The translations under genes were made by a program, and so were the position numbers. Shown here piece by piece: positions 1 to 64,000 of a stretch of 64,000 nt of DNA. This DNA is from an uncultured virus (IMG/VR IMGVR_UViG_3300006103_001171) (taxonomy: Duplodnaviria; Heunggongvirae; Uroviricota; Caudoviricetes), in IMG/VR virus record IMGVR_UViG_3300006103_001171; one strand, 5' to 3'. The notes under the pieces are model-generated. The model worked only from the letters and a program-made list of their open reading frames with translations, had not been told where the DNA came from and searched no databases. Numbering within the stretch: position 1 is the stretch's first letter; every line of letters starts with the position of its first letter.

Positions 1-3000
1 AGATTACTCTATGATAGGTATATAAATAGTTTAGATTATTGCGGTACAAAATCAAATAATTTTGATTATTTTAAAATGATTAATTTCACTAATCTTATTG
101 GTAATTATTGGGTTGACTTAATTGAACAAGTAATGCCAGCAACAACCATTTGGAATTCAACAAAGGTTTATGGTAATACAATATTTGATTCACAAAAATT
201 TCAATATAAACCAAATACATTATTTTTTGGTACCGCTAGTACTTATAATCAAGTATTAAGTCCATGTACAGGTGTAACTTGTGGTGTTGATGTTAAAACA
301 AGTGTAATCTTAAGTGGGTCAAGTAATATTTCAGAATTCTTAAGTCCAAAAACAAATAATGATTTTAGTAATGCTTATTTAATACAATATAATAGTGGTT
401 CAGAATTTATTGGTTCTGTAACTAAAACAGTTAATTTCACATGTAATATTGAATTATCAACAAACACTACAAATGCTTTACCTAATAATACAGGTGGTAT
501 TTGTAATACAATCCTAAGTAGTCCAAATGGTGCTGTTAACTATTCATTAAGTGCTAAATCATCAAATTCAATCATACAAAGTGGTCAGGGTGTAATGGTT
601 CTTCCAATATTTAATAATTTATCAGCTGATACTTACACATTAACTGTTACGGATATTTATGGTTGTCACCAAAACTCAACATTTGTTATTTCATATAACC
701 CTTGTGTATTAACATTTACATCGGTTAACACTAATTCATTTAAGGGTATGAATAATGGTTTCGTTACTATTTCAAATATTAACGATACTGGATTAGTAAC
801 TGGTTATACATTAACAAGTGGTGCGACAACAATAAGTGCTGGTACATTTAATAACCAAAACAATAACCAACAATTATCTTTAACAATTGCTAATTTATCA
901 GCTGGAACTTATTCACTAACACTAACTGATAATTATGGTTGTAACGTAACTAGTGGTGTAACAATTAATGAAAATCCTTGTATTTTAAGTACTACAGCAT
1001 TATCTGTACCATTTACACAATTTGATGATGGTACTGGAACTGGTTCCATAACTCTTAATGTTACTAATGCTTACGGTATACCTAGTTCAATACCAGCTGG
1101 TAACCCTCAACCAACATCAATCCAATCACCTAATTTAGGTGTATCATATACTGTAAGTGGTATAACAACAAATAAAACTGGGACAATTAATGATGTTAAT
1201 AATCATACCGAAGGTAATTTAAGTGCTGGTGCTTATAATGTTAAATTTATCGATAATTCAGCTATAGGTTGTTATTCTAGTACGACACTATCCATACCAA
1301 AAATAACATATAGTGGTTATGCTGGTTATTGTGAAATTGCAACCGCTGACTTTAAACTTAGGGAGTTTATAACTGGGTTTAGTTCACCAGTTTTATCATA
1401 TTGGTTTCCAACAACTAAAAATGGTGGTAAAAATAGAATTTATGTTTTATTTAACGTCAATTCTAATTCAACTAATACTATTACTTCTAATATTTATTAT
1501 CTTGACAATTCAAATGATTTTATTAAATCAACAACACCATACACACCATATTTTACTAGTTCAGATTTTAAACCAATTGGTACATATAATGGGAATACGG
1601 TTAATAATTTTTATAAAAACGCTATATTTGATGAAAATAATAACAATATATATTTTTGTGGCGAAAATAGCATAAATCCAAATAGTGGTGCTAATAGCAT
1701 AAATCCAAATAATGGTGGTTTGGATGTTTATGATATTGATACAGATACATGGGTTGGTACAATACCTTATGGTTCAAATGATACTAATGATAGACAAGTT
1801 TTATATTCATACTCAACAAATGTAAATAATAAAACAATTAAATTCATTGTTGTAAATAATTCAAAAATAGACCGTGGTGGTGGTGCTTATGGTGGTGGCT
1901 TTACCGTTTACCAAGCTAATACAATAAAACCTTATTTACAGAATCCAACAAAAAATAGTTTAGTATCATTTGATATTGTCTTAGATGCAGGTAATAATAT
2001 TACCTATAAGGATTATTTTTATAATGGTTCACTTTATCTTGGTTTGTTCATAAAAGTTGGTGACTATTACTGGAGTTGTCCTGGTGGTAGTGTTAATAAC
2101 GCTGGTATACTTATTTTCGCTTTAGAGGCTAGTGATAGTGCTAATAATATTAAACCAGTTAACCCAGCTGACCCAGCACTTCTCCCAAATCAATCAAAAT
2201 TTATAAATGGGAAGTATTGGGGTTCTATTTTTTATGATGAATCATACCATAAAGTTTATTTTTCTGATTTTGGCTCTCAAACAATATCAGTTTATGATGT
2301 TACAAATGGAAATAATATTGGTGGTGGTGGTAAACTTTTGAAAGAGATAGACATTAGTAAATATAATTCTGGTTATAATTCCGATTTCTCTAATCTTAAT
2401 TATGTTCCAATTACTTATGTAACTTTAGACCCAATTGATAATAATACTTTATATTGTACAGTTCAAATGAATGACCCATCAGATGAAGAAACTCCAAGGT
2501 GGAGTAATACATATGTAATTGATAGAGATAAATCAGTTTTTAAAAGACTTATCAAAGGTTTTTATGCTTTAAATACTTCAGTTGTAGATGATGGTTATGA
2601 TACTAAGAGTCTTATGTCTGTTAATAATGGTGAGGGTACATTAAGTATTTATAATAATAGATATAGTGGTTATACAACTGGTAATTATATTTATACATCA
2701 ATGATGAGGTATAAAAATGGTACACCAGATACTAGTCTTTCTGATAAGGGTATTCTTAATAAAATTAATCAAATAGATGCGTATGGTACAACAGCAACAA
2801 CTGTAAATACAAATATTTTTGAGGTTACTAATCAATATAAAAATAAAATTAGTGCACCAAAAGTCATAAGTGGTGCTTGTCTTACTACGTCTTTTGCTAG
2901 TGCAAGTACTAATACGATAGCTAATACTACTACTCAACAAAGTGTAAATTTCCAAATGCAATTTGACCCAACTGTTTACAATAATAGTAAAATATCGAAT

Positions 3001-3255
3001 TTTGTTGTATCACTATATGATGCTTCTAACGGACCAATCGGTTCCCCATCAACTGGTGTAACATACAGTTATTCAACAGTAAATTATAATGGTGGATATA
3101 TTGATGATATTCTAACTTCAAGTACACAATATTTTACATCGAATACAGTTGCTTATAAAATACATTTGGATTATTATAGTGGAAGTACTATTACACCTAG
3201 TAATAAAATAACTGGTTATACATATAATGGTCCGACAAATACCAAAAATCCATAA
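1..3255 (+). CDS. Large virion structural protein (tail/baseplate/fibre-like, SprB-like repeats); 5' end lies outside the window
   Basis: The frame is open from base 1 to the ORF at 76. The protein is Thr/Ser/Asn-rich with repeated 'NLSAGTYSLTLTDNYGC' motifs and sits in a structural gene block. Confidence 0.6.
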   Translation, partial: RLLYDRYINSLDYCGTKSNNFDYFKMINFTNLIGNYWVDLIEQVMPATTIWNSTKVYGNTIFDSQKFQYKPNTLFFGTASTYNQVLSPCTGVTCGVDVKTSVILSGSSNISEFLSPKTNNDFSNAYLIQYNSGSEFIGSVTKTVNFTCNIELSTNTTNALPNNTGGICNTILSSPNGAVNYSLSAKSSNSIIQSGQGVMVLPIFNNLSADTYTLTVTDIYGCHQNSTFVISYNPCVLTFTSVNTNSFKGMNNGFVTISNINDTGLVTGYTLTSGATTISAGTFNNQNNNQQLSLTIANLSAGTYSLTLTDNYGCNVTSGVTINENPCILSTTALSVPFTQFDDGTGTGSITLNVTNAYGIPSSIPAGNPQPTSIQSPNLGVSYTVSGITTNKTGTINDVNNHTEGNLSAGAYNVKFIDNSAIGCYSSTTLSIPKITYSGYAGYCEIATADFKLREFITGFSSPVLSYWFPTTKNGGKNRIYVLFNVNSNSTNTITSNIYYLDNSNDFIKSTTPYTPYFTSSDFKPIGTYNGNTVNNFYKNAIFDENNNNIYFCGENSINPNSGANSINPNNGGLDVYDIDTDTWVGTIPYGSNDTNDRQVLYSYSTNVNNKTIKFIVVNNSKIDRGGGAYGGGFTVYQANTIKPYLQNPTKNSLVSFDIVLDAGNNITYKDYFYNGSLYLGLFIKVGDYYWSCPGGSVNNAGILIFALEASDSANNIKPVNPADPALLPNQSKFINGKYWGSIFYDESYHKVYFSDFGSQTISVYDVTNGNNIGGGGKLLKEIDISKYNSGYNSDFSNLNYVPITYVTLDPIDNNTLYCTVQMNDPSDEETPRWSNTYVIDRDKSVFKRLIKGFYALNTSVVDDGYDTKSLMSVNNGEGTLSIYNNRYSGYTTGNYIYTSMMRYKNGTPDTSLSDKGILNKINQIDAYGTTATTVNTNIFEVTNQYKNKISAPKVISGACLTTSFASASTNTIANTTTQQSVNFQMQFDPTVYNNSKISNFVVSLYDASNGPIGSPSTGVTYSYSTVNYNGGYIDDILTSSTQYFTSNTVAYKIHLDYYSGSTITPSNKITGYTYNGPTNTKNP

Positions 3256-3289
3256 TAAAATAATTAAACTTAATACATATTTATAATAT

Positions 3290-3532
3290 ATGCCATTAGT
3301 AATAAAAAAAATAGAAGGTAAGTTTTTGGATAATTATGTAAGTAATATACCAATATATAGTATGTTATCCGCCACAATACAAAATAGCGATTATATAAAT
3401 GTTAATGGTGAAATATTTTTTTTACAAAACTATTCAAAAGTTAATACGTTAACACAAGGAAAAACCTTATTAAGTTATGGTTTAAAAAATAATTATAATT
3501 TACCAACCTCAGTTTTACAATTGTCATACTAA
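3290..3532 (+). CDS. Hypothetical protein
   Basis: 80-aa ORF preceded by the ATATTTATA motif; its stop overlaps the next start (TAATG). Confidence 0.6.
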   Translation: MPLVIKKIEGKFLDNYVSNIPIYSMLSATIQNSDYINVNGEIFFLQNYSKVNTLTQGKTLLSYGLKNNYNLPTSVLQLSY

Positions 3533-6207
3533 TGAGATATCAAGAAAGAATATATGAACAAACAAATACCTTTGCTAGAAATAAAAGCGTTAATATCGTT
3601 AATACTAGTTCAGATATTTCTGTATTTTATGCACCACAATTTGATATAAGTGGTGCAACTAAGGTACAATGCGGTGATGTTCAATTTACACTTAGTGGAT
3701 TCCCATATAATTCATATTTAACAGCTGCAACAAATTCATGTATTGGTGTAAATCTACCAATTAGTTGTTTCACGGGTTCTACTTGGAATACAAATATATA
3801 CACAGATAACTCACTAGCTTATAGTGGAACTTTTTATACAAGTAACACAATCACTGGTGTACCAACCGATAATCAATTCGTTCAATCCGTTCAGGATGGT
3901 TTTAATAGTTTAGGTTATCAATACACACTTAGTGGATACACATTTGACTTAGCTAAAATTTATGGTGTTCAAAACGTTAAAATAGACATAGATGTTTTCG
4001 CTAATTATAACTATGTGGCACCATTTACATGTCCATCAAATTATGTTACAAACCCTAGCAATGATGGTTGTCAACAAGTAAATGTCTATACAAATGGACC
4101 ATCATATAATGGTTCTGGTTCGACAATACAATCTGGTTCCACAGATGCAACATATTGTAGAGATGGTGCTTATTTTTATGATGATATTGCAAATTTAGGA
4201 CCATACCCATTATCATATAACCCTAGTGGTAATTTAATTAATAGTACTGGTGGTACAATTACGGCTTTAAATATTAGTAATGGTGTACAAAGTAACAGTT
4301 TTTGGTATAATTCTGGTAATCCAACAGATGGTAGACTTAATAAAATAGGTTTATCAGCAACAACTAATTCATTTGTTGGTTTCAGTAAGTGTTTAAATAT
4401 TCTTAGTGGTGGTACATACTATATTGGCCTTGCTGCCGATAATGATGCTCAATTTAGACTTAATGGTCAATTAATTGTTAATCTTACAGGTACAACACTA
4501 CAAAATTTTAAAAGGTGGAGTGTTTTTAAAGTTAATTTACTTTCTGGACAAAACATAATTGAGATGCTTGGTGAGAATCTAGATGCTGGTTCGGCATCTT
4601 CTTTTGGTGCTGAAGTTTATTACCCAACAAATTATGCAACTTTAACTGGTGCTACGACCACTGGTTCAACACAAGCAAATGCAATCTTTTCAACTAGTAG
4701 TTATGTTGGTAAAACTTGGGATATAGGCACTAATTTAGGTTATTCATGTCCAAGTGGTTTTGCTTTAAATACATGTGCAACCGCTTATACGTGTACTCAA
4801 ATTTTAAGGGCACCTTACTCACAGATATGTACTGGTAATTGTGCTGGTGATGAATTTCAAATATTAAGCCAAGATTTACCATCAATAAATAATGCGAGTA
4901 ATGGTGTTTATATTTTAGACCCAACAACTGGTACAACAATACCATTCACATTTAATTTTACTGGAAATACAAATACATTCATAACTAATAATGCAACATT
5001 TAATTATGAAATTTATCCATTCAACCCAACTTTAAATTTATTTACTGTACCACCAATTTATTCAAGCTCTAACATATCCTATTCAGCATTCTCTGGAACA
5101 AATGTTTTAACACAAAGTATAAACTTTAGTGCCTCAAGTGATGGTGATTACTTAGTTAAGGGTTATACAATTGGTGATGCTGGTACAAAATACTTAAATG
5201 CTTTAGGTAAAAAAATAAACACAATGGATTATGTTAGTAGCAAAACATCTAATTTTTATAATCCACAAGTTGATTTTTATTTTGTTGCAATTTATAATGC
5301 TGATACACCTAATTTTACACAATCACAAGCACAATTAATTGATAATGCGACCACTGGTAGTTTAGCATTATCACAACAAGTAATAATTGTTGGTCAAAAT
5401 AATAATAACTATACAAATACTGGTAGTACCTTTACATTAACAAATACTTATAATGGTCAACCAATTATTACATTAAATGGTTTAGTTTTAGCTAGTAGTT
5501 ATGATTACATACTTAGTGGTCAAGTTTTAACTTTTCTTGGTACTATATTAAATGGTGATGTTATTACAGTAACATATAACACAACTAACTCTATTGTTTT
5601 AACTTCAGATTCATTATACTTAAACACAACAATACCTAGTGGTAGAACTGGAAATCAAGGCAATAATAAATACTATTATAACACAACAACTGGTAAGTAT
5701 GAAATTTATACACAAAACGTTCCAGTTGTTGGTTCAACAATAATGGTTATACTAAATGGTGTCACATTAGTAAATAATATAGATTATTATCAATCCACAA
5801 CAAACCCAAATAGAATAATCCTTAATGGTATTATTATGAAAGGTGATTTAATTGTAATAATATATAATCCAAAGGCCAGTATTGTTAACGGAATTTACCA
5901 AAATAATAATATATTAAATTGGTCAATTGCACACGGCCCAATGGGTAATTATGGTCAATTTGATATACAATATAGTAGCAATATTACCTTTACAACATAT
6001 ACAACTAGTAGTACAATACCTTATAATACTAATGTAACAGCTTATAGTGGTGTTTTATCACTAACTGGTAATGCTGGTACTAATTTATATTATAGGGTTA
6101 AAAACACAAAGAGTTACCCATCTAAATGTGGTGACCCAATAGTTAGTGTTGCTTATAGTGAAACAGTACCAATAACAATTTTAAGTAATGGATTAAATAG
6201 TTACTAA
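3532..6207 (+). CDS. Virion structural protein (tail-associated)
   Basis: 891 aa, T/S/G/N-rich, with two 'LNG..L....DY' repeats typical of phage tail adaptor domains. Confidence 0.55.
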   Translation: MRYQERIYEQTNTFARNKSVNIVNTSSDISVFYAPQFDISGATKVQCGDVQFTLSGFPYNSYLTAATNSCIGVNLPISCFTGSTWNTNIYTDNSLAYSGTFYTSNTITGVPTDNQFVQSVQDGFNSLGYQYTLSGYTFDLAKIYGVQNVKIDIDVFANYNYVAPFTCPSNYVTNPSNDGCQQVNVYTNGPSYNGSGSTIQSGSTDATYCRDGAYFYDDIANLGPYPLSYNPSGNLINSTGGTITALNISNGVQSNSFWYNSGNPTDGRLNKIGLSATTNSFVGFSKCLNILSGGTYYIGLAADNDAQFRLNGQLIVNLTGTTLQNFKRWSVFKVNLLSGQNIIEMLGENLDAGSASSFGAEVYYPTNYATLTGATTTGSTQANAIFSTSSYVGKTWDIGTNLGYSCPSGFALNTCATAYTCTQILRAPYSQICTGNCAGDEFQILSQDLPSINNASNGVYILDPTTGTTIPFTFNFTGNTNTFITNNATFNYEIYPFNPTLNLFTVPPIYSSSNISYSAFSGTNVLTQSINFSASSDGDYLVKGYTIGDAGTKYLNALGKKINTMDYVSSKTSNFYNPQVDFYFVAIYNADTPNFTQSQAQLIDNATTGSLALSQQVIIVGQNNNNYTNTGSTFTLTNTYNGQPIITLNGLVLASSYDYILSGQVLTFLGTILNGDVITVTYNTTNSIVLTSDSLYLNTTIPSGRTGNQGNNKYYYNTTTGKYEIYTQNVPVVGSTIMVILNGVTLVNNIDYYQSTTNPNRIILNGIIMKGDLIVIIYNPKASIVNGIYQNNNILNWSIAHGPMGNYGQFDIQYSSNITFTTYTTSSTIPYNTNVTAYSGVLSLTGNAGTNLYYRVKNTKSYPSKCGDPIVSVAYSETVPITILSNGLNSY

Positions 6208-6257
6208 TATTTACAAATAAACAAAAACAAATATATTTATAATAAAAAAGAATAGTT

Positions 6258-8414
6258 ATGTCATATATAATACCAAGTACTTCACCATTTGTTTCAATTA
6301 AATTAACCGATGTTGGACGTTCACAACTAGCACAAGGTCAATTAACTTTTTCATCTTGGGCGATTGGTGATTCAGAATTAGATTATAGTAGAGAAGCATT
6401 AGTTAACGCAAACCCAAGTGACCCAATTCTATCATTACCTTCTAAAGTTTTTAGGACTTTTGATTTACAACCAAATATTAAATCTTTTATCACAACAGAA
6501 GGTGGTTCAAATTTAAATCCTATAACATCGGCAAACTTAAATGTTGTCGTTGCAACTGTTAATAATCAAGCCACAGAAAGAGGATTCTTTGTAAATAATA
6601 CGACATACTACTCAACACAAACTGGTTCACCATATACCCTTGATGTTACAACTATACCAAATTCTGGAATAACTGGTGGTACTTCTGTTATTGTGAATTA
6701 TGGTTTAAATATTTCAACTGGTAATTTTGTTAGACTTAAATTATCAACTAATATCGGTACAGCACAATATGATTCATTAACAAGAAATACGCACCCAGCT
6801 GCAAATCTATGGTATAAGATTCAATCAACTGGTATTACAAATACTGGTAATGTTATTTTAAATTTAGATAGAACTTTACCTAATTTTTCAATATATAGTG
6901 GTAATTCATTTGCTTATTTTTACCCTAATGGTGAAGTTGCTGATACTTTTGGTAGTTCAAATTCAACAGCTTATTGGGATAGTGGTACACTTTCTTTTGA
7001 TTCAGCAACAAACATTACATGTTCAGATGTTAAAGTTTGGAATATGAATAATGTTTGGACTGAAAATTTAGCTGGTGTAACTGGTCTTTCAACAACTCAA
7101 TTATATGAAGACTATACTAGGTTTGGTTCATATACATATACTGGAACTAAAAACCCATATTTAGAGTATTTAACAGTTACTAGTAATTCAACAACTAATT
7201 CGATTAACTGTAATGGTATAGGTAATAGTTATTTAGATACTATCAGTAAATCATTATCAATAATACATTACACAAATAATACGATTTCTAATTTATACGG
7301 TGACTTCTTTTTTATTGACACTATAAATAATAAAGTTGTTAATATTACAATACCAGATTTAATGTACCATAATATTGGATACAGTTCTGCCTCTGGTAAA
7401 ACAATGGGAATGTCATTTGTATCTAGTGGTACAACACAAACGATTGGGAATAGCGATATCCAATATATGACATTAATCGAAAACCCAACCTATCTTAGCG
7501 GTTCATCAGCACCACAAGTTGTTGGTAAAGTTTTCCCACAATTAAAAATGGTTGTAATTGATAATGATGAAATTGTCGCCGCATTATCCTATAAGTCAAA
7601 TAGAAACTGGACACTTCCACCATTAGCGGCCACACTTACAGCACCAGTTGGTGCCACAGGCGTATTAGGAATTGGTGAAACAATGTACTTAACATATGCA
7701 CTAGATAATACTTCTGGAAGTGGATATACACCAACATTACCATGTCAATCCTACATAAAGATTACAAATAGTACTACAACATCAAGAGACGTACAATTTC
7801 ATATTTCACAACAAGGTTTATTACCTTATATGAGAAAAATTGAAAATGCTGGATATGATGGTTTAGGTTTTTATGCAACAAACTTTAAGTTGGTTTATCA
7901 AATGATTGATGACCCTAATGCAAGACCTGACCCAGCAATGTGGCAAGTTTACGATTTCACATCAACAGCAATTACTAGTGTTGCAGGTCAAACAATTGAC
8001 CCAATATTATTAGAAAATCCAATACCGTTAGCTAATGGTTTTATATTAACCGCAGCAATTAATACGGCATCAACGACTTATGATATAACGCAAAGTCTAG
8101 GTATGGCACCAAATTCTAATTCAAATATTTTACAATTTGGTGATGAAAGATTCTTCTATGGTAATTTAACAACATATATTGGTTCAAATATATATAAAAC
8201 AATATTTGATATTAGCATAAATTCAGCACAATTTTCTGAAACTACGAATCCTACTAGAAGTAAGCTACCATCAACTAATCCACCACCAATTGAAGTTTCT
8301 GAAGTTGGTATATATGATAATAACAATAATTTGGTTGTAATTGGTAAATTAAGCGAACCAGTACAATTAACTAAAAACGATACAGTAATGTTCGAATTGT
8401 CGCTAGATTTCTAA
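6258..8414 (+). CDS. Tail/baseplate structural protein
   Basis: N-terminal 'KLTDVGR..LAQG' and C-terminal 'VSEVGIYD...LVVIGKL', resembling tail-collar/fibre modules. Confidence 0.55.
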   Translation: MSYIIPSTSPFVSIKLTDVGRSQLAQGQLTFSSWAIGDSELDYSREALVNANPSDPILSLPSKVFRTFDLQPNIKSFITTEGGSNLNPITSANLNVVVATVNNQATERGFFVNNTTYYSTQTGSPYTLDVTTIPNSGITGGTSVIVNYGLNISTGNFVRLKLSTNIGTAQYDSLTRNTHPAANLWYKIQSTGITNTGNVILNLDRTLPNFSIYSGNSFAYFYPNGEVADTFGSSNSTAYWDSGTLSFDSATNITCSDVKVWNMNNVWTENLAGVTGLSTTQLYEDYTRFGSYTYTGTKNPYLEYLTVTSNSTTNSINCNGIGNSYLDTISKSLSIIHYTNNTISNLYGDFFFIDTINNKVVNITIPDLMYHNIGYSSASGKTMGMSFVSSGTTQTIGNSDIQYMTLIENPTYLSGSSAPQVVGKVFPQLKMVVIDNDEIVAALSYKSNRNWTLPPLAATLTAPVGATGVLGIGETMYLTYALDNTSGSGYTPTLPCQSYIKITNSTTTSRDVQFHISQQGLLPYMRKIENAGYDGLGFYATNFKLVYQMIDDPNARPDPAMWQVYDFTSTAITSVAGQTIDPILLENPIPLANGFILTAAINTASTTYDITQSLGMAPNSNSNILQFGDERFFYGNLTTYIGSNIYKTIFDISINSAQFSETTNPTRSKLPSTNPPPIEVSEVGIYDNNNNLVVIGKLSEPVQLTKNDTVMFELSLDF

Positions 8415-8427
8415 ATAAATTAATAAC

Positions 8428-9621
8428 ATGGGATATAATAATAGTTCAACAAATTTAAGTTTAAACGCAAAATTAACACCGTTAGGTAGACAAAAAATAA
8501 TAACTAATGATAATGGTCTTATAACTTATTTTAGTCTTGGTGATTCTGATGCAAACTATAACGCAGCACTACCATTAGTGTCTGGTCAAGTACCAACATC
8601 TGGTGGTAATATAGGTGCAAATTCATCATCAACCAACAGTGTTGGTTTTAACTATATGATAAATAGCATGCTTATAGTTGATTCTACTGGTGCGACACAA
8701 AAAATGGTTGAACCACAATCTTCTGGTGTTACATTAACTTATAATTCAGTTGGTTTTAACACAATTACTTCTAATAATTTAACAACAAATATTATTAATA
8801 GAAATAATAATAACACCGACCCATTAGTTAATTTATATTATAGCTTTAATTTATCATTAAATTCTACAAGTGATACAACATTAACTGGCGTAACATCAGC
8901 TGATGGTGGTTACTCAGATACAGCATTAAGTGGTTTAGCGGTATCAAATATTTTAGCAATTGGAATTAATAATTCACAATATGGTGAAATGCTTGACGGT
9001 AAAGCAATTAGACTTACCCTAAATACACCATCCACAGCATTTACTATTTATAGTACTTTTGAAAATATAAATATTCCATTAGCTACTCAAGATGCTAATT
9101 ATTCAGACCCATCAAATGATGCCGAATTATTTGGTAATATTGCATTTTTAGTTTCTGATAATATTATGAAACCTAATGGTGGTAATTCATCATTAAGTTG
9201 GGCAACTGGTTTTAATACGGTAAAACCATTTAGTGTTAATAATAAGAGTCTTTTAAATAGAAGCACAAATACCAATATAAATTTAACTGCGGATACTATT
9301 GTTGGTATTGCTTATTTAGATAAGGGCTTTTTGGTTATTACACACCCAACAATAGTTAATAGTTTTAGTGCTGTAACATCAACAACGGTTAGTTTTAATA
9401 GTGTTTCAACATCTGTTCAGCAAAATATCACATGCATAGCTGGTAGAGGTGAATTTGGTGCTTCAAATAATACAACATTTACTATTGCGGATACACCTAG
9501 AATTACCGAAGTTGGGTTATATGATTTAGAAAATAATCTGATAGCTATAGCAAAAACAGATAGACAATTAGTTAAAAATACCAACGATTTCTTTGCGTTA
9601 TCAATAAATTTAACATTATAA
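8428..9621 (+). CDS. Tail/baseplate structural protein, paralogous in its termini to the upstream gene
   Basis: 'KLTPLGR' and 'ITEVGLYD...LIAIAK' motifs shared with 6258..8414. Confidence 0.55.
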   Translation: MGYNNSSTNLSLNAKLTPLGRQKIITNDNGLITYFSLGDSDANYNAALPLVSGQVPTSGGNIGANSSSTNSVGFNYMINSMLIVDSTGATQKMVEPQSSGVTLTYNSVGFNTITSNNLTTNIINRNNNNTDPLVNLYYSFNLSLNSTSDTTLTGVTSADGGYSDTALSGLAVSNILAIGINNSQYGEMLDGKAIRLTLNTPSTAFTIYSTFENINIPLATQDANYSDPSNDAELFGNIAFLVSDNIMKPNGGNSSLSWATGFNTVKPFSVNNKSLLNRSTNTNINLTADTIVGIAYLDKGFLVITHPTIVNSFSAVTSTTVSFNSVSTSVQQNITCIAGRGEFGASNNTTFTIADTPRITEVGLYDLENNLIAIAKTDRQLVKNTNDFFALSINLTL

Positions 9622-9663
9622 ACTTTATTTTTTTAAATAAGGTTTTATATTGACTTAAAAATT

Positions 9664-10317
9664 ATGCAAGAAAATATAAATGAAAACAATCTAATTCTTG
9701 GTTTAGATGTTTCAACTAAAACAATTGGTATAGCTCTTTTTGAAGATAAAGACGGTAAAGGTGATTTAAAATTATTACATCATGTAACCCCAAAAGTGAA
9801 ACTTGAAAAAGATTCAAAAATGGAAGAGTTATTTGAGAAAGCAAGAATTTTTGAAAAAGAATTCTTAAATGATTATGCCGATATGGGTATAACTAGGGTT
9901 ATTATTGAAGAACCTCTACTTCAGTCAAATAATGTTTACACAGTAGCAACACTTCTTAGATTTAATGGTATGATAGCTAGGTCGGTTTATGAAACCCTTA
10001 ATATTGTACCAGATTTTATTTCATCAAATGATGCAAGAAGATATGCTTTCCCACAACTATTAGCTGTTAGAACAACCAAAAAAGATGGAACAAAAAAATT
10101 AGATAAAGAAATTTCTAAGGGTACACCAGTATTATTTGGTGGTCATGATTTTGATGCTGATAAAAAGATGATTATTTGGGAACTAGTATCCGACCTTGAA
10201 CCACAAATTGGTTGGCTTTACGACAAGAAAAACAAATTAAAAAAAGAAAACTTTGATATGGCTGATGCTTTTTGTTCAGTACTTGGTTACATGAAAAGAG
10301 AAGGACTGTGGAAATAA
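9664..10317 (+). CDS. RuvC-like Holliday junction resolvase
   Basis: RNase H-fold motifs 'ILGLDVSTKTIG', 'VIIEEP' and 'DMADA'. Confidence 0.8.
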   Translation: MQENINENNLILGLDVSTKTIGIALFEDKDGKGDLKLLHHVTPKVKLEKDSKMEELFEKARIFEKEFLNDYADMGITRVIIEEPLLQSNNVYTVATLLRFNGMIARSVYETLNIVPDFISSNDARRYAFPQLLAVRTTKKDGTKKLDKEISKGTPVLFGGHDFDADKKMIIWELVSDLEPQIGWLYDKKNKLKKENFDMADAFCSVLGYMKREGLWK

Positions 10318-10368
10318 AAATACGCAAGTAAAAGAATCTTTTCTCACATTTTCGTATATTTATAATAT

Positions 10369-11157
10369 ATGGAAAATAAATTTTTAAGAATTTTAAGTAA
10401 AGAACCAATTTGTTGCGTGTATTCAGTAACTAATAAAATAAATGGTAAGATTTATATTGGCCAATCAATTGATGTTGAACGCAGATGGTCTCAACATAAA
10501 TATGGTAAAGGTAATTTAATATTAAAAAATGCTATAAAAAAATATGGTATTGATAATTTTGAATTTACAATTTTAGAGAAAGTTGATATTGATAATAAAA
10601 GTAAAAATGATATTATTGAACTATTAACAATCATAGAACAAAAATGGTTTGATTTAAAAAAACCTTACTTAAAGGAAAATGGTTATAATATTCAAAAGAC
10701 ATCCAAACCAAATTTAACACCTAATAAAGATTATAATTTTGGTCAAAAAATAAGTAAAATTAAAATCGACAATAACCATACTGGTAAACCTTTAAATCAA
10801 TATAATTTAAACGGTGATTTAATAAAAGAATGGAAATCAGCGGCTGAAATTGAAAGAGTCTTGGGGTTTAATGCTGAAAATATATCAGCATGTTGTTTAG
10901 GTAAAAGTAAAACATCAAATGGCTTTATTTGGAAATTTGTTGGTATTAAATTAACTGAACTTGAAATAATTAATTCAAAAGTTAAAATAAGAAAAAAGAA
11001 AAAAGTTGCAAAATATTCATTAACTGGTGAATTAATTGAAGTATTCGATTCATTAATAGATGCAGCTAAAAATGTTGGTTGTCCACAATATCAAATTTCA
11101 AAAGTTTGTACTGGTGTACAAAAAACATGTAGAAATTATAAATGGGTTTTTATATAA
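10369..11157 (+). CDS. GIY-YIG homing endonuclease with NUMOD1-like repeats
   Basis: 'CVYSVTNKINGKIYIGQS', plus two C-terminal 'QYNLNG..IKEW.S..E' repeats. Confidence 0.85.
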   Translation: MENKFLRILSKEPICCVYSVTNKINGKIYIGQSIDVERRWSQHKYGKGNLILKNAIKKYGIDNFEFTILEKVDIDNKSKNDIIELLTIIEQKWFDLKKPYLKENGYNIQKTSKPNLTPNKDYNFGQKISKIKIDNNHTGKPLNQYNLNGDLIKEWKSAAEIERVLGFNAENISACCLGKSKTSNGFIWKFVGIKLTELEIINSKVKIRKKKKVAKYSLTGELIEVFDSLIDAAKNVGCPQYQISKVCTGVQKTCRNYKWVFI

Positions 11158-11167
11158 TAAATCGGTT

Positions 11168-11227
11168 ATGGCTGATGCACTAACGTGTGTTGTTGGATAT
11201 ATGCGTAAAAATAATTTTTGGAAATAA
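11168..11227 (+). pseudogene. Displaced alternative 3' end of the RuvC-like gene
   Basis: Translates as MADALTCVVGYMRKNNFWK*, colinear with the RuvC C-terminus MADAFCSVLGYMKREGLWK* (10258..10317). Confidence 0.85.
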
Positions 11228-11263
11228 TTTGTTTTTATTTATTATTTCCCGTAACTTTGCCTT

Positions 11264-12232
11264 GTGGCATACTTAATAGATATATTTGAATCATTTTTAG
11301 GTGAATACAGAAAGTATAACGAAGATTCTCAGCAGGCATCTTTCGATTGTCCCTCATGTTCAATCGATAAAGGTATGCCAGATGGTGATGGTAAAGGCAA
11401 CCTAGAATTAAATTACCAAAAAAACGTATTTAAATGCTGGGTATGTAAGGACACTCACTATATGAGTGGTTCCATCATAAAATTAATTAAAAAATACGGT
11501 TCTGAAAAAAATCTAAGAGATTATAAACTCTTTAGACCAGATGCTTTTATAACTAATGAAGATAAAGAACACATTAGTATAACCCTACCCGAAGGATATA
11601 AAAAATTATCCGAATGCAATTCAAAAGACTTTAAGTCAACATTAGCCCTAAATTACTTAAAAGAACGTAATATAACCGATGATATTATCAAAAAATTTGA
11701 TATAGGTTATACTTATAGGGGTAAATTTTTTAATAGAATCATAATACCATCATATGATGAGGATGGTGTATTAAATTACTTTATAGCTAGATGGTTTGAT
11801 AAACAATACGGTGCTATGAAGTATTTAAACCCAACCGTTGAAAAACAATCAATTATCTTTAATGAACAAAAGATAAATTGGGATGCGAATATCTACTTAG
11901 TAGAAGGTGTTACCGACCATATTGTGGTACCAAATTCAATTCCAATGTTAGGGAAATTTATATCCCCAAATTTACATTATAAATTATACGAAAAAGCCAA
12001 AGCAAATATTATTATTCTATTGGATGGTGATGCTGTTGATGATGCGATTAATTTGTATAAAAAACTTGATTTTGGTGATTTAACTGGTAGGATAAGAATT
12101 TGTTTCCCACCAGAAGATTATGACCCAAGTCTTATTAATGAAAAATTTGGTAAACGTGGAATAATTAAACTTTTAAGCTATTCTGATAAGCTTGAAAAAG
12201 CTATCCAACTTGAAATACTTGGAAGTAAGTAA
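11264..12232 (+). CDS. DNA primase (Zn finger + TOPRIM)
   Basis: CPSC...CWVC zinc ligands; 'YLVEGVTD' and 'LDGDA' TOPRIM motifs. Confidence 0.85.
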   Translation: MAYLIDIFESFLGEYRKYNEDSQQASFDCPSCSIDKGMPDGDGKGNLELNYQKNVFKCWVCKDTHYMSGSIIKLIKKYGSEKNLRDYKLFRPDAFITNEDKEHISITLPEGYKKLSECNSKDFKSTLALNYLKERNITDDIIKKFDIGYTYRGKFFNRIIIPSYDEDGVLNYFIARWFDKQYGAMKYLNPTVEKQSIIFNEQKINWDANIYLVEGVTDHIVVPNSIPMLGKFISPNLHYKLYEKAKANIIILLDGDAVDDAINLYKKLDFGDLTGRIRICFPPEDYDPSLINEKFGKRGIIKLLSYSDKLEKAIQLEILGSK

Positions 12233-12265
12233 AAAATTTCGTATATTTGCAATAAATTTAAATAA

Positions 12266-13048
12266 ATGAGTAATGCAAAAGTTTGGGATTCGATAATTTA
12301 TCTTGAACCCATTCAACACAAATACCACCATAGAGTAACTGGTAAAATTTATAAATCAGTTACCACAACCCTTTCGTCAATAGAACCACACTTTGATGCT
12401 GAGGCTGTATCGTTAGCTATAACTAAACAATTAGATACCGTTAAGCAAGAAAGATACATCGGTATGAGCCAACAACAAATTCTTGATTATTGGCAAATGC
12501 TTAATGATGAAGCTAATGAGTATGGAACAAAGGTCCATAACATTATGGAAAATTACTTATTAGCCAATAAATGGTATTTTCCAAAGGATGATGAAGAAGG
12601 TAGATTTGAACAAAGAGTTATTGATTCATTTAATGAGTTAAAAATCGATGAAGGTCAAACTATGTGGCCAGAAAGAATCCTCTTCAGTGAACAATATGAA
12701 TTGGCTGGTATGAGTGATTTAATTGTTGATATTGATGATGTTTTTTTTGATATTGGTGATTATAAAACAAATAGGGTTTTTAATTTTTATAACCCATACG
12801 GTTACGAAACCCTACACCCACCTTTCCAATATATGCAAAACTGTCAATGGAGCATTTATACACTTCAATTATCTGTTTATGCTAGAATGTATGAATTAGA
12901 ATTCCCTAAACGTAAGTGTAGGCAAATCTATGTTATGTATTGGGATAAGGAAAAAATGACGTTCCAAAAAATACAAATAATGTATATGAGATTAGAAGCA
13001 CAGAAGCTAATCGAAATGCACCACTATAACTTAATGAAATCGATTTAA
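12266..13048 (+). CDS. PD-(D/E)XK family exonuclease
   Basis: 'SVTT', 'GTKVH', 'AGMSDL...IGDYKT' and 'LQLSVYA' motifs. Confidence 0.8.
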   Translation: MSNAKVWDSIIYLEPIQHKYHHRVTGKIYKSVTTTLSSIEPHFDAEAVSLAITKQLDTVKQERYIGMSQQQILDYWQMLNDEANEYGTKVHNIMENYLLANKWYFPKDDEEGRFEQRVIDSFNELKIDEGQTMWPERILFSEQYELAGMSDLIVDIDDVFFDIGDYKTNRVFNFYNPYGYETLHPPFQYMQNCQWSIYTLQLSVYARMYELEFPKRKCRQIYVMYWDKEKMTFQKIQIMYMRLEAQKLIEMHHYNLMKSI

Positions 13049-13051
13049 ACT

Positions 13052-13309
13052 ATGATAAAAAACAATAACCCTATTCTTGGTGAGGTTAAAGAAGAAAAAA
13101 TAATTGATAATAGAGGTGTTAGATATGACCCTTTTAATTTAAATGAAAATACACCAATGTTTAACCCAATTTCATTAAAATTAGTTAATGAATGGAAGGA
13201 TGGTTTTTATTTACATGATGATTTGATACATGGTTTAGAAAAACAAACATTAATGCGTGTTGTAAATAATGAAATAGTTGAATTTTATAAATTAGAGAAA
13301 GTAAAATGA
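13052..13309 (+). CDS. Hypothetical protein
   Basis: 85-aa ORF tightly packed in the operon. Confidence 0.5.
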   Translation: MIKNNNPILGEVKEEKIIDNRGVRYDPFNLNENTPMFNPISLKLVNEWKDGFYLHDDLIHGLEKQTLMRVVNNEIVEFYKLEKVK

Positions 13310-14124
13310 GTAAAATTAAAGTTATTATACATGTGGCTGATATTCACATTAGGACATATAGGTTCCATGATGAATATAAGACCGTTTTTAAGAGGTTTAT
13401 TGACCAAGTAAAGGATTTGGTCAAGGATTACACTAGAGACGAAATTAGGGTGGTTATTGCAGGTGATTTGGTGCATCAGAAGATTGTTATATCCAACGAA
13501 CAACTTATACTTGGTACTTGGTTTATAAGACAACTAGAAATGATTGCACCAGTTGTAATTATTGCTGGTAATCACGATTTGCTTGAGAATAATAAGGATA
13601 GGGTTGATAGTCTTACACCCATGGTACAGTTCTTACCAGATTCAGAAGTTAATTACTTTAAGGAAAGTAAATGTTACTTAGACAATAATATTGTTTGGTG
13701 TATTTATAGTATATTTGATGGTAATGCTAGACCAGACATAGAATCTGCTAAGGAACAATTTGGTAATGACAAGACTTATGTTGGCTTATTCCATGCACCG
13801 CTTTTAAATGCTAAAACAGACATCGGATATGAAATTGACCATGGTGCATCGTTAGAGATATTTGGGGGTTGTGATATGGCTCTTTTGGGTGATATTCATA
13901 AGAGGCAATCATTTAATCATAATGGTATTCAAATTGCTTATCCAAGTTCATTAATTCAACAGAATTTTGGTGAGAATGTATCAAAGCATGGATTCCTTTT
14001 ATGGGATGTTGAAAGTAAGCGGTTTACTGAGCATGATGTTGACAATGAAAATTCATTTTATAACTTTAAAATCAAATCCTTAGATGATTTGGATAATAAT
14101 GCTGAAATAATAACCAATTTATAA
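13306..14124 (+). CDS. SbcD/Mre11-like metallophosphoesterase nuclease (gp47-like)
   Basis: 'ADIH', 'AGDLVH', 'AGNHD' and 'LGDIH' motifs. Confidence 0.85.
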   Translation: MSKIKVIIHVADIHIRTYRFHDEYKTVFKRFIDQVKDLVKDYTRDEIRVVIAGDLVHQKIVISNEQLILGTWFIRQLEMIAPVVIIAGNHDLLENNKDRVDSLTPMVQFLPDSEVNYFKESKCYLDNNIVWCIYSIFDGNARPDIESAKEQFGNDKTYVGLFHAPLLNAKTDIGYEIDHGASLEIFGGCDMALLGDIHKRQSFNHNGIQIAYPSSLIQQNFGENVSKHGFLLWDVESKRFTEHDVDNENSFYNFKIKSLDDLDNNAEIITNL

Positions 14125-14126
14125 AA

Positions 14127-14498
14127 ATGGAAATACCTAAGGAACTTAGAAATGAGATATACATGTACTGTAATACAAATAAGATTACAGACTATGATGC
14201 TTTTATACTAAAGTGTATAAAACAAGGTTTCACGGTTGAAAAATATGGTGCTGCACCAGCCTTTAAAGAAAAAATAGTTGAGAAGATTGTTGAAGTAGAA
14301 GTTGAAAAAGTTGTTGAAAGGGTTGTTGAAGTACCTATTAATGTTATAGACTCAGAATTGGGTGAAAAGTATAAACAATTACTTGATGAATTTGAAAAGT
14401 TTCGTGAAGAAAGTGTTAAGTTATCAAATGAAAATGAATCACTAAAAGTTCAATTAACAGAAAAAAATAAGAAAAAAGCAGACATTTATGGAGAATAA
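14127..14498 (+). CDS. Hypothetical coiled-coil protein
   Basis: 123-aa ORF with EKIVE repeats, between the nuclease and the ATPase. Confidence 0.6.
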   Translation: MEIPKELRNEIYMYCNTNKITDYDAFILKCIKQGFTVEKYGAAPAFKEKIVEKIVEVEVEKVVERVVEVPINVIDSELGEKYKQLLDEFEKFREESVKLSNENESLKVQLTEKNKKKADIYGE

Positions 14499-16842
14499 GA
14501 TAAGTATATCACCGTATTCAAAAATTAAGGTTCAATGGTCTGATAGACCTGAAAACTATAGTAAAGAAGGTAAAAATAAAATAAAAAATCACTTTGCTAA
14601 GAAGTATGGGTTAAATAAAAATAATATTGATGTTATTTATAATCCTGTTAAGTTTAATGAATCTGGTGATGCAATTGAAATAACTGGTGCAAACATTGAG
14701 AATATCATGGACACAACTTATCAACGTGAGTTGATGAAAGAGTGGCTTAAACGTGAAAATAAAACTATTGATTTTAATAGGATATTGAATCTTGATGATA
14801 AAGTTAATGGTGAGTTAAACCTTGATGATACCAGCACTCGACATAACACTTGGTCCATCAAGTGGCTTATGATTAACAACTTCTTATCTTTTGGTGAAGA
14901 AAATTATGTTCCCTTTAACAAGTTAAGGGGTTTAACGGTTGTTAATTCAATCCCATCAAATACTGGTGGAAAAACTTCATTAACTATTGATTCATTAAAG
15001 TTCTTACTACACGGTAACACAACCAAAACAGATAAGAATGAAGAAATCTTTAATACCTATTCTGATAAGAATGACCTTGTTGTTAGGGGTATGATAGAAA
15101 TTGGTGGTGAAGAAATCATTATCGAAAGAAAAATGAAAAGAACCGCTAAAAAAGGTGGTGGGTGGACCGTAACCAATAGGGTTAATTACTATGAGTTGTT
15201 ACCAGATGGTGAGGAAAAGGCTCTTAATGAAGAGGATGCAACTAGAACAACAGCAAAATTAAGAGCTACTATTGGTAGTGAAAAGGATTTTGAAATGCTT
15301 GTATTAGCAACTGAGAAAAATTTGGATGACCTTATTGGCTTAACAACAACTGAAAGTGGTAAAGTACTTACTAGACTTATCGGTCTTGAGGTTATTGAAA
15401 TGAAAGAAGCTGTTGTTAGGAAGATGTATAATGAATTTGATAAAAAGAAAAAATCAAATGAACATGATGTTATTACATTAAATGATGATATTAACGAACA
15501 CCTTCAAAAAATTGAAATTTGTGAGGGTATTAAAGAAACATTAACCAATAGACATCAAGAAACGCTAGATAAGATTGAAAGCTTACGAACTGAAAATGAT
15601 AGACTTTTAAATAGTAAGATTACTGTTGATGTTGTCATAAGCGCATTAAACCCATCAAAACTTCAAAATGAGGTTGACCAAATAACTGAGTCTGGTAAAA
15701 CTATTAAATCTAAAGCGGATGATTTAAAAAATAGAATTAATGAGATTGGTAATCCAGACTTTGATGAAGATTATTATCATAAGTTAACACTTGAAAGAAA
15801 TAAGGTACTTATTGACTTAGGTTTAAAAAAAGGTGAAATTACTAGGTTAGAGAATAATATTAAGAATCTAATTGATGGTGGTATTTGTAAGTCATGTAAT
15901 CGTAAACTTGATGATGTTGACAACACAGAACACATAGAAGCACATAAGAAATCAATTGAAGATTTAACGATTGTTGTCAATGAGTTATTATCTAAAGAAA
16001 CGGTTGTTAAGGATGAGTTATCTGGGATGGTTGAAGTTAAGACTTTAGTTGATACTAAAATTAAACTTGAACTTGAAAAAGATAGGGCTGAAGTTGAGGT
16101 TGGTTCATTGAGAAATAAGGTTGTTGATAAGATGAATGACCTTAAAAAGTATAAGCTTAATGAACAAGCTATTGAATTTAATAGGAGTGTTGATGCTGAG
16201 GTATCAATGGTTAAAACCAACATTCAAGTTGAAGAAAAAACAAGAGATGATATTTTCTCTAAATTAGAGAAAATTAAGCAAGACATTAATCTTAACATCC
16301 AATCAATCGATGCTAAAAACAAATTAATAGAACAAATTAAGAAAGAAGAAGAAATTGATAAAATATTTAAGGTTTATATTGAACTATTTGGTAAAAAAGG
16401 CATTAGCAAGTTAGTACTTAGGTCAGTGTTACCAATTATAAATTCTGAGGTTGCAAGGCTTCTTGAGGATGTTTGTGAATTTGAGGTTGAAATATTTATT
16501 GATGATAAGAACGATGTACAATTCTTATTAATTAAAGATGGTGTGTCCAAATTGCTTAAATCTGGTAGTGGGTTTGAAAAGACAGCAGCTAGTTTAGCGT
16601 TAAGAGGTGTTTTAGGTAAGATATCAACATTACCAATGCCTAATTTTATAACGTTTGATGAGATTTTAGGTAAAGTTGCTAATGAAAACATTGACAAGTT
16701 AAAGCCACTATTTGACAAGATATCAAATATGTATGAGATAGTATTTTTAATTACACATAACGATATAATTAAGGATTGGGCCACTAAAATTCTAACAGTT
16801 ATTAAAGAAGGCAACATATCAAAGGTTAATTTATTAAAGTAA
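14488..16842 (+). CDS. SbcC/Rad50-like ATPase (gp46-like)
   Basis: Walker A 'NTGGKT', central coiled coil with CKSC zinc hook, signature 'SGFEK', Walker B 'FITFDE', and 'ITH'. Confidence 0.88.
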   Translation: MENKISISPYSKIKVQWSDRPENYSKEGKNKIKNHFAKKYGLNKNNIDVIYNPVKFNESGDAIEITGANIENIMDTTYQRELMKEWLKRENKTIDFNRILNLDDKVNGELNLDDTSTRHNTWSIKWLMINNFLSFGEENYVPFNKLRGLTVVNSIPSNTGGKTSLTIDSLKFLLHGNTTKTDKNEEIFNTYSDKNDLVVRGMIEIGGEEIIIERKMKRTAKKGGGWTVTNRVNYYELLPDGEEKALNEEDATRTTAKLRATIGSEKDFEMLVLATEKNLDDLIGLTTTESGKVLTRLIGLEVIEMKEAVVRKMYNEFDKKKKSNEHDVITLNDDINEHLQKIEICEGIKETLTNRHQETLDKIESLRTENDRLLNSKITVDVVISALNPSKLQNEVDQITESGKTIKSKADDLKNRINEIGNPDFDEDYYHKLTLERNKVLIDLGLKKGEITRLENNIKNLIDGGICKSCNRKLDDVDNTEHIEAHKKSIEDLTIVVNELLSKETVVKDELSGMVEVKTLVDTKIKLELEKDRAEVEVGSLRNKVVDKMNDLKKYKLNEQAIEFNRSVDAEVSMVKTNIQVEEKTRDDIFSKLEKIKQDINLNIQSIDAKNKLIEQIKKEEEIDKIFKVYIELFGKKGISKLVLRSVLPIINSEVARLLEDVCEFEVEIFIDDKNDVQFLLIKDGVSKLLKSGSGFEKTAASLALRGVLGKISTLPMPNFITFDEILGKVANENIDKLKPLFDKISNMYEIVFLITHNDIIKDWATKILTVIKEGNISKVNLLK

Positions 16843-16893
16843 ATTTTTTTATTTGATAAAAACATCTATATTTGCATCTTAAAATTTGATAAA

Positions 16894-17406
16894 ATGAAAT
16901 TTAGAGATTACTGTTTAGTGCTTATGGGTAAGAATGATAATTTTTTACCAGAAATTATTAAGGTTTCCGAATCTAAACCAAACGTTTTAGATGCTACTGG
17001 GATTGTTATAGCAACCTTTACATCAGCGATGGAAGTTGAAGAACTTACAGATTATTTTAAAACAAACGATAGGAATTTTTTATTGTTTGATTTAGATAAA
17101 AACCATTCTGGTTTTCACATTACGAAGGATAAAGTACATCAAGGCTTATTTGGTTTTTTAGGTGGTGATAGAGAACAGTATCTAAAGGAAAAAAGTGAAG
17201 AATTGCTTCATGAATTAGAAGTTAATGGTGATGGTGTTACTACATATACAAACGAAAATGATATAAAATTAAAACTGCCAATTGATAATATTGATGACTT
17301 GACACCCAAAGAAAAAGATGAATGGATTAATATCATAATAGATAAAGGTGTTGATAAACTCTCCGATTACGATAAGAAATTACTGGATAAATTATCGAAT
17401 GATTAG
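16894..17406 (+). CDS. Hypothetical protein
   Basis: 170-aa ORF after a TATATTTG promoter box. Confidence 0.65.
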   Translation: MKFRDYCLVLMGKNDNFLPEIIKVSESKPNVLDATGIVIATFTSAMEVEELTDYFKTNDRNFLLFDLDKNHSGFHITKDKVHQGLFGFLGGDREQYLKEKSEELLHELEVNGDGVTTYTNENDIKLKLPIDNIDDLTPKEKDEWINIIIDKGVDKLSDYDKKLLDKLSND

Positions 17407-17484
17407 TAAATAAATACCAGGAAAAAGTTTGACTTTTCATAATTTTTTCGTATATTTGCATATCTGTAAGATAATAATAATATA

Positions 17485-18330
17485 TTGAAATATGAAAAAT
17501 TAATGGTAAATAAGTTTGTGAATTTTGAAGATGAGGATTGTTTAGTAAAGTACTTTAAGGATGTTAGAAAATCTAAAATTTTAACTTTAGATGAAGAAGT
17601 TAAGATTGCTGAAGAGATAAAATCTGGGAATTTAGATTCGGTGGATATTTTGGTTAAGGCTAATTTAAAATTTGTTGTTTCTATAGCAAAAGAATACCAA
17701 AATCAAGGATTACCACTATCTGATTTAATTAGTGAGGGTAACTTTGGTTTAATAAAAGCGGCAACAAGATTTGACCACACTCGTGGGTTCCGATTTATAT
17801 CCTATGCCGTTTGGTGGATAAGGCAATCAATCATTCAAAGCCTTAACGATAATGCTAGAATGGTACGTTTACCAGCAAACATAATTAACAAATTGAATAG
17901 TCTTAAAAAAGAAATCGAAAAGTTTGAATCAGATAATGAACGTGAACCAATTTATGGTGATATATTAGATGAAAATTCTGAAGCTGTCGACTTAACCATT
18001 TATTCTAGGTGTTCATCATTAAACGATATTATCAACGAAGATGGTGATGAACTTATCGATTTAATATCATCACCTAACGATGATGATAAATTGATTGTTA
18101 ATGATAAACTTAAAAATAAAATCAATGAAACTCTTTCAATACTAAGTGAAAGAGAACGAATCATAATTGAAAATTATTATGGTATAAACACTGATTGTGA
18201 ACCAATGACACTTGAGGTCATAGGTGAAAAGTTTTCATTAACTAAAGAAAGAATCAGACAAATTAAAGAAAAATCCCTAAGAAAATTAAGACACAATGCT
18301 CATAATTTATACAACTTAATTAATGAGTGA
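17485..18330 (+). CDS. Sigma70-family RNA polymerase sigma factor (start probably ATG near 17503)
   Basis: 'ANLKFVVSIAKEY', 'DLISEGNFGL', 'FISYAVWWIRQ' and the region 4 motif 'TLEVIG..FSLTKERIRQI'. Confidence 0.92.
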   Translation: MKYEKLMVNKFVNFEDEDCLVKYFKDVRKSKILTLDEEVKIAEEIKSGNLDSVDILVKANLKFVVSIAKEYQNQGLPLSDLISEGNFGLIKAATRFDHTRGFRFISYAVWWIRQSIIQSLNDNARMVRLPANIINKLNSLKKEIEKFESDNEREPIYGDILDENSEAVDLTIYSRCSSLNDIINEDGDELIDLISSPNDDDKLIVNDKLKNKINETLSILSERERIIIENYYGINTDCEPMTLEVIGEKFSLTKERIRQIKEKSLRKLRHNAHNLYNLINE

Positions 18331-18342
18331 TATTTATATAAT

Positions 18343-19638
18343 ATGAAATTTAAGTTTAGCTTTTTAGTTGCTTTAGCTGCCACACTTGTTGCAGGCTGTT
18401 CCGCTTACTATTCAGTTTTTGGTCTTAGTCAATTATTCGCTGGTGCCAGTCTTTCAGTTATACTTATGGCATCTAGTCTTGAATTTAGTAAAGTAATAGC
18501 TGTTAGTATTTTAGAGAAGTATTGGAATAAAATTGGTAAAACCTTAAGAGTTTATTTAATTATTGGTGTTACCATTTTAGTTTGTATAACATCCGCAGGT
18601 ATCTATGGTTTTCTATCCAATGCCTATCAAAAAACAGCTTCTAATGTCGAAATGTCAGATGCTGCTTTAGGTGTTCTTAATAATAAAAAATCACTATTTG
18701 AAAAAAATATTACAGATAACCAAAAAATAATTGAAACAAAATCCAATAGAGTATCACAACTATCAAACCTTAGAAATGTTCAAGAAGGTAGAATTGATGC
18801 GGCTATTACAAATTCAAATAAAAACAAAGCTAGAGCAGATATTGATGCATCTTCCAAAGAGGTTCAATTATTAAATAGCGAAATTGACGTTTTAAACGCT
18901 AAAAACGCCGTGTTATCTGACTCAGTGAATGTTTATGCTAATAAGGCAATTGAGGTCAAATCTAAGGCTAATTCAACTAGTGAAATAGGTCCATTGAAGT
19001 ACCTTGCTCAATTGACTGGTTACCCAATGGATAAAATCATCAACTGGTTTATCCTTCTTTTAATTTTTGTATTTGACCCATTAGCGGTTGCATTGGTTGT
19101 TGCGACTAATAAGGTCCTAGAAATTGAAAAAGAAAATACTGAGACTAAAGAAGACGATGGTATATATGGTGTAGACTTACAACCATGGCCACCCACGCCA
19201 ATGCATGCGATACTAACAAAAAATACAACAAGAGAAGAACCGCCATTTGTAAGTGACGATTTTCAAATAGGTCCAGATGGTGCGTATGAATACATTGAAG
19301 AACCACCATTTGAAGAAGAAGCTATAGAAGAACCAATTATTGAAGAACCAATTATTGAAGAACCAATTATTGAAGAAGAAGCTATAGAAGAATTCATAGA
19401 AGAACCAACAATAGAACCAACAATAGAACCAATAATAGAACCAGCAATAGAGGAGCCAATTATTGAAACTAAAGTTGAAGAACCAGTGGTGTATAAGCCT
19501 GATTATGTCATTCCAAATGGTAAGATTAAACTTGAAGACATAAAAGAAAAAAAGTTAGAAACCAATAGAGGATTTTCTAAGGATATACCAACAATTAAAA
19601 ATACAGTAGAACACATTGGTGTTAATAAATATCGTTAA
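18343..19638 (+). CDS. Membrane protein with coiled coil and acidic EEP-repeat tail
   Basis: Several hydrophobic N-terminal helices, the 'FVFDPLAV' segment, and EEPII repeats. Confidence 0.7.
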   Translation: MKFKFSFLVALAATLVAGCSAYYSVFGLSQLFAGASLSVILMASSLEFSKVIAVSILEKYWNKIGKTLRVYLIIGVTILVCITSAGIYGFLSNAYQKTASNVEMSDAALGVLNNKKSLFEKNITDNQKIIETKSNRVSQLSNLRNVQEGRIDAAITNSNKNKARADIDASSKEVQLLNSEIDVLNAKNAVLSDSVNVYANKAIEVKSKANSTSEIGPLKYLAQLTGYPMDKIINWFILLLIFVFDPLAVALVVATNKVLEIEKENTETKEDDGIYGVDLQPWPPTPMHAILTKNTTREEPPFVSDDFQIGPDGAYEYIEEPPFEEEAIEEPIIEEPIIEEPIIEEEAIEEFIEEPTIEPTIEPIIEPAIEEPIIETKVEEPVVYKPDYVIPNGKIKLEDIKEKKLETNRGFSKDIPTIKNTVEHIGVNKYR

Positions 19639-19652
19639 AATTTATCTTATAA

Positions 19653-20267
19653 ATGGAAATTAATAATCAATATGTGTTACCAGATAATAATTACATAAAA
19701 ACCGAAACAACTAAAAAATCAATTATCCTTGGTAATTTTTCTGCGAGTCCAGATAAAAATTACGTAAAGTGGACGAGTAGATATAACAGTAATTATAAAA
19801 AGACTGCTGCATTTACGATAGATATTAGTGGTTGTGTTTATAATCACTTTGACCCAATTTATTATTCAAATATCCTTGGAAATATTGATTTAGATAAAAG
19901 AAATATTGTTATTTTACTGGAGAATGAAGGTTGGTTAACTAAAAATGTTAATGAAAATAAATTTATTGATTGGGTTGGTCATATTTATAATAGAGATGGT
20001 GTTATAGTTGAAAAAAAATGGCGTGGACAATCATATTGGGCCCCTTATTCTGATGAACAAGTAGTTTCAACTATAAAATTAATCACTAAATTATGTGCTG
20101 ATTATAACATAAATAAAGTTGCAATTCCACATAATACAAAAATAGATAACCCCGATGAATACGAAGGTATTTTTTATAAGAGTAATCTAGAAAAACATCA
20201 TACTGATTTAAGTCCAGCTTGGTCGTGTGAAGATTTCAAAAGTAAATTAGAAGAATATGAAAAATAA
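19653..20267 (+). CDS. N-acetylmuramoyl-L-alanine amidase-like protein (possibly degenerate)
   Basis: The layout 'AAFTID..G...I.LENEG...YSDEQV.S..KL...TDLSP' resembles amidase_2, but the usual His ligands are not evident. Confidence 0.5.
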   Translation: MEINNQYVLPDNNYIKTETTKKSIILGNFSASPDKNYVKWTSRYNSNYKKTAAFTIDISGCVYNHFDPIYYSNILGNIDLDKRNIVILLENEGWLTKNVNENKFIDWVGHIYNRDGVIVEKKWRGQSYWAPYSDEQVVSTIKLITKLCADYNINKVAIPHNTKIDNPDEYEGIFYKSNLEKHHTDLSPAWSCEDFKSKLEEYEK

Positions 20268-20709
20268 AGAATTGCTTAACGAGCATGAACAAACCAAAAT
20301 GATGCTTGAATTCATTAGAAGTAACAGTTCTAAAAGAATTATCCAAGAAAGTGACGATGTTATTTCACCATCAGAAAATGATTCAGTATACACTGATGAA
20401 TTAAAGAAATTATCTGATACGGTAGACCCAAGAGTTCAAATAAGTAAATTTAAAATTTACCCTAGAGATAGAGATGTTCAATTGGATGGTAGATTGGATT
20501 CTGGTGTTAATTTCTTCATGTCAACCAAGGCCATGAAATTAAAGATTTCAATAACAGATGACCAAGGTAAAACTGCTGAAATTTATTTAGATGATGAATT
20601 ACTTTCAACTATTCAAAAGTTAAATGGTTATTATGAAAATTGGACTAGAGAATGGGCGACAAAGTTAACTACTGAATATAAACCAAAGAATAATACCAAC
20701 CAAAATTAA
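20257..20709 (+). CDS. Hypothetical protein
   Basis: 150-aa ORF overlapping the upstream stop. Confidence 0.6.
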   Translation: MKNKELLNEHEQTKMMLEFIRSNSSKRIIQESDDVISPSENDSVYTDELKKLSDTVDPRVQISKFKIYPRDRDVQLDGRLDSGVNFFMSTKAMKLKISITDDQGKTAEIYLDDELLSTIQKLNGYYENWTREWATKLTTEYKPKNNTNQN

Positions 20710-20713
20710 TCTT

Positions 20714-21100
20714 ATGCAAAATTTAAATATTAAAAGGTTATTGGTTGACATAATACTCATAGTTGGTATTTTTATTGCAATTTTTATTGGGTATAAAATA
20801 TATAACAAATCTGATAATTCAACACCAGAACAACTTAAACAAACACTTATCGAAAATAAAAAAATTCAAGATAAGATAGATTCTATTAGTAGATATAATA
20901 AATCACTTATGAATAGAATATATAGTTTAGAGGTTGCTCAAACTGATGTTTATGATGTTATAAATCAAAATAATTCTTTAATAAAAGAAAATACTAATAA
21001 ATTAGATAAATTAAAAAAATCATATGAAGAAAAAATTGATTCTGTTAACAACTATTCTATTTACCAGCTTGATAGCTTTTTCACAAAGCGATACCCTTAA
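20714..21100 (+). CDS. Membrane-anchored coiled-coil protein (spanin-like?)
   Basis: N-terminal TM helix followed by coiled coil; overlaps the next ORF. Confidence 0.5.
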   Translation: MQNLNIKRLLVDIILIVGIFIAIFIGYKIYNKSDNSTPEQLKQTLIENKKIQDKIDSISRYNKSLMNRIYSLEVAQTDVYDVINQNNSLIKENTNKLDKLKKSYEEKIDSVNNYSIYQLDSFFTKRYP

Positions 21101-21440
21101 GATAACTAAGAGAGCTGGTATTGGTGCTATTAAAGACATATTAAAAAAAGATATGTTAGAACATGAGGTTAATTCTTTAAATAAAAATATAAGCATTTAC
21201 CAAGATAATTTAAAATTAAAGGATAGCATTATTACATCAAAAACAACTGAAATTAATCTATTTAAGTTAAGAGATACAATGTCTCAAAAAATTATTTCAT
21301 TGAACGATGAACAAAAAAACAATCTAAATAAATCAATTAAAGAATTGAATGATGAACTTAAAAAAGAAAAGAAGAAAGTTACCATAACAACAATTGGTGG
21401 TATCGCACTTGCTTTTTTAGTTTATATGATTGCGAAGTAA
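21024..21440 (+). CDS. Secreted coiled-coil protein with C-terminal TM helix (spanin-like?)
   Basis: Signal-peptide-like start 'MKKKLILL...AFSQ' and a hydrophobic C-terminus. Confidence 0.5.
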   Translation: MKKKLILLTTILFTSLIAFSQSDTLKITKRAGIGAIKDILKKDMLEHEVNSLNKNISIYQDNLKLKDSIITSKTTEINLFKLRDTMSQKIISLNDEQKNNLNKSIKELNDELKKEKKKVTITTIGGIALAFLVYMIAK

Positions 21441-21530
21441 TAATATTTACGAATAAACTATTAAATGGGACTTAAAAAGTCTCATTTTTTGTTTAAATAC
21501 GTATATTTATATAAAAACAAATATTTCTAA

Positions 21531-21767
21531 ATGAAAATTAAAGAAGATATAACAAAATCTGACATTGATAAGGGTATTAAAGTTTTTATTGATAGTTCTG
21601 CATTCAAATCAAAAATTGAGAAAATTGTTAAAGATAGACTTAAAAATGAAAAAGAATTGGAGGACAAAGTTGTTGAAATAACAAAAAATGTATTAACACA
21701 ATTATATAAAACACTTTGGACCAAACGTGGTTTCTGGAAAAGTGGTCTTTCAAATAAAGCAGATTAA
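21531..21767 (+). CDS. Hypothetical protein
   Basis: 78-aa ORF after the ATATTTATA motif. Confidence 0.6.
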   Translation: MKIKEDITKSDIDKGIKVFIDSSAFKSKIEKIVKDRLKNEKELEDKVVEITKNVLTQLYKTLWTKRGFWKSGLSNKAD

Positions 21768-21769
21768 AT

Positions 21770-23359
21770 ATGAAAAAGGTAAAAATAACCGAATCACAGT
21801 ATAATAAATTATTTACTAGTAATTTAGATGAATCAACAGAAGTTAAAGGTGGAATAAACAGAGTTAATAAACAATTTAAAAAAGCTTTCGCTGGTTCTGG
21901 TGTTAAGAATTTATCTGAAGATAACTTTGATATTAAAGCACCTATACCAGGTATTCCAAACTCAAAAATGAAAATGCAGAAAGAACCATCAAGTCTTGAT
22001 GAAAACATTTTAAATCCAGAGGTTCAACAAGCTGTTAGTCATCTTATCCATAACATATGGTTAAACCCATCACAACATGGCTTAAGTCCATTTTTTAAAC
22101 AAAATGGTATAACTTGGGGTGATATTATGGATTATTTAACAGCTGTTGGTGTTGTTAGTGGTGTTGCTGGTGGTGGAATTAAATTAAGAAATTATTTTAA
22201 TACAAAATTTAATAAAAACCCAAAAATCGCTGAAAAAGAAAAAGAACTTGAGGTTAAAAAAATAGCTGATGATATAGCTAAAGATAAAAAAGCACCTTGG
22301 AATAAAATAAATAATCAGGCTCCTTCTGCTAACACCTATAATCCAAATAGGTTTAAGCCACTTACATCAACATCTAATGATGAAAAAGCAGCAATGATGC
22401 CATACTTAGACCCAGATAATGAGGGTATGCCATTTTTGCCAGATGACCCAAACTATACAAATCGCTCAACCTCTAACGACCCAGAAGATTTAAAGCCATA
22501 CTTAGACCCAGATAATGAGGGTATGCCATTTAAAAATACTGACGAACAATTTAGTCCAGAATCGGAAAATAATCAAATGTTTAAACCAGTTGGGATGAAT
22601 AAGGATATTGTGATTTTAAATGGACCAGATGGCTTATATGTATTTGATTACGATAATCTAAAATTAGATGGGTTAAACGCTAATCAACTTGCACAATATG
22701 TTAATAAAAACTTTAAATCATTATCAAGAGGTAGAGGTTTAAAAGATTTAGATACTGGCATTGATTTAATTAAAATGGATGAAAAGTTAAGGGAAAAATT
22801 AGCTGTTATTTATGGTAAAGATAAACAATTCGTTCACTTATTAAATAGAGTTGAAGAAATGACTGGTGCTGCTAGTTCTGGTGCATTTACTGGTCCTTTA
22901 GGTGGTTCTGGCAACGGCCCAAAGATTGATAAAAATAATACACCAGCAAATGCTTTAATTTCAGATGAGGAAGAATTTCTTGGTGGTAAAAAAATCGAAG
23001 AAATGACAACAGCCTCTACTGGTAATGCACAATCTAGTGCCTCTGGACAATATGTTCAACCAGCTATTTGGGCTAAAAATGAAAAGAATTTTGCTGGTAA
23101 TAAAAAAACTCAGTACCCTAACGGTGAAATGGTTAAATTTGACCCATGTACTAGACTTAACAATAATAAATCAGCCCAAAATGGTAAGTGTAGTCAAGGT
23201 GCGGTAGATAATGTTGTTAAAACATATAAAACGAAGGATTCTGTAATTTCAAAAGCAAATACAACAGTATATGAAACAATTGCAAAGAAGACTGGTAAAA
23301 GTGTAAAAGAAGTTAAAAGAATTATTGAAACAAAAGTTCTTAAGAACAAACCTTTATAA
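21770..23359 (+). CDS. Hypothetical protein with an internal repeat (possible virion internal protein)
   Basis: 529-aa ORF starting 'KITESQY'. Confidence 0.7.
   Translation: MKKVKITESQYNKLFTSNLDESTEVKGGINRVNKQFKKAFAGSGVKNLSEDNFDIKAPIPGIPNSKMKMQKEPSSLDENILNPEVQQAVSHLIHNIWLNPSQHGLSPFFKQNGITWGDIMDYLTAVGVVSGVAGGGIKLRNYFNTKFNKNPKIAEKEKELEVKKIADDIAKDKKAPWNKINNQAPSANTYNPNRFKPLTSTSNDEKAAMMPYLDPDNEGMPFLPDDPNYTNRSTSNDPEDLKPYLDPDNEGMPFKNTDEQFSPESENNQMFKPVGMNKDIVILNGPDGLYVFDYDNLKLDGLNANQLAQYVNKNFKSLSRGRGLKDLDTGIDLIKMDEKLREKLAVIYGKDKQFVHLLNRVEEMTGAASSGAFTGPLGGSGNGPKIDKNNTPANALISDEEEFLGGKKIEEMTTASTGNAQSSASGQYVQPAIWAKNEKNFAGNKKTQYPNGEMVKFDPCTRLNNNKSAQNGKCSQGAVDNVVKTYKTKDSVISKANTTVYETIAKKTGKSVKEVKRIIETKVLKNKPL
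22399..22531 (+). repeat. 37-bp exact direct repeat within the CDS
   Basis: gccatacttagacccagataatgagggtatgccattt at 22399..22435 and 22495..22531 (PYLDPDNEGMPF twice). Confidence 0.9.
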
Positions 23360-23391
23360 AAAACTTAGATATTTATTATAAAATAACAAAC

Positions 23392-24981
23392 ATGGATAAA
23401 AACATAATCAAGGATTATTTATCAAGTACTTTCTTAAGTGAAGCAAAAAAAGATGCTAAACCAAAAGATAATAATGGTAAATCAACTAAAGTTGTTAATA
23501 TTGCTGAACCAACACAAGAAAAAAAAGCTGCTAAAGGAACACAAGGTGTACCTGGTGTTAAGGTTACTGATAAGTACAATAAACAAAGTGGTAAATCTAA
23601 TAAAGAAGGTGTTGGTGCTATTGCTAAGGATATGAAAGCTTACGAAGCCCCATTAACTAAGCCAGATGCTAACGCTAGTGAAATGTCACCTAACAAATTC
23701 AACTATAAAGACGATAAAGAAAAAACATATCATGATGAAGTCGAAATCATGAATGGTATGGAAATGCTTCAATACGATAGAACACCTGATGATAACTTTA
23801 GAGATAGAGCTATGGAAGCAATTGAAGGTAGTTCAAGAATGGGTAATAACCCAGATTGGGCTAACGTTGTTGTTAAGGGTTGGGGTGGTGATAAAGAATT
23901 TGGTAAGAATCTTGTTAAGAGAATCAAAGCTTCTTCTAAGAAACGTTCAGAACAAACTCCAACTGCTTGGATGCAAGGTAAAAGTAATGTTGTTGACGTA
24001 AAAGATAATGGTCATAAACCTTATGCACTTGAAAGTTTTAACAAAAAATCAACAATTAAAGAAGACATGAATAACCAATTACAAGCTTCTGAAATAGTAA
24101 CAAATAAAAATGAAAATGCTCTACAAGAGTCAAATAAAAATAAAAAACAACCAATGAAAAGACTTAAATTTAAAAAAGAATTTAACGGCGTAGGAAACGC
24201 ACTTAAATTAATCCCTGAAAGCTACAAAGTAGATAATAAGGTGTTTGAAATGACTGACGGTAACGAATCTTATAAAGTTCGTTGGGAAGGTTCATTAACT
24301 GAAGGTGCAGCTGTTATATTAACTGCTTCCGATAAAAAAGTTGTTAACGAAGACATTCAAAGAATGAAAGCTTTATTCAATTACAAATCTGAAGACACTC
24401 TTGGTGTTGTTAAGGGCAAAGCTAGAGTTGATGAAAATGCTAAATTTACCGATGTTTGGAATAAAACAAAAAACCTTCTTAGCGAATCTTTTAATGATGA
24501 TGAACTTGAAGGTCCAGAAGAATGGGAAGACGCTGTAAAACACGCCCCAGAAGCTAAAAAACACATGGTACAACCAAGTTCAATGGAAAATGGTCACCAA
24601 GCACCAGCACCAAAAGAAGGTATTTGGGGTAAAGAAAAAATGGCACATTCTCCAGAAGGTAAAAAACACATGGTACAACCAAGTTCAATGGAAAATGGTC
24701 ACCAAGCACCAGCACCAAAACAAGGTCATTGGGATGAAATCAAAATTAAAGGTACAACTGGTGTAAAAAATACTGCATCAAAAGAAATTACAAGTCAAGC
24801 TAAAAAACAAACAACAGCTGAATTTGGTAGTGCTTTAAAACATGCACCAGAAGCAACTAAAAATATTCAAGGTTCAGCCCCAAAAGATAAACAAGCATCT
24901 AAACCTAAAACAGGTGATTGGGATACAGCTAAAAAAGGTCAAGCTCCAGAAGCGAGTAAAAACTTAAAAAAAAAAGCATAA
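23392..24981 (+). CDS. Hypothetical Lys-rich protein with C-terminal repeats
   Basis: 529-aa ORF with repeated (H)APEA.K and G.WD units. Confidence 0.7.
   Translation: MDKNIIKDYLSSTFLSEAKKDAKPKDNNGKSTKVVNIAEPTQEKKAAKGTQGVPGVKVTDKYNKQSGKSNKEGVGAIAKDMKAYEAPLTKPDANASEMSPNKFNYKDDKEKTYHDEVEIMNGMEMLQYDRTPDDNFRDRAMEAIEGSSRMGNNPDWANVVVKGWGGDKEFGKNLVKRIKASSKKRSEQTPTAWMQGKSNVVDVKDNGHKPYALESFNKKSTIKEDMNNQLQASEIVTNKNENALQESNKNKKQPMKRLKFKKEFNGVGNALKLIPESYKVDNKVFEMTDGNESYKVRWEGSLTEGAAVILTASDKKVVNEDIQRMKALFNYKSEDTLGVVKGKARVDENAKFTDVWNKTKNLLSESFNDDELEGPEEWEDAVKHAPEAKKHMVQPSSMENGHQAPAPKEGIWGKEKMAHSPEGKKHMVQPSSMENGHQAPAPKQGHWDEIKIKGTTGVKNTASKEITSQAKKQTTAEFGSALKHAPEATKNIQGSAPKDKQASKPKTGDWDTAKKGQAPEASKNLKKKA
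24555..24720 (+). repeat. About 61-bp direct repeat within the CDS
   Basis: KKHMVQPSSMENGHQAPAPK is encoded at both 24555..24615 and 24660..24720. Confidence 0.9.
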
Positions 24982-24992
24982 GTGAAAACCAA

Positions 24993-25274
24993 ATGGATGA
25001 AGCTTATAGACACAAAGTAAATAAAAAATATAAATACTTTGCGGTTAGAAAAGCTGATAATAAAATCTTAACAGGGTTTGAATTGATTAGTGATGTTGAA
25101 AGCCTTAAGTACTATGCTAAATTAGATATAATCGACTTAGAACAAAATCCAAAAGATTACAAACTACTATCAAAAGAATTCTTATTAAGAAATGGTATTG
25201 ACCCATTTAATTGGGATAATTGGATTAAAACAGATGTTCCAAATAATGATGAAAATCCAGAAGTAACAAGTTAA
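24993..25274 (+). CDS. Hypothetical protein
   Basis: 93-aa ORF followed by a terminator. Confidence 0.6.
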   Translation: MDEAYRHKVNKKYKYFAVRKADNKILTGFELISDVESLKYYAKLDIIDLEQNPKDYKLLSKEFLLRNGIDPFNWDNWIKTDVPNNDENPEVTS

Positions 25275-25287
25275 AATATTTAAAATA

Positions 25288-25314
25288 AAAGCCCCAGAAT
25301 TTCTGGGGTTTTTT
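25288..25314 (+). terminator. Intrinsic terminator
   Basis: gccccagaa-t-ttctggggt followed by a T-run. Confidence 0.75.
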
Positions 25315-25381
25315 ATTTATTGTTGATATTTATTAAATGTATAGATATTGATTCTTTTTATGTCTGTAGTATACTAGTGTT

Positions 25382-25852
25382 ATGATAAATAAAAATAAAA
25401 CTTTAGAGCTCTTGAACTACATTAACAAACCGATGAGTAGAGAAAACATCGCAATACTATATACTAATAACAATATTAAGTATGAGAAATGCGAGTTATT
25501 TAACGATTTTATACAATCGTTAATGATGCTTATTTTTGACACTTATATGGGTGATGACATAACTAACCCAACGGAACAAAAAAACCATTTTAAATGGTGT
25601 TGGAATAAAAATGTGGATAACTTTAAAAAAGAAGGATTAATTATAGGTGATTACAAATCCTATAGTTATTTTATGGAATTTATGTGTGATGTTTATTATC
25701 CAATAACCAAAAAAGAAAATCCACAATCAACTAAAAATTTACTAAAATTATGGGCCTTTATATTTGATTATAATAACCTTAAGAGTAAATCAGATATTGA
25801 TACACTAATCGAGGTTTATAAAATGTTAGATAATTCAATAACATTAAATTAA
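25382..25852 (+). CDS. Hypothetical protein
   Basis: 156-aa ORF. Confidence 0.65.
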   Translation: MINKNKTLELLNYINKPMSRENIAILYTNNNIKYEKCELFNDFIQSLMMLIFDTYMGDDITNPTEQKNHFKWCWNKNVDNFKKEGLIIGDYKSYSYFMEFMCDVYYPITKKENPQSTKNLLKLWAFIFDYNNLKSKSDIDTLIEVYKMLDNSITLN

Positions 25853-25899
25853 CCTATATAAACACTTGATTTTTTAAAATGTTTTAATAAATTGTATTC

Positions 25900-26133
25900 A
25901 TGGATGCAAATAGAATTATTCAAATCGTGATAACAGAATTATCACTAGAAAACCTAAAACTTCAAGAATCTCTTGAAGTTGCAATAAATAATGCTGAAAC
26001 TATTGATGACAAAGTTAAAACTGTCAAAGAAATACTAGAAAAGATAGTAATTAATGAATCATCGTTAGTTAAGTTTCAAGCATTAGTTTCAAATAAAAAT
26101 GATTTAAACCAAAAAGAAGATGGAAAAATTTAA
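25900..26133 (+). CDS. Hypothetical protein
   Basis: 77-aa ORF. Confidence 0.55.
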   Translation: MDANRIIQIVITELSLENLKLQESLEVAINNAETIDDKVKTVKEILEKIVINESSLVKFQALVSNKNDLNQKEDGKI

Positions 26134-26305
26134 AGAATTAGAAGCAGCGGTTGCTTCAATGAAAGATGACGTAACTAAGTTTTACGAAAAGAATAACAGT
26201 TCAGCTGGTGTTAGAGTTAGAAAAACTCTTCAACTAGTTAAAGAACTTTCACAAGAAATAAGAAAGGAAATTTCTGAACAAAAAAGAGAAACAAAAACTG
26301 TATAG
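26120..26305 (+). CDS. Histone H1-like Hc1 family small DNA-binding protein
   Basis: 'KFYEKNNSSAGVRVRK.LQ.VK.LSQEIRKE' matches the Hc1 core as recalled. Confidence 0.7.
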   Translation: MEKFKELEAAVASMKDDVTKFYEKNNSSAGVRVRKTLQLVKELSQEIRKEISEQKRETKTV

Positions 26306-26307
26306 TA

Positions 26308-26520
26308 ATGTTAATTAATGTTTTTGATAGAATACTAATAATTTTGTTTTTTATGGCATTTTTTAATTCTGTAAGACACACATATTATTTTATTCAAGCT
26401 TGGGTGACCTCAACAAATGAGGAACCCGTTAAATATAAAATATCCGATAAATCATTGTTTTTGTTAGGTGTATCAATTGCTTATATACTTACAACAATTT
26501 TTACTGGTATAAAACTCTAA
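26308..26520 (+). CDS. Small membrane protein
   Basis: 70 aa with two hydrophobic segments. Confidence 0.55.
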   Translation: MLINVFDRILIILFFMAFFNSVRHTYYFIQAWVTSTNEEPVKYKISDKSLFLLGVSIAYILTTIFTGIKL

Positions 26521-26529
26521 AAATTAAAA

Positions 26530-27282
26530 ATGGCAAAAATACAACAAACCCTAGATGCACTGCAACCTTATGTTATTGGTATTAGATACATAGATGGTAT
26601 GACGGTTGTTGATACAATTTTTAAAACTGGTTGGACACTTCCAGAATCTAAAACAATTAAAAAGGCTAAGGGTAATGATGAAAGTCTTAATTATTTTATG
26701 ATTTTCAGTGATTTAAATGGTATCGGTCTTGATGAGATTTTAGATTATGTTTCAAACGTTATAAAAATAAATGTTGACCGTGAAAAGAAACATGAACTAT
26801 TAAAGACTAAAGTAAACGAACTTAAAGAATTCTTCAAGAAACATACACTAGAAGATTTATCAAGGTTAAAATTTATCTTAAAAGAAGAAGAATTGATGCC
26901 AGAACTAAATGATTTCGATGTTGATGAACCAATTGAAGAATTAATCGAAGAAACAGTTTATACATCACCAGGTGTTTCAGTTATGGAATCTGACGGTGAT
27001 ATGATTAAATACAACGCTGGGGAACAAGAAGCTATTCAAAATCACGTTGAGAATTTAACTGAAGAAGATAAAGAAATACTCGCTGAAGAAGCTAGAGCCG
27101 CTAATTATAGAAAGATGAAAGAAGCTGAAAAATTAGATGGTAAAATAAAGACAAAACAAAGGGTTGAATTACCACCAAGAAAAAAGATAGCTGAAGCGAT
27201 TATGTCAAATACACTTATGCCAGATTGCGATTGCGGAGAATTAGAAGCTTGTGAAAAATGTATAGAATTTAAAGACCTATAA
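26530..27282 (+). CDS. Hypothetical protein
   Basis: 250-aa ORF with C-terminal CxC...CxxC. Confidence 0.65.
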   Translation: MAKIQQTLDALQPYVIGIRYIDGMTVVDTIFKTGWTLPESKTIKKAKGNDESLNYFMIFSDLNGIGLDEILDYVSNVIKINVDREKKHELLKTKVNELKEFFKKHTLEDLSRLKFILKEEELMPELNDFDVDEPIEELIEETVYTSPGVSVMESDGDMIKYNAGEQEAIQNHVENLTEEDKEILAEEARAANYRKMKEAEKLDGKIKTKQRVELPPRKKIAEAIMSNTLMPDCDCGELEACEKCIEFKDL

Positions 27283-27284
27283 CT

Positions 27285-27312
27285 AAAAACCCCAGATTTA
27301 CTGGGGTTTTTT
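27285..27312. terminator. Bidirectional intrinsic terminator
   Basis: aaaaaccccag-attta-ctggggttttt between convergent genes. Confidence 0.8.
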
Positions 27313-27638
27313 TATTCATTATTAAAAGCTCTTTCTAAAGTTTCTTGTGCCGTATGTGTTACCCATACACCACCTGTTGATAACAATCCGTGTAAAAATA
27401 CACTTAAATAAAAATTATTAATTGATAATGGGGTTTGATTCTTAGTTATAATCAATATACTTGAGATTACAAAACCCATCCAAGTACCTAAACACATTGG
27501 ACAAGTAAATAACTTATATAAGCTGTAACCACCAGTTCCAAATCTAGCTAATGTATTTCTGAAACCTTCAAAAATTGAACCGTAAATTAAATTGTTACAA
27601 GCACCGTAACAAACCAAAATAAACATTAATGTATTCAT
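27312..27638 (-). CDS. Small membrane protein (DUF1360-like)
   Basis: 'LFTCPMCLGTW' motif plus TM helices; start taken at MNTLMF. Confidence 0.6.
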   Translation of the reverse strand: MNTLMFILVCYGACNNLIYGSIFEGFRNTLARFGTGGYSLYKLFTCPMCLGTWMGFVISSILIITKNQTPLSINNFYLSVFLHGLLSTGGVWVTHTAQETLERAFNNE

Positions 27639-27714
27639 ATATTTTTTTAAACAATTATAGTGTTTTACTTGAAAAAATAAATACTTGTGCGTATATTTGT
27701 AAAAAATCATAAAA

Positions 27715-27939
27715 ATGAAATTAAAAGATGATATTATATCTAAAGAGGTTTTATTAGTTGAACAAGAAAATCAAAAAGAAATGTATAAAACTGCAACCAA
27801 AAAGGTTCAGTTTATTAATCAAATAAAAAATGGGTTGGGTGAGGAAATTAAAAATAACCCAAATCAAATAAAAATAATTGAGAAATCATTTGGTGAAAAA
27901 GTTAAATTATTTTTTAAGAGAATTTTTACAAAATTTTAA
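27715..27939 (+). CDS. Hypothetical protein
   Basis: 74-aa ORF after a TATATTTG box. Confidence 0.55.
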   Translation: MKLKDDIISKEVLLVEQENQKEMYKTATKKVQFINQIKNGLGEEIKNNPNQIKIIEKSFGEKVKLFFKRIFTKF

Positions 27940-27940
27940 A

Positions 27941-28168
27941 ATGACATACGATATACTAATAAATACAATTTCTGAAATTGTTAATAACGATAATATAAAT
28001 AAGGATGGGCTTATATTAACATATATGCTTCCAGATGATATTCATAAAAGTCTCAATAAAGAATTATTCTATAAAACAAGAGAGGTTGGGGTTAACTTTA
28101 CACAACCAGATGAATATGAAGTTGAAATAGCTGGGATAATTATAAAGTTTTTTAAAAAAAGTTTATAA
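27941..28168 (+). CDS. Hypothetical protein
   Basis: ORF beginning MTYDIL directly after the previous stop. Confidence 0.55.
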   Translation: MTYDILINTISEIVNNDNINKDGLILTYMLPDDIHKSLNKELFYKTREVGVNFTQPDEYEVEIAGIIIKFFKKSL

Positions 28169-28238
28169 AAAAGTTGCAAAATCCAATTTAATGTCGTATA
28201 TTTGTAATCTAAGAATAAAAAACAAAAAAAATACGATT

Positions 28239-28730
28239 ATGAGTACTTTATTAAAAGCTTTACAAACTAATGACACCATTACAACTAATGGTATGGCAAC
28301 TAACAGTTCGTCATTGAACCATTGTGTAAACCTATTCTTCCAAATAGGTGCGATGAGAGGTAAGGATAAACAAGTACTTATTAATACATTCGTTAAAGCA
28401 TACAACGAAGATGCATTAACCGCTATGAAGTTATTGTTCTGGTCTCGTGACATCCGTGGTGGTGCTGGAGAAAGACAAATCTTCAGAGATGTTATCAAAT
28501 ACATGGCTGAAAAGCATACTGAATCCTTAGCTAAGAACCTTTCATTAATTCCAGAATACGGAAGATGGGATGACTTGTTACAATTAATTGGTACAAAGCT
28601 TGAGAACCAAGCGTTGACCCTTATTAAGGGTGGTCTTGAAGCTGGTAAAAAAGCTAAGGATTTATTATCTATAATAGATTCATTATCGGATTCTGAATGT
28701 GCTAAATTAATTACTGACTTTTCGGTTTAA
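28239..28730 (+). CDS. Ro60/TROVE-like (DUF2828) protein, N-terminal half of a split gene
   Basis: 'NLFF.IGAMRG', 'RDIRGGAGER' and 'IPEYGRWDDL' motifs; ends in a short non-homologous tail. Confidence 0.8.
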   Translation: MSTLLKALQTNDTITTNGMATNSSSLNHCVNLFFQIGAMRGKDKQVLINTFVKAYNEDALTAMKLLFWSRDIRGGAGERQIFRDVIKYMAEKHTESLAKNLSLIPEYGRWDDLLQLIGTKLENQALTLIKGGLEAGKKAKDLLSIIDSLSDSECAKLITDFSV

Positions 28731-29436
28731 AATTATTGAAATTATTAGAATTTAATTGTGTTAAATAAGATTTTCTAGTAATTTCTGAACGTTCTTTTAA
28801 AATGTTTGGGTTAATATTAGGGTTTAATTTACAATTATCCCCATGAAATCTTTTAAAATTTCCACCATCACATTGTTTATTACAATGTTCACATGTTAGT
28901 TTTGGTGTTAATTTTCTAGAATTACTGATAGATATTTTTCTTTCATCGGTACATGGACCAGTTGATTTACATTTTTTACCCTTATTATGTGCAGGTTTAC
29001 CCTTACGAATTAACGACAAAGCATTCGAGTATATATCAGAAATCCCAATAATCCAACCGTTAGGTATTGGTAGCTTAGGGTCATGATAAATTTGGGTATT
29101 AGTCATTGGATGGTTAATTAATATTAAACCTTCATTACCAAATAATGCTTTAGAAATTGTTTTATTTATAAATTTACCATTTCTATTAGCGTTTGTTCGT
29201 GTTAGAACAGAATGTTCATGGTTTATTGCGTCAATCTTATTATTAAATATTTTAGTTATTTTTATAATAAATGAATTTAAACCATATTCCTTTATAAGTT
29301 TATGGATATGTTTTGAGGATGTAAAGTATTTGTTCCATAAATCATTAGGGTTACAACCTTTGGCATATCTTACTCCGTAATAATATTGACCAGTTGGTTT
29401 AAAAATAAGTTTGTAAGTATAAGGTATAGTTTCCAT
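28711..29436 (-). CDS. Free-standing GIY-YIG-like homing endonuclease, antisense inside the split DUF2828 gene
   Basis: 'PYTYKL...GQYYYGVR...YFTSS', NUMOD-like 'HNKGK' and C-terminal 'CEHC...NFKRFHGDNCK'. Confidence 0.8.
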   Translation of the reverse strand: METIPYTYKLIFKPTGQYYYGVRYAKGCNPNDLWNKYFTSSKHIHKLIKEYGLNSFIIKITKIFNNKIDAINHEHSVLTRTNANRNGKFINKTISKALFGNEGLILINHPMTNTQIYHDPKLPIPNGWIIGISDIYSNALSLIRKGKPAHNKGKKCKSTGPCTDERKISISNSRKLTPKLTCEHCNKQCDGGNFKRFHGDNCKLNPNINPNILKERSEITRKSYLTQLNSNNFNNFKPKSQ

Positions 29437-29508
29437 ATTTAAGTTTTAAGTGGATGCCGTAATTATCTATTAATAAATATAACAATATTTAGTTAAAACT
29501 AAATAAAT

Positions 29509-30603
29509 ATGATAAATAAAGAAAAATTAAGAAAAATCTTACAAAAAAAAGTTTTAGACTCGTCTTTGCTCGCCAAATGGTTGCCACGTCCAAACATTGG
29601 CAACCGTGAAAGAAAAGCACAATCTCGTGTTGTTAGAAATTTCTTGGGGTTAACACCTAAAGAATACAGAAAGACACTTGTTGAATTATCTAACACAGTT
29701 GAACAATTGATGTGTGCTAAGGAATGGTCTAAAATCGAGTACTCTAAGTTGCCATCAAAAGCAATGTCAGATTACATGAAGGCTTTCTCTAAGAATGACT
29801 TGGCTCGTTTCCAAGCTTATTTGACTTCACTTGAAAAGGGTGAAACTAAGATTAACGCTGCGGCTTTGTTCCCATACGATGTTACAAAGAACATGACACA
29901 TGGTAATTCAAGAGGTGCTGATGCACAATGGAATGCGTTGCCAAACTACATGGAAAACAACAACGAAAGAGTGTTGCCAGTAGTTGACGTATCAGGTTCA
30001 ATGGGTGACCCAGCTGGTCAAAATGCGACTGTTACATGTCTTGATGTTGCGATATCTTTAGGCCTTTACATTTCCGAAAGAAATGCTGGTATATTTAAGG
30101 ATGCATTCGTAACATTCTCCAACCACCCAACGTTGCAAATTCTTAATGGTACCTTATCAGAAAGGTATAACCAATTGGCTCGTGCTCAATGGGATATGAA
30201 TACTAACTTAGAAGCAGTATTTCAATTGATTTTGTCTAAAGCAAAAAAATCAAACGTTCCAGAAAACGAGATGCCAACAATGATAATGATATTATCAGAT
30301 ATGCAATTCGATGTAGCTACTCGTTCTGGTTGGGGTAGTACAAGTACATGGAACCCTAATGCTCAACAAATGATTGAGAAGGAGTACGCAGATGCTGGTT
30401 ATACAACTCCTAAGATTGTTTATTGGAATCTTAACAGTAGAAATACTGATACCCCAGTACATTTTGATAAGGTTGGTACGGCCTTGGTTTCAGGGTTCAG
30501 TGGTTCCTTATTAAAGAACTTATTGGGTGGTAAAGACCTTACACCATTAAGTATGATGTTTGAAGTAGTAAATAGCGAACGTTACGAAGCTATTAAAATA
30601 TAA
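29509..30603 (+). CDS. Ro60/TROVE-like (DUF2828) protein, C-terminal half with vWA domain
   Basis: 'AKWLPR', MIDAS 'DVSGSM', 'ILSDMQFD', 'VYWNL' and 'VSGFS'. Confidence 0.85.
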   Translation: MINKEKLRKILQKKVLDSSLLAKWLPRPNIGNRERKAQSRVVRNFLGLTPKEYRKTLVELSNTVEQLMCAKEWSKIEYSKLPSKAMSDYMKAFSKNDLARFQAYLTSLEKGETKINAAALFPYDVTKNMTHGNSRGADAQWNALPNYMENNNERVLPVVDVSGSMGDPAGQNATVTCLDVAISLGLYISERNAGIFKDAFVTFSNHPTLQILNGTLSERYNQLARAQWDMNTNLEAVFQLILSKAKKSNVPENEMPTMIMILSDMQFDVATRSGWGSTSTWNPNAQQMIEKEYADAGYTTPKIVYWNLNSRNTDTPVHFDKVGTALVSGFSGSLLKNLLGGKDLTPLSMMFEVVNSERYEAIKI

Positions 30604-30616
30604 TTGCTTATATATA

Positions 30617-30757
30617 AAGATGTTTCCAGCAACTTAAAAATCTTAAACTGTTAAAAAAGGAAACGTGGGCGTTTTAGTATTGTTTCAACCCTTTAAAATT
30701 TTTTTTATTTGAAACAACCTTCCGAACTGAGTTAGAAGTAAAATGCTCCTACATCTT
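30617..30757 (+). ncRNA. Structured RNA of the stem-CAGCAA family (Y-RNA-like candidate)
   Basis: Outer stem aagatgt/acatctt, then ttcCAGCAA; inner stems gggcgtttta/taaaatgctc and ttgtttcaa/ttgaaacaa; directly downstream of the TROVE-like gene. Confidence 0.55.
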
Positions 30758-30855
30758 GTTATAAGCTATAAAAAAGAATCATAGTAATATGGTTCTTTTT
30801 TAATTTATACTATTTACACTTTAAAATAAAAGTAGTATTTTTAATCAAAACATAT

Positions 30856-31044
30856 ATGATGACAGTTGTAGTTAAACCAATTGATGAATACAAGAGTAAG
30901 AAATTTAAAGGTAAAGTACTAAGTGAATATATAGTTTATCAAATGATAAATGGTATGCCAATAAAAGCTGATACAGCATTAGGTGATAACGCTAGAGATA
31001 TTCTAATCGCTAAATACTTAAAAGAAAATAAAAATAAAAAATAA
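30856..31044 (+). CDS. Hypothetical protein
   Basis: Short ORF in a tightly packed operon. Confidence 0.55.
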   Translation: MMTVVVKPIDEYKSKKFKGKVLSEYIVYQMINGMPIKADTALGDNARDILIAKYLKENKNKK

Positions 31045-31244
31045 TGAAAACACTTAAGAATTTAAAAAAAGGCACGTTTGTTAGAGTATCAGACGTTGAA
31101 GCCGAATCAAGAGTTAAGCTAAAATCTGAATGGGCTTACGCACCAAAAAGCGAATGGAAAAAATCCGATAATCAACCTGAAGAAACAACAGAAACTGTGC
31201 AAACGGTTGAATCTTCAACTAAAAAAACTAAAAAGAAAAAGTAA
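31044..31244 (+). CDS. Hypothetical protein
   Basis: TAATG overlap with the upstream ORF. Confidence 0.6.
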   Translation: MKTLKNLKKGTFVRVSDVEAESRVKLKSEWAYAPKSEWKKSDNQPEETTETVQTVESSTKKTKKKK

Positions 31245-31246
31245 AA

Positions 31247-31579
31247 ATGGAAACAACAGAAAAATCGTACCCACTAGTGTTAGTGTTTTACGTTGATAGA
31301 GAAACAATGAAAAACTATGAATTAATGAAAGAATTTTCAGAATCGGTCAATTATATGATTGAAGCTAAAAATTTTAAAGTAATGGCATTCTTTTTACCAA
31401 CAGATGGTGAAGAAAGAATTGAATGTATCAATCCTTTAGTTGCACCAAAAGAACAAATGGATAAAGTCGATAAATTAATAACCGATATTTCTAAGAATTT
31501 TGGTATTGGTGATGAAATAAATTTTGAAGAAATTCAATCAGGAGATGAACCAGAAAATACAAAACAAGAAAATCTATAA
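31247..31579 (+). CDS. Hypothetical protein
   Basis: 110-aa ORF. Confidence 0.6.
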   Translation: METTEKSYPLVLVFYVDRETMKNYELMKEFSESVNYMIEAKNFKVMAFFLPTDGEERIECINPLVAPKEQMDKVDKLITDISKNFGIGDEINFEEIQSGDEPENTKQENL

Positions 31580-31817
31580 TATAGATTTAAATTTAAAACA
31601 TTTATCAGCGGAAGAGCAAAAAGGAAAAATTGATGAACTTATAGATAACCTAAAAAATAGATTTGAAAAGATTGATAGTTCTAGATATAATGCATTAACT
31701 GGCTCATCCATAAATGAGGATGTATTCTTTCCAAAAAGAGATATACCAAATAAGTAGTTTTACATCTTCAATCGAATAAACTCTTCCTTCGATTGAGGTA
31801 CTGGCCCATACAATTGT

Positions 31818-32033
31818 ATGGACCATCTGGAGGATATTAAAAATATGACAAATCAAGAAAAAGCGGTTTTATATGACCAACTAATCCGTGAAAGCGATGC
31901 ATTACAACGTGAGAATTCAAAATTAAAATCTGAGTATGTAACTAACATACCGCCAGAGGTTCAACAAAAAATTGATAAAAACAATAAAAGAATATCTATT
32001 CTAGTTGGTCAATTTGAAAATTTATTACGCTAA
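31818..32033 (+). CDS. Hypothetical coiled-coil protein
   Basis: 71-aa ORF. Confidence 0.55.
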   Translation: MDHLEDIKNMTNQEKAVLYDQLIRESDALQRENSKLKSEYVTNIPPEVQQKIDKNNKRISILVGQFENLLR

Positions 32034-32689
32034 GGTCTAGTACTGGTTTTCCAAATCTTTCGATATGGCCAACCAGTTTTTTTATGTATGAGTTCATACA
32101 TCAGAGATGCTGTAGCTGGGCTTGCCGTACCCATAAACATAAGACTCTTTATTTTTTGTTTATGTGATATTTTAGCGAGTGTATGGTGAAGCCTTTGCGC
32201 ATCTTTAATATTCTTACAAATCACCATATCAAATTGTTCTTCATTATGAATCAACAGTTTATTATGTACAACAATTATTTGTTTAACCATGTTCTTTTTA
32301 AACGCATTTGTAAATAGTTTTTTTACGACAGCTTCAATTGTTGGTCTTTTAGCCTTAGGATTGTTCCCATATATCCAAAATTCTTCCTCAACTTGATAGT
32401 CTTCAGATGCTAAAATTGTCCAATCACCAAGTGGTTTTTCCGTGTAAGTTCTACCAAAATTATCCCTAACAGTCCTAAATACATCATCAGGTTCTGTTGG
32501 CTTAGTTACACATATTCTAAAATTAACTGGCACAATTTTTTCAGTGTTTATGTATTTCTTTGGAAATTTAACTGATTGATTCTTATCAATTAAATTATGA
32601 TAATGCTTAAAACAAGTTTCTTTTTTTCCACTTCTATGAAGTGTTTTTTTATACTCACCGTTACTTAATAACACAACTCTATAAACCAT
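32030..32689 (-). CDS. Hypothetical protein
   Basis: Long minus-strand ORF; start taken at MVYRVV. Confidence 0.65.
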   Translation of the reverse strand: MVYRVVLLSNGEYKKTLHRSGKKETCFKHYHNLIDKNQSVKFPKKYINTEKIVPVNFRICVTKPTEPDDVFRTVRDNFGRTYTEKPLGDWTILASEDYQVEEEFWIYGNNPKAKRPTIEAVVKKLFTNAFKKNMVKQIIVVHNKLLIHNEEQFDMVICKNIKDAQRLHHTLAKISHKQKIKSLMFMGTASPATASLMYELIHKKTGWPYRKIWKTSTRP

Positions 32690-32741
32690 TTTTTGTTTTT
32701 TAAACAAAATAGCGTATATTTGCAAAAAATAAATAGGTACT

Positions 32742-33752
32742 ATGTCGAAAAGAGATTATTATGAAATTTTAGGACTTACAAAAACAGCAACAGCTGATGA
32801 AATTAAAAAGTCTTATAGAAAATTAGCTATGACACATCACCCAGATAAAGGTGGTGATGCTGAAGCCTTTAAAGAAATTACCGAAGCATACGAAGTTTTA
32901 TCTGACGATGAAAAGAAACAAAAGTATGATAGGTACGGTCACGCTGGTCCACAACAAGCCTATGACCCAATGACTGACTTTATGCGAAAAACTGGTTTCG
33001 GTTTTGGTGGTAAACAACAAAATAAAGGTCAAAATATGAACTTAACAGTTAAATTGACCCTTGAAGAAATATTTAATGGAACAACCAAAAAGTTTAAATA
33101 CACAAAAAAAACTGATTGTAAACCTTGCTCTAATAAAGGTGGGTTAGGTGTTAAACCTTGTAGCCATTGTAATGGTGCTGGGGTTGTGATGGAAGTCTTT
33201 AGAACACCATTCGGTGAAATAAGAAACGCATCACCATGTTCTGTTTGTCAAGGTGAAGGAAACACCTATGAAACAACATGTATTACATGTGGTGGTAACG
33301 GTACAATAAACGGTGACGAACATATTGATGTAAATATTCCAATGGGTGTTGCTGAAGGAATGTCATTTGTAATGCAAGGAAAGGGTCATTCCGTTAAGAA
33401 TGGTGTGGCTGGTGATTTAATCATAACAATCGTTGAATCCAAACATGATAAGTTCTTTAGAGTTGGTAATGATTTAAAAATTAAACTATCATTAGACTAC
33501 TATCAATTAGTTCTAGGTGATAAAGTTGAGATTCCAACAATTGATGGTGGTAAAATAAGAGCCACAATTAATCCATATACTAAGGTTAATGAAATACTTA
33601 GAGTACCAACTAAAGGTATGAGACAACTAAATAGCAATAATAGAGGTGATATGCTTATTGAAATTGATTTAAATATCGATGATAAGATTAGCACTGAGGA
33701 ATTGGATATTATCAAACAATTAAAAAATATTAAAGAAAAAGTTGTTAGTTAA
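32742..33752 (+). CDS. dnaJ: DnaJ chaperone
   Basis: J-domain with HPD, four CxxCxGxG-type repeats and a C-terminal domain. Confidence 0.95.
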   Translation: MSKRDYYEILGLTKTATADEIKKSYRKLAMTHHPDKGGDAEAFKEITEAYEVLSDDEKKQKYDRYGHAGPQQAYDPMTDFMRKTGFGFGGKQQNKGQNMNLTVKLTLEEIFNGTTKKFKYTKKTDCKPCSNKGGLGVKPCSHCNGAGVVMEVFRTPFGEIRNASPCSVCQGEGNTYETTCITCGGNGTINGDEHIDVNIPMGVAEGMSFVMQGKGHSVKNGVAGDLIITIVESKHDKFFRVGNDLKIKLSLDYYQLVLGDKVEIPTIDGGKIRATINPYTKVNEILRVPTKGMRQLNSNNRGDMLIEIDLNIDDKISTEELDIIKQLKNIKEKVVS

Positions 33753-33794
33753 TAATTTTTTTTGTATATTTGCAGAAATTAAATTAAAAATAAT

Positions 33795-34223
33795 ATGGCA
33801 AAATTTGAAGAAGTGTTTGAGGACACAAGAGCGTTATTTACCGATTTTATTGCTAAGATTGATTCATTAAATGAAGTTAATGTAAACATCCTAGCGGTGA
33901 ACAAACTAAAAGAAATTGGTAAGATTAGTAAAACTAACGACTTACTTAAGTATGAAACTGATTACGATGTTTACATCTTTTTGAACGAAAGAGTATTTGA
34001 ACAATTGGATGAAGAACAAAAGTTGATGGTTGTTGAAGAATTGATAGCACAAATTTACTTTGATGCTGAGAAGGGTAAAGTAACCCTCATTAAACCAGAC
34101 TTTACCACCTTTAGTCTTTTACTACAAAAGTATGGTTCTGAGAAGTGCTTGAATCTAAAGAACCTTATAAAGGAAATCTTTGGTAGCGATGCTCAAACTG
34201 ATGCTGAAAATAACGTTGAATAA
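33795..34223 (+). CDS. Hypothetical protein (phage metallopeptidase-like fold?)
   Basis: 142 aa; 'F..L..EQK..V.EE.I.....KPD' pattern without catalytic His. Confidence 0.5.
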   Translation: MAKFEEVFEDTRALFTDFIAKIDSLNEVNVNILAVNKLKEIGKISKTNDLLKYETDYDVYIFLNERVFEQLDEEQKLMVVEELIAQIYFDAEKGKVTLIKPDFTTFSLLLQKYGSEKCLNLKNLIKEIFGSDAQTDAENNVE

Positions 34224-34474
34224 TGACACGAGAAGAAATACAAGAAATAAACCCAGATGCATTACTTTGTGATGGGTTTGACGAAGCGATAATCGGTATG
34301 GCTGAGCGACCTAATCTTGGCCCTATCGTAGCTTACTCGGTTGAAAAGATGCTAGACATTATGATAGCACGTGACGGTATGACATACGAAGAAGCTCTTG
34401 AGTACTTCGATTATAATATCGCTGGTGCTTGGTTAGGTGATAATACACCAATTTACATTAAAACTGAATTTTAA
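34223..34474 (+). CDS. Conserved phage hypothetical protein
   Basis: 'DGFDEAIIG...MTYEEALEYFDYNI.GAW.G..TP'. Confidence 0.65.
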   Translation: MTREEIQEINPDALLCDGFDEAIIGMAERPNLGPIVAYSVEKMLDIMIARDGMTYEEALEYFDYNIAGAWLGDNTPIYIKTEF

Positions 34475-34477
34475 AAA

Positions 34478-35173
34478 ATGATAACACAAGATTTTAACGA
34501 ATACGCAAAGAAACACTTTGGCGTATCAGATACCCAATTACGTGATTGGGAAGTTTTACAAAGTAAAATTTATGGTGGTGCAACAGCATCATTAACCCCT
34601 TACGTTCTTGAGGAAAGAGAACTTAGGGTAACACAGATTGATATTTTTTCCAGAATGATGATGGACAGAATCCTCTGGTTAGCTGGCCCCGTAAATGACA
34701 GAATGTCAACAATCGTTCAAGCACAACTTATGTTCTTGGATAACTTGGAAGTAAAAGACATTATATTGCATGTAGACTCACCAGGTGGTTCGGTTAAGTC
34801 AGGTCTTTCAATTGTTGATGTTATGAATTACGTTTCATCTGAGATAGTAACAATTAACACTGGTATGGCCGCTAGTATGGGTAGTATCCTTTTAGGTGCT
34901 GGTACAAAGGGTAAACGTTATACATTACCATCCAGTCGTGTAATGCTTCACCAAGTGTCATCTGGAGCTGAGGGTACGTTAGCCGATATTAAAATATCTA
35001 TTGCTGAGGCTGAAAAATATAATAATAAGTTATTTGGGATGCTTGGCGAATATACCAACAAGACACCAGAACAAGTTATGAGTGATGCTAGTCGTGATTT
35101 TTGGATGGATAGCAATGAGTCAGTTGAATATGGGATAGTTGATGCGGTAATAACATCTAAAAAAAGAAAATAG
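34478..35173 (+). CDS. clpP: ATP-dependent Clp protease proteolytic subunit
   Basis: 'DIFSRMM.DRI', 'DSPGGSV', 'GMAASMGS' and 'MLHQ'. Confidence 0.95.
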   Translation: MITQDFNEYAKKHFGVSDTQLRDWEVLQSKIYGGATASLTPYVLEERELRVTQIDIFSRMMMDRILWLAGPVNDRMSTIVQAQLMFLDNLEVKDIILHVDSPGGSVKSGLSIVDVMNYVSSEIVTINTGMAASMGSILLGAGTKGKRYTLPSSRVMLHQVSSGAEGTLADIKISIAEAEKYNNKLFGMLGEYTNKTPEQVMSDASRDFWMDSNESVEYGIVDAVITSKKRK

Positions 35174-35321
35174 TTATTTAAATAAGGTTAGTAATAGTTA
35201 CTAACCTTATTTTAAAAAATCAACATAACTAAAATTTTCATAAAAACGTTCTGGTTTTTTTGCACTATAATTTGGATTTTACTTAAAAGTCTAATATTTA
35301 TTTATAAGTTCTTTAAAATAT

Positions 35322-35671
35322 GGGGATACAATGTATTGATTAGGTATAGTCGTACAGTGTAAGCATGTAGTGCTAGATGGAAGCACTTAAATCTCGCTAT
35401 TAAAACAAGAAAAGACAACGATTTAATCGTATCTGAAAATTTCCTTGATGAGGCTGTTTACAGCTTCGGTGGAGAGTTAGCTGTAGCCTAAAACAGCAAT
35501 AGTGGTAATCCACTTGATGATGGTAAATCCATTAAATAGTGTTAGAACACTGGTGAGACCAAATTCACCTTAAAAAGTAAGGAAAGATTCGCTGGGTTAT
35601 AAAACCTAGATAAACATGTAGAAAGCTCTAGAAGAATACTTAAGACACGGACTCATTCTCCGTTATCTCCA
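35322..35671 (+). ncRNA. ssrA: tmRNA
   Basis: Acceptor stem GGGGATA/TATCTCC-A, gcatgtag/acatgtag helix motifs, and an internal tag frame 35414..35491 (DNDLIVSENFLDEAVYSFGGELAVA*). Confidence 0.85.
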
Positions 35672-35793
35672 CTCTCATCAAGATTCCACCTAACTCACCT
35701 AGGGATTGGAACTAATAACCCCTCGCAAGTCGCTTTGTTGGGGGTTTAACTTATTAAAATAAAAAAGGGCCTTTAAAAGCCCTTTTAATTTTT

Positions 35794-35940
35794 TTAATTA
35801 CCTTGTTGTACTGTTGGAACTGTTACGTTTACTTGTGCTGTTGGTTGGTTAACAATAGTGGTTGTTGTAGTTGTTGTAGTTGCTACATCTTTTTTACCAC
35901 CTTTACATCCACATCCGAAGAGTTTTTGTTCTAATTTCAT
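35794..35940 (-). CDS. Small GCGCK-motif protein (48 aa), not in the ORF track
   Basis: MKLEQKLFGCGCKGGKKDVATTTTTTTIVNQPTAQVNVTVPTVQQGN*, with an A-rich leader and a hairpin terminator at about 35763..35790. Confidence 0.6.
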   Translation of the reverse strand: MKLEQKLFGCGCKGGKKDVATTTTTTTTIVNQPTAQVNVTVPTVQQGN

Positions 35941-36025
35941 AGTTCTTAATTTTTTAAATTTGTTATTTATCTATAAATAGATTTACTTTAAAAATAAATC
36001 GATAATATTTTAATAAATATACATA

Positions 36026-36235
36026 ATGTTTTATAAAAGGAAATACTCAGTAACAATACTTGATGAAAAATGGTCCCAAATGCAGGATTCATTAAAGCTC
36101 TTTGTAATACCTAGGATAGATGAAATGGTCTATATGGAGAATCATAAGAAGTACTTTAAGGTTATAAATGTGATTCATTATCTAAATAATAAACAAGGAA
36201 TTTTTATCATAGTTAAACCCTTTGAAAATAAATAA
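36026..36235 (+). CDS. Hypothetical protein
   Basis: 69-aa ORF. Confidence 0.55.
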   Translation: MFYKRKYSVTILDEKWSQMQDSLKLFVIPRIDEMVYMENHKKYFKVINVIHYLNNKQGIFIIVKPFENK

Positions 36236-36254
36236 AAAATATTTTTAAAAAAAC

Positions 36255-36285
36255 TTGACAAATTAAAAAACTTTTCGTATATTTG
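36255..36285 (+). promoter_or_regulatory. Conserved tRNA-array promoter, copy 1
   Basis: TTGACAaattaaaaaacttttcgTATATTTG, containing the Bacteroidota-type TAnnTTTG -7 box; near-identical copies precede all four tRNA arrays. Confidence 0.8.
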
Positions 36286-36330
36286 CATATAATTATTAAA
36301 GTAGTTCTTATACATAAAAATATTTCTAGA

Positions 36331-36502
36331 AAAATGGTTACGGCAACGTAAAAAAAAAATTCTACTATTGAAGGGGCTTGGCCACTCCCACGTCACCATT
36401 TATGGTGGATAAAAGCTGAAAAGTAAGTGGCACCTGTTATGATGGCAGTTTAAATCTAATCCTTGTAGTGGTAGCAAGCCAAAATAACACAAAAACCATT
36501 TT
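36331..36502 (+). ncRNA. Structured RNA of the stem-(C)GGCAA family
   Basis: Outer stem aaaatggtt/aaccatttt followed by acggcaa; inner ggcttg/caagcc and ccact/agtgg pairings. Confidence 0.5.
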
Positions 36503-36516
36503 GAGAAACTTATTAA

Positions 36517-36576
36517 AGAATCAGTTCAGCAAATTAAACAATTTTTTTATCTGAAACAAAAAAACAAAATGATTCT
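36517..36576 (+). ncRNA. Minimal stem-CAGCAA RNA
   Basis: agaatca/tgattct stem, gttCAGCAA, and an inner T-run/A-run hairpin. Confidence 0.5.
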
Positions 36577-36582
36577 GAAATT

Positions 36583-36656
36583 TACGTCATTGGTGTAATG
36601 AGCACGTGCCCCCACATGGGGGGGGTTTAGACCAGTATCAAATCTGGATGACGTAC
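36583..36656 (+). tRNA. Atypical tRNA-like element (CAT in loop)
   Basis: Acceptor tacgtca/tgacgta, C-rich/G-rich anticodon stem around acat, and a degenerate T arm. Confidence 0.4.
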
Positions 36657-36701
36657 TTGCGAGGTGGAGCAGTAGTAGCTCGCTAGGCCCGTAAAATACA
36701 T

Positions 36702-36773
36702 TGCGCTGTAGAGAAGTAGTATCTCGCAAGCCTCATAAGCTTGAAATCATTGGTGCAAATCCAATCGGCGCAT
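36702..36773 (+). tRNA. tRNA-Met (CAT), initiator-like
   Basis: caagc-CTCATAA-gcttg arm; acceptor tgcgctg/cggcgca. A truncated 5' half of a similar tRNA lies at 36658..36696. Confidence 0.75.
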
Positions 36774-36778
36774 CATAT

Positions 36779-36864
36779 CGTGGGATGATGTAACGGTAAC
36801 ATTTGTGGCTCATAACCACAGTAGGCTTATAACCCTTGTATCAGTTCGATTCTGGTTCCCGCAA
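36779..36864 (+). tRNA. tRNA-Met (CAT) with C1:A72 mismatch and long variable arm
   Basis: tgtgg-CTCATAA-ccaca; T loop GTTCGATT. Confidence 0.7.
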
Positions 36865-36871
36865 CAAAAAA

Positions 36872-36924
36872 AGAATGAATTCCGCAATTTAAATTTTTTA
36901 TTTGGAAAAAAACAAACTCATTCT
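36872..36924 (+). ncRNA. Minimal stem-CCGCAA RNA
   Basis: agaatga/tcattct stem (covarying with the 36517 copy), attCCGCAA, and an inner T-run/A-run hairpin. Confidence 0.5.
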
Positions 36925-37167
36925 GAAAAAATTAAAAGATTTATCGAAAGATAAGTCTTTTTTTATTTGTATTATCCTTAAGAATTTCGTATATTTGCAT
37001 TATGGATATTAATAAAATTAATGGTAATGAAATCATAGACTTTTTAAATAGTCTTGATATGGATTCAGATAAAGAAGCTGGTGAATTTATTGGTGTTACT
37101 GGTGGTGCAATACAATATGCATGTTTAAAATCTAAAAACAATAAATGTAAAAATTATATATTTAAAT

Positions 37168-37677
37168 ATGAAACAAAATAATATAAGACTCAATATTGTG
37201 GGTTCAGCTAGGCATGGGAAAGATACACTTGCTGAAATTCTTAACGAACACTTCGGACTTAAATTTATATCATCATCTCAAGCATGTGCCGATATATTCA
37301 TTTACGATGCGTTAAAAGACAAGTATGGTTATAAGACACCAGAAGAATGCTTTGACGATAGGGTTAATCACAGGTCAGAATGGTATCAAATGATATGTGA
37401 TTATAATAAAGATGACAAGGCTAAATTAGCGAAGGAGATTCTTAAGTATAATAATACATATGTTGGTATGAGAAACCACGATGAAATTGAAGAATGTCGT
37501 AAACAAGGCTTATTTGATTTAATTATCTGGGTGGATGCCAGTGAAAGACTTCCAAAAGAAGATTCAACATCTTTCAATATTACTAAGGCTGATGCTGATA
37601 TTATAGTTGAAAACAATCAAGATTTAAAGACATTTAAAAATAAAATTGATAAATTAGGTAAATTATTGTTTAAATAA
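37168..37677 (+). CDS. Deoxynucleoside monophosphate kinase-like P-loop protein
   Basis: 'GSARHGKDT' P-loop; 'ADADIIVENN'. Confidence 0.7.
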   Translation: MKQNNIRLNIVGSARHGKDTLAEILNEHFGLKFISSSQACADIFIYDALKDKYGYKTPEECFDDRVNHRSEWYQMICDYNKDDKAKLAKEILKYNNTYVGMRNHDEIEECRKQGLFDLIIWVDASERLPKEDSTSFNITKADADIIVENNQDLKTFKNKIDKLGKLLFK

Positions 37678-37761
37678 ACTTTCTAATTTGTTAACAATAA
37701 TATCGTATATTTGCATCAGAATAAACAAAAAGGGTCGTTAAAAAAAAAGTTTTAAAAAAAC

Positions 37762-37804
37762 TTGACAAATTAAAAAACTTTTCGTATATTTGCATATATT
37801 TATT
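37762..37804 (+). promoter_or_regulatory. tRNA-array promoter, copy 2 (host-type box plus TATTTAT box in tandem)
   Basis: TTGACA...TATATTTGcaTATATTTATT. Confidence 0.8.
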
Positions 37805-37827
37805 AATAACGAACAAAAATTATCACA

Positions 37828-37929
37828 ATGATAGCAAACATAAACAATATGATTAATTCGATAAATTGGAGACATAATAGTCGCTCAATTAATCAAGTCA
37901 TGCTATCTAGTGATGTTAATAAAATATAA
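37828..37929 (+). CDS. Putative attenuator leader peptide 1 (Ile/Asn/Met/Ser/Trp/Arg/His/Asp)
   Basis: MIANINNMINSINWRHNSRSINQVMLSSDVNKI*, between the promoter and a terminator upstream of the tRNA array. Confidence 0.75.
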   Translation: MIANINNMINSINWRHNSRSINQVMLSSDVNKI

Positions 37930-37950
37930 CAAATTAAATCACAAATAACG

Positions 37951-37988
37951 AAAAGCCTCTGACTCATACGAATCAGAGGTTTTTTTTT
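37951..37988 (+). terminator. Intrinsic terminator/attenuator of tRNA array 2
   Basis: gcctctga...tcagaggt followed by a T-run. Confidence 0.85.
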
Positions 37989-37992
37989 ACCC

Positions 37993-38166
37993 ATGTCAGA
38001 AGAAATACGATATAAGAAATTAGGTGTTGTAAAACAAAAAGACTTGGATGCTGATTTTGATTCGATATACGATAAGTATAAGAGTATTGCTTTAGAACTT
38101 GGTTTAACAGGTGATTTAAAGTTTGTAAAAGAAAAGGGTAAAGTAATAATTTACATAGCTATTTGA
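37993..38166 (+). CDS. Small hypothetical protein (57 aa) inside the attenuated transcript, not in the ORF track
   Basis: MSEEIRYKKLGVVKQKDLDADFDSIYDKYKSIALELGLTGDLKFVKEKGKVIIYIAI*. Confidence 0.55.
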   Translation: MSEEIRYKKLGVVKQKDLDADFDSIYDKYKSIALELGLTGDLKFVKEKGKVIIYIAI

Positions 38167-38182
38167 CATTTAGGAAAAACAC

Positions 38183-38283
38183 ACGTAAATGACCGAGTGG
38201 TCGAAGGTGGTAGGCTCCAACCCTACTGAGATATATAACATTTATGTTAGGTCTCCGCATAGGTTCAAATCCTATTTTACGTG
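38183..38283 (+). tRNA. tRNA-Trp (CCA) with long variable arm
   Basis: gtagg-CTCCAAC-cctac; T arm atagg-TTCAAAT-cctat; acceptor acgtaaa/tttacgt. Confidence 0.7.
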
Positions 38284-38293
38284 CAAAATATAT

Positions 38294-38460
38294 TGGTAGG
38301 TGATGAAATTAGGAATTATATTCCGATGGCAGACATGCCCAATTGTCTCTTGGGTGGTGATAACGAGATAGATAAACAATACAGGGTTGACCACTAGCTT
38401 GCAAGCGTTAATGTTGTTTATTGAATCGCACCGTGGATGGTTCGAATCCTCCTCTACCAG
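38294..38460 (+). tRNA. Expanded tRNA-Asp (GTC)-like RNA (about 167 nt)
   Basis: Acceptor tggtagg/tctacca, cccaa-TTGTCTC-ttggg arm, GGTTCGAATCC T loop, and large inserts. Confidence 0.5.
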
Positions 38461-38504
38461 CAATAGTTTACTTGGACAACGTTCTTAAAATCGGAGTCCG
38501 TCAT

Positions 38505-38587
38505 GGAGAGTGGCACCCAAGGTGGGTAACTAGACTTGAAATCTAGGCCAAGGTAAAAACTTGAGGTTTCGATTACTTCACCATCCG
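38505..38587 (+). tRNA. tRNA-Ser (TGA)
   Basis: ctaga-CTTGAAA-tctag; long variable arm. Confidence 0.7.
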
Positions 38588-38615
38588 CAATTTTGGTTGT
38601 TTTTTACTTTTTTTT

Positions 38616-38704
38616 GGAGAAATAAGGAGGGTAATGGTGGACCCCGTCCGTTTGCTAAACGGAAACCCATTAAGTTGGGCACGTTTCGATTACGTATTTC
38701 TCCG
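38616..38704 (+). tRNA. tRNA-Ser (GCT)
   Basis: tccgt-TTGCTAA-acgga; acceptor ggagaaa/tttctcc-G. Confidence 0.7.
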
Positions 38705-38706
38705 CT

Positions 38707-38794
38707 GGATATATTGGCAGAGTGGTTTAATGCAATTTGCGTGAAGCAAATGGTCCTTAAAGGGCCCACAGGTTCGAATCCTGTATATTATCTC
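38707..38794 (+). tRNA. tRNA-Ser-like (TGA), atypical loop
   Basis: atttg-CGTGAAG-caaat, long variable arm, GGTTCGAATCC. Confidence 0.5.
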
Positions 38795-38801
38795 TAAATA
38801 T

Positions 38802-38875
38802 GGGTTTCGAAGCTTTAAGGTGAAGCGCAAGTTTGTGGCACTTGAGAACTCGGTTCGATACCGTGCGTTACCCCA
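38802..38875 (+). tRNA. tRNA-His (GTG)
   Basis: caagt-TTGTGGC-acttg. Confidence 0.7.
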
Positions 38876-38907
38876 AAATTGTTTTAAGTAATTAACTGTT
38901 AAAAAAT

Positions 38908-38980
38908 GGGTAGTTAGTTCAACTGGTAGAGCACTGTTCTGATACGACAGCCGTTACAGATTCGACTTCTGTACTACCCA
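38908..38980 (+). tRNA. tRNA-Ile (GAT)
   Basis: ctgtt-CTGATAC-gacag; acceptor gggtagt/actaccc. Confidence 0.8.
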
Positions 38981-38985
38981 CAAAT

Positions 38986-39058
38986 TGGTCTTTAGCTCAA
39001 TTGGTAGAGCAAGATACTCATAATATCGAGGTAATGGGTTCGATTCCCGTAGGACCAA
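38986..39058 (+). tRNA. tRNA-Ile2/Met (CAT)
   Basis: gata-CTCATAA-tatc; canonical D and T arms. Confidence 0.8.
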
Positions 39059-39082
39059 CATAATATTCTTCCATGGTGAAAT

Positions 39083-39154
39083 GGCTTGGTAGCTCAAAGG
39101 TGGAGCATTCGTTTGTTAAACGACAGGTTGAGATATCGTAATTCTCCCAAGCCG
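39083..39154 (+). tRNA. tRNA-Asn (GTT)
   Basis: tcgt-TTGTTAA-acga; acceptor ggcttgg/ccaagcc. Confidence 0.75.
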
Positions 39155-39222
39155 CAAATTAACTTTTTTTGTTAATTATTTGACTTTTTGTTCGAACTGT
39201 GTATATTTATAATAAAGAATAT

Positions 39223-39969
39223 ATGAAAGAAAAAATATTAGAATTAAGGAAAAATGGGTTATCAATAAATGAAATAGTTGAAGAGTTAAAGTGTGCTAAA
39301 AGTACTGTTTCATACCATATAAATAAAAACGGTTTAGGTGGTATTAGAAATAGGTTCTTAAAAGGTGTTAGTGATGAAACGATAAATAAAATTAAAATTT
39401 TTAGATTAGAGTCTAAAACATATAATGAAATTTTAGAGTTAATTGACATAAGTGAGGATAAATTAAAAAAAATTTGTCGATTATTTGAGATAAATAATAG
39501 TACTGGTGGTTTTAAACTTAAAGATGTTGATAAAGATGAGGTTATAAAGTATTATTTATCTGTAAAATCAATACGAAAAACTGCTGATTATTTTAATATT
39601 AGTAGAGACACAGTTAAAAAATATATACCTGACAATCTTATCTTAATTAAAGATAAAATAACCAAATCACAATCAGTTATTAATTGGCGTAAAAGAACAA
39701 AAATTAAATTAATTGATTATAAAGGTGGTTGTTGTGAAAAGTGTGGTTATAATAAATCTACATCAGCATTACAATTTCATCATTTAAACCCTAAAGAAAA
39801 GGATTTTCAAATTGGTGGTTCAAGTTATTCATTTGAAAATCTAAAAAAAGAAGTTGATAAATGTATATTAGTATGTGCAAATTGTCATATCGAAATACAT
39901 GAAGAATTAAGGATTTGTAGCTCAGAGGCAGAGCATTCGTTTGTTAAACGACAGGTCGAGATATCGTAA
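39223..39969 (+). CDS. HNH homing endonuclease with N-terminal HTH domains
   Basis: 'YKGGCCEKCGY...LQFHH...KCILVCANCHIEIH'; the C-terminus runs into a tRNA remnant. Confidence 0.85.
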   Translation: MKEKILELRKNGLSINEIVEELKCAKSTVSYHINKNGLGGIRNRFLKGVSDETINKIKIFRLESKTYNEILELIDISEDKLKKICRLFEINNSTGGFKLKDVDKDEVIKYYLSVKSIRKTADYFNISRDTVKKYIPDNLILIKDKITKSQSVINWRKRTKIKLIDYKGGCCEKCGYNKSTSALQFHHLNPKEKDFQIGGSSYSFENLKKEVDKCILVCANCHIEIHEELRICSSEAEHSFVKRQVEIS

Positions 39970-39982
39970 TTCTCCATTAGCG
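39911..39982 (+). pseudogene. Disrupted second copy of tRNA-Asn
   Basis: Nearly identical to 39083..39154 from the D arm onward, but the 5' acceptor strand does not pair with the 3' cattagc. Confidence 0.75.
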
Positions 39983-39987
39983 CACAT

Positions 39988-40057
39988 TGCGTAGGTTATC
40001 GGAATACAACCATCTCTCATAAGGAAGGTCAAGGCGGTTCAGCTCCGCTCTACGCAA
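39988..40057 (+). tRNA. tRNA-Met (CAT)-like, reduced D arm
   Basis: Acceptor tgcgtag/ctacgca, CTCATAA loop, gcgg-TTCAGCT-ccgc. Confidence 0.5.
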
Positions 40058-40060
40058 CAT

Positions 40061-40133
40061 GGTTCCATAGTTCAATGGATTAGAACAGATGATTACGAAT
40101 CATCCGATAAGCGTTCGAGTCGCTTTGGGACTA
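40061..40133 (+). tRNA. tRNA-Arg (ACG)
   Basis: gatga-TTACGAA-tcatc. Confidence 0.8.
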
Positions 40134-40249
40134 CAGTATAGTAAATGTGATATAAGAAGAACTAATATCAGGTGGAGTTAGTGTCCGTACCACGTTAAAA
40201 AATTGTGATGATTATACAAGGTGTTGTCGAGTACACAACTATACTATTT

Positions 40250-40276
40250 GGTCTTGTCGTTCAATGGATTAGGACT
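40250..40276 (+). pseudogene. 5' half of a disrupted tRNA-Arg
   Basis: ggtcttg-tc-gttcaatggattaggac; ggtcttg pairs with cgagacc at 40962..40968. Confidence 0.75.
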
Positions 40277-40283
40277 ACTATAA

Positions 40284-40356
40284 GCTTCTATGGTGTAACT
40301 GGATAACACTTTTGCCTTCTAAGCAAACTTTCTGAGTTCGAATCTCGGTAGGAGCA
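40284..40356 (+). tRNA. tRNA-Arg (TCT)
   Basis: tttgc-CTTCTAA-gcaaa; acceptor gcttcta/taggagc. Confidence 0.8.
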
Positions 40357-40409
40357 CTAGTTAAATGGATATTTTTTTTCTTTTTCCATTTAACGATATA
40401 TTTATTAGT

Positions 40410-40946
40410 ATGGAAAAAGAATTTTTAATTGATTGTATTAATAAAGGGTTAAGTCTAAAAAAAATAAGTAAATTATGTGGTAAAGCACCTAGTACAATAA
40501 CATATTGGTTAAATAAATTTAATTTAAAAACTAATAATTTGTCGTTTAAAGTTAAAGGAAAAATTGATTATAATAATCAAAGATGTTGCCCAAAATGTAA
40601 AATTACTAAAGAATTAAATGAATTTTATAATAGACGTGATAAAATAGGTAGTTCAGTTTATTGTAAAACTTGTACCAATAAACAAGTTTTAGATAGACAA
40701 CGGGAACTTAAGCAACAAGCTGTTGATTATAAAGGTGGGTATTGTATAATATGTGGTTATAATAAATGTAATGCGGCGTTAGAATTTCATCATTTAGAAC
40801 CAGATAAAAAAGATTTTAGCATTAGTCAATTAAAAAAATATGCCTTTACTGAAAATATAAAAAAAGAATTAGATAAATGTATTTTGTTATGTTCTAATTG
40901 TCATAGAGAATTTCATTCTGGTATTTTAATTCTAAGCAAACTATAG
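40410..40946 (+). CDS. HNH homing endonuclease
   Basis: 'YKGGYCIICGY...LEFHH...KCILLCSNCHREFH'; start taken at MEKEFL after the ATATTTATT box. Confidence 0.85.
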   Translation: MEKEFLIDCINKGLSLKKISKLCGKAPSTITYWLNKFNLKTNNLSFKVKGKIDYNNQRCCPKCKITKELNEFYNRRDKIGSSVYCKTCTNKQVLDRQRELKQQAVDYKGGYCIICGYNKCNAALEFHHLEPDKKDFSISQLKKYAFTENIKKELDKCILLCSNCHREFHSGILILSKL

Positions 40947-40969
40947 CAGTTCGAATCTGCTCGAGACCA
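40930..40969 (+). pseudogene. 3' half of a disrupted tRNA-Arg (TCT)
   Basis: TTCTAAgcaaac...gcag-TTCGAAT-ctgc-t-cgagacc-A. Confidence 0.75.
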
Positions 40970-40979
40970 CATTTTTTAT

Positions 40980-41067
40980 GGAGAGCAAACCCTGACGGTG
41001 AGGGGGTCCGCCTGCTAAGCGTGAAGTTCGGCGAAAGCTGGATTCGGTTCAACTCCGATGTTCTCCG
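40980..41067 (+). tRNA. tRNA-Ser (GCT)
   Basis: cgc-CTGCTAA-gcg, long variable arm, acceptor ggagagc/gttctcc-G. Confidence 0.7.
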
Positions 41068-41088
41068 CATTTTTCATTTGTTGTTTTT

Positions 41089-41112
41089 AAGGGTACTTCG
41101 GTACCCTTTTTT
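41089..41112 (+). terminator. Terminator closing tRNA array 2
   Basis: aagggtac-TTCG-gtaccctt followed by a T-run. Confidence 0.85.
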
Positions 41113-41135
41113 ATTTTATGGGATATTTATAAAAT

Positions 41136-41780
41136 ATGCAAAAAGCTAAATTTATACTTCACGAACAAATGAATCGTATTCATGAATTATCTGGAAACAA
41201 TATGGTTTCAGGTAAACATCTAGTTGTTGTTGATATTCAACCAGAATACGAACAATGGTGCAGTCACATTCTCCCAGAATTTGTTGATTTTTTAAATGAA
41301 AACTATGAAACCCTTTCCAGATTAACTTTCCTATATAATGGTGATAGTCTTGGTATGGTTTCTGAGGGTAACTATCAAAATTGGTGGTTCGATAATGGCT
41401 TAAGTGAAGATGTAATTTACAGTTCAAGGTTTTATGATAAAGGCTACGCATTTTTTAGGTATTGTATTGATGAGGGTATAGATGATGAAACTATTGTTAA
41501 CCTAATAAAGTACATGCTTGAAAAGGATGTATTTGATACTAGAGAATTAGATGAGGAATTCTGGGATGAGTATGTCGAAAGATATGGTGCTGCGCATATC
41601 AGAGAATTATTAGAATTTGCTGGGGACTCAATGAATATACCAGACCTTATGGATGAATTAAAAAATTATACAAACATAATATTATGTGGTGGTGGGATTG
41701 ATGAGTGTCTTAAAGAGGTTGAAATAGCTCTTCAAGTACTTAACAAACACTATACTGTTTTAACAAAATATACATACTAA
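41136..41780 (+). CDS. Isochorismatase/cysteine-hydrolase-like protein
   Basis: 'LVVVDIQ' and 'ILCGGGIDECL' motifs. Confidence 0.45.
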   Translation: MQKAKFILHEQMNRIHELSGNNMVSGKHLVVVDIQPEYEQWCSHILPEFVDFLNENYETLSRLTFLYNGDSLGMVSEGNYQNWWFDNGLSEDVIYSSRFYDKGYAFFRYCIDEGIDDETIVNLIKYMLEKDVFDTRELDEEFWDEYVERYGAAHIRELLEFAGDSMNIPDLMDELKNYTNIILCGGGIDECLKEVEIALQVLNKHYTVLTKYTY

Positions 41781-42442
41781 TGAAAATTTTAAACATATTT
41801 AAAAAACTCATATTAGAAAATGAAATACCTCTTGATGAGGAGTATCCATTAAGTTGGAGTATCGAAGAATTTAAGAAGTTAAGAAATTTTAGTCAAAGGG
41901 TTAAGTATTGTGAAACGCATCTAAAGCGTATATCATCAGGTTCTGGTAGAATTGCTTATAAGATTGATGAAGAAAAGGTTCTTAAATTGGCTAAAAATGA
42001 AAAGGGTGTTTCACAGAATCAAGCTGAAATTCAACAATCTGATGATTATTACTTACAACCAATACTAGCAAATGTATTTGAATACGATGAGAATGGGTTA
42101 TGGGTTGAAATGGAACTAGCGAGAAAATTAACTGCTGGTGATTTTAAAAGACTTGTTGGTTTTAATTTTAAAGACTATGCAGAATTATTACATAATCACG
42201 GTGTTGTAGCCAATCTTGGTCGTGGTTTTAAATACTCAATAGATAAAGAATTATCAGATGCTATGTGGGATAATGATTTTATATCTAGTATACTAGATTA
42301 TATTGGTAGTTGGGGTGTTCCATCGGGTGATTTAGAACGTCTTAATACATATGGTATAGTTAAAAGAGATGGTAAGGATACTATTGTAATTGTTGATTAT
42401 GGCTTAACTGAAGAAGTTCTTAATAAACATTATAAAAGATAA
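41780..42442 (+). CDS. Protein kinase-like protein
   Basis: 'SSGSGRIAY', 'VLKLAK', 'GDL....YG' and 'VDYG'. Confidence 0.6.
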   Translation: MKILNIFKKLILENEIPLDEEYPLSWSIEEFKKLRNFSQRVKYCETHLKRISSGSGRIAYKIDEEKVLKLAKNEKGVSQNQAEIQQSDDYYLQPILANVFEYDENGLWVEMELARKLTAGDFKRLVGFNFKDYAELLHNHGVVANLGRGFKYSIDKELSDAMWDNDFISSILDYIGSWGVPSGDLERLNTYGIVKRDGKDTIVIVDYGLTEEVLNKHYKR

Positions 42443-42491
42443 ATTTGTTTAATTAAAATTTATGTCATATATTTGCTTTTTAAAAACAATT

Positions 42492-42809
42492 ATGGACATA
42501 CATAAGAAAATTAAAGACTTTGAAGATAGTTTAAAAATCTTTGCACACAAATTGGCTGAGCAAGGTAAAGAAACTGAGGTCGCAGCTAAAATTCTTGAGA
42601 AACACATAAAGGGTATTGATGTTACACCTGAAGAAGATGTGTTATTAAAACAAAACATTTACGATACCTTAAAAATAGCTGGAATTGGTATACCATTTAT
42701 GCTGATACCAGGTGCTAGTGTCATATTACCAGCGTTAATTATACTAGCGAAAAAAAACAATATTAATTTATTACCGTCAAAATTTATTGAAGATGAAAAA
42801 AGTAATTAA
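42492..42809 (+). CDS. Hypothetical protein with a hydrophobic segment
   Basis: ORF from MDIHKK, after a TATATTTG box. Confidence 0.55.
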   Translation: MDIHKKIKDFEDSLKIFAHKLAEQGKETEVAAKILEKHIKGIDVTPEEDVLLKQNIYDTLKIAGIGIPFMLIPGASVILPALIILAKKNNINLLPSKFIEDEKSN

Positions 42810-43725
42810 GCAAATCTTAAGAGAAAACACTGAGAAGAATATTTTAGGTATTACCGTAACAAGACCTAATCAAGAGTTGATTATTATGAGAGGAATCTCT
42901 GGTAGTGGTAAAAGCACAATGGCTAAATCATTAGTTAAGGGTGGTGTCATACATTCAACCGATGACTTAATAGAAGCAACTGGTGATTATAATGGATTCT
43001 TTGCTAAAATGATAGAAGCAAATAACTTTGCTGATTTAAGTCGTATGCACTCTAATAACCTCAAGAATGCGATGAAATCTATGGATAATGGTATAAGTCC
43101 AGTCATAATAGATAACACGAATTTAAGACCTAGTGAGGCTAAACCATACGTAATGTATGCGTTAGAGATAGGCTATGCTGATGATAATATTAAAATTGTT
43201 GATGTTGGTACTGGTGGGTTAAGTGCTGAAGCTTTAGCGGCTAGAAATTCTCATGGTGTTCCATTAGAGAATATTCAACGAATGATTAATACTTATAATG
43301 GTGTCGGCCCTTTAACTCTCAATAAAATTATTGAGGCTAGTGACATGTATAAATCATCTAATGTTTTATATTCTTGTGTTTTATTAGATGATAATTCACG
43401 TAATTTATTATTATTAACATTTGCCGATGTTATACCGAATGGATGGAAAACGATAGCACATCATATGACAATTGTTTTTGGTAAGGGTATTGACGATAAA
43501 AATGAGTTGGGTAAAGAAGTTGTATTAACAGTTACAAACGTTGGATGGAATGATAAAGCAATAGCTGTTTTGGTTGATGGTTATCCATCTAAAAATGCTA
43601 ATCCACATATTACATTAGCTATTAATCCAGATGGTGGTAAACCTAAGGATTCTAATGAAATTACAGATTGGAAAAAAATTAGACCATTTAAAATAAATGG
43701 TGTTGTGACAGAAATTAAAAAATAA
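42793..43725 (+). CDS. Polynucleotide kinase (P-loop) fused to a 2H cyclic phosphodiesterase
   Basis: 'RGISGSGKST' and 'IIDNTN'; C-terminal 2H motifs 'HMTI' and 'HITLA'. Confidence 0.8.
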   Translation: MKKVIKQILRENTEKNILGITVTRPNQELIIMRGISGSGKSTMAKSLVKGGVIHSTDDLIEATGDYNGFFAKMIEANNFADLSRMHSNNLKNAMKSMDNGISPVIIDNTNLRPSEAKPYVMYALEIGYADDNIKIVDVGTGGLSAEALAARNSHGVPLENIQRMINTYNGVGPLTLNKIIEASDMYKSSNVLYSCVLLDDNSRNLLLLTFADVIPNGWKTIAHHMTIVFGKGIDDKNELGKEVVLTVTNVGWNDKAIAVLVDGYPSKNANPHITLAINPDGGKPKDSNEITDWKKIRPFKINGVVTEIKK

Positions 43726-43771
43726 ATTTGTTTGTTTGGTTTCTATTCTGTATATTTGCAAAAAGTTTTTT

Positions 43772-44146
43772 ATGACAAAAGAAGAAAGAAGGCTTGACCT
43801 AAGCGGTAAGCTATTAAAAATGGGTGAGTCTTTAATATTAGAGGGTCGAGATTCTATGGATGGTTGTGTCATGGAAACTGGTAGTGCGTTAATTTTATTG
43901 GCTAATATCATTGAATCAGAAGATGATATGTTTGTTTTTGGTGAATTTGTATCTATGTTTTCAGCTAAGAAAGTATTAGAGGAAATGGAAAATAAGAAAA
44001 AACCTAATACAACTGAAGATTTACTAAAGGAAATTCTTGATTCATTTAAGAATGTCGGTAGTGATTTACCAAAAGAAACACCCAAAAAGACTCGTAGACC
44101 AAGAAAAAAAAGAAACGACAATGATGAACCAGAATCTGGTTCATAA
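43772..44146 (+). CDS. Hypothetical protein
   Basis: ORF from MTKEER. Confidence 0.55.
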   Translation: MTKEERRLDLSGKLLKMGESLILEGRDSMDGCVMETGSALILLANIIESEDDMFVFGEFVSMFSAKKVLEEMENKKKPNTTEDLLKEILDSFKNVGSDLPKETPKKTRRPRKKRNDNDEPESGS

Positions 44147-44169
44147 TTTTTAATATTAAAAAATAAAAT

Positions 44170-44760
44170 ATGTTAGCAATAGTAGAATACATAAAGAAAA
44201 ATGGTTTAGATAATGCTATCGAAACTTTTAATTTAAAGGCTAAATTATACGAAAATAAGGTTCACATTAAATATGACCAAATAGGTTCGGATATGTCTCT
44301 TAAGGAGGTTCAAGAATGTCGTGGACTTATCCTAGATAGAAATACATTTGATGTAATCTCAATGTCCTTTTTCAAGTTCTTTAATAACGGTGAAACTAAT
44401 GCTGCTAAGATAGACTGGGATACAGCTCATGTATTTGAAAAAGTTGATGGTTGCCTTGATGAAAATACGTTGATAACGACTAATGAAGGTGTTAAAACGA
44501 TTAAGGAAATTTGTGAAGAAAAACTTAATTGTAAAGTCTTGTCATATTGGGTTAATAGTAATGAGATTATCTTTGATGATATAATTGGATGGTCAATTAA
44601 GGATAATATTAATGATTGGTATGAAATTAAATTGGATGACGAAACTTCAATTAAACTGACTGGTAATCATAAGGTTTGGTTACCAAAGCTAAATTGTTAT
44701 AGACAAGTTTCAGATTTAACGGAAGCGGATGAATTCTTATTAAGTACTAAAAAAAATTAA
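44170..44760 (+). CDS. T4 Rnl1-like RNA ligase N-extein fused to split intein N part
   Basis: 'ECRGLIL', 'KFFN', motif I 'EKVDG', immediately followed by intein block A 'CLDENTLI' and block B 'LTGNHKV'. Confidence 0.88.
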   Translation: MLAIVEYIKKNGLDNAIETFNLKAKLYENKVHIKYDQIGSDMSLKEVQECRGLILDRNTFDVISMSFFKFFNNGETNAAKIDWDTAHVFEKVDGCLDENTLITTNEGVKTIKEICEEKLNCKVLSYWVNSNEIIFDDIIGWSIKDNINDWYEIKLDDETSIKLTGNHKVWLPKLNCYRQVSDLTEADEFLLSTKKN

Positions 44761-45146
44761 ATTCTGGCAGCAATGTTTCAAATTTAGAAAAACGAATTGG
44801 TTATACTTTAGATAATTTAAATATTAAATTTGAAACTCAATATTTAATTAATAGGTTTTCTTATGATTATTATATCAATGATATAAATTTATTAATAGAG
44901 GTTAATGGTGATTTTTGGCGTGCTAACCCAATAAAATATTTACCTGATGATATATTACCATTTCCGAAAAGTATTGAAATTAAAGCCAAAGATTTATGGT
45001 TAAAGGATAAACGAAAGAATGAATTAGCGATTAAAAATGGTTTTAATATAGTTACAATTTGGGAAATGGAGATTAATAATTTAAATAGTGTTGAACTTGA
45101 AATATTTTTGTTAAATAAATTAAATAACTTTATAAATGGAGACTAA
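44751..45146 (+). pseudogene. Start-less Vsr/DUF559-like endonuclease frame between the intein halves
   Basis: -1 frame open from the A8 run: ..SNLEKRIGYTLDNLNIKFETQY..YDYY..LLIEVNGDFWRANP..KDKRKNELAIKNGFNIVTIWE..; no upstream ATG. Confidence 0.75.
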
Positions 45147-46098
45147 CGTAGTTAAAATAAAATCAATTAAAAAAATTGATTCTAATTCGAAAAGATATGA
45201 CATACAAACAAAATTAACTAATAACTTTTTCGCTAATAATATTCTAGTTCATAACTCGATGATGCAAGTTTATTGGGACCCTTACGCTAATAAGTGGTTT
45301 GCTGGAACTACAGGTACTGCCGAAGGTGAGGGTGAAGTAAACAATAAGTCTGGGACAACGTTTAATGATTTGTTTTGGCAAGTTGTAAACGACAAAGCTC
45401 CAAATATGCTTAGGTGGTTAAATAAGTTAAAGCATTGCACGTTTGTGTTTGAATTAACAACACCTTATAACATTGTGGTTAAGCCGCATGGTGAATCTAG
45501 TATTACACTTTTAGCTGCAAGAGATAATCAAACACTTAAAGAGTTAAGGTATATTGATTTAAAGGTATTAGCAACAACTTTTGGTGTGCCAATAGTTAAA
45601 TTATTCGACTTAAAAGCTAAGAACTTTGGTGACTTGATTAGAACATTTGAAGGAATGCCATGGTCTGAAGAAGGTTATGTCGTAATGGATGAAAACTTCA
45701 ATCGTGTTAAAGTTAAGAACCCAGCATACTGCGCTGTACATTTACTAAAAGGTAAATCAGCTGAACATAACATTTTAACAATCGTTAAGTCTAACGAAAT
45801 TGAAGAATTCGCATCAACTTTCCCAGAAAGAAAAGAAGAATTATTTAAGCTTAAGGCCAACTACGATTTGTTGAATGCAAAGTTAAATTCAGTGTGGGAT
45901 GAACTAATACCAAGAAAGCCTAAAAACATAACAGCTAATGAAAAGAAGTTGTTTGCGGCTGCTGTATTTGAAGTTTGTAAGAAGCATAAGGTTGATAATT
46001 TCACTGGGTTATTCTTCCAATTGGAAGCTGGTAAAATAGAATCAGTTGATGAGTATTTGATGGAATATGACAATAAAAAGTTGTACCATATACTTTAA
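45136..46098 (+). CDS. Split intein C part fused to RNA ligase C-extein
   Basis: 'VKIKSIKKI..RYDIQT..NNFFANNILVHN|S', followed by ligase motifs 'FEL', 'EGYVV' and 'RVKVKN'. Confidence 0.88.
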   Translation: METNVVKIKSIKKIDSNSKRYDIQTKLTNNFFANNILVHNSMMQVYWDPYANKWFAGTTGTAEGEGEVNNKSGTTFNDLFWQVVNDKAPNMLRWLNKLKHCTFVFELTTPYNIVVKPHGESSITLLAARDNQTLKELRYIDLKVLATTFGVPIVKLFDLKAKNFGDLIRTFEGMPWSEEGYVVMDENFNRVKVKNPAYCAVHLLKGKSAEHNILTIVKSNEIEEFASTFPERKEELFKLKANYDLLNAKLNSVWDELIPRKPKNITANEKKLFAAAVFEVCKKHKVDNFTGLFFQLEAGKIESVDEYLMEYDNKKLYHIL

Positions 46099-46158
46099 AA
46101 AATAAATTTGGTGGAATGAAAGTTCCACCTTATTTTTGCACTCTAAATAAAATAAACA

Positions 46159-46890
46159 ATGACAATTAAGCAAATTTTCGATGAAATCGCAAGCGAATCA
46201 TCTACGAACAAAAAAGTTGAAATCCTTAACAAGTATAAAGACAATGACTTATTAAAGAGGGTTCTGTATTTGGCTAATTCACCTCGTATTAAGTTTTATA
46301 TCAAGCAAATTCCAGAGTATGAATCTGGTCCATTTAATCAAGACTTATCAGTTGGTTTGGATAGCTTGAGTCCATTATCCTTAAGGCAATTAACTGGACA
46401 TGCTGCCATAAATCACTTAGCTGCAACTCTTGAGTTTTGTAGCGAAGATGATGCTTATATCATCGAGCGTATCATCGAAAAGGATTGCAAAATTAATTTG
46501 GGTACTTCACTTATTAATAAAGTATTTCCTAAACTAATTGAAGAAACACCTTACATGGGTGCTAAGGCTTTTGATGAGAAATTAGCTAAGGCTATATTTA
46601 AAGATGGTTCAGCTTTAAGCCAAGTTAAGATGGATGGTCGTTATTGCAATGCTGTAATAGCGAATAATTCAGTTGATATGGAAAGCCGCCAAGGTGAACC
46701 AACGCTATTAGGTGATGCGTATTTTATAAGCGAATTAAATCAGCTTAAGGATTGCGTTTTAAACGGTGAGTTGACAATGAAGTGTATTGAATCTAAATTT
46801 ACTTTTAATAAAGACGATTTAATCGAAATTGACGGTATTAAATATACCACCAAAGAAATAAAAAATAAATTTTTACCATTAATTGAATAA
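46159..46890 (+). CDS. ATP-dependent DNA ligase, N-terminal half of a split gene
   Basis: Motif I 'KMDGRY', motif III 'VLNGEL', then a 35-aa non-ligase tail. Confidence 0.85.
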   Translation: MTIKQIFDEIASESSTNKKVEILNKYKDNDLLKRVLYLANSPRIKFYIKQIPEYESGPFNQDLSVGLDSLSPLSLRQLTGHAAINHLAATLEFCSEDDAYIIERIIEKDCKINLGTSLINKVFPKLIEETPYMGAKAFDEKLAKAIFKDGSALSQVKMDGRYCNAVIANNSVDMESRQGEPTLLGDAYFISELNQLKDCVLNGELTMKCIESKFTFNKDDLIEIDGIKYTTKEIKNKFLPLIE

Positions 46891-46928
46891 AATGAAAGTT
46901 CAACATATTTATAAATAAATATAAATTT

Positions 46929-47825
46929 ATGTATGTAACTTATTTAATTATTTATAATGGTGATAAATTACCACCATTATATATTGGGTCAACTAGTTTA
47001 GAAAAAATAGAGAATGGGTATCGAGGGTCAATCTCATCGAAGAAATATAAAAATATTTTTAAAGAAGAGTTAAAAAGTAATTTTAACCTATTCGATGTTA
47101 TCATTCTATCAAAACATGAAACTAGAATTGAAGCATTGGAAATGGAATTAGATTTACAAAAAAAGTTTGATGTGGTAAAATCAAATAAATTTATGAATCA
47201 ATCCTTAGCATCAGTTAATGGCATGTTTGGTATGGATGTAAATGGTAAAAATAACCCAATGTTTGGTAAGAAACATTCAGACAAAACAAGAAATGTACTA
47301 AAGGAAAAACGTGGAAATAATAAACGATATGAATTAACCGATAAACATAAAGAAATTATTAGTAAAACACACGCTAATAAAGTTATTTCTGAAAACACAA
47401 AAAAATTAATTTCAGATAAATTAAAGGGTAAATACATAGGTAAAGATAATCCTATGTTTGGTAAAAAACATAGTGAAGAGACTAAAATTAAAATATCTAA
47501 AAGTAACAGTGGTAAAATTAGAACAGATGAATTCAAACAAAGAACATCCGAATTAAATAAGGGTAAAATTATTTCTGAAGATACCAAGATAAAAATATCT
47601 AGGGCTAAAATCGGAAAAAAACGTACTTCTTTTAGTAAAGAGTGGCGAGAAAATATATCTAAAGCTAATAAAGGTAGAATTCTTAGTGAAGAAACTCGAA
47701 AAAAACTGAGTAAACCAAGAGAATCAACAAAATCGGTATGCCCATATTGTGGGTTTATTGGTGGTGGCGGTAATATGAAACGCTATCATTTTGAGAATTG
47801 TAAAATAAATAAAAATAAGGTATGA
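46929..47825 (+). CDS. GIY-YIG-like homing endonuclease with NUMOD3 repeats
   Basis: 'YVTY...LYIGST', repeated 'NPMFGKKHS.ET', and C-terminal 'CPYC...MKRYHFENCK'. Confidence 0.85.
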   Translation: MYVTYLIIYNGDKLPPLYIGSTSLEKIENGYRGSISSKKYKNIFKEELKSNFNLFDVIILSKHETRIEALEMELDLQKKFDVVKSNKFMNQSLASVNGMFGMDVNGKNNPMFGKKHSDKTRNVLKEKRGNNKRYELTDKHKEIISKTHANKVISENTKKLISDKLKGKYIGKDNPMFGKKHSEETKIKISKSNSGKIRTDEFKQRTSELNKGKIISEDTKIKISRAKIGKKRTSFSKEWRENISKANKGRILSEETRKKLSKPRESTKSVCPYCGFIGGGGNMKRYHFENCKINKNKV

Positions 47826-48652
47826 ACATTAATTCTAATGAAATAAAAAAAATAATAGTTAATAACGATGGTAGTCTTGAAATATTGACAATGAAGGGTA
47901 TATCTCGTTACGAGAGCAACGGCATCATAGCATCTCTTATTTCAATTAGAAAGAAAGAATTAGATGGTAAGGATGTACGCAAGGAAATACTTGAGTTTGA
48001 AAAAGAACACATGGTTTATCAAACAGCGTTGGATTCAATTATTTTCACTGCTTGGGATATGATAACACTTGAAGAATATACTGCCGCTAAATCAGTTAGA
48101 CAATATCGTGAAAGATACGCTGAATTGGTTGCGCTATTAAACGCTAATAATTTTACCAATCTTTCAGTTGTTGAAACAAAAGAGGTTAAGACTTATGAAG
48201 AAGCTATTGAACACTTTCAAGAGGTTTTAGCTAGAGGTGAAGAAGGTACAATACTTAAATCATCTAAGGGTGCTTGGAAAGACGGTAAACCTAACCATCA
48301 AATTAAGCTAAAAAAAGAAATTAATCTTGATTTAAAAATTGTAGGTTTTAATTACGGAACGGGTAAAAATAAAGACGTTATATCATCCATTGATGTTGAG
48401 AGTTCAGATGGTTTACTTAAAACGAGCCCGACAGGAATTAATGAATCTATGATGAAATTTATCACAGAAAATCAGGATAAACTTTTGAACACTATTATTG
48501 AGGTAAAGTGTTCTGGGTTGTCAAAGGATTCAGATGGTAATTATTCTTTGTTACACCCAGTATTCAAATCTTTACGTACTGATGAAAAGAGTATTGCTGA
48601 TTCATTAGATGAGTGTATTAAAATAGATAAAGCTGCTATGGGGTTATCTTAA
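47822..48652 (+). CDS. ATP-dependent DNA ligase, C-terminal half
   Basis: 'RYESNG', 'WDMI', motif IV 'EEGTILK', motif V 'KLK', and OB-fold 'HPVF..LR.D'. Confidence 0.85.
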   Translation: MNINSNEIKKIIVNNDGSLEILTMKGISRYESNGIIASLISIRKKELDGKDVRKEILEFEKEHMVYQTALDSIIFTAWDMITLEEYTAAKSVRQYRERYAELVALLNANNFTNLSVVETKEVKTYEEAIEHFQEVLARGEEGTILKSSKGAWKDGKPNHQIKLKKEINLDLKIVGFNYGTGKNKDVISSIDVESSDGLLKTSPTGINESMMKFITENQDKLLNTIIEVKCSGLSKDSDGNYSLLHPVFKSLRTDEKSIADSLDECIKIDKAAMGLS

Positions 48653-48830
48653 CGGCGTACCAACCAATATACATTTTATTAGCAATTAATACTTCTTTTT
48701 TAATTGTATTTCCTTGGTATATTGGTTTACCATTATTGTAATAAGATTTTCTTAATGCCTTCGTTGGTAAACCATTTGTTTTACATATTGTTTCAAAATT
48801 ACCGTTACACATGAACATAAGTAAGTTTAT

Positions 48831-49247
48831 TTGTTAAAAAAACAATGGGTGAAGAATAATCATCAAGGTGTAAATGAATATCGTAAAAATTACTATTTAA
48901 ATAATAAAGAAAAAATACTAACAAAAAATAAAGAATGGAATAAAAAAAATGCGCATATTGTATCTTGGCGCACCATTTTGAAATCGCAACTTAGGAGAAT
49001 GGGTAATAGTAAAGAAGGAAAAACAATTGATTTATTAGGGTATTCAGCGTTAGAACTGAAAAACCATATCGAATCCTTATTTACTGAAGGTATGACTTGG
49101 GATAATCATGGTGAATGGCATATTGACCATAAAATACCCGTAACTAAATTTGAAAAAAATGTTCCTCCACATATTGTAAATGCGTTAAATAATTTACAAC
49201 CATTATGGGCGAACGAAAACAGAAGTAAATATAATAAAATTTTATAA
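48831..49247 (+). CDS. HNH-type endonuclease (possibly truncated)
   Basis: 'GMTWDNHGEWHIDH..P...NLQPLWA.EN..K'. Confidence 0.7.
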   Translation: MLKKQWVKNNHQGVNEYRKNYYLNNKEKILTKNKEWNKKNAHIVSWRTILKSQLRRMGNSKEGKTIDLLGYSALELKNHIESLFTEGMTWDNHGEWHIDHKIPVTKFEKNVPPHIVNALNNLQPLWANENRSKYNKIL

Positions 49248-49263
49248 ATTAAAAATAATTGAA

Positions 49264-50097
49264 ATGACAAGTAAACGACATATCGGGTTTCCATCTATTG
49301 ACCAGTTTAAGACAGTTGTCTCCAACATCAATAGAAGACACAATTTTGTTGGTTTGGATGCCAACGGTGATGCAATTTATGACCCATCAAAACCTAAGCC
49401 AAAGCTTAAGTTTAAGGGTACGGTAAAACTACATGGTACCAACTTCGGTGTATGTTATAATGACATCGCTGGATTATGGGCACAATCTAGGGAAAATATA
49501 ATCACCTCCCAAAAAGATAATGCTGGCTCCGCTTTTTTTGTTGAGTCCAATACAGAAGCTTTCTTGGATTTATTTAACCAAGTAAAGAATAAGTTAAATT
49601 TGGATTTGACTCAAAACACAATTTCAATTTATGGTGAGTGGGCTGGTAAGGGTATTCAAAAGTCTGTTGCGATTTCCAATTTGGATAAGTCTATGTTTAT
49701 TTTTGGTGTTAAGATTACACCTCATCCAAAGGATGAAGATGATAAGACACCAGCTTATTGGGTTGATTCGTCATACCTAAGGAACCATGAGCATAGGATT
49801 TACAATATTGAGGATTATGAGACTTATGAGATTGAAATCGATTTCAATTATCCTCAATTGGCTCAGAATAAGCTAATTGAAATGACTATTGCTGTTGAGG
49901 ATGAATGTCCTGTTGGTAAAGCCTTTGGTCATGTTGCGTTAACAGACAATACAGCATATGAAGAAAATGGTAAAATTTGGTTTGAACGAGAAAATAGTTT
50001 TACAGATATATTAAAAAATCAATTAATTGATGAATTTAGAATACTTCGTAATAAATATCCGATAGGTATAAATAAAATATTTTTTACTATTCTATAG
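49264..50097 (+). CDS. Rnl2-like RNA ligase, N-terminal half of a split gene
   Basis: Motif I 'KLHGTN', 'QSR', 'IYGEW' and 'FIFG', then a roughly 55-aa non-ligase tail after 'CPVGKAFG'. Confidence 0.8.
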   Translation: MTSKRHIGFPSIDQFKTVVSNINRRHNFVGLDANGDAIYDPSKPKPKLKFKGTVKLHGTNFGVCYNDIAGLWAQSRENIITSQKDNAGSAFFVESNTEAFLDLFNQVKNKLNLDLTQNTISIYGEWAGKGIQKSVAISNLDKSMFIFGVKITPHPKDEDDKTPAYWVDSSYLRNHEHRIYNIEDYETYEIEIDFNYPQLAQNKLIEMTIAVEDECPVGKAFGHVALTDNTAYEENGKIWFERENSFTDILKNQLIDEFRILRNKYPIGINKIFFTIL

Positions 50098-50140
50098 TCT
50101 TTTATACAATACCCAGATATTTATAAATAAAGATAAATAT

Positions 50141-51136
50141 ATGGAAAAAAAATTTGTTGTGTATCGAACAATTTATTCTGGTGATAGATTACCGAAATAT
50201 TACATTGGTTCAACTAGTTTAGAAAAGATAAAATCTGGTTATTATGGTAGTGTCAGAAGTAAAAAATATAAAGATATTTTCTATTCTGAATTAAAACTAC
50301 ATCCTAATTTATTTAGTATTGAGATTTTGTCATACCATGATTCTAGGAATGATGCACTTTCAGAAGAATTATTACAACAAATTAAACACAATGTTGTTGA
50401 GTCGGACGAATACTTTAATGAAAGTTTTGCTAGTATAAATGGTTATTTTGGTAGACATGTCAAAGGCATTAGCCATCCAAAATTTGGTTTATCAAATTAC
50501 AAAATTTGGATTAATAAATATGGTTTAGATATTGCTAATGAAAAATTAAAAGTTTATTTAACGAAACAAAGTATATCTAACGGCGGTAAGAATAATCCAA
50601 TGTTTGGTAGAAATAAAGAAGTTGTTGCAATTGATGTAAATAGCGGTCTGAAGGTTCGTGTAAATAAAGTCGAGTTTGATAATCGAATTGATTTATCTGG
50701 TCATACACTTGGATATGTTACGGTTATTGATAAATCAACTGGTGAAAAAATAACGATTAATAAATCTAATTATAACTTAGAAAAACATTTACATCATAAC
50801 ACAAATAGAAAACATAATGATACAGTTAAAGCTAAACTCTCAAAAATTAGAAAGGGTTTAATAACCGCTAAAGATTGGGATGGTAATTATTATCGGGTGA
50901 GTAAAGATGACCCTAGATTTGAATCAGGTGAATTATCAAATATTTTTAGTAAACGTTGGATAGTTGTTGATAATTTTGGTAAGAAATATAATGTTATGAA
51001 TATTAAAAAATTTATGAAAAGTAAAAATATTCATTTTAATGAAAAAATTATAATTAACTCTGATGGTAGTGTAACAAATCATAATGTTAAAAAATATAAT
51101 TCATTAAATGGTTGGAATTTAAAATGTTTAGATTAA
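50141..51136 (+). CDS. GIY-YIG-like homing endonuclease
   Basis: 'VVYRTIYSG...YYIGSTS'; N-terminus paralogous to 46929..47825. Confidence 0.85.
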   Translation: MEKKFVVYRTIYSGDRLPKYYIGSTSLEKIKSGYYGSVRSKKYKDIFYSELKLHPNLFSIEILSYHDSRNDALSEELLQQIKHNVVESDEYFNESFASINGYFGRHVKGISHPKFGLSNYKIWINKYGLDIANEKLKVYLTKQSISNGGKNNPMFGRNKEVVAIDVNSGLKVRVNKVEFDNRIDLSGHTLGYVTVIDKSTGEKITINKSNYNLEKHLHHNTNRKHNDTVKAKLSKIRKGLITAKDWDGNYYRVSKDDPRFESGELSNIFSKRWIVVDNFGKKYNVMNIKKFMKSKNIHFNEKIIINSDGSVTNHNVKKYNSLNGWNLKCLD

Positions 51137-51148
51137 AAATAAAATAAA

Positions 51149-51631
51149 ATGTATAAAATTAAATTAATTAGTGGTGGTTCGTCTGAACATCAAGAAGAAA
51201 TTAACAAGGTTATTGATTTGGATATAAATACAATCGGTGAGGGTATTGTTTTCTCTTATTATGCTGAGGATGGTGAGGTTTATCGGTTCAAATCTAAGGG
51301 AACTAAACACTCAAAGGCTTCTAAAGTTACAACACTTAAGCCAGTTGATGATGCTAAAATCAATAACATTATTGAAACTGTTAATAAGGTTTGTGTTTCT
51401 TGGAGACTTGAGCAAATGCTTGACAAGACCTTTGACCTTATGAATGGTGGTACCATTGACATCAAAAGGCTTGGTGATTTTATTAGAAATGTTATCGCCG
51501 ATATTCTTAAAGAAGAATTGGAAACAATAGCTGAGGCTGGCCTTGAACCTAAAGACATTAATGCTAAGGTTTCTGAGAGATGTCGAAATTACTTTTTTCA
51601 AAAACAAAATGAAGAAGTTGGGCTTGTTTAA
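51149..51631 (+). CDS. Rnl2-like RNA ligase, C-terminal half
   Basis: Motif IV 'GEGIVF' and motif V 'FKSKG', preceded by a roughly 28-aa non-ligase head. Confidence 0.8.
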   Translation: MYKIKLISGGSSEHQEEINKVIDLDINTIGEGIVFSYYAEDGEVYRFKSKGTKHSKASKVTTLKPVDDAKINNIIETVNKVCVSWRLEQMLDKTFDLMNGGTIDIKRLGDFIRNVIADILKEELETIAEAGLEPKDINAKVSERCRNYFFQKQNEEVGLV

Positions 51632-51690
51632 AGCCTGACTTTTACTTTATTTACTAATTTAAAAGATTTATTATATTAAAATAAAAAATT

Positions 51691-51903
51691 ATGATACAAA
51701 ACAAAGTTTTAAAACTAAAACAAGCCGCAACACTTGCGAACGGTGTTAATTTTCCAGCTGGTCAAGAGATTGAAATAGTTATGGATGTGGTATATATTGG
51801 TGGATTTCCATTACCCCCAAACATGCAAGGTAATATGCTAAACTGGATTAACAATAATCCAAATTTATTCACAGAAACAACAATGAAATGGAGCAAAAAT
51901 TAA
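51691..51903 (+). CDS. Hypothetical protein
   Basis: 70-aa ORF. Confidence 0.55.
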   Translation: MIQNKVLKLKQAATLANGVNFPAGQEIEIVMDVVYIGGFPLPPNMQGNMLNWINNNPNLFTETTMKWSKN

Positions 51904-52565
51904 AGACTGGTTATGAGTGGTGTTTAGAGGAAAGACTTAGACTTCTAAGATTATCTCAATGGCCAACACAAGAAGCATTCTTTGCTGATTCATATTATGA
52001 AGAGAAAATAACCTTTGCTGATTTTTCTGAAAGGATTAAAGAATGTGATGTTAAACCTAATTCTATACCGAGAAAAACTGAGATGTATTTGGAATATCGT
52101 ATGTATGGATTAGTTGCGTATCAATTATCTGGAACGATACATGCTGGTATTCAGTTCGGTCATGCAGTTGTTGAATATGGACAATACGTAAAGGACATTC
52201 CACTATTTGAAGCAGTTTATGATAAATTCGCTAATAAGGATAAGACTTTTATAATTCTTAATGGTGGAACTACTAATGAGAATCCAGAAAGACTTGGCAC
52301 TCTTCAACAACATGCGCAAGCTCTAAAGGATAATCTTGTATTATTTGCTGAGTTTAGGGAACCAGATTTAAATGATGCTTTAACAGCTATTGTTTTCTTA
52401 GTGGATGAAAGAGTCTTTAAAAAAGACTTGTATCCAGATTTTGTTAGAGATGAAAAGGCTAGTTGGTCAAGAAATGAAATTCAATATCGTGAATGGCTTG
52501 AAAAAATTGGGGGTGAAAGAAATGTTTTCTTAAGAAGTTTCTTACCAAACTTTAGATTAGCATAA
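51888..52565 (+). CDS. Peptidyl-tRNA hydrolase type 2-like protein
   Basis: 'GIQFGHA', 'IILNGG' and 'F.EPDLNDALTA' resemble phage Pth2-like proteins. Confidence 0.55.
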   Translation: MEQKLKTGYEWCLEERLRLLRLSQWPTQEAFFADSYYEEKITFADFSERIKECDVKPNSIPRKTEMYLEYRMYGLVAYQLSGTIHAGIQFGHAVVEYGQYVKDIPLFEAVYDKFANKDKTFIILNGGTTNENPERLGTLQQHAQALKDNLVLFAEFREPDLNDALTAIVFLVDERVFKKDLYPDFVRDEKASWSRNEIQYREWLEKIGGERNVFLRSFLPNFRLA

Positions 52566-52602
52566 TATTGATTTATTTTTTAGTATTCGTATAGTTATTT
52601 AT

Positions 52603-53160
52603 ATGGGTATTATTGAAAATCAAGTTTTGGATTATCTCAAAAAGAATTATAGTGTTAAGAACTTTAGGTTTTTACATGAGGTTAATAAAGAATATGAGTT
52701 TGGTGTAAACATTGTTGATTCAAATTGTTTAATATTTGATATAGACTTTGTAACATCTGAAAATACTTTTGTTAAATGGGCTGAAATGTTTGATTTTAGT
52801 CGTAAGGACTTAGAATGGCTCACAGCTTATTTACCAAGAAAACTTAAAACAAAATGGTCTGTTGAATTAGCTCAAGATTTATCATGGCATACTACTTTTG
52901 ATGTTGAATCATTTAATAAGATTTTAGATATGCTAATGCTTGAGTTAAACACTAAAGTATTTGATGATTTAAAACCCAAGATAAAAACACCTGAGGAATT
53001 ATTGAGCGTTATGAGGTGCATTGGTTATGGGTTAACAGCAACGTATTACGACCCAAACAACTTTTTACCCTTTAAAAATTTTATATCGTTACCATTCACG
53101 GAAGTTTTAAATGAGCGAAAAATTAACCATAACTGGCAAGATTGGGTTCGAACCAATTAA
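52603..53160 (+). CDS. Hypothetical protein
   Basis: 185-aa ORF. Confidence 0.55.
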   Translation: MGIIENQVLDYLKKNYSVKNFRFLHEVNKEYEFGVNIVDSNCLIFDIDFVTSENTFVKWAEMFDFSRKDLEWLTAYLPRKLKTKWSVELAQDLSWHTTFDVESFNKILDMLMLELNTKVFDDLKPKIKTPEELLSVMRCIGYGLTATYYDPNNFLPFKNFISLPFTEVLNERKINHNWQDWVRTN

Positions 53161-53632
53161 CAAAACCAAGAAGCATGAATCACAGGCCTCTTGGAAACGT
53201 ATTGCCATGGTTTTCTTCGGTGGTGACATTTCTGATTACTATGCTTGGTTTATAAACAAGCGATATAATTTAGAGCTTGTAAAACCGCTTAGGGGTGGCC
53301 ATATTTCGTTTATAAATGACCATGTGAGGGATATGATTAAAAATTGTAATTGTGATGAGGAAGAGGCTAATATTGCTTGGGATAACGCAAAGGCTAAGTG
53401 GGATGGAATTTATATTCCAATAACACTTGATTTATCACCTAGAACTAACGAAAAGCACTGGTGGTTAAATATACCAACAGATTCTTGTGAAATTTTTAAT
53501 ACTATCAGGCGAGAGGTAAATTTAGGACCACCGACATATAGGTACCACATGAGTATTGGTTATGCGAACGAAAAATGGTTGTCACATTCACGTTACATAC
53601 ATAGTTGTGTAAAATCTGGTTTAATAAAATGA
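53111..53632 (+). CDS. 2H phosphoesterase family protein
   Basis: Two HxS motifs, 'HISF' and 'HMSIG'. Confidence 0.6.
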   Translation: MSEKLTITGKIGFEPINKTKKHESQASWKRIAMVFFGGDISDYYAWFINKRYNLELVKPLRGGHISFINDHVRDMIKNCNCDEEEANIAWDNAKAKWDGIYIPITLDLSPRTNEKHWWLNIPTDSCEIFNTIRREVNLGPPTYRYHMSIGYANEKWLSHSRYIHSCVKSGLIK

Positions 53633-53746
53633 ATAAAGTAACACCAATTACACCACAAGAGGCAAAAGATGAAATTGAAAAGAATTTTCCAGATTTTGTT
53701 ATTGAAGGTAAAAGAAAATAATAATAATTAAAAAAAAAGAGAAAAA

Positions 53747-54469
53747 ATGAAAAAAACGCTTATCACATTAATGTTAGTATTCAGTGCATTACTAACATTT
53801 GCACAAAACACAATTACAATTAAGCACACGTATTATACAATTGAAGCGTATGATACCGCACACAGGTCTGAACTTATTGGGTTTTATATTCAGACTAAAG
53901 AGCATGCTCTTATATCGATGGATAAGACAAGTGCTATTGACAGGTCATCAGTTGGTGTTTTTAAACAAGACCCTTTAATTCCACTTTATATCCAAGAAAT
54001 AGTAACTAATGATGTTTATTCTGATTGGAATAAAGCTCATAAGAATCAAAAAGTAGATAAGGGGCATCTAGTACCTTATTCAGCGATGGATTTTAATTTA
54101 ACAGCAGCTTTAGAAAGTATGTATCTTGAAAATACATGCCCACAGGCACCCAGATTCAACGAACATCAATGGGAACAAGTTGAAATGTACGTTCTAAAGA
54201 CTGTATCACCACAATATGGTGATGTTAAAGTTTGGACTGGCGTTTTAATTGATGATAAAAAAGCGTTAAGGATTGGGCCATTATATATGCCAGATTTTTA
54301 TTGGAAAGTTATTGAGTATGTAAAGGATGGTAAAAAGGTTCAAGAAGCTTGGCTTGGCGTTAACAATTGGAGTAACGCTGATACTGACCCAACACACATC
54401 GCAACTAGTGTCGCAGCTGTAAAACAAAAGGTTTCACAGTATTATCCAAAAATAAAGTTGGATTTCTAA
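53747..54469 (+). CDS. Secreted DNA/RNA non-specific endonuclease
   Basis: Signal peptide; 'DKGHL', 'N.CPQ...FN...W..VE' and 'PDFYWK'. Confidence 0.85.
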   Translation: MKKTLITLMLVFSALLTFAQNTITIKHTYYTIEAYDTAHRSELIGFYIQTKEHALISMDKTSAIDRSSVGVFKQDPLIPLYIQEIVTNDVYSDWNKAHKNQKVDKGHLVPYSAMDFNLTAALESMYLENTCPQAPRFNEHQWEQVEMYVLKTVSPQYGDVKVWTGVLIDDKKALRIGPLYMPDFYWKVIEYVKDGKKVQEAWLGVNNWSNADTDPTHIATSVAAVKQKVSQYYPKIKLDF

Positions 54470-54646
54470 AATAAATCCATATATTTGCATAAATGATTTG
54501 GGTAATTTAAATTAGTATTGAGATTGAAACATTAAAAAAACTAAGGTTTATTGAGCGAAAATCAATAAGGGAAATAATGAGTATAATGAAAATAAATCAA
54601 ACTAAATATTACCATTATATCAATTTATAATTAAATAAAAAATAAA

Positions 54647-55669
54647 ATGGGCGGTAGGGCATTAAAAGGTGGTACTTTTACTAGAAGGTATGAAAGACAA
54701 GAGTTCGATGATATAAGTAAGGAATTAACAGAAAGACTTAAGTTAACTTTCAAGCGTGTTGATGTTCCATTGTTTTATAAAAACAAGGGAACATTTGGTG
54801 ATGCTGATATTCTTGTTTCATTAGATGGGTTAGAAAATGGGTTTAATATGCGTGAATTTATAGTAAATGAATTTAAACCTAATGAAATATTTCATAACGG
54901 TAATTGTTGGTCCTTTGACTATAAGGAGCTACAGGTAGATATAATCACAGTTTCTGTTGAACATTATGACTCAACGTTCAACTATTTATCATACAATGAC
55001 CTGGGAAATTTAATTGGGAGACTAGCGCATGGATTTGGGTTGAAATATGGCCAGACTGGTTTATTTTATGAACATGAATTTAAGGGTAGTAATATTGGTA
55101 CTATTATGGTATCTAAGAATTATCCTGAAATATTCAAATTTCTTGGTCTGTCATATGACAAATTTGTTGATGGTTTTGAGTCACTTGAGGAAATCTTCAT
55201 TTATATTGCTGAATCACCATACTTCAATTGGAAAAAGTATCAGTTTGAAGAACTTAACAAGATTAACCGTGACCGTAACAAGAAAAGAGCTTCTTACACA
55301 GCCTTCTTAGAATGGGTTGATTTACATGCCGCTGATGAAAATCACGAGTATAAGTTTGCTGAGGATAAATCAACATACTTCAATATGATTAACGATGCGT
55401 TCCCAGAAGCGGACATCGTAACACAAGTTAGAAGACTTGAATACTTAGAGTGCAGAAAGCTTTATGTTCAATCTAAATTTAACGGTGGTGATGTAATGAG
55501 AAAGTATGGCCTTGAAGGTAAGAAATTGGGTGATGCGTTAAGTGGTTTTAAAAACTATATAACCGCTGAGTATGATTCATATAATGATTATATTATACAT
55601 ACCGATGCTTTCGATATTTATATGGAATTTGAAGGGTATTTGAGTAAACATGAATTGGAAGTTAGATGA
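54647..55669 (+). CDS. Pol-beta superfamily nucleotidyltransferase-like protein
   Basis: 'FGDADIL' and 'QVDII' motifs. Confidence 0.6.
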   Translation: MGGRALKGGTFTRRYERQEFDDISKELTERLKLTFKRVDVPLFYKNKGTFGDADILVSLDGLENGFNMREFIVNEFKPNEIFHNGNCWSFDYKELQVDIITVSVEHYDSTFNYLSYNDLGNLIGRLAHGFGLKYGQTGLFYEHEFKGSNIGTIMVSKNYPEIFKFLGLSYDKFVDGFESLEEIFIYIAESPYFNWKKYQFEELNKINRDRNKKRASYTAFLEWVDLHAADENHEYKFAEDKSTYFNMINDAFPEADIVTQVRRLEYLECRKLYVQSKFNGGDVMRKYGLEGKKLGDALSGFKNYITAEYDSYNDYIIHTDAFDIYMEFEGYLSKHELEVR

Positions 55670-55920
55670 GAATAATATATATAGATAAATCGTTACAATG
55701 TGATACAACACATGATAATATTCAATTAATTGATGGTAAAATATATCATTGGTGTGTTAAAACAGAAATGTTAAAACATAATGAAACATTGCAGTTATTC
55801 TTAAAACGAAAAACAGCTTATGTGAATTTAAAAAAACCAGAAATTAATACTATATTAATTTATGATGTGGTACCAATTGAATCAGCCTTAATGGTAAGGT
55901 ATGCTTTAATTACTACTTAA
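55666..55920 (+). CDS. Hypothetical protein
   Basis: 84-aa ORF overlapping the previous stop. Confidence 0.45.
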   Translation: MRIIYIDKSLQCDTTHDNIQLIDGKIYHWCVKTEMLKHNETLQLFLKRKTAYVNLKKPEINTILIYDVVPIESALMVRYALITT

Positions 55921-56239
55921 AAAATGGGTTATCTCGCAATAAGAGTTCGATGGTTTCATCGAGCTTTTTGCATGTTTGTTGGAACCCAATTACTTCTTCA
56001 TCACTTAACCTAAAGAATTCATTCTTTGCAAGCGTTTGTTTATAGTTGTATTTTGCGTGAAGCATTGCTTCAACTTTCTTATAGTTTTTAGATTCATAAG
56101 TATTAAGAATTGAAAGCTTATTCGAATTTCCAGTTTGCAAATTCTTAAGTCTTTGTTCTGCTGGATTCTTTGAAACACCAATCTTATGCGCTTCATCGCC
56201 ATTCTTGTCCACCTCTAATATCAAGTATACATAACCCAT
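55913..56239 (-). CDS. T5orf172/GIY-YIG domain protein
   Basis: 'GYVYLI...KIG.SK...RL..LQTGN...E..LH...EFF'. Confidence 0.8.
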   Translation of the reverse strand: MGYVYLILEVDKNGDEAHKIGVSKNPAEQRLKNLQTGNSNKLSILNTYESKNYKKVEAMLHAKYNYKQTLAKNEFFRLSDEEVIGFQQTCKKLDETIELLLRDNPFFK

Positions 56240-56284
56240 ACCAAATAATATGGATTTATGTTTAAATTGTAAATATTTATTGGT

Positions 56285-56872
56285 ATGAGAAAATTAATAA
56301 AAAAACTCTTAAGGGAAAATTTGTATGAAGCTATCACACAAAAACCAATGTTTGCTAGAGGTGTTGAACATCAAATTTATTTATCAAAGTCAGACCCAAA
56401 TATAGTCTTTAAAGTTGGATACCCTAAATCTGTTGATAGATTCGTATCGGTGTTTACATCTAATCCTGAGTATTTTCCAAAAATTTTTAAAGTTGGTAAT
56501 TTAACATGGCAGGGTAAACCATTTAAATATGCTAAAATTGAAAGACTAAATACTGAAAGAGTCATTAGTGAGTGGAATTATATTACTGGTAAATTAGATG
56601 AAGTTGGTATATTAGATACTGACTCAAATTTATTAGAAGATGTTAGCGATATTTTTAAATCGGCCATAACTGAAGATTCAGAATATGAAACGTATATTAC
56701 ATCTAAACTACAACAGCATGATAAAAAAGCCTACAAGTTATTCATAGATTGGCTTAATTTTTTACATCATGTAAATTCGATAGTTGAACCAGTAAAACAT
56801 AAAATTCTTGATATTCATAAGTATAATTTTGGTTATGATTCCAGTGGTAAAATGAAGTGTTTAGACATATAA
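56285..56872 (+). CDS. Kinase-like hypothetical protein
   Basis: 'IVFK', 'DIHKYNFG' and 'CLDI'. Confidence 0.5.
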   Translation: MRKLIKKLLRENLYEAITQKPMFARGVEHQIYLSKSDPNIVFKVGYPKSVDRFVSVFTSNPEYFPKIFKVGNLTWQGKPFKYAKIERLNTERVISEWNYITGKLDEVGILDTDSNLLEDVSDIFKSAITEDSEYETYITSKLQQHDKKAYKLFIDWLNFLHHVNSIVEPVKHKILDIHKYNFGYDSSGKMKCLDI

Positions 56873-56894
56873 AAAAATATTTTTAAAAAAAAAC

Positions 56895-56937
56895 TTGACA
56901 ATTCAAAAACTTTTCGTATATTTGCAGTATATTTATT
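56895..56937 (+). promoter_or_regulatory. tRNA-array promoter, copy 3
   Basis: TTGACAattcaaaaacttttcgTATATTTGcagTATATTTATT. Confidence 0.8.
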
Positions 56938-56961
56938 AAAAGAGATTAAAAGATAACAAAA

Positions 56962-57042
56962 ATGAGAAATTTAAACAACATATTGGTCCTTGTGTTATGT
57001 GTGCTAGTGTTAACTAGTTCTACTGGGTATTCCATGTTTTAA
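56962..57042 (+). CDS. Putative attenuator leader peptide 2 (Leu/Cys/Val)
   Basis: MRNLNNILVLVLCVLVLTSSTGYSMF*; codons 8-17 are ttg gtc ctt gtg tta tgt gtg cta gtg tta. Confidence 0.75.
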   Translation: MRNLNNILVLVLCVLVLTSSTGYSMF

Positions 57043-57066
57043 ATTTAACATTTAAAAATAATTGAG

Positions 57067-57097
57067 AAGCTCAGTCCGAAAGAACTGAGCTTTTTTT
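57067..57097 (+). terminator. Intrinsic terminator/attenuator of tRNA array 3
   Basis: aagctcagt-ccgaaaga-actgagctt followed by a T-run, ending just before tRNA-Cys. Confidence 0.85.
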
Positions 57098-57099
57098 AT

Positions 57100-57171
57100 G
57101 TGCCTTTGTCCGAGCGGTTTAGGTAGAGTTCTGCAAAAGCTCTTACGGCGGTTCAAATCCGTCAAGGCACT
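57100..57171 (+). tRNA. tRNA-Cys (GCA)
   Basis: gagtt-CTGCAAA-agctc; acceptor gtgcctt/aaggcac-T. Confidence 0.85.
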
Positions 57172-57398
57172 CTTTAAAATTAAAAACAATGGAAAAAAAA
57201 TGACATCAAAAAAGCATTGTATAAGGAAAAGCCATTAGCCACCTTATCACATTATGAAGAAGGATGGAATTGGCATAACCGAAACCTACCCAACCATAAG
57301 TGGAGAGAGTATAAGAGTTGGAAGTATAATAGAAAAACTAAGTGGAAATGAAAAAGAGATTTGATGCCTTGTAACACTCTAATGTGTAACAATGCAAA

Positions 57399-57668
57399 AT
57401 GAAAAAAATGAACAAGAAGCTGTATGATAGAACAGTTGACAACAAAACGTACAAGTTATGCCATTATCAACAAGAAAATATTTGTTGTTTAAGATGTGCG
57501 AAAAGAAGAAGAAGAAATTATTTTTATTATGACTATGACGGTGGGAAACATTGTTATCCAAGTTGGAAATTAGTAAGTAAAAATAAGAAGCAATGGATGC
57601 CAAAAAAACTTAAGATTGAGGAAGAAAAACCCAATCGTTGGTATAGTAGAGGTGACATTACTTGGTAA
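57399..57668 (+). CDS. Hypothetical basic protein
   Basis: 89-aa ORF with CxxC and 'PSWK...K.QW'. Confidence 0.55.
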   Translation: MKKMNKKLYDRTVDNKTYKLCHYQQENICCLRCAKRRRRNYFYYDYDGGKHCYPSWKLVSKNKKQWMPKKLKIEEEKPNRWYSRGDITW

Positions 57669-57764
57669 TTGCGACATCAAGACATATTAAAGTGTCGTGA
57701 TAGGTTTAAAAGTTACAAATTGTTGCAATAATTGCGACATTTCACCAGATAAATGGTGAAATAT

Positions 57765-57849
57765 GGGGGTGTGGTGGAATGGTAGACACGCAGGTCTTAA
57801 AAACCTGTGGACCGTAAGGTCCGTGTGAGTTCGACTCTCATTGCCCCTA
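57765..57849 (+). tRNA. tRNA-Leu (TAA)
   Basis: caggt-CTTAAAA-acctg; long variable arm. Confidence 0.85.
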
Positions 57850-57961
57850 CACAACTGTGTTTCTGATAGGGTTGCTCAGTAGGAGCTCCAGTAAACCTTA
57901 TCCGTTGATGAATAGTGGTCATGACATGAGTTCATTTTTCTGGTACGACAATCCAGAATAC

Positions 57962-58049
57962 GGCCCTATGAGCAAATTGGTAAAGCTTGCGGTCTAAGAA
58001 ACCGTGGAAAACATTAGAAACGTTCTCAGTTCAAATCTGAGTAGGGCTA
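57962..58049 (+). tRNA. tRNA-Leu (AAG)
   Basis: gcggt-CTAAGAA-accgt; long variable arm; acceptor ggcccta/tagggct-A. Confidence 0.75.
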
Positions 58050-58051
58050 CT

Positions 58052-58273
58052 ATGAGTTTTAATTTTGATGAAAAGAAAATTGGTGATATAGTTCAGATGA
58101 CGGATTATTTTATAAGTATAAATCCTAGTGAACATATTCAGGAATTTAAAGATTGTGAAGGCGAAGTTATTGGTTATAGTGATGAAGGTTATACTGATTA
58201 CTTAGATGTTAGATGGCAACCTAGTGGGTTAAGATATGGTTATCATTGGGTACATTTAAAACTAGTCCAATAA
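58052..58273 (+). CDS. Hypothetical protein
   Basis: Start moved to MSFNFD because the track start lies inside tRNA-Leu. Confidence 0.55.
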   Translation: MSFNFDEKKIGDIVQMTDYFISINPSEHIQEFKDCEGEVIGYSDEGYTDYLDVRWQPSGLRYGYHWVHLKLVQ

Positions 58274-58446
58274 TGGCTAAAAAAGTATCAAAAGAAGTTC
58301 AGATTAAACATTCTGAGGATTATGTTGAATTTCTAATTAAGCGGTTAAATTCTAACAACTATAAGTTAGCAGCAACTAAGGAAGAGTATGCGGCAACTAA
58401 AGCTAAATTAGATAAAGAGCGATTGATACTTAAGTTGTTAAAATAA
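58273..58446 (+). CDS. Hypothetical protein
   Basis: MAKKVSK..., with TAATG overlap. Confidence 0.55.
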   Translation: MAKKVSKEVQIKHSEDYVEFLIKRLNSNNYKLAATKEEYAATKAKLDKERLILKLLK

Positions 58447-58447
58447 T

Positions 58448-58529
58448 GGGGGTATGCTGGAAATGGTATACAGCTACGGTTTAGACCCGTAGGTCAAAAG
58501 ATTTGCAAGTTCGAACCTTGTTACCCTCA
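58448..58529 (+). tRNA. tRNA-Leu (TAG)
   Basis: tacgg-TTTAGAC-ccgta; acceptor gggggta/taccctc-A. Confidence 0.8.
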
Positions 58530-58531
58530 CA

Positions 58532-58614
58532 AAGATGATTTCAGCAAATAAATAGGATAAAAATTTACACTTAAAATGCAAATCGAAAGGGTTCAAATCC
58601 CTAAAAATCATCTT
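58532..58614 (+). ncRNA. Stem-CAGCAA RNA containing tRNA-like arms
   Basis: aagatgattt/aaatcatctt stem, CAGCAA, CTTAAAA loop, and T arm aggg-TTCAAAT-ccct. Confidence 0.55.
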
Positions 58615-58687
58615 GTTTTTTATTAACATATTAAATAATAGTAGAGTTTATATTTACATTTTCATAAACTCTACTATATTTATTAAT

Positions 58688-59356
58688 ATGAGAAAAGATA
58701 TTATAGAAAAAGAAAATGATGTTTTACAAATGATTGCAAATAATGACCCTAAAGCAATGATTTGTAGGTTTTTAAATTGTAGACCAGAGGTTCTTGAAAA
58801 ATATTTAAAATTAAAGGGTATTAAATATAGTGGTAATCGTAGAATGGTTGGTCGGAGAAATCATCCGCATAAAAAATCTGTGGATGAATATTTGGCTCAA
58901 GATAGGATATCAATACATAAATTAAGAATTAAACTTATAGAAGAGGGTATTAAAAAAAATGAGTGTGAAAATTGTAAATTAACTGAATGGTGTGGAAGTA
59001 AAATTCCTTTAGAGTTGCATCATATAGATGGAAATAAATTAAATAACGATTTAAATAACCTACAAATCTTATGTCCAAATTGCCATGCGTTAACACCAAA
59101 TCACGCTGGAAAAAAGAATAAAAAGAAATTTGAAGATAAAGCTATCCATAAAAGAATAAAACTTTGTAAATGCGGCAAGACAATAAAAAAAACTAGTAAT
59201 GAATGTCTTAGTTGTTATCATGAAAAACAACGTAAGATTAAAAATGCTAATTTAACGGAATTAATAGATAGTGTTAATAAAATTGGTTATTTAGCGACTG
59301 GTAGAAAATATGGTGTTAGTGATAACACAATTAGAAAATATATAAACAAAAAATAA
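58688..59356 (+). CDS. HNH homing endonuclease
   Basis: 'CENC...LELHHIDG...N...NLQILCPNCHA'; start taken at MRKDII. Confidence 0.85.
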   Translation: MRKDIIEKENDVLQMIANNDPKAMICRFLNCRPEVLEKYLKLKGIKYSGNRRMVGRRNHPHKKSVDEYLAQDRISIHKLRIKLIEEGIKKNECENCKLTEWCGSKIPLELHHIDGNKLNNDLNNLQILCPNCHALTPNHAGKKNKKKFEDKAIHKRIKLCKCGKTIKKTSNECLSCYHEKQRKIKNANLTELIDSVNKIGYLATGRKYGVSDNTIRKYINKK

Positions 59357-60157
59357 ATGTTTTACGTTATTCAAGAGAATGTCTTTAGGGAAGAACATTA
59401 TGATATGTTAATTGATTTAATCAAACGACATAAGTTTGAATATGATATAGTTAAATATCGACCATTTTTAAATGAGATAGTTGCACTTCCAGTTGAAAAT
59501 GATGGTGAACAACAAGAAGACGTTATTTATAAAACAGACCGTAAAAATGTTTTTTGTTTCGGTGCTGTTTCAATGGCCAAAGCTGCCACAAAGTATGGTT
59601 GGAACCCTGGTTCAATGATGAATAAAAACCATGACTATGAAGTATATGGAAAAGCATTTGGATTTGAAAACATGTTAAATGGCGAGGGTCATGTTATCAA
59701 TTTTATTGATAAAATACCTATTGATAACTTTTTATTCTTCGCAAGACCAACAAGAGATACGAAGGTTTTTTCAGGACAAATATTTACACAAGATTCTTGG
59801 AAAGAATACGTTGCTGCTGTTAGACATATCAGTGATGAAACAAAAATTCTTATTTCTCCCTTAAAACAGATTCAACAAGAAGTTAGATGCTGGGTTATTG
59901 GTGGTAAGATAGTAACTGCAAGTTCATATAAGATAGGTACTCGTGTAGTTTATACCAACTATGATGATGAAACATTCTTTACAGACTTCGCACAAAAGAT
60001 GATTGATGTATATCAACCAGCCGAAGCATTCGTTATTGATATTGCCTTGGCTAACGACAAATTGAGTGTCATTGAAATTAATAATATCAATTCAGCTGGA
60101 TTTTATGATTGTAATATGGTAAAACTCATAACAGCGTTAGAAAATCATTTTAATTAA
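59357..60157 (+). CDS. ATP-grasp protein (R2K/DUF4343-like)
   Basis: 'FARP...K.FSG', 'EVRCWVI.G' and 'VIDIA...VIEIN..N.AGFY'. Confidence 0.7.
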   Translation: MFYVIQENVFREEHYDMLIDLIKRHKFEYDIVKYRPFLNEIVALPVENDGEQQEDVIYKTDRKNVFCFGAVSMAKAATKYGWNPGSMMNKNHDYEVYGKAFGFENMLNGEGHVINFIDKIPIDNFLFFARPTRDTKVFSGQIFTQDSWKEYVAAVRHISDETKILISPLKQIQQEVRCWVIGGKIVTASSYKIGTRVVYTNYDDETFFTDFAQKMIDVYQPAEAFVIDIALANDKLSVIEINNINSAGFYDCNMVKLITALENHFN

Positions 60158-60179
60158 GCTACTTTCGGGTAGCTTTTTT
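60156..60179 (+). terminator. Intrinsic terminator
   Basis: aagctact-TTCG-ggtagctt followed by a T-run. Confidence 0.75.
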
Positions 60180-60212
60180 ATTTTATAGAAATATTTATAT
60201 AAAAGTCGTTTA

Positions 60213-62531
60213 ATGAAATTATATAAATTATATTCCCAATTACTTAACGAGGATTTTAAATCACAAACTGTTAATTTTATCAGACAAGGATTTGAACCAG
60301 ATATTGTTAAGTCATACATTGATAAATTCAAACACATACGAGATAATAAATACAAAGAAATCTTTGATGAAAATTTAAAAGTATCTGTACCTTCAAAAGA
60401 AAGGTTAAATATTGATGCTTATAAAAATTTCCATGATTTGGAGGTTGTTGTTGATTATGTATCTGGTAAAAGAGCCGTCAATACCAATATGACAAAAGGC
60501 GGTAAAGAAAATATTGAAGTTGATGGAACCCCAATTTATGATGATAAAAATTATGAAGTTTATTATGCTGATACACCTAGAGCTTGTATAAAGTATAAGG
60601 GTAAATTTCCGTATTCTTGGTGTGTTGCTAGGTCGGATTCAGCGAATATGTTTTACACTTATCGTTTTAAACCCTACGAACCAGCTTTTTATTTCATTAA
60701 GAATAAAAAGGAAACTGATAAGGAATTTAGTCTTTGGAACATGGGTAAGAATGTGTTTCAAGGTAAATTTAGTAACCCTTATCACTTTTTTGTTATTCAA
60801 GTTCCAAAAAATGCAAATATTGATGATAACAAAACACAACAGTATATTGTAACATCAGCAAATAATGATGGTGATAAACAAATGAGTTGGGATGAAATTA
60901 TTGCTATAAATCCTAATTTAAATTCAATTAAAGAAGTCTTAGTACCTAAACCACTCAGTGAAGGTGAAAGAAAGAAAATTGAAAGATTTAAAAATGGTAT
61001 TAATGATAAGGAATTTGCTAAGTTAACCTATGAAGAAAAAAGAGATTATCTGGATATATACCCAACAATTGGTAGACCAATAACATCAAAACAATTAAAG
61101 GAGTTACCAGATGACCTACTAAATTTATATGTTTCTTTTGGTATTGGTTTAGATGATGAAGGTTTTGAATTTATAAAACCTAAAAAAGACATTCTTAAAA
61201 GATATGCTCAAATAAGCAAAAGAAAACTTGAAGAATACTTAAAAACAGACAATTATCAGAGAAAACAACTTAAGATGATGTATAGTGAGTTAATTGTTTT
61301 ATCCGATGAAGACATTAAGAGTTATTTGGAAAGTTTAAAACCTTATGAGATAAAACAATTTATACGTTTAAATGGTGAAGATAAATTTGAATTATTAGAA
61401 AAGCATTTACCTGATAAATTTGGTGCTCAGTTTCAATCTAATAAACAGCTTATTTTAATGGCCCAGTCTGGTGATGAAGAAGCATTAAACAAATTAGCTT
61501 CATTAATACCAGAAGATATCGAATTTGATTTTTATGGTAAGTACATAGTATTTGAATTTGACAATACTGATAGTGAAAAGTTAAAAAGAGAATTAGATAA
61601 CGATACATTGGATTTTTATAGTAGACTAGATTATAACGAATGGAATAGCAGTTATAATAATGATTATTATTTTGATGATGAATCTTCCCTAAATGATACT
61701 TACGATTTTCATATTGAATCGGTGTTAAAAGATGATGAAACACTAAGAGATGATTTACTTAGAATTGGAATCCAACCAGATTTAGAGTCTGTTAAGGATT
61801 TATTAGTAACATATAAAAAAGATTCATCAATTAAAGAATACATGGAAGAAAAGTATTCAGAAGGTAGAGATAATGCTCAAGAAAAAACATGGGAAAAACT
61901 TAGGGATGGTATAAAATCAATAGCTTATATTGATGATTATCGTAATTATAGTGTTTATATTAATGTTGCTTCTTTTGTATTTTACTTGAACGATAATGAA
62001 TTTTTAACATCGGATATTGATAATTTTATTACAAAAATGGCATATTTACTTGAAAATATAATGGAGGATAACGACCAAATTAGTTATGTTGAAAGCATGT
62101 ATGATGAGGTAAATGAAGGTGGTTATGATTTTACCGTTGGTAATGAAGTAAATGAAAGAGTTAAAAGTGAGATTCAAGATGCCATATATGAATTTACATC
62201 TCAAGATGATGAAGATGAAACAGATTATGCGAATAATTTAGATTCATCAAAAATTCATAAACTTAAAGGTGAGGTTATTAAATTATTAAATGATACACTT
62301 CGTAATCTAGGTCAATCAGAAACTGCGTCAACAATTGAAAATGACATTGTAAGAATTGATATTGATAGACAAAGATTCCATTTAGATGGTAAAGTATTTG
62401 TTAGTATAACTGACAAACAAAATAATAAAAAACATGATGGTTATGTTTATATAAAAGACTTACCAACTTACTTTAAAAATTATAAATTGTTTGAAACAAT
62501 ACAAAGAATAAAATCAATAATTAAGTATTAA
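60213..62531 (+). CDS. Large hypothetical protein
   Basis: 772-aa ORF with 'ACIKY...SWCVA' motif and an acidic C-terminal half. Confidence 0.75.
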   Translation: MKLYKLYSQLLNEDFKSQTVNFIRQGFEPDIVKSYIDKFKHIRDNKYKEIFDENLKVSVPSKERLNIDAYKNFHDLEVVVDYVSGKRAVNTNMTKGGKENIEVDGTPIYDDKNYEVYYADTPRACIKYKGKFPYSWCVARSDSANMFYTYRFKPYEPAFYFIKNKKETDKEFSLWNMGKNVFQGKFSNPYHFFVIQVPKNANIDDNKTQQYIVTSANNDGDKQMSWDEIIAINPNLNSIKEVLVPKPLSEGERKKIERFKNGINDKEFAKLTYEEKRDYLDIYPTIGRPITSKQLKELPDDLLNLYVSFGIGLDDEGFEFIKPKKDILKRYAQISKRKLEEYLKTDNYQRKQLKMMYSELIVLSDEDIKSYLESLKPYEIKQFIRLNGEDKFELLEKHLPDKFGAQFQSNKQLILMAQSGDEEALNKLASLIPEDIEFDFYGKYIVFEFDNTDSEKLKRELDNDTLDFYSRLDYNEWNSSYNNDYYFDDESSLNDTYDFHIESVLKDDETLRDDLLRIGIQPDLESVKDLLVTYKKDSSIKEYMEEKYSEGRDNAQEKTWEKLRDGIKSIAYIDDYRNYSVYINVASFVFYLNDNEFLTSDIDNFITKMAYLLENIMEDNDQISYVESMYDEVNEGGYDFTVGNEVNERVKSEIQDAIYEFTSQDDEDETDYANNLDSSKIHKLKGEVIKLLNDTLRNLGQSETASTIENDIVRIDIDRQRFHLDGKVFVSITDKQNNKKHDGYVYIKDLPTYFKNYKLFETIQRIKSIIKY

Positions 62532-62587
62532 AACTAGTTCTTAAAGTCACTAAAAAAAAAATTTTTTAAAAATAATTCAAAAAAAAC

Positions 62588-62629
62588 TTGACAATTCAAA
62601 AACTTTTCGTATATTTGCATATATTTATT
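62588..62629 (+). promoter_or_regulatory. tRNA-array promoter, copy 4
   Basis: TTGACAattcaaaaacttttcgTATATTTGcaTATATTTATT. Confidence 0.8.
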
Positions 62630-62653
62630 AACAACAAGTAACAATTAAAAGAT

Positions 62654-62752
62654 ATGAAAAAGGCATATACATATTATCAACCGAAAACGCAAGGGGGCAA
62701 AACTCCTAATAGGCTGGGTGTATCTTTTTCTGATGAAGATGATTGTAAGTAA
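62654..62752 (+). CDS. Putative attenuator leader peptide 3 (Tyr/Thr/Gln/Pro/Gly/Lys)
   Basis: MKKAYTYYQPKTQGGKTPNRLGVSFSDEDDCK*. Confidence 0.75.
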   Translation: MKKAYTYYQPKTQGGKTPNRLGVSFSDEDDCK

Positions 62753-62772
62753 ACAATTAGTAAGATATAAGT

Positions 62773-62809
62773 AAACCCCAGTCTGATGAAAATTCAAACT
62801 GGGGTTTTT
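62773..62809 (+). terminator. Intrinsic terminator/attenuator of tRNA array 4
   Basis: aaaccccagt...actggggttttt, ending just before tRNA-Pro. Confidence 0.85.
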
Positions 62810-62815
62810 AATTTT

Positions 62816-62890
62816 CGGGAAGTTCCACAGATGGCTATATGGGCTTGTTTTGGAGACAAGTGTTCGCTCGTTCGAATCGAGTTTTCCCGA
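62816..62890 (+). tRNA. tRNA-Pro (TGG)
   Basis: cttgt-TTTGGAG-acaag; acceptor cgggaag/tttcccg-A. Confidence 0.75.
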
Positions 62891-62939
62891 CACAGATTGG
62901 TTGGTACCGTAGACAGCAAAAATAAGGAACGGTATAAAA

Positions 62940-63027
62940 CTAAGTGTGTAGTCAATCGAAGACGACTCCCTTTGGAGCGGAGAATAGCTGTAAAAGGCTT
63001 ATGCAGGTTCGAGCCCTGTCACTTAGA
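62940..63027 (+). tRNA. tRNA-Pro (TGG)-like, long variable arm
   Basis: Acceptor ctaagtg/cacttag, TTTGGAG loop, gcagg-TTCGAGC-cctgt. Confidence 0.55.
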
Positions 63028-63034
63028 CTAAAAT

Positions 63035-63106
63035 TGGGTTGTGGTGTAATGGTAACTACGTGTGGTTTTGGTCCACAAGTTTGGGGTTCGAGTCCCTACA
63101 ACCCAA
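63035..63106 (+). tRNA. tRNA-Gln (TTG)
   Basis: tgtgg-TTTTGGT-ccaca. Confidence 0.85.
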
Positions 63107-63191
63107 CAAAGTAAAGAAGTAATTGGGTTAGCTGTTTTCCGTGGCTGGTCTGATGAAGGTTAAGTCCTTATGATTAAATAACGGATAAATT

Positions 63192-63263
63192 GGGATAGCC
63201 AGCAGGGTTCTGAAGACAGTCTGTAAAACTGAACTTCGTGTGTTTCGAGTACACCCTATCCCA
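63192..63263 (+). tRNA. tRNA-Tyr (GTA), atypical short form
   Basis: cagt-CTGTAAA-actg; acceptor gggatag/ctatccc-A. Confidence 0.55.
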
Positions 63264-63268
63264 CATTT

Positions 63269-63350
63269 GGGTCAGTCGCATAGAGGCAATTGCCGCGGAC
63301 TGTAAATCCGCTCTCTTCGGAGTTCACAGGTTCGAGTCCTGTTTGGCCCA
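63269..63350 (+). tRNA. tRNA-Tyr (GTA)
   Basis: gcgga-CTGTAAA-tccgc; long variable arm. Confidence 0.85.
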
Positions 63351-63358
63351 CAAAAAAT

Positions 63359-63429
63359 GCCTCCAAAGCATATATGGTGATGTACCTGACTTGTAATCAG
63401 GGAAGTTGATTCGAGTTCAACTGGAGGCT
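63359..63429 (+). tRNA. tRNA-Thr (TGT)
   Basis: cctga-CTTGTAA-tcagg. Confidence 0.8.
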
Positions 63430-63450
63430 CAAGAGTCTTATATAAAAAAT

Positions 63451-63522
63451 GCGGATATAGCACAGTGGTTAGTGTTGGGGTCTTCCAAACCTCAGACGTC
63501 AGTTCGAATCTGACTATCCGCT
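63451..63522 (+). tRNA. tRNA-Gly (TCC)
   Basis: ggggt-CTTCCAA-acctc; acceptor gcggata/tatccgc-T. Confidence 0.85.
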
Positions 63523-63681
63523 CATTGGCTAATTTATTTTATAAAATAAATTTGTTTTGATTATGGAAAAAAATTGACTTTTATTGTATTTATATGTATA
63601 TTTGTGACGTAAAAAAGTTTTATAAATAGTGCTTTTGAAATATCTAAGCCACACATAACAAATAAAAATTAATTAATTAAA

Positions 63682-63954
63682 ATGGATTTAAAGTCTGGTA
63701 TCAGAAATCCCGAACAGTTACGGGTTGCAATTGAGATTGCTAAGTTAAATAATGAATTTTATTCTGATGCTGTATGGGCAATCCATAAGTATAAGTGGTA
63801 TAATTGGTATCAGAATCTGCACATTAAAGAAAATAGTCTAGAGGATATTGAGAATACTAAAATCTTTAATCAATTAGAAACTGAATATCCGAGTATTCAT
63901 GTGGATATTGAAAAAAATATTGATTATGAGATTATTAAAGCTAGTGCAAATTAA
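63682..63954 (+). CDS. Hypothetical protein
   Basis: 90-aa ORF followed by a hairpin and T-run. Confidence 0.55.
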   Translation: MDLKSGIRNPEQLRVAIEIAKLNNEFYSDAVWAIHKYKWYNWYQNLHIKENSLEDIENTKIFNQLETEYPSIHVDIEKNIDYEIIKASAN

Positions 63955-64000
63955 TTTAAGATTTAAAAAGACGTAGAAATACGTCTTTTTTTATTTAGTT

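Follow-up and report, generated by a model that had tools for sequence, protein, structure and literature searches.

Three tRNA arrays of an uncultured phage are each headed by a strong promoter, a short leader open reading frame (ORF) and an intrinsic terminator, and each leader is enriched in the amino acids of its own array. Judging from the sequence, these elements are probably (at a rough probability of 0.7) trp-style multivalent ribosome-mediated transcription attenuators which tune the phage tRNA supply. The window, i.e., the whole stretch of DNA analysed, is 64,000 nt long (IMG/VR record IMGVR_UViG_3300006103_001171). The attenuator reading, proposed in an earlier note on this DNA, survived every comparative test that was run; a match at the level of codons gained no support, and a clear antiterminator was found only in element 3. 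We infer leader translation, regulated termination, the sign of the response and the physiological trigger.

Layout of the three elements

The order claimed in the earlier note (strong promoter, short ORF, intrinsic terminator, tRNA array) was present three times in the window. The components and a further promoter copy are as follows.

Element 1 (37762–41068)
37762..37794, + strand, promoter 1: TTGACA, 17 nt and TATATT within CGTATATTTGCA; 11/12 consensus matches
37828..37929, + strand, leader ORF 1, 33 codons and stop; amino acids of array 1 make up 26 of the 32 residues after the start
37954..37988, + strand, intrinsic terminator 1: 12-nt arms, 4-nt loop, 9 T; RNAfold −13.7 kcal/mol
37993..38166, + strand, ORF of 57 codons separating terminator 1 from the first tRNA; conserved in relatives; 0 Pfam families
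38183..41068, + strand, tRNA array 1: tRNA with CCA anticodon, 168-nt tRNA-like gene, Ser (four), His, Ile, Met(CAT) (two), Asn, Arg(ACG), Arg(TCT)
Element 2 (56895–58530)
56895..56926, + strand, promoter 2: shared extended promoter; 11/12 consensus matches
56962..57042, + strand, leader ORF 2, 26 codons and stop; 6 Leu and 1 Cys in 25 residues
57067..57097, + strand, intrinsic terminator 2: 11-nt arms, GAAA loop, 7 T; RNAfold −12.7 kcal/mol
57100..58530, + strand, tRNA array 2: Cys(GCA), Leu(TAA), Leu(AAG), Leu(TAG), with small ORFs between
Element 3 (62588–63523)
62588..62619, + strand, promoter 3: shared extended promoter; 11/12 consensus matches
62654..62752, + strand, leader ORF 3, 32 codons and stop; Tyr, Thr, Gln, Pro and Gly make up 13 of 31 residues
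62774..62809, + strand, intrinsic terminator 3: 13-nt arms, 7-nt loop, 5 T then AATTTT; RNAfold −17.0 kcal/mol
62816..63523, + strand, tRNA array 3: Pro(TGG) (two), Gln(TTG), Tyr(GTA), Thr(TGT), Gly(TCC)
Fourth promoter copy
36255..36287, + strand, 11/12 consensus matches; heads a Met/Met tRNA array

The promoters of the three elements were near-identical. An extended sequence of ~45 nt, with TTGACA, a spacer of 16–17 nt and TATATT inside CGTATATTTGCA, was common to the copies, which were the four best sigma-70-like matches in the two regions scanned. The leader ORFs, claimed to encode 26–33 aa, were present with an ATG each and encode 33, 26 and 32 aa, and the hairpins start 24, 24 and 21 nt 3' of their stop codons (elements 1, 2 and 3, respectively). 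The plus-strand assignment of the terminators rests on RNAfold runs; a simple terminator scanner did not report hairpin 2 and placed hairpins 1 and 3 on the minus strand only. The fourth copy of the promoter provides an internal contrast, having neither a leader ORF nor a terminator before its Met/Met array, and the attenuator design is therefore not universal.

Direct succession of terminator and array was found in elements 2 and 3, where the gap is too short for a promoter: tRNA-Cys begins 3 nt past the T-run of terminator 2, and tRNA-Pro begins 7 nt past the initial run of five T's in terminator 3, the AATTTT continuing to 62815. Element 1 departs from the claimed order, since the 57-codon ORF, beginning 5 nt past the T-run, intervenes and might harbour a promoter. 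Two of the genes assigned to array 1 are also questionable. The putative Trp gene (38183–38283) has a CCA anticodon loop together with ~28 extra bases (extra arm). The putative Asp gene (38294–38461) was no tRNA by Rfam and was called Asn by ARAGORN with the intron option only; if this doubtful Asp is left out, the matched residues of leader 1 number 25/32. Array 1 contains two HNH endonuclease genes, and homing endonucleases occur in and beside the arrays. The phage is a large freshwater one with its tRNA genes grouped in blocks.

Conservation of the leaders in relatives

Metagenomic relatives yielded about 25 distinct leaders, which fall into some eight families. Among 57 distinct promoter-downstream stretches, which had been fetched by promoter pattern, the layout was seen in 25 (table read by eye). 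A promoter-blind scan for a short ORF, a hairpin with T-run and a tRNA added further loci, and two more were found by eye later. The leaders are conserved as reading frames: comparison of close relatives by eye showed that all four indels within the ORF were multiples of three; spacers 3' of the leader stop carried indels of 1, 2, 4 and 5 nt. The frame from ATG to stop was kept in 23/23 loci (that of leader ORF 1 in L004, L005, L010, L050, L018 and L054), and the spacing from stop to hairpin was 21–35 nt in 22/23. Within families, the order of residues in the leader peptide was conserved, beyond composition. The 412-kb phage G006, with 49 tRNA hits, had one doubtful attenuator case among its tRNA blocks.

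Leader composition follows the tRNA array

Enrichment of the leaders in the amino acids of their own arrays was confirmed, with 26/32, 7/25 and 13/31 matched residues for leaders 1, 2 and 3 against expected fractions of 0.37, 0.09 and 0.23. Binomial probabilities relative to the window proteome were 5e-7, 0.007 and 0.013, and all six off-diagonal pairings were depleted. Among the other short ORFs of the window (n = 253), 0, 17 and 10 reached the fraction of leaders 1, 2 and 3, respectively. Leader 1 is thus exceptional by itself, the match of leaders 2 and 3 is moderate as far as the window goes, and it is the relatives that settle the question. Leader 2 also holds four Val codons; no Val tRNA was seen in array 2 of the window, and the arrays of relatives also carry Val tRNAs.

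When leaders of relatives were compared with length-matched windows of real proteins, 19/19 lay above the null mean (empirical p from <2e-4 to 0.19), the highest p values belonging to leaders with truncated arrays. The composition of the leader co-varied with array content across the approximately eight families, and permutation favoured the true pairing, which ranked 1 of 120 for five unrelated families and 1 of 5040 for seven families, with the own array being the best for 7/7 leaders (for L078 in the pairing test, the first six tRNAs of the array were picked after inspection). Larger permutation counts overstate the significance because related loci are not independent; the family-level ranks are the conservative tests. 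The amino acid sets differ widely: the leaders of L043 (Leu, Ser, Tyr, His, Arg, Lys), L104 (Asp, Phe, Glu, Ala, Gln), L106b (Lys, Tyr, Asp, Ala, Cys, Gly) and L078 (Leu, Asn, Pro, Tyr, Arg) match arrays that differ from one another. A mismatch was found in L032, the leader of which has five Thr codons with no Thr tRNA found within 2.3 kb. The claim that the match extends to codons gained no support: 174 of 205 codons were decodable vs. 165.4 expected, i.e., nothing beyond amino acid identity.

The matched residues are unevenly placed along the ORF. For six unrelated families, they accounted for 72/106 residues in the first two thirds vs. 17/57 in the last third (p 3e-6). The same split was obtained with 14 representatives (176/250 vs. 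39/134) and with the two leaders found later (11/20 vs. 0/10 and 15/21 vs. 1/11). Twelve of the 13 matched residues of leader 3 fall within codons 5–18.

Candidate antiterminator pairing and folding

The strongest pairing with the own terminator 5' arm was located in the last third of the leader ORF. The strands concerned in the window are as follows.

37896..37903, + strand, weak candidate antiterminator strand 1; pairs with 37955–37965; −7.6 kcal/mol, p 0.22 vs. shuffles
57021..57027, + strand, candidate antiterminator strand 2; pairs with the 5' arm at 57068–57075, two G-U pairs; −8.9 kcal/mol, p 0.07–0.12
62710..62721, + strand, antiterminator strand 3; 11 pairs with 62775–62785

The complementarity to the terminator 5' arm claimed for each leader was borne out for leader 3 (−14.6 to −15.8 kcal/mol, p 0.012–0.037), weak for leader 2, and at chance level for leader 1 (−5.2 to −7.6 kcal/mol, p 0.22–0.51). 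The helix of family 3 was kept among relatives, with 75.9% of cells paired vs. 25–59% when slid. Three of its 11 pairs were changed on both sides, and covariation was 0.247 vs. 0.167, a value reached by 2/500 shuffles. In L027 and L101, the segment homologous to strand 2 has another arm as its partner, and the weak pairing of leader 1 was kept in 5/5 close relatives without covariation.

Arms were swapped among 14 representatives. The own pairings summed to −157.7 kcal/mol vs. a permutation mean of −116.5 kcal/mol, a sum which none of 100,000 permutations reached; the own arm ranked third or better in 11 representatives, 13th of 14 for element 1 and 7th for element 2. Two out-of-sample leaders also paired with their own arms (−14.9 kcal/mol, 0/300 shuffles; −11.5 kcal/mol, p 0.007). 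Equilibrium folds with ribosome-masked segments, suggested as a check in the earlier note, gave no clean switch, the full transcript always favouring the terminator. In nascent-transcript folds, pairing of the 5' arm shifted only modestly with ribosome position; for element 3, the 5' arm was available again with the ribosome at the stop codon.

Proposed mechanism and alternative explanations

According to the attenuator reading, transcription would start at the strong promoter and a ribosome would load on the leader; amino acids of the downstream tRNAs make up the first two thirds of this short ORF. If a charged cognate tRNA is scarce, these codons would be decoded slowly and the ribosome would lag, leaving the last-third segment free to pair with the terminator 5' arm, and RNA polymerase would read into the tRNAs. 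Fast decoding would bring the ribosome over the last-third segment, so that the terminator folds and the array remains silent. The expected outcome is a module-by-module feedback that fits phage tRNA output to decoding demand.

Of the alternatives, the one we would take most seriously, unlikely as it is, is an attenuator of opposite sign or without antiterminator, in which fast leader translation keeps the ribosome near RNA polymerase and gives read-through, the phage tRNAs thereby boosting their own production (feed-forward), and stalling gives termination. The lack of a clearly non-random antiterminator in elements 1 and 2, the tight and uniform distance from stop to hairpin across the loci and the failure of equilibrium folding to show a clean switch would all suit it. 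The stop codon, however, lies at least 21 nt before the hairpin, which according to footprint sizes is out of reach of a terminating ribosome, and both the leader-specific 5' arm complementarity with its covariation and the scarcity of matched residues in the last third are left unexplained. It is quite unlikely that the leaders are ordinary small-protein genes under strong early promoters, with a composition match of no regulatory meaning and a hairpin that is either a leaky terminator or a 3' stabiliser remaining after RNase P cuts the first tRNA. Conserved peptide order within families agrees with such genes, as do the hydrophobic, transmembrane-segment-like character of leader 2, which might be a membrane peptide, and the protein gene after the terminator of element 1. 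Yet some eight families that differ in peptides and arrays all show the match, the neighbouring 57-codon ORF fell into none of the Pfam families, and small proteins give no reason for the positional split or the own-arm complementarity.

Stalling on the leader might instead alter processing or decay of a leader-tRNA precursor by RNase P, RNase E or 3' exonucleases, and not termination. The tRNA 5' ends lie 3–7 nt past the T-runs, and RNase P cleavage must therefore separate leader from array, as this explanation would have it; it is nevertheless very improbable, since the hairpins look like complete intrinsic terminators (G+C-rich stem and 5–9 T) and the alternative pairing aims specifically at the terminator 5' arm. 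An untranslated, T-box-like leader RNA sensing tRNAs directly would suit genes that are themselves tRNAs and a leader that carries their codons. This we regard as hardly credible: the leaders match no T-box or other Rfam family, all loci retain an ATG-to-stop frame in which every indel is in-frame, and up to eight amino acids per leader are unreadable by any single specifier loop.

Relation to known systems

Multivalent leader-peptide attenuators are known from the enterobacterial thr, ilvGMEDA and ilvBN operons, and leader-peptide attenuation also from trp, his, leu and pheA. The phage elements resemble them in having a short ORF between promoter and intrinsic terminator and regulatory codons of several amino acids 5' of a segment that may pair with the terminator 5' arm, and the speed of the ribosome would likewise select between two folds. 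Unlike the enterobacterial attenuators, they would control tRNAs instead of biosynthetic enzymes, the amino acid set of the leader mirrors the downstream tRNAs and shifts with them between relatives, the regulatory residues are spread over ~15–20 codons and not arranged in tight runs, and they occur in a phage with Bacteroidota-type promoters and have no sequence or Rfam similarity to them. The whole window gave 18 Rfam matches at the gathering score, all of them tRNA, with no Trp, His, Leu, Thr or Phe leader and no T-box; permissive scans of 36250–38800 and 57040–58720 also gave no leader or T-box match.

The pheM leader of E. coli pheST, an attenuator of phenylalanyl-tRNA synthetase, is a parallel in that leader-peptide attenuation acts on a gene of the translation apparatus and reports the supply of charged tRNA. 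It differs in responding to one amino acid and yielding a protein; the phage product would be the sensed molecule, and the control would therefore be a direct autoregulation of tRNA supply. As in T-box riboswitches, terminator read-through would be set by tRNA status via an antiterminator, but a T-box binds uncharged tRNA directly without translation and controls synthetase or amino acid genes, whereas the phage leaders keep their frame. E. coli pheV was considered as a precedent and ruled out, its promoter being directly before the tRNA with no leader. Phage tRNA gene clusters, that of T4 among them, form operons the transcripts of which RNase P processes; we know of no leader ORF or attenuator for them. 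A literature search found no description of leader-peptide attenuation controlling tRNA genes, phage arrays included.

The present genome resembles T4 in that an RNA ligase and kinase repair system accompanies the tRNA arrays:

42793..50094, + strand, RNA-repair gene cluster between arrays 1 and 2; PF13671, PF08302, PF09511, PF14890, PF01068, PF09414

The cluster encodes a kinase with a tRNA-ligase phosphodiesterase domain, an intein-split T4 Rnl1-like ligase, a ligase domain and an RNA ligase. Its position between the arrays is circumstantial evidence that the attenuators may be linked to host tRNA nucleases, with tRNAs cut by anticodon nucleases of the host as a possible trigger.

Implications for phage tRNA genes

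To our knowledge, the regulation of phage tRNA genes is essentially a blank. Their purpose is debated, the two views being compensation for codon usage and replacement of tRNAs destroyed by host defences. Tentatively, the tRNA genes of large phages of Bacteroidota-type hosts might be self-tuning modules that sense decoding failure and, together with RNA-repair genes, form an inducible counter-defence. Either a phage codon usage too demanding for the host tRNA pool or a host defence that cuts or depletes specific tRNAs would then switch such modules on, and gain, loss or shuffling of tRNA genes in an array would be followed by its leader, which lists the amino acids of the module. If the attenuator reading is true, the phage gauges tRNA shortage directly and responds per module, and the debate on purpose becomes testable by asking which stress (amino acid starvation, codon mismatch or anticodon nuclease) opens which module. 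The leaders would also predict, from sequence alone, which tRNAs share one transcription unit. Leader-peptide attenuation would then reach beyond enzymes to the very molecule that is sensed, and into Bacteroidota-type hosts, the translation signals of which are unlike the classical model.

Three tRNA arrays behind a short ORF and a terminator

The layout described in the earlier note, in which a promoter is followed by a short ORF, an intrinsic terminator and tRNA genes, was borne out three times in the window. All three promoters are followed by an ATG ORF, a hairpin with a T-run and tRNA genes.

Elements of the window
Element 1: promoter at 37762; ORF of 33 codons; 24 nt from stop codon to hairpin; hairpin of −13.7 kcal/mol; array 1 (38183–41068)
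Element 2: promoter at 56895; ORF of 26 codons; 24 nt from stop codon to hairpin; hairpin of −12.7 kcal/mol; array 2 (Cys and three Leu)
Element 3: promoter at 62588; ORF of 32 codons; 21 nt from stop codon to hairpin; hairpin of −17.0 kcal/mol; array 3 (two Pro, Gln, Tyr, Thr, Gly)

In elements 2 and 3, tRNA-Cys and tRNA-Pro start 3 and 7 nt past the T-run, respectively, and can therefore be produced solely by read-through of the hairpin. Element 1 has the leader and the terminator, but a conserved 57-codon ORF separates the terminator from the tRNAs. Of the three hairpins, a simple terminator scanner placed the first and third solely on the minus strand and did not list the second at all.

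At the head of array 1, the gene at 38183–38283, previously listed as Trp, is matched by the Rfam tRNA model at 53 bits and has a CCA anticodon loop, but its variable region is enlarged by about 28 bases. The gene listed as Asp (38294–38461, 168 nt) was not confirmed: the sole ARAGORN reading is a tRNA interrupted by an 87-nt intron, and Rfam gives no tRNA match there. Two HNH endonuclease genes of this array (39223–39969 and 40365–40946, inside the intervals 39083–39988 and 40317–40958) are paralogues, and each ends within a copy of the tRNA immediately upstream; the copies are of tRNA-Asn (85% identity over 78 nt) and of the 3′ half of tRNA-Arg(TCT) (86% over 29 nt). Judged by these copies, the endonuclease genes seem to have homed into tRNA genes, duplicating the target. 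After tRNA-Leu(TAG), a tRNA-like stretch at 58533–58612 has matching acceptor-type ends and a GGTTCAAATCC T-loop; ARAGORN and Rfam make no call on it, and it may be a decayed tRNA where relatives carry Val.

Leader composition follows the array

With the start codon excluded, all three leaders were enriched in the amino acids of their own array, as had been claimed, and the wrong leader–array pairings were depleted in six of six cases.

Own-array residues in the leaders of the window
Leader 1: 26 of 32 residues; expected fraction 0.375; binomial p 5e-7
Leader 2: 7 of 25 residues; expected fraction 0.094; binomial p 0.007
Leader 3: 13 of 31 residues; expected fraction 0.226; binomial p 0.013

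Comparison with windows of equal length drawn from the 51 long ORFs gave an empirical p of <2e-4, 0.005 and 0.054 for leaders 1, 2 and 3. Comparison with the other short ORFs of the window set leader 1 apart and was weaker for the other two, the leader's value being reached by 0, 17 and 10 of 253 ORFs. On these three comparisons the match of leader 1, taken alone, is exceptional, and that of leaders 2 and 3 is suggestive. The description of the leaders as codon-matched was not borne out, since codon choice added no signal beyond amino-acid identity in a strict-wobble test against the anticodons. Some of the unmatched residues are explained by relatives: leader 3 has five Lys and leader 2 four Val, and the homologous arrays continue with Lys tRNAs or contain Val tRNAs, respectively. 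The window's arrays lack Lys, Glu, Val, Ala and Phe, which in the relative G002 stand behind additional leaders.

Leaders and arrays in related phages

Scans of viral and metagenome contigs with the promoter pattern gave 105 matches in 57 distinct stretches. Manual reading found promoter, short ORF, terminator and tRNAs in 25 of the 57; in the remainder, the promoter stood before ordinary genes or had tRNAs immediately after it. Further leaders were recovered by a promoter-blind scan of the tRNA regions of four related phage records, and two more were spotted by eye after the hypothesis had been formed. The count of leaderless arrays from the promoter-blind scan is an upper bound, because it passed over three known cases: element 1 of the window, where odd tRNAs and the 57-codon ORF come in between; the leader of phage record G004, which has an in-frame ATG upstream; and locus L078, with its 1.9-kb insertion.

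Peptide sequence is conserved in each of the three window leaders, with cores such as NSINWRHNSRS and TYQPK..TQGGKTP. Among close relatives, four of four indels within the ORF were multiples of three; spacer indels were of 1, 2, 4 and 5 nt. In other relatives, different leaders precede different arrays and match them.

Leaders and arrays of four related loci
L043: leader MINTSLYLKHSLSLVLRYEAHSVYLEG; array Leu ×4, Arg, Lys, Tyr, His, Ser
L104: leader MIQVNNIFDFNIEAAEADFGTQRLR; array Asp, Ala, Phe, Gln, Glu
L106: leader MKNYKTYKGCDAKADKGCDYILNGQNMSV; array Lys, Tyr, Asp, Gly, Ala, Cys
L078: leader MKLLTNILTLNPNPLYNGNRGNVQSIVCSEYKI; array Arg, Pro, Asn, Leu, Leu, Tyr

The L078 array sits beyond two inserted endonuclease-like ORFs; the N-terminus of its leader resembles family 2 (the relatives of leader 2), and the first six tRNAs of the array were chosen after inspection.

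Co-variation of leader and array across relatives, which the earlier note proposed to test, was found. The true pairing ranked first of 120 permutations with five unrelated families and first of 5040 with seven, where its own array was the best array for each leader. With ten representatives, none of 200,000 permutations reached the true pairing, a figure that overstates the case because the representatives are related loci. The leader–array observation is genuine and, when relatives are counted in, exceeds chance by a wide margin.

The leader of locus L032 has five Thr codons and no Thr tRNA nearby, and a 412-kb phage (G006) with 49 tRNA matches yielded at most one doubtful leader case. A 42-codon ORF of G006 before Leu, Leu, Gln and Gln (L111) has no promoter and no match and was left uncounted. 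On the minus strand of locus L108 (7153–8859; record G005), ORFs of 229 and 285 codons separate leader and terminator from the tRNA array. From their sequences we read these ORFs as probably endonuclease-like; if so, they would show that mobile genes can part arrays from leaders. Two relatives carry suppressor-type tRNAs, one with a CTA anticodon (ARAGORN 'Pyl') inside an array homologous to array 3 (L003, 5700–5775; record G002) and one with a TCA anticodon immediately downstream of a promoter of similar type (L013, 2379–2450). These tRNAs hint that some of the phages read stop codons.

Position of matched residues and candidate antiterminators

Matched residues were concentrated in the first two thirds of the ORF (72/106 vs 17/57 in the last third for six unrelated families, p 3e-6; 176/250 vs 39/134 for 14 representatives), and the segment pairing best with the 5′ arm of the terminator was located in the last third. 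The same held for the two leaders spotted later by eye, with matched residues at 11/20 vs 0/10 and 15/21 vs 1/11, and pairings of −14.9 and −11.5 kcal/mol (p <0.004 and 0.007). Outside the clade of element 1, arm pairing gave p of 0.007–0.12 per leader in dinucleotide shuffles. When arms were swapped among the 14 representatives, own-arm pairings summed to −157.7 kcal/mol vs −116.5 for permutations, none of 100,000 of which reached the true value; the own arm ranked third or better in 11 of 14 leaders. In family 3 (the relatives of leader 3), 75.9% of the cells of the helix were kept vs 25–59% when it was slid, although one of the compared sequences is its source, which favours the helix somewhat; both sides were changed in 3 of 11 pairs.

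Complementarity between each leader and its terminator arm had been claimed for all three elements. It stood for element 3, with an 11-pair candidate antiterminator (62710–62721 with 62775–62785), and was weak for element 2, with seven pairs, two of them G-U (p ~0.1); the homologous segment of element 2 pairs with different arms in loci L027 and L101. For element 1 only an interrupted 8-pair match was found (37896–37903 with 37955–37965), not above chance (p 0.22), and the own arm ranked 13th of 14 in the swap test. This match is invariant in five of five close relatives and appears in the fold with the ribosome over codons 2–8. Equilibrium folding with ribosome-masked segments gave no clean switch: wherever the ribosome was placed, the terminator won in the full transcript.

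The candidate antiterminator strand is at most about 25 nt from the stop codon in most families; in element 3 it is found 30–43 nt ahead of the stop codon's end. Inside leader 3, the stretch ACGCAAGGGGGCAAAACTCCT (62686–62706) is nucleotide-identical in five sequences with differing flanks (alignment A1). It has the potential to fold into a small GGGGG/CUCCU hairpin just upstream of the element 3 antiterminator strand and may act in pausing or as an anti-antiterminator.

Promoters

In the window, 14 copies of the motif CGTATATTTGCA were counted at ≤1 mismatch vs 0.45 expected. An extended version of about 45 nt (A-run, TTGACAA, AAAAACTTTT, then CGTATATTTGCA) is common to only four sites, at 36255, 37762, 56895 and 62588, which are the top sigma-70-like matches in the regions scanned (11/12 each). 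The window promoters contain TAnnTTTG, which matches the Bacteroidota −7 element. A phage-encoded sigma-70 family factor with regions 2 and 4 (17503–18327) may read the tRNA-array promoters, or the host factor may do so.

The fourth copy, at 36255, heads a Met/Met array; leader ORF and terminator are both absent. In the stretch 36255–36865, which may be a constitutive module, the promoter is followed by a mini-ORF of five codons, then by roughly 350 nt that are unassigned and in part tRNA-like, and by two tRNA(CAT) genes.

Genomic context and RNA-repair genes

The window has a G+C content of 26–35% and long ORFs nearly all on the plus strand. It contains phage-type genes (GIY-YIG endonuclease, two HNH endonucleases, primase domain, sigma factor, DnaJ and ClpP), RNA ligases, one with an intein, and 20 tRNA genes (ARAGORN). 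Since it is identical to a 343-kb freshwater metagenome contig over the two stretches compared (L033 and L034), we consider it part of a jumbo phage. Searching the phage collection with 37700–41200 by blastn returned HNH-endonuclease and tRNA-level matches only, with no close relative.

Four RNA-repair-type genes lie between arrays 1 and 2:
kinase with a tRNA-ligase phosphodiesterase domain
44170–44757 and 45136–46095, T4 Rnl1-like RNA ligase, apparently intein-split
ligase domain
further RNA ligase

Intein splicing domains match the end of the first and the start of the second ORF of the Rnl1-like ligase (44170–46095), which appears split. Kinase and RNA ligase gene sets are a phage means of mending tRNAs cut by anticodon nucleases, and the cluster fits the idea of a tRNA-depletion sensor put forward in the earlier note.

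Attenuation as the probable explanation

A leader-peptide attenuator is the best explanation of the leader–array layout; from the sequence features we give it a probability of about 0.7. In design it would be a multivalent attenuator of the trp type. Where the array's amino acids are decoded slowly, the ribosome would be held upstream, leaving the antiterminator strand free, and the polymerase would read into the tRNA genes. With fast decoding the ribosome would lie over that strand and the terminator would form; a ribosome terminating at the stop codon would at least partly cover a strand within about 25 nt. Masked folding, codon choice, the Thr codons of L032, the leaderless promoter copy and phage G006 are points against a simple attenuator picture.

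The thr and ilv multivalent leaders and the pheST leader follow the same logic. The window leaders belong to none of the Rfam leader families and not to the T-box. No account of leader peptides or attenuators before tRNA genes was found in the literature covered, mainly recent papers outside subscription journals, and a search on attenuation in Bacteroidetes gave nothing useful. A possible precedent, a leader before E. coli tRNA-Phe genes, was rejected: pheV has its promoter directly before the tRNA. Only PMC3082878 contained 'tRNA operon', 'leader peptide' and 'attenuator' together, and there the tRNA operon appears in another context.

Attenuation before tRNA arrays would put a known mechanism to a new use. 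Because the product is the sensed molecule, it would amount to direct feedback on tRNA supply.

Follow-up and report, generated by a model that had tools for sequence, protein, structure and literature searches.

What does a 33-codon open reading frame (ORF) do when it stands between a promoter and an intrinsic terminator, just ahead of a phage tRNA array? How phage tRNA genes are regulated, and why they are arranged in separate blocks, is largely unknown in the field. We addressed this question at one locus of the window, that is the whole stretch of 64,000 nucleotides analysed here from an uncultured member of the Caudoviricetes (IMG/VR record IMGVR_UViG_3300006103_001171). Comparison of this locus with related units suggests that the ORF, hereafter Leader 1, is probably a multivalent leader peptide acting in ribosome-mediated transcription attenuation, by which the phage would place its own tRNA supply under feedback control.

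Organization of the Leader 1 locus

The unit is ordered as promoter, leader ORF, intrinsic terminator and tRNA array (38183-41068), with the following features:

37762..37792, + strand: promoter, with TTGACA, a 17-nt spacer and TATATT overlapping a TAnnTTTG motif
37828..37929, + strand: leader ORF 1, 33 codons plus TAA
37831..37893, + strand: sensor segment (codons 2-22), 20/21 codons readable by array tRNAs
37950..37988, + strand: intrinsic terminator, a hairpin of about -17 kcal/mol followed by nine T
37993..38166, + strand: ORF of 57 codons with no assigned function, conserved in 5/5 close type-1 units (leader types are described below)
38183..38284, + strand: tRNA with a CCA (Trp) anticodon and a long extra arm (Rfam tRNA model, 53.4 bits)
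38505..38705, + strand: two low-scoring Ser-type tRNA-like genes (TGA, GCT), called by ARAGORN -ps only and weak in the Rfam scan
38707..39155, + strand: tRNAs Ser(TGA), His(GTG), Ile(GAT), CAT (Met or Ile2) and Asn(GTT) (ARAGORN, Rfam)
39223..39969, + strand: HTH-HNH homing-endonuclease-like ORF within the array
40061..40357, + strand: tRNAs Arg(ACG) and Arg(TCT) (ARAGORN)
40410..40946, + strand: second HNH-like ORF
40980..41068, + strand: tRNA Ser(GCT), the last gene of the array (ARAGORN)
41089..41115, + strand: terminator-like hairpin closing the transcription unit

Near-identical copies of the promoter occur at four places in the window (36255, 37762, about 56895 and about 62590). This TAnnTTTG-bearing promoter may be of the Bacteroidota type, with the motif as a putative -7 element. 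On the + strand, a consensus scan, limited to this promoter type, found no TAnnTTTG motif between 37793 and 41670. The terminator starts 20 nt past the leader stop codon, and the 57-codon ORF, which has no Pfam match above the curated cut-off and no PHROG family, starts 4 nt past the T run of the terminator.

The tRNAs of the array are borne out by ARAGORN for Ser(TGA), His(GTG), Ile(GAT), CAT, Asn(GTT), Arg(ACG), Arg(TCT) and Ser(GCT), and by the Rfam tRNA model for Trp. The Trp(CCA) gene is missed by default ARAGORN; its anticodon loop carries CCA, and it aligns with ARAGORN-called Trp(CCA) genes at the equivalent position in five relatives. Both endonuclease-like ORFs run into tRNA sequence at their 3' ends: the first enters a partial second copy of Asn(GTT) (39911-39974), and the second overlaps a duplicated 3' half of Arg(TCT).

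Leader 1 codons match the tRNAs of the downstream array

Counting Met1, 21 of the first 22 codons of Leader 1 specify amino acids served by the array, as had been noticed from the letters alone, with Ala (codon 3) as the sole exception; the array has no Ala tRNA. The claim that the match extends to isoacceptors also stands: under strict wobble, array anticodons can read 20 of the 21 codons that follow Met1, provided that the CAT tRNA (putative Ile2) reads ATA. The peptide contains no Tyr, Pro, Thr, Gly or Cys, again as described. The term 'eight-way' sensor proved too low, for Leader 1 samples nine anticodon classes of the array, corresponding to seven amino acids, most of them once to a few times each. 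Rare codons are among those sampled, namely TCG, which makes up 5% of Ser codons, and CGC, at 1% of Arg codons.

A match of 20/21 has a binomial p of 1.3e-9 against the composition of the window's proteome, and among 252 ATG ORFs of 22-60 codons in the window (mean 7.45) Leader 1 alone reaches it. AT-rich DNA tends to be rich in Ile and Asn codons, and the first-pass annotation had set AT bias beforehand as the source of composition to be checked. Chance plus AT bias was tested and is rejected, and we assign it a negligible probability: against random codons drawn with the leader's own base composition the match still has a p of 1.1e-7, the AT-rich families Lys, Phe, Tyr and Leu are absent from codons 2-22, no other small ORF of the 252 equals Leader 1, and the pattern is repeated in five further leader types. 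Conservation of the Trp/Arg/His/Ser codon block had been set as a second check, and the block is kept in 5/5 other type-1 leaders. Type-1 leaders differ by synonymous substitutions, by the in-frame gain or loss of codons and by exchanges that keep to the amino-acid set of the array.

Leader units recur in the window and across related phages

Two sister units are present in the window:

56962..57097, + strand: sister unit 2, with leader ORF 56962-57042, terminator 57064-57097 and tRNA-Cys at 57100, then three Leu tRNAs
62654..62809, + strand: sister unit 3, with leader ORF 62654-62752, terminator 62773-62809 and tRNA-Pro at 62816, then Pro, Gln, Tyr, Thr and Gly
62713-62720 pairing with 62777-62784, + strand: candidate antiterminator strand of sister unit 3

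Both share the promoter of Leader 1, their terminators end 2 and 6 nt ahead of the first tRNA, and each leader matches the array of its own unit but not that of the other. Taken alone, the codon match of Leader 2 is not significant (p 0.076 against its own composition; equalled by 11/252 small ORFs), and no Val tRNA was detected in the window for its five Val codons. The four Lys codons of Leader 3 are likewise unmatched in the window, whose end lies 477 nt past the last tRNA; in the related sequences G002, L059 and G004, Lys tRNAs are present to match the Lys codons of type-3 leaders.

Across four related phage contigs and other fragments, we identified 19 leader-array units with six leader types. 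Because units of the same type are homologous, the 19 do not count as independent, and six types or 11 terminator families give the fairer count. A leader unit is present in 12 of the 13 arrays that have at least three tRNAs and their 5' end on the contig; it is absent from one array (Met/Cys, in G004) and from the window's Met tRNA pair. All 18 tabulated units are enriched for codons of their own array (whole-peptide p < 0.05), and when each type is represented by a single unit, the true assignment of leaders to arrays comes out on top among 720 permutations. Cross-scores are correspondingly low, type-1 leaders scoring 0-1/21 against type-2 arrays and type-3 leaders 0-2 against type-1 arrays. 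The enrichment is confined to the first 21 codons.

Leaders that have diverged keep to their arrays. A diverged type-1 leader in G004 has a codon match of 21/21. In the same sequence, the type-3 leader has gained one Glu codon, and three Glu tRNAs occur in its array; the type-2 leader has gained codons for Asp, Phe and Ala, amino acids whose tRNAs are all found in its array. At the variable alignment columns 2-23, 27/31 (type 1) and 19/22 (type 3) distinct residues fall within the array set despite radical exchanges; at later variable columns only 14/27 and 6/17 do so. These comparisons indicate that selection on the leader ORF acts on the codon set, not on peptide chemistry. They also lead us to reject purifying selection on residue chemistry, as expected of a micropeptide gene, given the radical exchanges at columns 2-23 with 27/31 residues within the array set and 14/27 later.

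Could the small ORFs nevertheless be functional micropeptides with their own promoter and terminator, the arrays being made by constitutive leak past the terminator and the composition match having no regulatory meaning? The ORFs are indeed kept as reading frames, and the hydrophobic nature of the type-2 leaders would allow them to be membrane peptides. Such a function gives no reason why six unrelated peptides should each draw on the amino acids of the array that follows, why radical exchanges should not stray from the array set, or why enrichment should end near codon 21. A terminator 2-6 nt before a tRNA, with no intervening promoter, would moreover be an odd arrangement for constitutive expression. 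Two further points, one on each side, come from the terminator analysis below: the antiterminator of Leader 1 is not above chance, which suits a micropeptide, and the distal ORF segment tracks the terminator sequence, which a micropeptide leaves unexplained. On balance we regard this explanation as unlikely.

A second possibility is that the ORF is incidental and that an untranslated RNA element, T-box-like or another riboswitch, senses tRNA directly. The regulated genes being tRNAs, with a terminator after the leader, would suit such an element. The in-frame codon indels and the synonymous changes speak for selection to keep the reading frame; the composition signal resides in codons, and no conserved RNA motif is common to the types. 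Together with a search in which neither a T-box nor any other leader family was matched at E up to 1 (35000-43000), these observations make direct tRNA sensing very improbable.

Terminator and candidate antiterminator

If Leader 1 acts as an attenuator, its terminator should face a competing structure. The candidate is the following:

37896..37964, + strand: candidate composite antiterminator, in which 37896-37900 pairs with 37960-37964 and 37902-37904 with 37954-37956, enclosing an inner hairpin that spans the leader stop codon

The first-pass annotation had placed this pairing between 37896-37904 and 37954-37964. Its coordinates are correct, but the pairing does not rise above chance, with 72-93 of 500 shuffles as good. 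It had also been called the weakest of the proposed pairings, and the antiterminator is indeed the weakest element of Leader 1, with 5+3 bp, an arm duplex of -7.9 kcal/mol and an own upstream segment that ranks 7th of 11 in a swap control. The RNAalifold consensus of five close type-1 sequences recovers it with two compensatory pairs in the inner hairpin, at only -4.8 kcal/mol. In folds computed without a ribosome, an anti-antiterminator forms in the window and L001 but not in L071 or L076.

Across the family, strong intrinsic terminators are found in 19/19 units, and in 19/19 the best upstream partner of the terminator 5' arm lies at codons 18-31, just past the enriched segment. For the 11 distinct terminator sequences, each compared with 500 dinucleotide shuffles, complementarity between ORF and arm gives a Fisher's combined p of 2.5e-8. 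Cognate pairs average -11.5 kcal/mol versus -7.8 for swapped pairs, the cognate segment ranks first for 6/11 arms, and 1/100,000 random assignments does as well as the cognate pairing. The type-1 unit of G004 has a different terminator and carries a perfect 10-bp complement to it at codons 22-26, which are those of the weak pairing in Leader 1 (-16.6 kcal/mol, 0/500 shuffles). The type-5 antiterminator is not above shuffles (156/500). Taken together, the family comparison indicates that the distal ORF segment changes together with the terminator 5' arm.

Leader translation might also act by another route, with no terminator/antiterminator switch: through an effect of ribosome position on Rho access, RNase processing or precursor stability, or as a test message on which ribosomes stall and so feed the phage's tmRNA-like system. 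The codon match speaks only to the fact that decoding is sensed and not to the means; there is a tmRNA-like gene 2 kb upstream of Leader 1; and equilibrium folds always favour the terminator. Against this, a switch needs both the strong terminators of 19/19 units and the arm-tracking ORF segment at a fixed place, and the other routes need neither. We therefore consider them doubtful.

Proposed mechanism and its implications

Attenuation by a translated leader, our preferred reading, would proceed as follows. Transcription would start at the 37762-37792 promoter and the 33-codon ORF would be translated. Codons 2-22 would sample the families served by the array, namely Ile, Asn, Ser (both boxes), Trp, Arg (both boxes), His and Met/Ile2. 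With fast decoding, the ribosome would reach the distal third of the ORF and the stop codon, on or inside the antiterminator (37896-37964); the terminator (37950-37988) would then form and transcription stop. With slow decoding of any sampled codon the ribosome would lag and the antiterminator would hold the terminator 5' arm, and RNA polymerase would continue through the 57-codon ORF and into the tRNA genes. The predicted outcome is negative feedback on the supply of precisely the sampled tRNAs. In this scheme, sequence and comparison show the order of the elements, the codon match, the conserved frame, the complementarity between ORF and arm across the family, and neither space nor a motif for a further promoter; translation, stalling, the switch and the direction of regulation are inferred.

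We lean, with some reserve, towards a wider reading in which the tRNA genes of large Bacteroidota-type phages are divided among blocks, each behind its own multivalent attenuator whose leader codon set equals the tRNA set of the block. Each block would therefore be a self-contained sensor and homeostat of decoding speed, coming on when the matching host tRNAs are in short supply, have been depleted by infection or have been cleaved by anticodon nucleases, and going off again through its own products. Attenuation would then regulate tRNA abundance and not only amino-acid supply.

If this holds, the phage gauges the decoding capacity of the cell per codon family and tops up only the missing tRNAs. 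A textbook mechanism would be put to a new use, and phage tRNAs would be tied, directly and testably, to the depletion of host tRNAs or to defences that target tRNAs. Because the leader codon set predicts the downstream tRNAs, it offers a rule for annotating odd or degenerate phage tRNAs from the genome only. As compact multi-input translation sensors, the leaders could also serve as reporters.

Comparison with known systems

A cmscan of 35000-43000 with 4227 Rfam families, including the T-box model, at E up to 1 gave no match to the leader families (His, Thr, Leu, Trp and Leu/Phe leaders, Bacteroid-trp). A ylbH hit on the other strand was dismissed as chance-level (20.7 bits vs a gathering score of 50). 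In the literature we found no description of leader-peptide attenuation for tRNA genes.

T-box riboswitches bind uncharged tRNA directly and independently of translation, each sensing one tRNA, and are marked by conserved Stem I and T-box motifs. With the mechanism proposed for Leader 1 they share a terminator/antiterminator decision, set by tRNA status, upstream of genes of the tRNA-charging system. At Leader 1, however, Stem I and the T-box motif are missing, in line with the lack of an Rfam hit, and frame-preserving change points to translation. The Bacteroid-trp leader motif of Bacteroidota regulates trp genes and senses a single amino acid. It is unrelated to Leader 1 in sequence, but suggests that leader-peptide attenuation operates in the phylum indicated by the promoter type of Leader 1.

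Multivalent attenuators are known in enterobacteria, where thr responds through Thr and Ile codons and ilvGMEDA and ilvBN through Ile, Leu and Val codons; trp, his, leu and pheA are also controlled by attenuation. Leader 1 shares with them, here as predicted features, a short translated leader rich in regulatory codons, an intrinsic terminator before the first regulated gene, an antiterminator overlapping the terminator 5' arm with ribosome position deciding, and the sensing of more than one amino acid. Enrichment of codons cognate to the operon product, and a terminator between leader and first regulated gene, are both found at this locus. In contrast, the regulated genes of the class serve amino-acid biosynthesis, transport or tRNA charging, whereas the cargo of Leader 1 consists of tRNAs, the 57-codon ORF and two HNH-type homing-endonuclease ORFs, with no biosynthetic enzymes. 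Its regulatory codons are scattered over seven amino acids and nine anticodon classes instead of forming runs of one codon, and the modules are phage-owned, several per genome, each matched to its own block.

A further parallel is offered by attenuators of translation-apparatus genes such as the pheM leader of pheST, an attenuator of a decoding-machinery component that responds to the supply of charged tRNA. Leader-peptide control of the decoding machinery by charged-tRNA supply is what we propose for Leader 1 as well. The pheST operon encodes a synthetase and senses one amino acid, whereas the product of the Leader 1 unit is the tRNAs themselves, and its loop would therefore close on tRNA abundance.

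A leader ORF matched to its tRNA array

On the sequence and comparative evidence, Leader 1, the small open reading frame (ORF) that precedes the largest tRNA array of the window, is probably a leader-peptide attenuator of that array. The first-pass annotation had observed that the codons of Leader 1 correspond to the tRNAs encoded behind it, and had interpreted the ORF as a sensor of those tRNAs. The analysis confirms the observation, and the comparative evidence supports the interpretation. The unit spans 37762-41068 and comprises the following features:

37828-37929, + strand: Leader 1 ORF, 33 codons plus stop
37950-37988, + strand: intrinsic terminator of unit 1, hairpin (about -17 kcal/mol) and nine-T run
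37993-38166, + strand: conserved 57-codon ORF, located after the type-1 terminator and before the first tRNA
39223-39974 and 40410-40970, + strand: HTH-HNH homing-endonuclease-like ORFs interrupting the array

After Met1, 20 of 21 codons specify amino acids of the array, and 20/21 are directly readable by its anticodons under strict wobble, assuming that the CAT-anticodon tRNA reads ATA. The match extends, as had been claimed, to isoacceptors: Leader 1 contains both Ser and both Arg codon boxes, and the array contains two Ser and two Arg tRNA types. Rare codons are used as well, namely TCG and CGC, which in the long ORFs of the window make up 5% of Ser codons and 1% of Arg codons, respectively.

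With 49 long ORFs from the window as the compositional background, the match has a p-value of 1.3e-9. Chance, or an AT bias that favors particular codons, can be rejected as the explanation, since the p-value is still 1.1e-7 against random codons of Leader 1's own base composition. Furthermore, among a control set of 252 ATG ORFs of 22-60 codons from the window, Leader 1 alone scores 20/21 for its set (mean 7.45). Leader 3, the ORF of the third unit, is the only one of the 252 to reach 13/21 for Gly/Pro/Gln/Thr/Tyr. Leader 2 alone is not significant (7/21, equalled by 11/252 ORFs; p = 0.076 under its own composition).

Genes of the array

ARAGORN agrees with the array anticodons listed by the first-pass annotation, Trp excepted. 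The Trp tRNA is nonetheless real, though unusual: the Rfam tRNA model scores 53.4 bits at 38183-38283 with CCA in the anticodon loop, and the gene aligns with Trp(CCA) genes called by ARAGORN at the same position in five relatives. The extra arm of this tRNA (38183-38284, + strand) is long, at about 29 nt, which is unusual for tRNA-Trp; a long arm is also present in the homologue of the related contig G004 and absent in those of G005, L001, L076 and L078. Comparison with an Ile(TAT) tRNA of a relative gave no basis for assigning the CAT tRNA as Ile2: the reference call is 95 nt long and of low quality, and the identities are uninformative.

The 57-codon ORF has 27 invariant positions among five sequences, and neither a PHROG family nor a Pfam match above the curated cut-off was found for it. 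Because it lies between terminator and first tRNA, it would be co-regulated with the array. Searches for further type-1 relatives through this ORF, using a single query and a five-sequence alignment, recovered only the five known loci.

Both HTH-HNH ORFs end within a partial duplicate of the tRNA preceding each: a partial copy of Asn(GTT) (39911-39974; 30.7 bits with Rfam) for the first, and the duplicated 3' half of Arg(TCT) for the second. G003 and G004 have similar ORFs, in their case between the terminator and the array. Tracts at 38290-38465, 39975-40060, 40135-40283, 58533-58620 and 63108-63268 (all + strand) resemble tRNAs, ending in T-arm and acceptor-like sequence, and are called by neither ARAGORN nor Rfam; by eye, their anticodon-like loops include one CAT, one TAC (Val-like) and one GTA. 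These stretches between tRNAs may be degenerate or insert-bearing tRNAs, and the Val codons of Leader 2 could be explained by the Val-like one.

A promoter shared by the units

The window is AT-rich phage DNA, given that its relatives are IMG/VR viral contigs and that it encodes 20-23 tRNA genes, HNH homing-endonuclease-like ORFs, a dNMP-kinase-like gene and a tmRNA-like gene. A megablast search of deposited phage genomes gave no match to 36500-41500. A search for RNA data sets carrying 36200-41200 listed none; one lake-water run had a word share of 0.06. Four copies of one promoter are present, in which TATATT overlaps TAnnTTTG, presumably the Bacteroidota -7 element:

36255, 37762, about 56895 and about 62590, + strand: TTGACA, 17-nt spacer, TATATT/TAnnTTTG

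Behind three of these copies come, in this order, a small ORF, a strong intrinsic terminator and a tRNA array. The copy at 36255 has only a 5-codon ORF behind it and then about 400 nt of unannotated RNA region; 36330-36700 (+ strand) is more G+C-rich and apparently structured, without an Rfam match, and two CAT-anticodon tRNAs come next (whole stretch 36255-36865, + strand). Upstream of their Met tRNAs, G004 and G005 have comparable regions. The tmRNA-like gene at 35322-35674 (+ strand) scores 46.1 bits against Rfam RF00023 (gathering score 47, E = 5e-16) and is not called by ARAGORN. A phage ribosome-rescue RNA near stall-sensing leaders may merit a look.

Leader types follow their arrays in related viruses

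Further units were sought by pattern and protein searches of viral contigs, and the related contigs G002-G005 were scanned in full or nearly so. Including the window, 19 units of six leader types were obtained. The degenerate promoter pattern found two loci in metagenome contigs, one already known and the other, in the part inspected, identical to the window. In every unit, the first 21 codons of the leader over-represent the amino acids of the array behind it; counts are lowered for L001, L058, L059, L061, L076 and L078 because contig ends cut several arrays.

Table. Leader codons within the set of the leader's own array.
Type 1, G004: 21/21
Type 1, G005: 20/21
Type 2, L061: 12/21
Type 2, G004: 15/21
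Type 3, G002: 20/21
Type 3, G004: 19/21
Type 4, G003: 19/21
Type 5, G002: 12/21
Type 6, G003: 11/21

The cross table of leaders and arrays is block-diagonal, and with one representative per type the true assignment ranks best of 720 permutations. Correspondingly, the G004 type-3 leader contains Glu and its array three Glu tRNAs, the Asp, Phe and Ala of the G004 type-2 leader have their tRNAs in the array, and the Lys codons of type-3 leaders find Lys tRNAs in G002, L059 and G004. A leader unit is present ahead of 12 of the 13 arrays that have at least three tRNAs and their 5' end on the contig; the exception is the Met/Cys array of G004, where 420 nt upstream were inspected. ORFs of 0.9-2 kb are inserted between terminator and first tRNA in 3 of the 12. 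The distance from stop codon to terminator stem base is 20-32 nt in 19/19 units, the sequences being unrelated. ARAGORN also calls CTA-anticodon tRNAs, of amber-suppressor type, at 28578 and 76576 in G002, 35257 in G003 and 93270 in G004, and none in the window.

Differences among type-1 leaders consist of synonymous changes, in-frame codon indels and radical exchanges kept inside the array set. At variable columns 2-23 of type 1, 27/31 distinct residues belong to the set, compared to 14/27 at later columns; type 3 gives 19/22 and 6/17. Beyond about codon 21 there is no enrichment (Leader 3, 0/10; Leader 1, 5/11, near expectation). This is the signature expected of an ORF selected for which tRNAs are needed and not for peptide chemistry.

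Terminator and candidate antiterminator

The Leader 1 region folds far better than its shuffles (z = -5.7). When each transcript is cut just before the terminator 3' arm and folded, the 5' arm pairs in every unit with an ORF segment in codons 18-31, and a ribosome positioned at or beyond codon 22 abolishes this pairing. Duplex energies between arm and upstream sequence, compared to 500 dinucleotide shuffles per terminator, give a Fisher's combined p of 2.5e-8 for the 11 terminators that differ in sequence. In a control that swaps upstream sequences among these 11, six arms pair best with their cognate upstream, and 1/100,000 random assignments reaches the diagonal sum. A change of terminator is accompanied by a change of the ORF segment. 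In G004, a perfect helix of 10 bp forms at codons 22-26 of the type-1 unit (-16.6 kcal/mol, 0/500 shuffles) and a 9-bp helix in the type-3 unit (-16.5, 0/500). Types 2c, 2d, 4 and 6 each form 6-7 bp with their own arms.

The weakest point of the attenuator reading is the Leader 1 antiterminator itself. The pairing proposed for it by the first-pass annotation was found (5+3 bp), but it is poor, at -7.9 kcal/mol with 93 and 72 of 500 shuffles equal, and in the swap control Leader 1's own upstream ranks only 7th of 11. RNAalifold on the five close type-1 sequences returned a composite stem that has this helix at its base and an inner hairpin spanning the stop codon (consensus only -4.8 kcal/mol, two compensatory pairs). 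Since the type-1 units do not conserve a region 1:2 pairing, no anti-antiterminator is claimed.

Proposed mechanism

Were codons 2-22 decoded fast, the ribosome would cover the antiterminator strand and the stop-codon hairpin during terminator synthesis, so that the terminator would form and transcription end. Were any sampled codon slow, the ribosome would be held upstream, the antiterminator would form, and polymerase would continue through the 57-codon ORF to the tRNAs, the first of which would presumably be cut free of the leader by RNase P. The unit would make the very tRNAs that it senses, so the loop would be one of negative feedback.

Going by its architecture, the array appears to be reached by no route but terminator read-through. 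Only 2 nt in unit 2 and 6 nt in unit 3 separate the terminator from the first tRNA, 4 nt separate the T run of unit 1 from the next ORF, and a motif scan found no TAnnTTTG on the + strand of 37793-41670.

Comparison with known attenuators

The window unit is not a member of the curated leader families, and a T-box is rejected: neither gave a match at E up to 1. Within the text reached by a full-text literature search, nothing was found on leader-peptide or attenuator control of tRNA genes; a passage of PMC3082878 has no bearing on it. The thr and ilv operons have multivalent leader-peptide attenuators, and the window leaders would work in the same way. The difference lies in the cargo, which departs from that customary for leader-peptide attenuators because the genes regulated would be tRNA genes.

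Follow-up and report, generated by a model that had tools for sequence, protein, structure and literature searches.

A probable leader-peptide attenuator in front of a tRNA operon in an uncultured jumbo phage

Introduction

Why should a group of phage tRNA genes be preceded by a short open reading frame (ORF) crowded with codons that the same tRNAs read, and by a transcription terminator? This question is raised by a locus in the 64,000-nt stretch of DNA analysed here (hereafter the window) from an uncultured Caudoviricetes virus, IMG/VR record IMGVR_UViG_3300006103_001171, which is a giant (jumbo) phage of Flavobacteria-like hosts. Leader-peptide attenuation is a textbook mechanism for amino-acid operons, and the original prediction was that a leader of this kind samples four different Leu codons and Cys ahead of Cys and Leu tRNA genes. 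Comparison of the locus with related contigs from IMG/VR leads us to consider it a very probable ribosome-mediated (leader-peptide) transcription attenuator that gates the phage tRNA operon.

Sequences and Comparison Sets

The curated set consists of 14 promoter-leader-terminator-tRNA units drawn from the window and five related contigs (G004-G008). An automated unit scan retained 20 distinct tRNA-linked leaders; G006_D was entered by hand. The scan also caught ORFs with no tRNA following, most of which had weak hairpins of 7-8 bp and were discarded before the structure tests, but one such ORF (L105) has an 11-bp hairpin and was retained, and is counted among the 21 leaders of the pairing tests. 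A leader-motif scan found at least 120 loci, with a short ORF running through the motif in at least 24; among the 24 matches listed, 10 are leaders of the type described here (B-type) followed by tRNA-Cys, and the remainder are unrelated chance matches. Family figures drawn from the broader promoter and leader-motif scans refer in the same way to the matches listed. DNA comparison with GenBank phages gave matches of tRNA size only and no homologous region, and tblastn of the adjacent 772-aa protein against GenBank phages gave a sole match, in one unannotated 595-kb uncultured phage.

Architecture of the Leader Region

The elements that precede the tRNA genes are as follows.

56895..56924, + strand: strong promoter, TTGACA, 16 nt, TATATT (11 of 12 consensus positions)
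56917..56924, + strand: second promoter box, reading TATATTTG, the Bacteroidota sigma-A -7 box TAnnTTTG
56962..57042, + strand: leader ORF, ATG at 56962, TAA at 57040-57042, 26 codons, peptide MRNLNNILVLVLCVLVLTSSTGYSMF
56983..57012, + strand: regulatory block, codons 8-17, TTG GTC CTT GTG TTA TGT GTG CTA GTG TTA (L V L V L C V L V L)
57022..57032, + strand: candidate antiterminator 5′ strand, core ACUGGGU (57022-57028) with GCUCAGU (57069-57075), and UUC with GAA (57066-57068)
57037..57057, + strand: AT-rich spacer hairpin (57037-57044/57050-57057) that includes the stop codon; in constrained folds it closes the junction of the antiterminator
57064..57097, + strand: intrinsic terminator, stem 57064-57075/57084-57095, U-run 57091-57097 (7 U), -16.0 kcal/mol (RNAfold)

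The transcript is predicted to start near 56929. Four copies of TTGACA-N14-18-TATATTTG occur in the window (36255, 37762, 56895, and 62588), where none is expected, and the copy at 62587 is identical to the promoter of this leader (leader B) over 33 nt. A Flavobacterium transcriptomic study places the sigma-A box TAnnTTTG at -12 to -5 (PMC9723704). The ORF begins with an A at -3 and has no Shine-Dalgarno sequence, as is the norm for Bacteroidota (PMC6847099). Homologues of 24-35 codons precede tRNA-Cys in related contigs, and the context of B-type leaders is invariably promoter, ORF, terminator, and tRNA-Cys.

The terminator stem lies 21 nt beyond the leader stop codon, and its hairpin is present in the minimum free energy structure of the whole leader (z = -2.45). 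The gap between its U-run and tRNA-Cys is 2 nt (57098-57099), in agreement with the claim that it ends immediately before that gene, and leaves no room for a further promoter. A consensus terminator scan of the window did not list the hairpin at 57064-57097, in our reading because the stem reaches into the T-run, so that the remaining T's are too few to satisfy the tail rule. A hairpin with a T-run is found 20-35 nt past the leader stop codon in all 20 of the retained distinct tRNA-linked leaders, whose ORFs are 24-35 codons long. Of the features by which a leader-peptide attenuator is recognized, the following are present: an upstream promoter, a conserved short ORF near the terminator, codons that match the array, and an intrinsic terminator.

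Codon Choice in the Leader

Codons 8-17 read exactly as had been listed, and this run is unusual. Among the 273 ATG-ORFs of 20-45 codons in the window, the leader alone contains a stretch of ten consecutive Leu, Cys, or Val codons (the runner-up has 7 of 10), and it is one of just four with at least 6 of 10 Leu or Cys codons. Over the whole leader, 7 of 25 codons specify Leu or Cys, where 9% would be expected (binomial P = 6.6e-3), and all seven are decodable by anticodons of the array under standard wobble rules, as the original prediction had supposed for each Leu or Cys codon. Within the block, 6 of the 10 codons are readable by array tRNAs; the other four are rare Val codons, whose tRNAs are present in the arrays of relatives.

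That synonymous codons vary freely had been named as an observation that would speak against the prediction. The block is instead biased toward rare codons (P = 0.0014): the four Val positions are filled with GTC or GTG, two codons that each account for about 5% of Val usage (P = 3e-4), and CTA and TTG each make up about 9-10% of Leu usage. The claim that four Leu codons and Cys are sampled held in part, since the codons and their cognate tRNAs are real, but the presence of four kinds of Leu codon carries no significance of its own (P = 0.19 for at least four kinds in six draws). Sampling of all three Leu isoacceptor classes was likewise rejected as an independent signal (P = 0.37).

Leaders Match Their Arrays

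The promoter-leader-terminator-tRNA unit is present in three copies in the window and also in related jumbo-phage contigs. Leader A (37828; MIANINNMINSINWRHNSRS...) precedes tRNA genes for Trp, Ser, His, Ile, Met, Asn, Arg, Arg, and Ser, and 24 of its 32 codons match this array, against 30% expected (P = 2.6e-7). Leader C (62654; MKKAYTYYQPKTQGGKTP...) precedes Pro, Pro, Gln, Tyr, Thr, and Gly. The tRNA genes of this genome that stand singly, Phe and a CTA suppressor, are served by plain promoters and lack a leader.

Across the 14 units, 78 of 79 amino-acid identities of the arrays are represented by at least one codon in the leader of the same unit (Fisher odds ratio 70, P = 1.6e-16), and 93 of 100 anticodons find a strictly decodable codon there; because the compared units are kin, these pooled P values overstate independence. 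The array of the same unit serves 59.2% of leader codons; permuted arrays serve 29.4% on average, and none of 20,000 permutations equalled the real value. When leaders and arrays were permuted within each of four genomes, the real pairing ranked best in all four (1 of 6, 1 of 24, 1 of 6, and 1 of 2).

Arrays that have been regrouped are more independent cases. In G004 the Cys/Val/Leu array is fused to Asp/Phe/Ala, and the leader there reads ...ILALLDCTAVLFDAFDAL...; in G005 a separate leader, ...IFDFAFFAAEED..., stands ahead of Phe, Glu, Asp, and Ala; and G007 has leaders for two further array groupings. Leaders change along with fused or regrouped arrays. B-type homologues keep their composition and not their sequence (VLVLCVLVL, VLCLSVLVLC, LLSLCLLVE, ALLDCTAVLFDAFDAL).

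The Antiterminator Pairing

The two strings proposed to pair, ACTGGGTATTC (57022-57032) and GAAGCTCAGT (57066-57075), lie where they had been placed and form a 7-bp duplex of -8.4 kcal/mol. Estimates for the antiterminator duplex of the window range from -8.4 to -9.7 kcal/mol, and the entire alternative structure has -11.6 kcal/mol. Taken alone this pairing is modest: its -9.7 kcal/mol, which includes two G-U pairs, is equalled by 15% of shuffled upstream regions, and 6 of 18 unrelated terminator arms pair with the upstream region of the window equally well.

Across the family the signal is strong. In a MAFFT alignment of seven B-type leaders the non-homologous terminator arms came out misaligned, and pairing was therefore judged by duplex energies against shuffles and mismatched arms. 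Over the 21 distinct leaders, pairing with the leader's own arm averages -11.5 kcal/mol, against -7.7 kcal/mol with mismatched arms (Mann-Whitney P = 1.4e-8). The B-type terminator stems differ (GCUCAGU, CCCAGU, AGCCCA, ACCCAU, CCCAGCC, UAGCCCAUCC), and the complement stays in place, so that the complementarity covaries; the best complement falls within -21 to -6 of the stop codon in 10 of 11 distinct B-type leaders, and the segment in the window lies 19-6 nt before it. A natural variant in a relative's contig, T57028C, turns a G-U pair of the antiterminator helix into G-C. AT-rich palindromes similar to the spacer hairpin were seen, by eye only, in the spacers of L001 and L040.

The tRNA Array and the Missing tRNA-Val

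The part of the unit downstream of the terminator contains the following features.

57100..57172, + strand: tRNA-Cys(GCA) (ARAGORN; Rfam 47.8 bits)
57358..57359, no strand: junction at which L001 has Val(TAC) and Val(GAC) between homologous flanks (pairwise alignment, blastn map)
57399..57668, + strand: Cys-rich basic ORF of 89 aa, no Pfam or PHROG match
57765..57850, + strand: tRNA-Leu(TAA) (ARAGORN, Rfam)
57962..58050, + strand: tRNA-Leu(AAG) (ARAGORN, Rfam)
58052..58446, + strand: two small ORFs between Leu(AAG) and Leu(TAG) (58052-58273 and 58273-58446), no Pfam or PHROG match
58448..58530, + strand: tRNA-Leu(TAG) (ARAGORN, Rfam)
58532..58620, + strand: probable end of the unit, a 10-bp stem around a T-arm-like hairpin (GGGUUCAAAUCCC) followed by a U-run (-14.5 kcal/mol, z = -2.15)

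All four tRNAs score 41.6-51.7 bits in Rfam. The 89-aa ORF is presumably co-transcribed with the array; the segment 57248-57837 shares 81% identity with G006. The element at 58532-58620 looks like a tRNA remnant that might act as a terminator, and 58447-58606 is kept in G005. The tRNA-Leu genes lie 0.66-1.35 kb downstream, behind ORFs, and may have promoters of their own inside the array: one TAnnTTTG box (58060) occurs between 57100 and 58600, and several of the E. coli-type promoter matches fall within the downstream array region, although their total (70, against 55.8 +/- 7.8 expected) is of chance density. An 808-nt contig of a close relative spans the leader, the terminator, the position of tRNA-Cys, and the beginning of tRNA-Leu; an assembled contig says nothing of where transcripts end or how abundant they are, and its source is a run labelled metatranscriptomic and flagged as probably DNA, one of two such runs that cover small shares of the stretch.

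The Val codons of the leader had been noted as lacking a tRNA-Val, and indeed none is present in the window by ARAGORN or Rfam, nor in the array at E <= 1. A tRNA-Val hidden in the spacer at 57851-57961 was considered and rejected, as folding there is no better than in shuffles (z = -0.69). The suggestion that related phages might carry the gene in this array proved fruitful: among the matches listed, it is found in all nine non-identical contigs with a B-type leader and at least 0.9 kb of array, and is missing solely from the window and its two identical copies. The Val tRNAs of the window were lost by deletion near 57358/57359, the junction mapped against L001, and the Val codons are a relic of the lost genes. 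With these tRNAs lost, the leader would now also report Val decoding by the host. When Val is set aside, no more than 7 of the 25 leader codons correspond to the window's own array.

Proposed Mechanism

With the tRNA genes placed behind an ORF that tests Leu, Cys, and rare Val codons and behind a switchable stop, the tRNAs are probably made only when those codons are read slowly. Transcription would start from the promoter at 56895-56924, and the 26-codon leader would be translated. If Leu, Cys, and Val were decoded fast, the ribosome would reach the TAA at 57040 and mask 57022-57032 together with the spacer hairpin; the terminator at 57064-57097 could then fold, and transcription would end 2 nt short of tRNA-Cys. 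If any of the sampled decoders were scarce, the ribosome would stall within codons 8-17, and the free segment 57022-57032 could pair with the 5′ arm of the terminator, so that the polymerase would transcribe tRNA-Cys and, beyond it, the embedded ORFs and all three tRNA-Leu genes. Fresh tRNAs would lift the stall, which would close a negative feedback loop.

The proposal of a leader-peptide attenuator accords with the conservation of the ORF and its spacing, with a leader composition that tracks the arrays in the 14 units, and with the shared placement of the antiterminator; from these we infer the regulation itself, that is, translation of the leader, the stall sites, and read-through that depends on tRNA supply. 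A host of this type can support leader-peptide attenuation: strong clues of this form of control upstream of amino-acid operons are reported in the Flavobacterium transcriptomic study (PMC9723704).

Alternative Explanations

The ORF might instead encode a functional small hydrophobic (membrane) peptide, with an ordinary leaky terminator behind it and an incidental likeness between its composition and the array. With its 11-residue Leu/Val/Cys core the peptide could sit in a membrane and is hydrophobic enough to have an independent role, relatives have kept the ORF, and the antiterminator of the window is not significant alone. Sister leaders with the same promoter are nevertheless hydrophilic, each fitting its own array, and among the B-type homologues it is the composition that is conserved, with Asp, Phe, and Ala codons gained exactly where the array gains those tRNAs. 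This pattern and the rare-codon bias of the block speak against a peptide with its own function, and the conserved Gly near the C-terminus falls in the RNA pairing segment, which varies with the terminator arm. Selection on the peptide independent of codons and context, by which a small membrane protein or a type I toxin-like peptide would be recognized, was not found, and we regard this explanation as quite improbable. Even harder to credit is that the hairpin serves in processing or stability of the pre-tRNA, as an RNase P 5′ leader or as protection from exonucleases, with translation only clearing or exposing it and transcription unregulated. The U-run does abut the 5′ end of the tRNA, and with a gap of 2 nt any read-through transcript would presumably need RNase P cleavage at that point; a GC-rich stem with 7 U behind it has, however, the form of a canonical intrinsic terminator, and the conserved complement of its 5′ arm, within the ribosome footprint of the stop codon, would be left without a role.

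A different question is what the attenuator would sense. The trp and his attenuators sense charged tRNA, and thus amino-acid supply as well as tRNA amount, so that a generic translation-coupled attenuator could report translation capacity, amino-acid starvation, or host shut-off in place of the supply of the tRNAs in the array; the Val codons retained without a phage tRNA-Val fit such a device. For this purpose array-specific codon sets would be needless, yet the leaders cover 78 of 79 identities and 93 of 100 anticodons of their own arrays and are re-coded upon regrouping of arrays. Since an extra tRNA is no cure for amino-acid starvation, a selected match makes sense only if tRNA supply is sensed, and the generic reading is unlikely. 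An attenuator that responds to the supply of the tRNAs in its own array remains the preferred reading.

Comparison with Known Systems

The leaders of the enterobacterial branched-chain amino-acid operons (ilvGMEDA and ilvBN) are multivalent leader-peptide attenuators, as is the thr leader. The phage element resembles them in its promoter, short ORF, codon block for several amino acids (Leu, Val, and Ile in the ilv leaders), terminator, and candidate antiterminator, and in the proposed logic by which slow decoding leads to read-through. It differs from the ilv and thr leaders in that its targets are tRNA genes and not biosynthetic enzymes, so that the product would feed back directly on the sensor; in its presence on a phage and its modularity, each array having a leader with its own set of codons; and in having a Bacteroidota-type promoter and no Shine-Dalgarno sequence. 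A sequence or Rfam relationship to those leaders was not found. The leuL leader of E. coli and Salmonella contains consecutive Leu codons of one kind, the rare CUA; it shares with the phage leader the use of rare synonymous codons and of Leu codons as the sensor, in the phage a proposed one, whereas the phage leader mixes Leu with Val and Cys codons and includes a codon for each Leu isoacceptor of its own array.

T-box elements, which bind uncharged tRNA directly via a specifier codon and the T-box motif, without translation, resemble the proposed attenuator in sensing tRNA status and in placing a terminator/antiterminator switch upstream of translation-related genes. Unlike them, the phage element has a conserved ORF, and no T-box match was obtained among 4227 Rfam families at E <= 1 (cmscan, 56850-58700). 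Curated leader families of Rfam include the Leu, His, Thr, and Trp leaders. None matched at E <= 1 in 56850-58700, where only tRNAs and sub-threshold chance matches such as MicC and FopS were seen, and none reached the gathering score in the whole window. A full-text literature search found no published case of leader-peptide attenuation of tRNA genes; the term "tRNA operon" occurs in PMC3082878, in a context irrelevant to leader control of tRNA genes.

If the proposed regulation is correct, the feedback is direct: the tRNA whose synthesis is controlled also serves as ligand for the sensor that controls it. Such a loop would account for the ability of large phages to bear dozens of tRNA genes and yet avoid blind expression, would connect the arrays both with host range and with tRNA-targeting defences, and would provide a compact, readily re-coded natural sensor of individual tRNA pools that might find use in synthetic biology. 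Arrays that are fused, split, or eroded, each with its matching leader, would then give a rare view of a regulatory code that co-evolves with its targets.

Modular Leaders in Jumbo Phages

A broader reading, toward which we lean slightly less than away from it, is that jumbo phages run a modular homeostat of the tRNA pool, in which each leader samples nearly all isoacceptors of its array, often by rare codons, and the matching set is transcribed when lacking and shut off once restored. The phage would thereby detect decoders that are absent from its current host or that anticodon-nuclease defences, for instance, have destroyed, and leaders would be rewritten whenever tRNA genes are added to an array, dropped from it, or exchanged. 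The window may represent a lagging state of this process, in which Val codons outlast the Val tRNAs and Lys codons remain in leader C.

Architecture of the leader B unit

The short ORF preceding tRNA-Cys in the window, leader B, probably acts as a leader-peptide transcription attenuator controlling the tRNA operon behind it. The unit consists of the following features, in which all four tRNA genes were called concordantly by ARAGORN and Rfam.

56895, promoter, TTGACA-16-TATATT, 11 of 12 positions, 3′ end TATATTTG
56962-57042, leader B ORF, 26 codons, peptide MRNLNNILVLVLCVLVLTSSTGYSMF
Codons 8-17 of leader B, TTG GTC CTT GTG TTA TGT GTG CTA GTG TTA
57064-57095, intrinsic terminator hairpin, -16.0 kcal/mol, with U-run at 57091-57097
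57100-57172, tRNA-Cys(GCA)
57765-57850, tRNA-Leu(TAA)
57962-58050, tRNA-Leu(AAG)
58448-58530, tRNA-Leu(TAG)

The 3′ end of the promoter, TATATTTG, is a TAnnTTTG box, which is described as the sigma-A -7 box of Flavobacterium and lies there at -12 to -5 (PMC9723704); with the same placement, the transcript is therefore predicted to start near 56929. Four copies of the promoter motif are present in the window (36255, 37762, 56895 and 62588), where none is expected, and an identical 33-nt copy of the leader B promoter lies at 62587. Matches to E. coli-type promoters occur only at chance density. A single TAnnTTTG box is found inside the array, at 58060, and the distal Leu tRNAs may have internal promoters of their own. 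The ATG of leader B is directly preceded by AAA; Bacteroidota mRNAs are described as being without Shine-Dalgarno sequences and preferring A at -3 (PMC6847099).

Codons 8-17 read as originally predicted, and the claim that each Leu or Cys codon has a cognate tRNA holds for all seven such codons of the ORF, which are decodable by array anticodons under standard wobble rules. Among the 273 ATG-ORFs of 20-45 codons in the window, leader B alone has ten consecutive Leu, Cys or Val codons (runner-up, seven), and besides it only three have 6 or more Leu or Cys codons in 10. Leu and Cys account for 7 of 25 codons, whereas their share in the long ORFs (15,645 residues) predicts 9% (P=6.6e-3). The four different Leu codons that were taken as a signal are present, but by themselves they are not significant (P=0.19), and neither is coverage of all three Leu isoacceptor classes (P=0.37). 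Synonymous choice in the block leans to rare codons (P=0.0014), and the four Val codons comprise only GTC and GTG, each of which makes up about 5% of Val usage in the long ORFs of the window (P=3e-4). These two skews therefore speak against free synonymous variation, which had been named as a sign against codon sampling. In addition, the peptide itself might be functional.

Correspondence between leaders and tRNA arrays

Searches of GenBank phages with the DNA, and by tblastn with a neighbouring protein, yielded no cultured phage with a matching region. Relatives were found by pattern scans of IMG/VR, among the matches listed, and include a 362-kb genome rated 100% complete that has at least 45 tRNA matches (G005). 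Fourteen units were curated with their arrays. Each leader contains a regulatory block of about 10-12 codons composed almost wholly of amino acids of its own array; the best 12-codon stretch has 8-12 own-array codons in all units except leader B, which has 6 if Val is not counted. When the units are pooled, which overstates independence because they are related, 78 of 79 array amino-acid identities are represented by one or more codons in the leader of that array (Fisher odds ratio 70, P=1.6e-16; the sole exception is Met, the start codon not being counted), 93 of 100 anticodons can strictly decode a codon there, and 59.2% of leader codons are served by the own array versus a mean of 29.4% for permuted arrays, with none of 20000 permutations reaching the observed value. 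The true leader-array assignment was the best of all permutations in each of the four genomes tested.

The most independent cases are regrouped arrays in related jumbo-phage contigs. G004 has Cys/Val/Leu and Asp/Phe/Ala fused into one array behind a leader containing ...ILALLDCTAVLFDAFDAL..., and G005 has a separate leader, ...IFDFAFFAAEED..., followed by Phe, Phe, Glu, Asp, Asp, Glu and Ala. G007 carries ...FKHTMSFTICSKW... before Phe, Trp, Arg, Cys, His, Ser, Met and Thr, and a second leader, ...LLTNILTLNPNPLYNGNRGNVQS..., before Arg, Pro, Asn, Leu, Leu, Tyr, Met, Val, Gly, Thr, Gln and Ser.

The four Val codons had no counterpart in the array of the window, and the suggestion that related phages might carry tRNA-Val at this place was borne out. 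Among the matches listed, all nine non-identical contigs with at least 0.9 kb behind a B-type leader (L001, L004, L040, L008/G004, L021, G005, G006, L176 and L179) have Val(TAC), often together with Val(GAC), and tRNA-Val is missing only from the window and from L016 and L018, the two copies identical to it; four more B-type loci, each of about 330 nt, contain tRNA-Cys only. In L001, which shares the terminator and Cys tRNA of the window, Val(TAC) and Val(GAC) sit between flanks that adjoin in the window at 57358/57359, and three Val tRNAs occupy the corresponding site in G006. The presence of tRNA-Val in all nine relatives, together with the joined flanks, argues that the Val codons are ancestral sensor codons whose cognate tRNA genes were lost. 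The codons fit these tRNAs, GTG corresponding to Val(TAC) and GTC to Val(GAC). A parallel lag is seen in leader C, the leader of another unit in the window, which retains several Lys codons; its array has no tRNA-Lys, and two or three copies are found in array C of G005, G006 and L046.

Terminator and antiterminator

The terminator had been placed immediately before tRNA-Cys, and the gap between U-run and tRNA is indeed 2 nt. The hairpin is contained in the minimum free energy fold of the whole leader (z=-2.45); a simple terminator scan of the window did not list it, in our reading because the stem extension enters the T-tract. The proposed pairing of 57022-57032 with 57066-57075 in the terminator 5′ arm was reproduced as a 7-bp duplex of -8.4 kcal/mol. 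In a fold without the terminator 3′ arm, ACUGGGU (57022-57028) pairs with 57069-57075, UUC/GAA extends the helix, and an AT-rich hairpin at 57037-57057, with the stop codon inside, closes the antiterminator (total, -11.6 kcal/mol).

Evidence for the antiterminator from the window alone is modest, as its duplex (-9.7 kcal/mol) is equalled by 15% of shuffled upstream regions and 6 of 18 unrelated terminator arms pair as well with the upstream region of leader B as its own arm. Across the family the predicted signal is clear: over 21 distinct leaders, pairing with the own arm averages -11.5 versus -7.7 kcal/mol for mismatched arms (Mann-Whitney P=1.4e-8). Despite differing terminator stems, 10 of 11 distinct B-type leaders have the best complement to the arm at -21 to -6 relative to the stop codon; in the remaining one, G004, it is at -33 to -20. 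The paired segments include ACUGGGC/GCUCAGU, AUGGGU/ACCCAU, GGCUGGG/CCCAGCC, CAUGGGCUA/UAGCCCAU, GGGCUU/AAGCCC and UCGGACU/AGUCCGG, and the location of this segment accounts for the conserved Gly codon near the C-terminus of the peptide. In the contig of a close relative, T57028C changes a G-U pair of the antiterminator to G-C.

Proposed mechanism and related systems

The analysis shows the architecture, its conservation, the codon-array matching, the codon bias and the complementarity, from which translation of the leader, ribosome stalling and regulated termination are inferred. When the sampled codons are decoded fast, transcription would terminate 2 nt before tRNA-Cys; when they are decoded slowly, read-through into the tRNA genes would provide tRNAs that relieve the stall. 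Judging from ribosome footprint sizes, a ribosome positioned at the TAA is expected to mask 57022-57032 and to open the spacer hairpin, and one stalled at codons 8-16 would leave this segment free. The host machinery is plausible, because apparent leader-peptide attenuation is described at amino-acid operons of Flavobacteria (PMC9723704).

The closest known systems, which share this logic, are leuL with its rare CUA codons and the multivalent ilv and thr operon leaders. Unlike these, the phage unit has tRNA genes as its targets, and a covariance-model scan revealed no sequence or Rfam relationship between them and leader B. T-box riboswitches likewise sense tRNA, but by direct binding, and no T-box motif was detected at the leader B region in the same type of scan. 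No description of leader-peptide control of tRNA genes was found in full-text searches of a collection that does not include about 1.7 million PubMed Central articles or most subscription-journal papers.

Other units and neighbouring genes

Two other promoter copies in the window head units of the same kind.

37828-37929, leader A, MIANINNMINSINWRHNSRSINQ..., promoter at 37762, terminator near 37952-37983
62654-62752, leader C, MKKAYTYYQPKTQGGKTP..., promoter at 62588, terminator at 62773-62807

Array A begins with an Rfam-only tRNA (38183-38283, 100 nt, 53 bits), followed by Ser, His, Ile, Met, Asn, Arg(ACG), Arg(TCT) and Ser(GCT); its first member, the counterpart of which in relatives is Trp, is probably a tRNA-Trp with an insertion. 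At least three further tRNA-like stretches with acceptor-like and T-arm-like ends, uncalled by ARAGORN, lie within 38183-38700 (about 38290-38460, 38470-38590 and 38600-38700). Array C (62816-63523) comprises Pro, Pro, Gln, Tyr, Thr and Gly. The antiterminator strand of leader C, GGCUGGGUG (about 62710-62720, 41-28 nt before the stop), is in addition complementary to ACUCC in the regulatory codons immediately before it, which resembles a four-region trp-like layout.

The leaders at 37828 and 56962 and those of loci L142, L154, L155 and L148 (types A, B, D and E) share the promoter and the N-terminal codons AAC-AAC-ATA or ACT-AAC-ATA (..NNI.. or ..TNI..), which adjoin the variable regulatory block and might have a role in pausing. 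Duplication and re-coding would account for these paralogue-like units.

The fourth promoter copy (36255; whole stretch, 36255-36700) is followed by a 5-codon ORF, MVTAT (36334), about 330 nt of GC-richer, apparently structured sequence and two tRNA-Met(CAT) genes. The structured region matched no Rfam family and may be a novel RNA or another kind of leader; parts of it, such as AATCAGTTCAGCAAA..AAACAATTTTTT, are found again ahead of the Met tRNAs in G005 and G008.

Two stretches inside array A (39225-39975 and 40413-40975) each contain an ORF with CxxC...HH motifs typical of HNH homing endonucleases. Behind the first ORF is an Asn-like tRNA copy (39911-39974, 30.7 bits), and behind the second, near 40925-40975, a 3′ half similar to Arg(TCT); such partial or duplicated tRNAs suggest endonuclease insertion into tRNA genes. 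Array B ends with a tRNA remnant-like element (58532-58620; 10-bp outer stem, T-arm-like hairpin and U-run) that is conserved in G005, and is followed by an HNH-like ORF (58613-59356) with weak Pfam HNH matches. An R2K-clade ATP-grasp protein (59357-60157, E=8e-19) adjoins the tRNA region, and the product of 53747-54469, which has a Bacteroidota-style signal peptide, is a secreted DNA/RNA non-specific endonuclease (Pfam Endonuclease_NS, E=1.4e-23).

The single tRNA genes of this phage have a plain promoter and no leader: a CTA amber-suppressor tRNA and a tRNA-Phe, at L141 1560-1631 (G002:C1:56359-56429, on a contig with the B and C units of the window) and L140 1661-1733, each have their own TAnnTTTG promoter. 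CTA suppressor tRNAs are also present in G004-G007, and phages of this group may reassign TAG late in infection.
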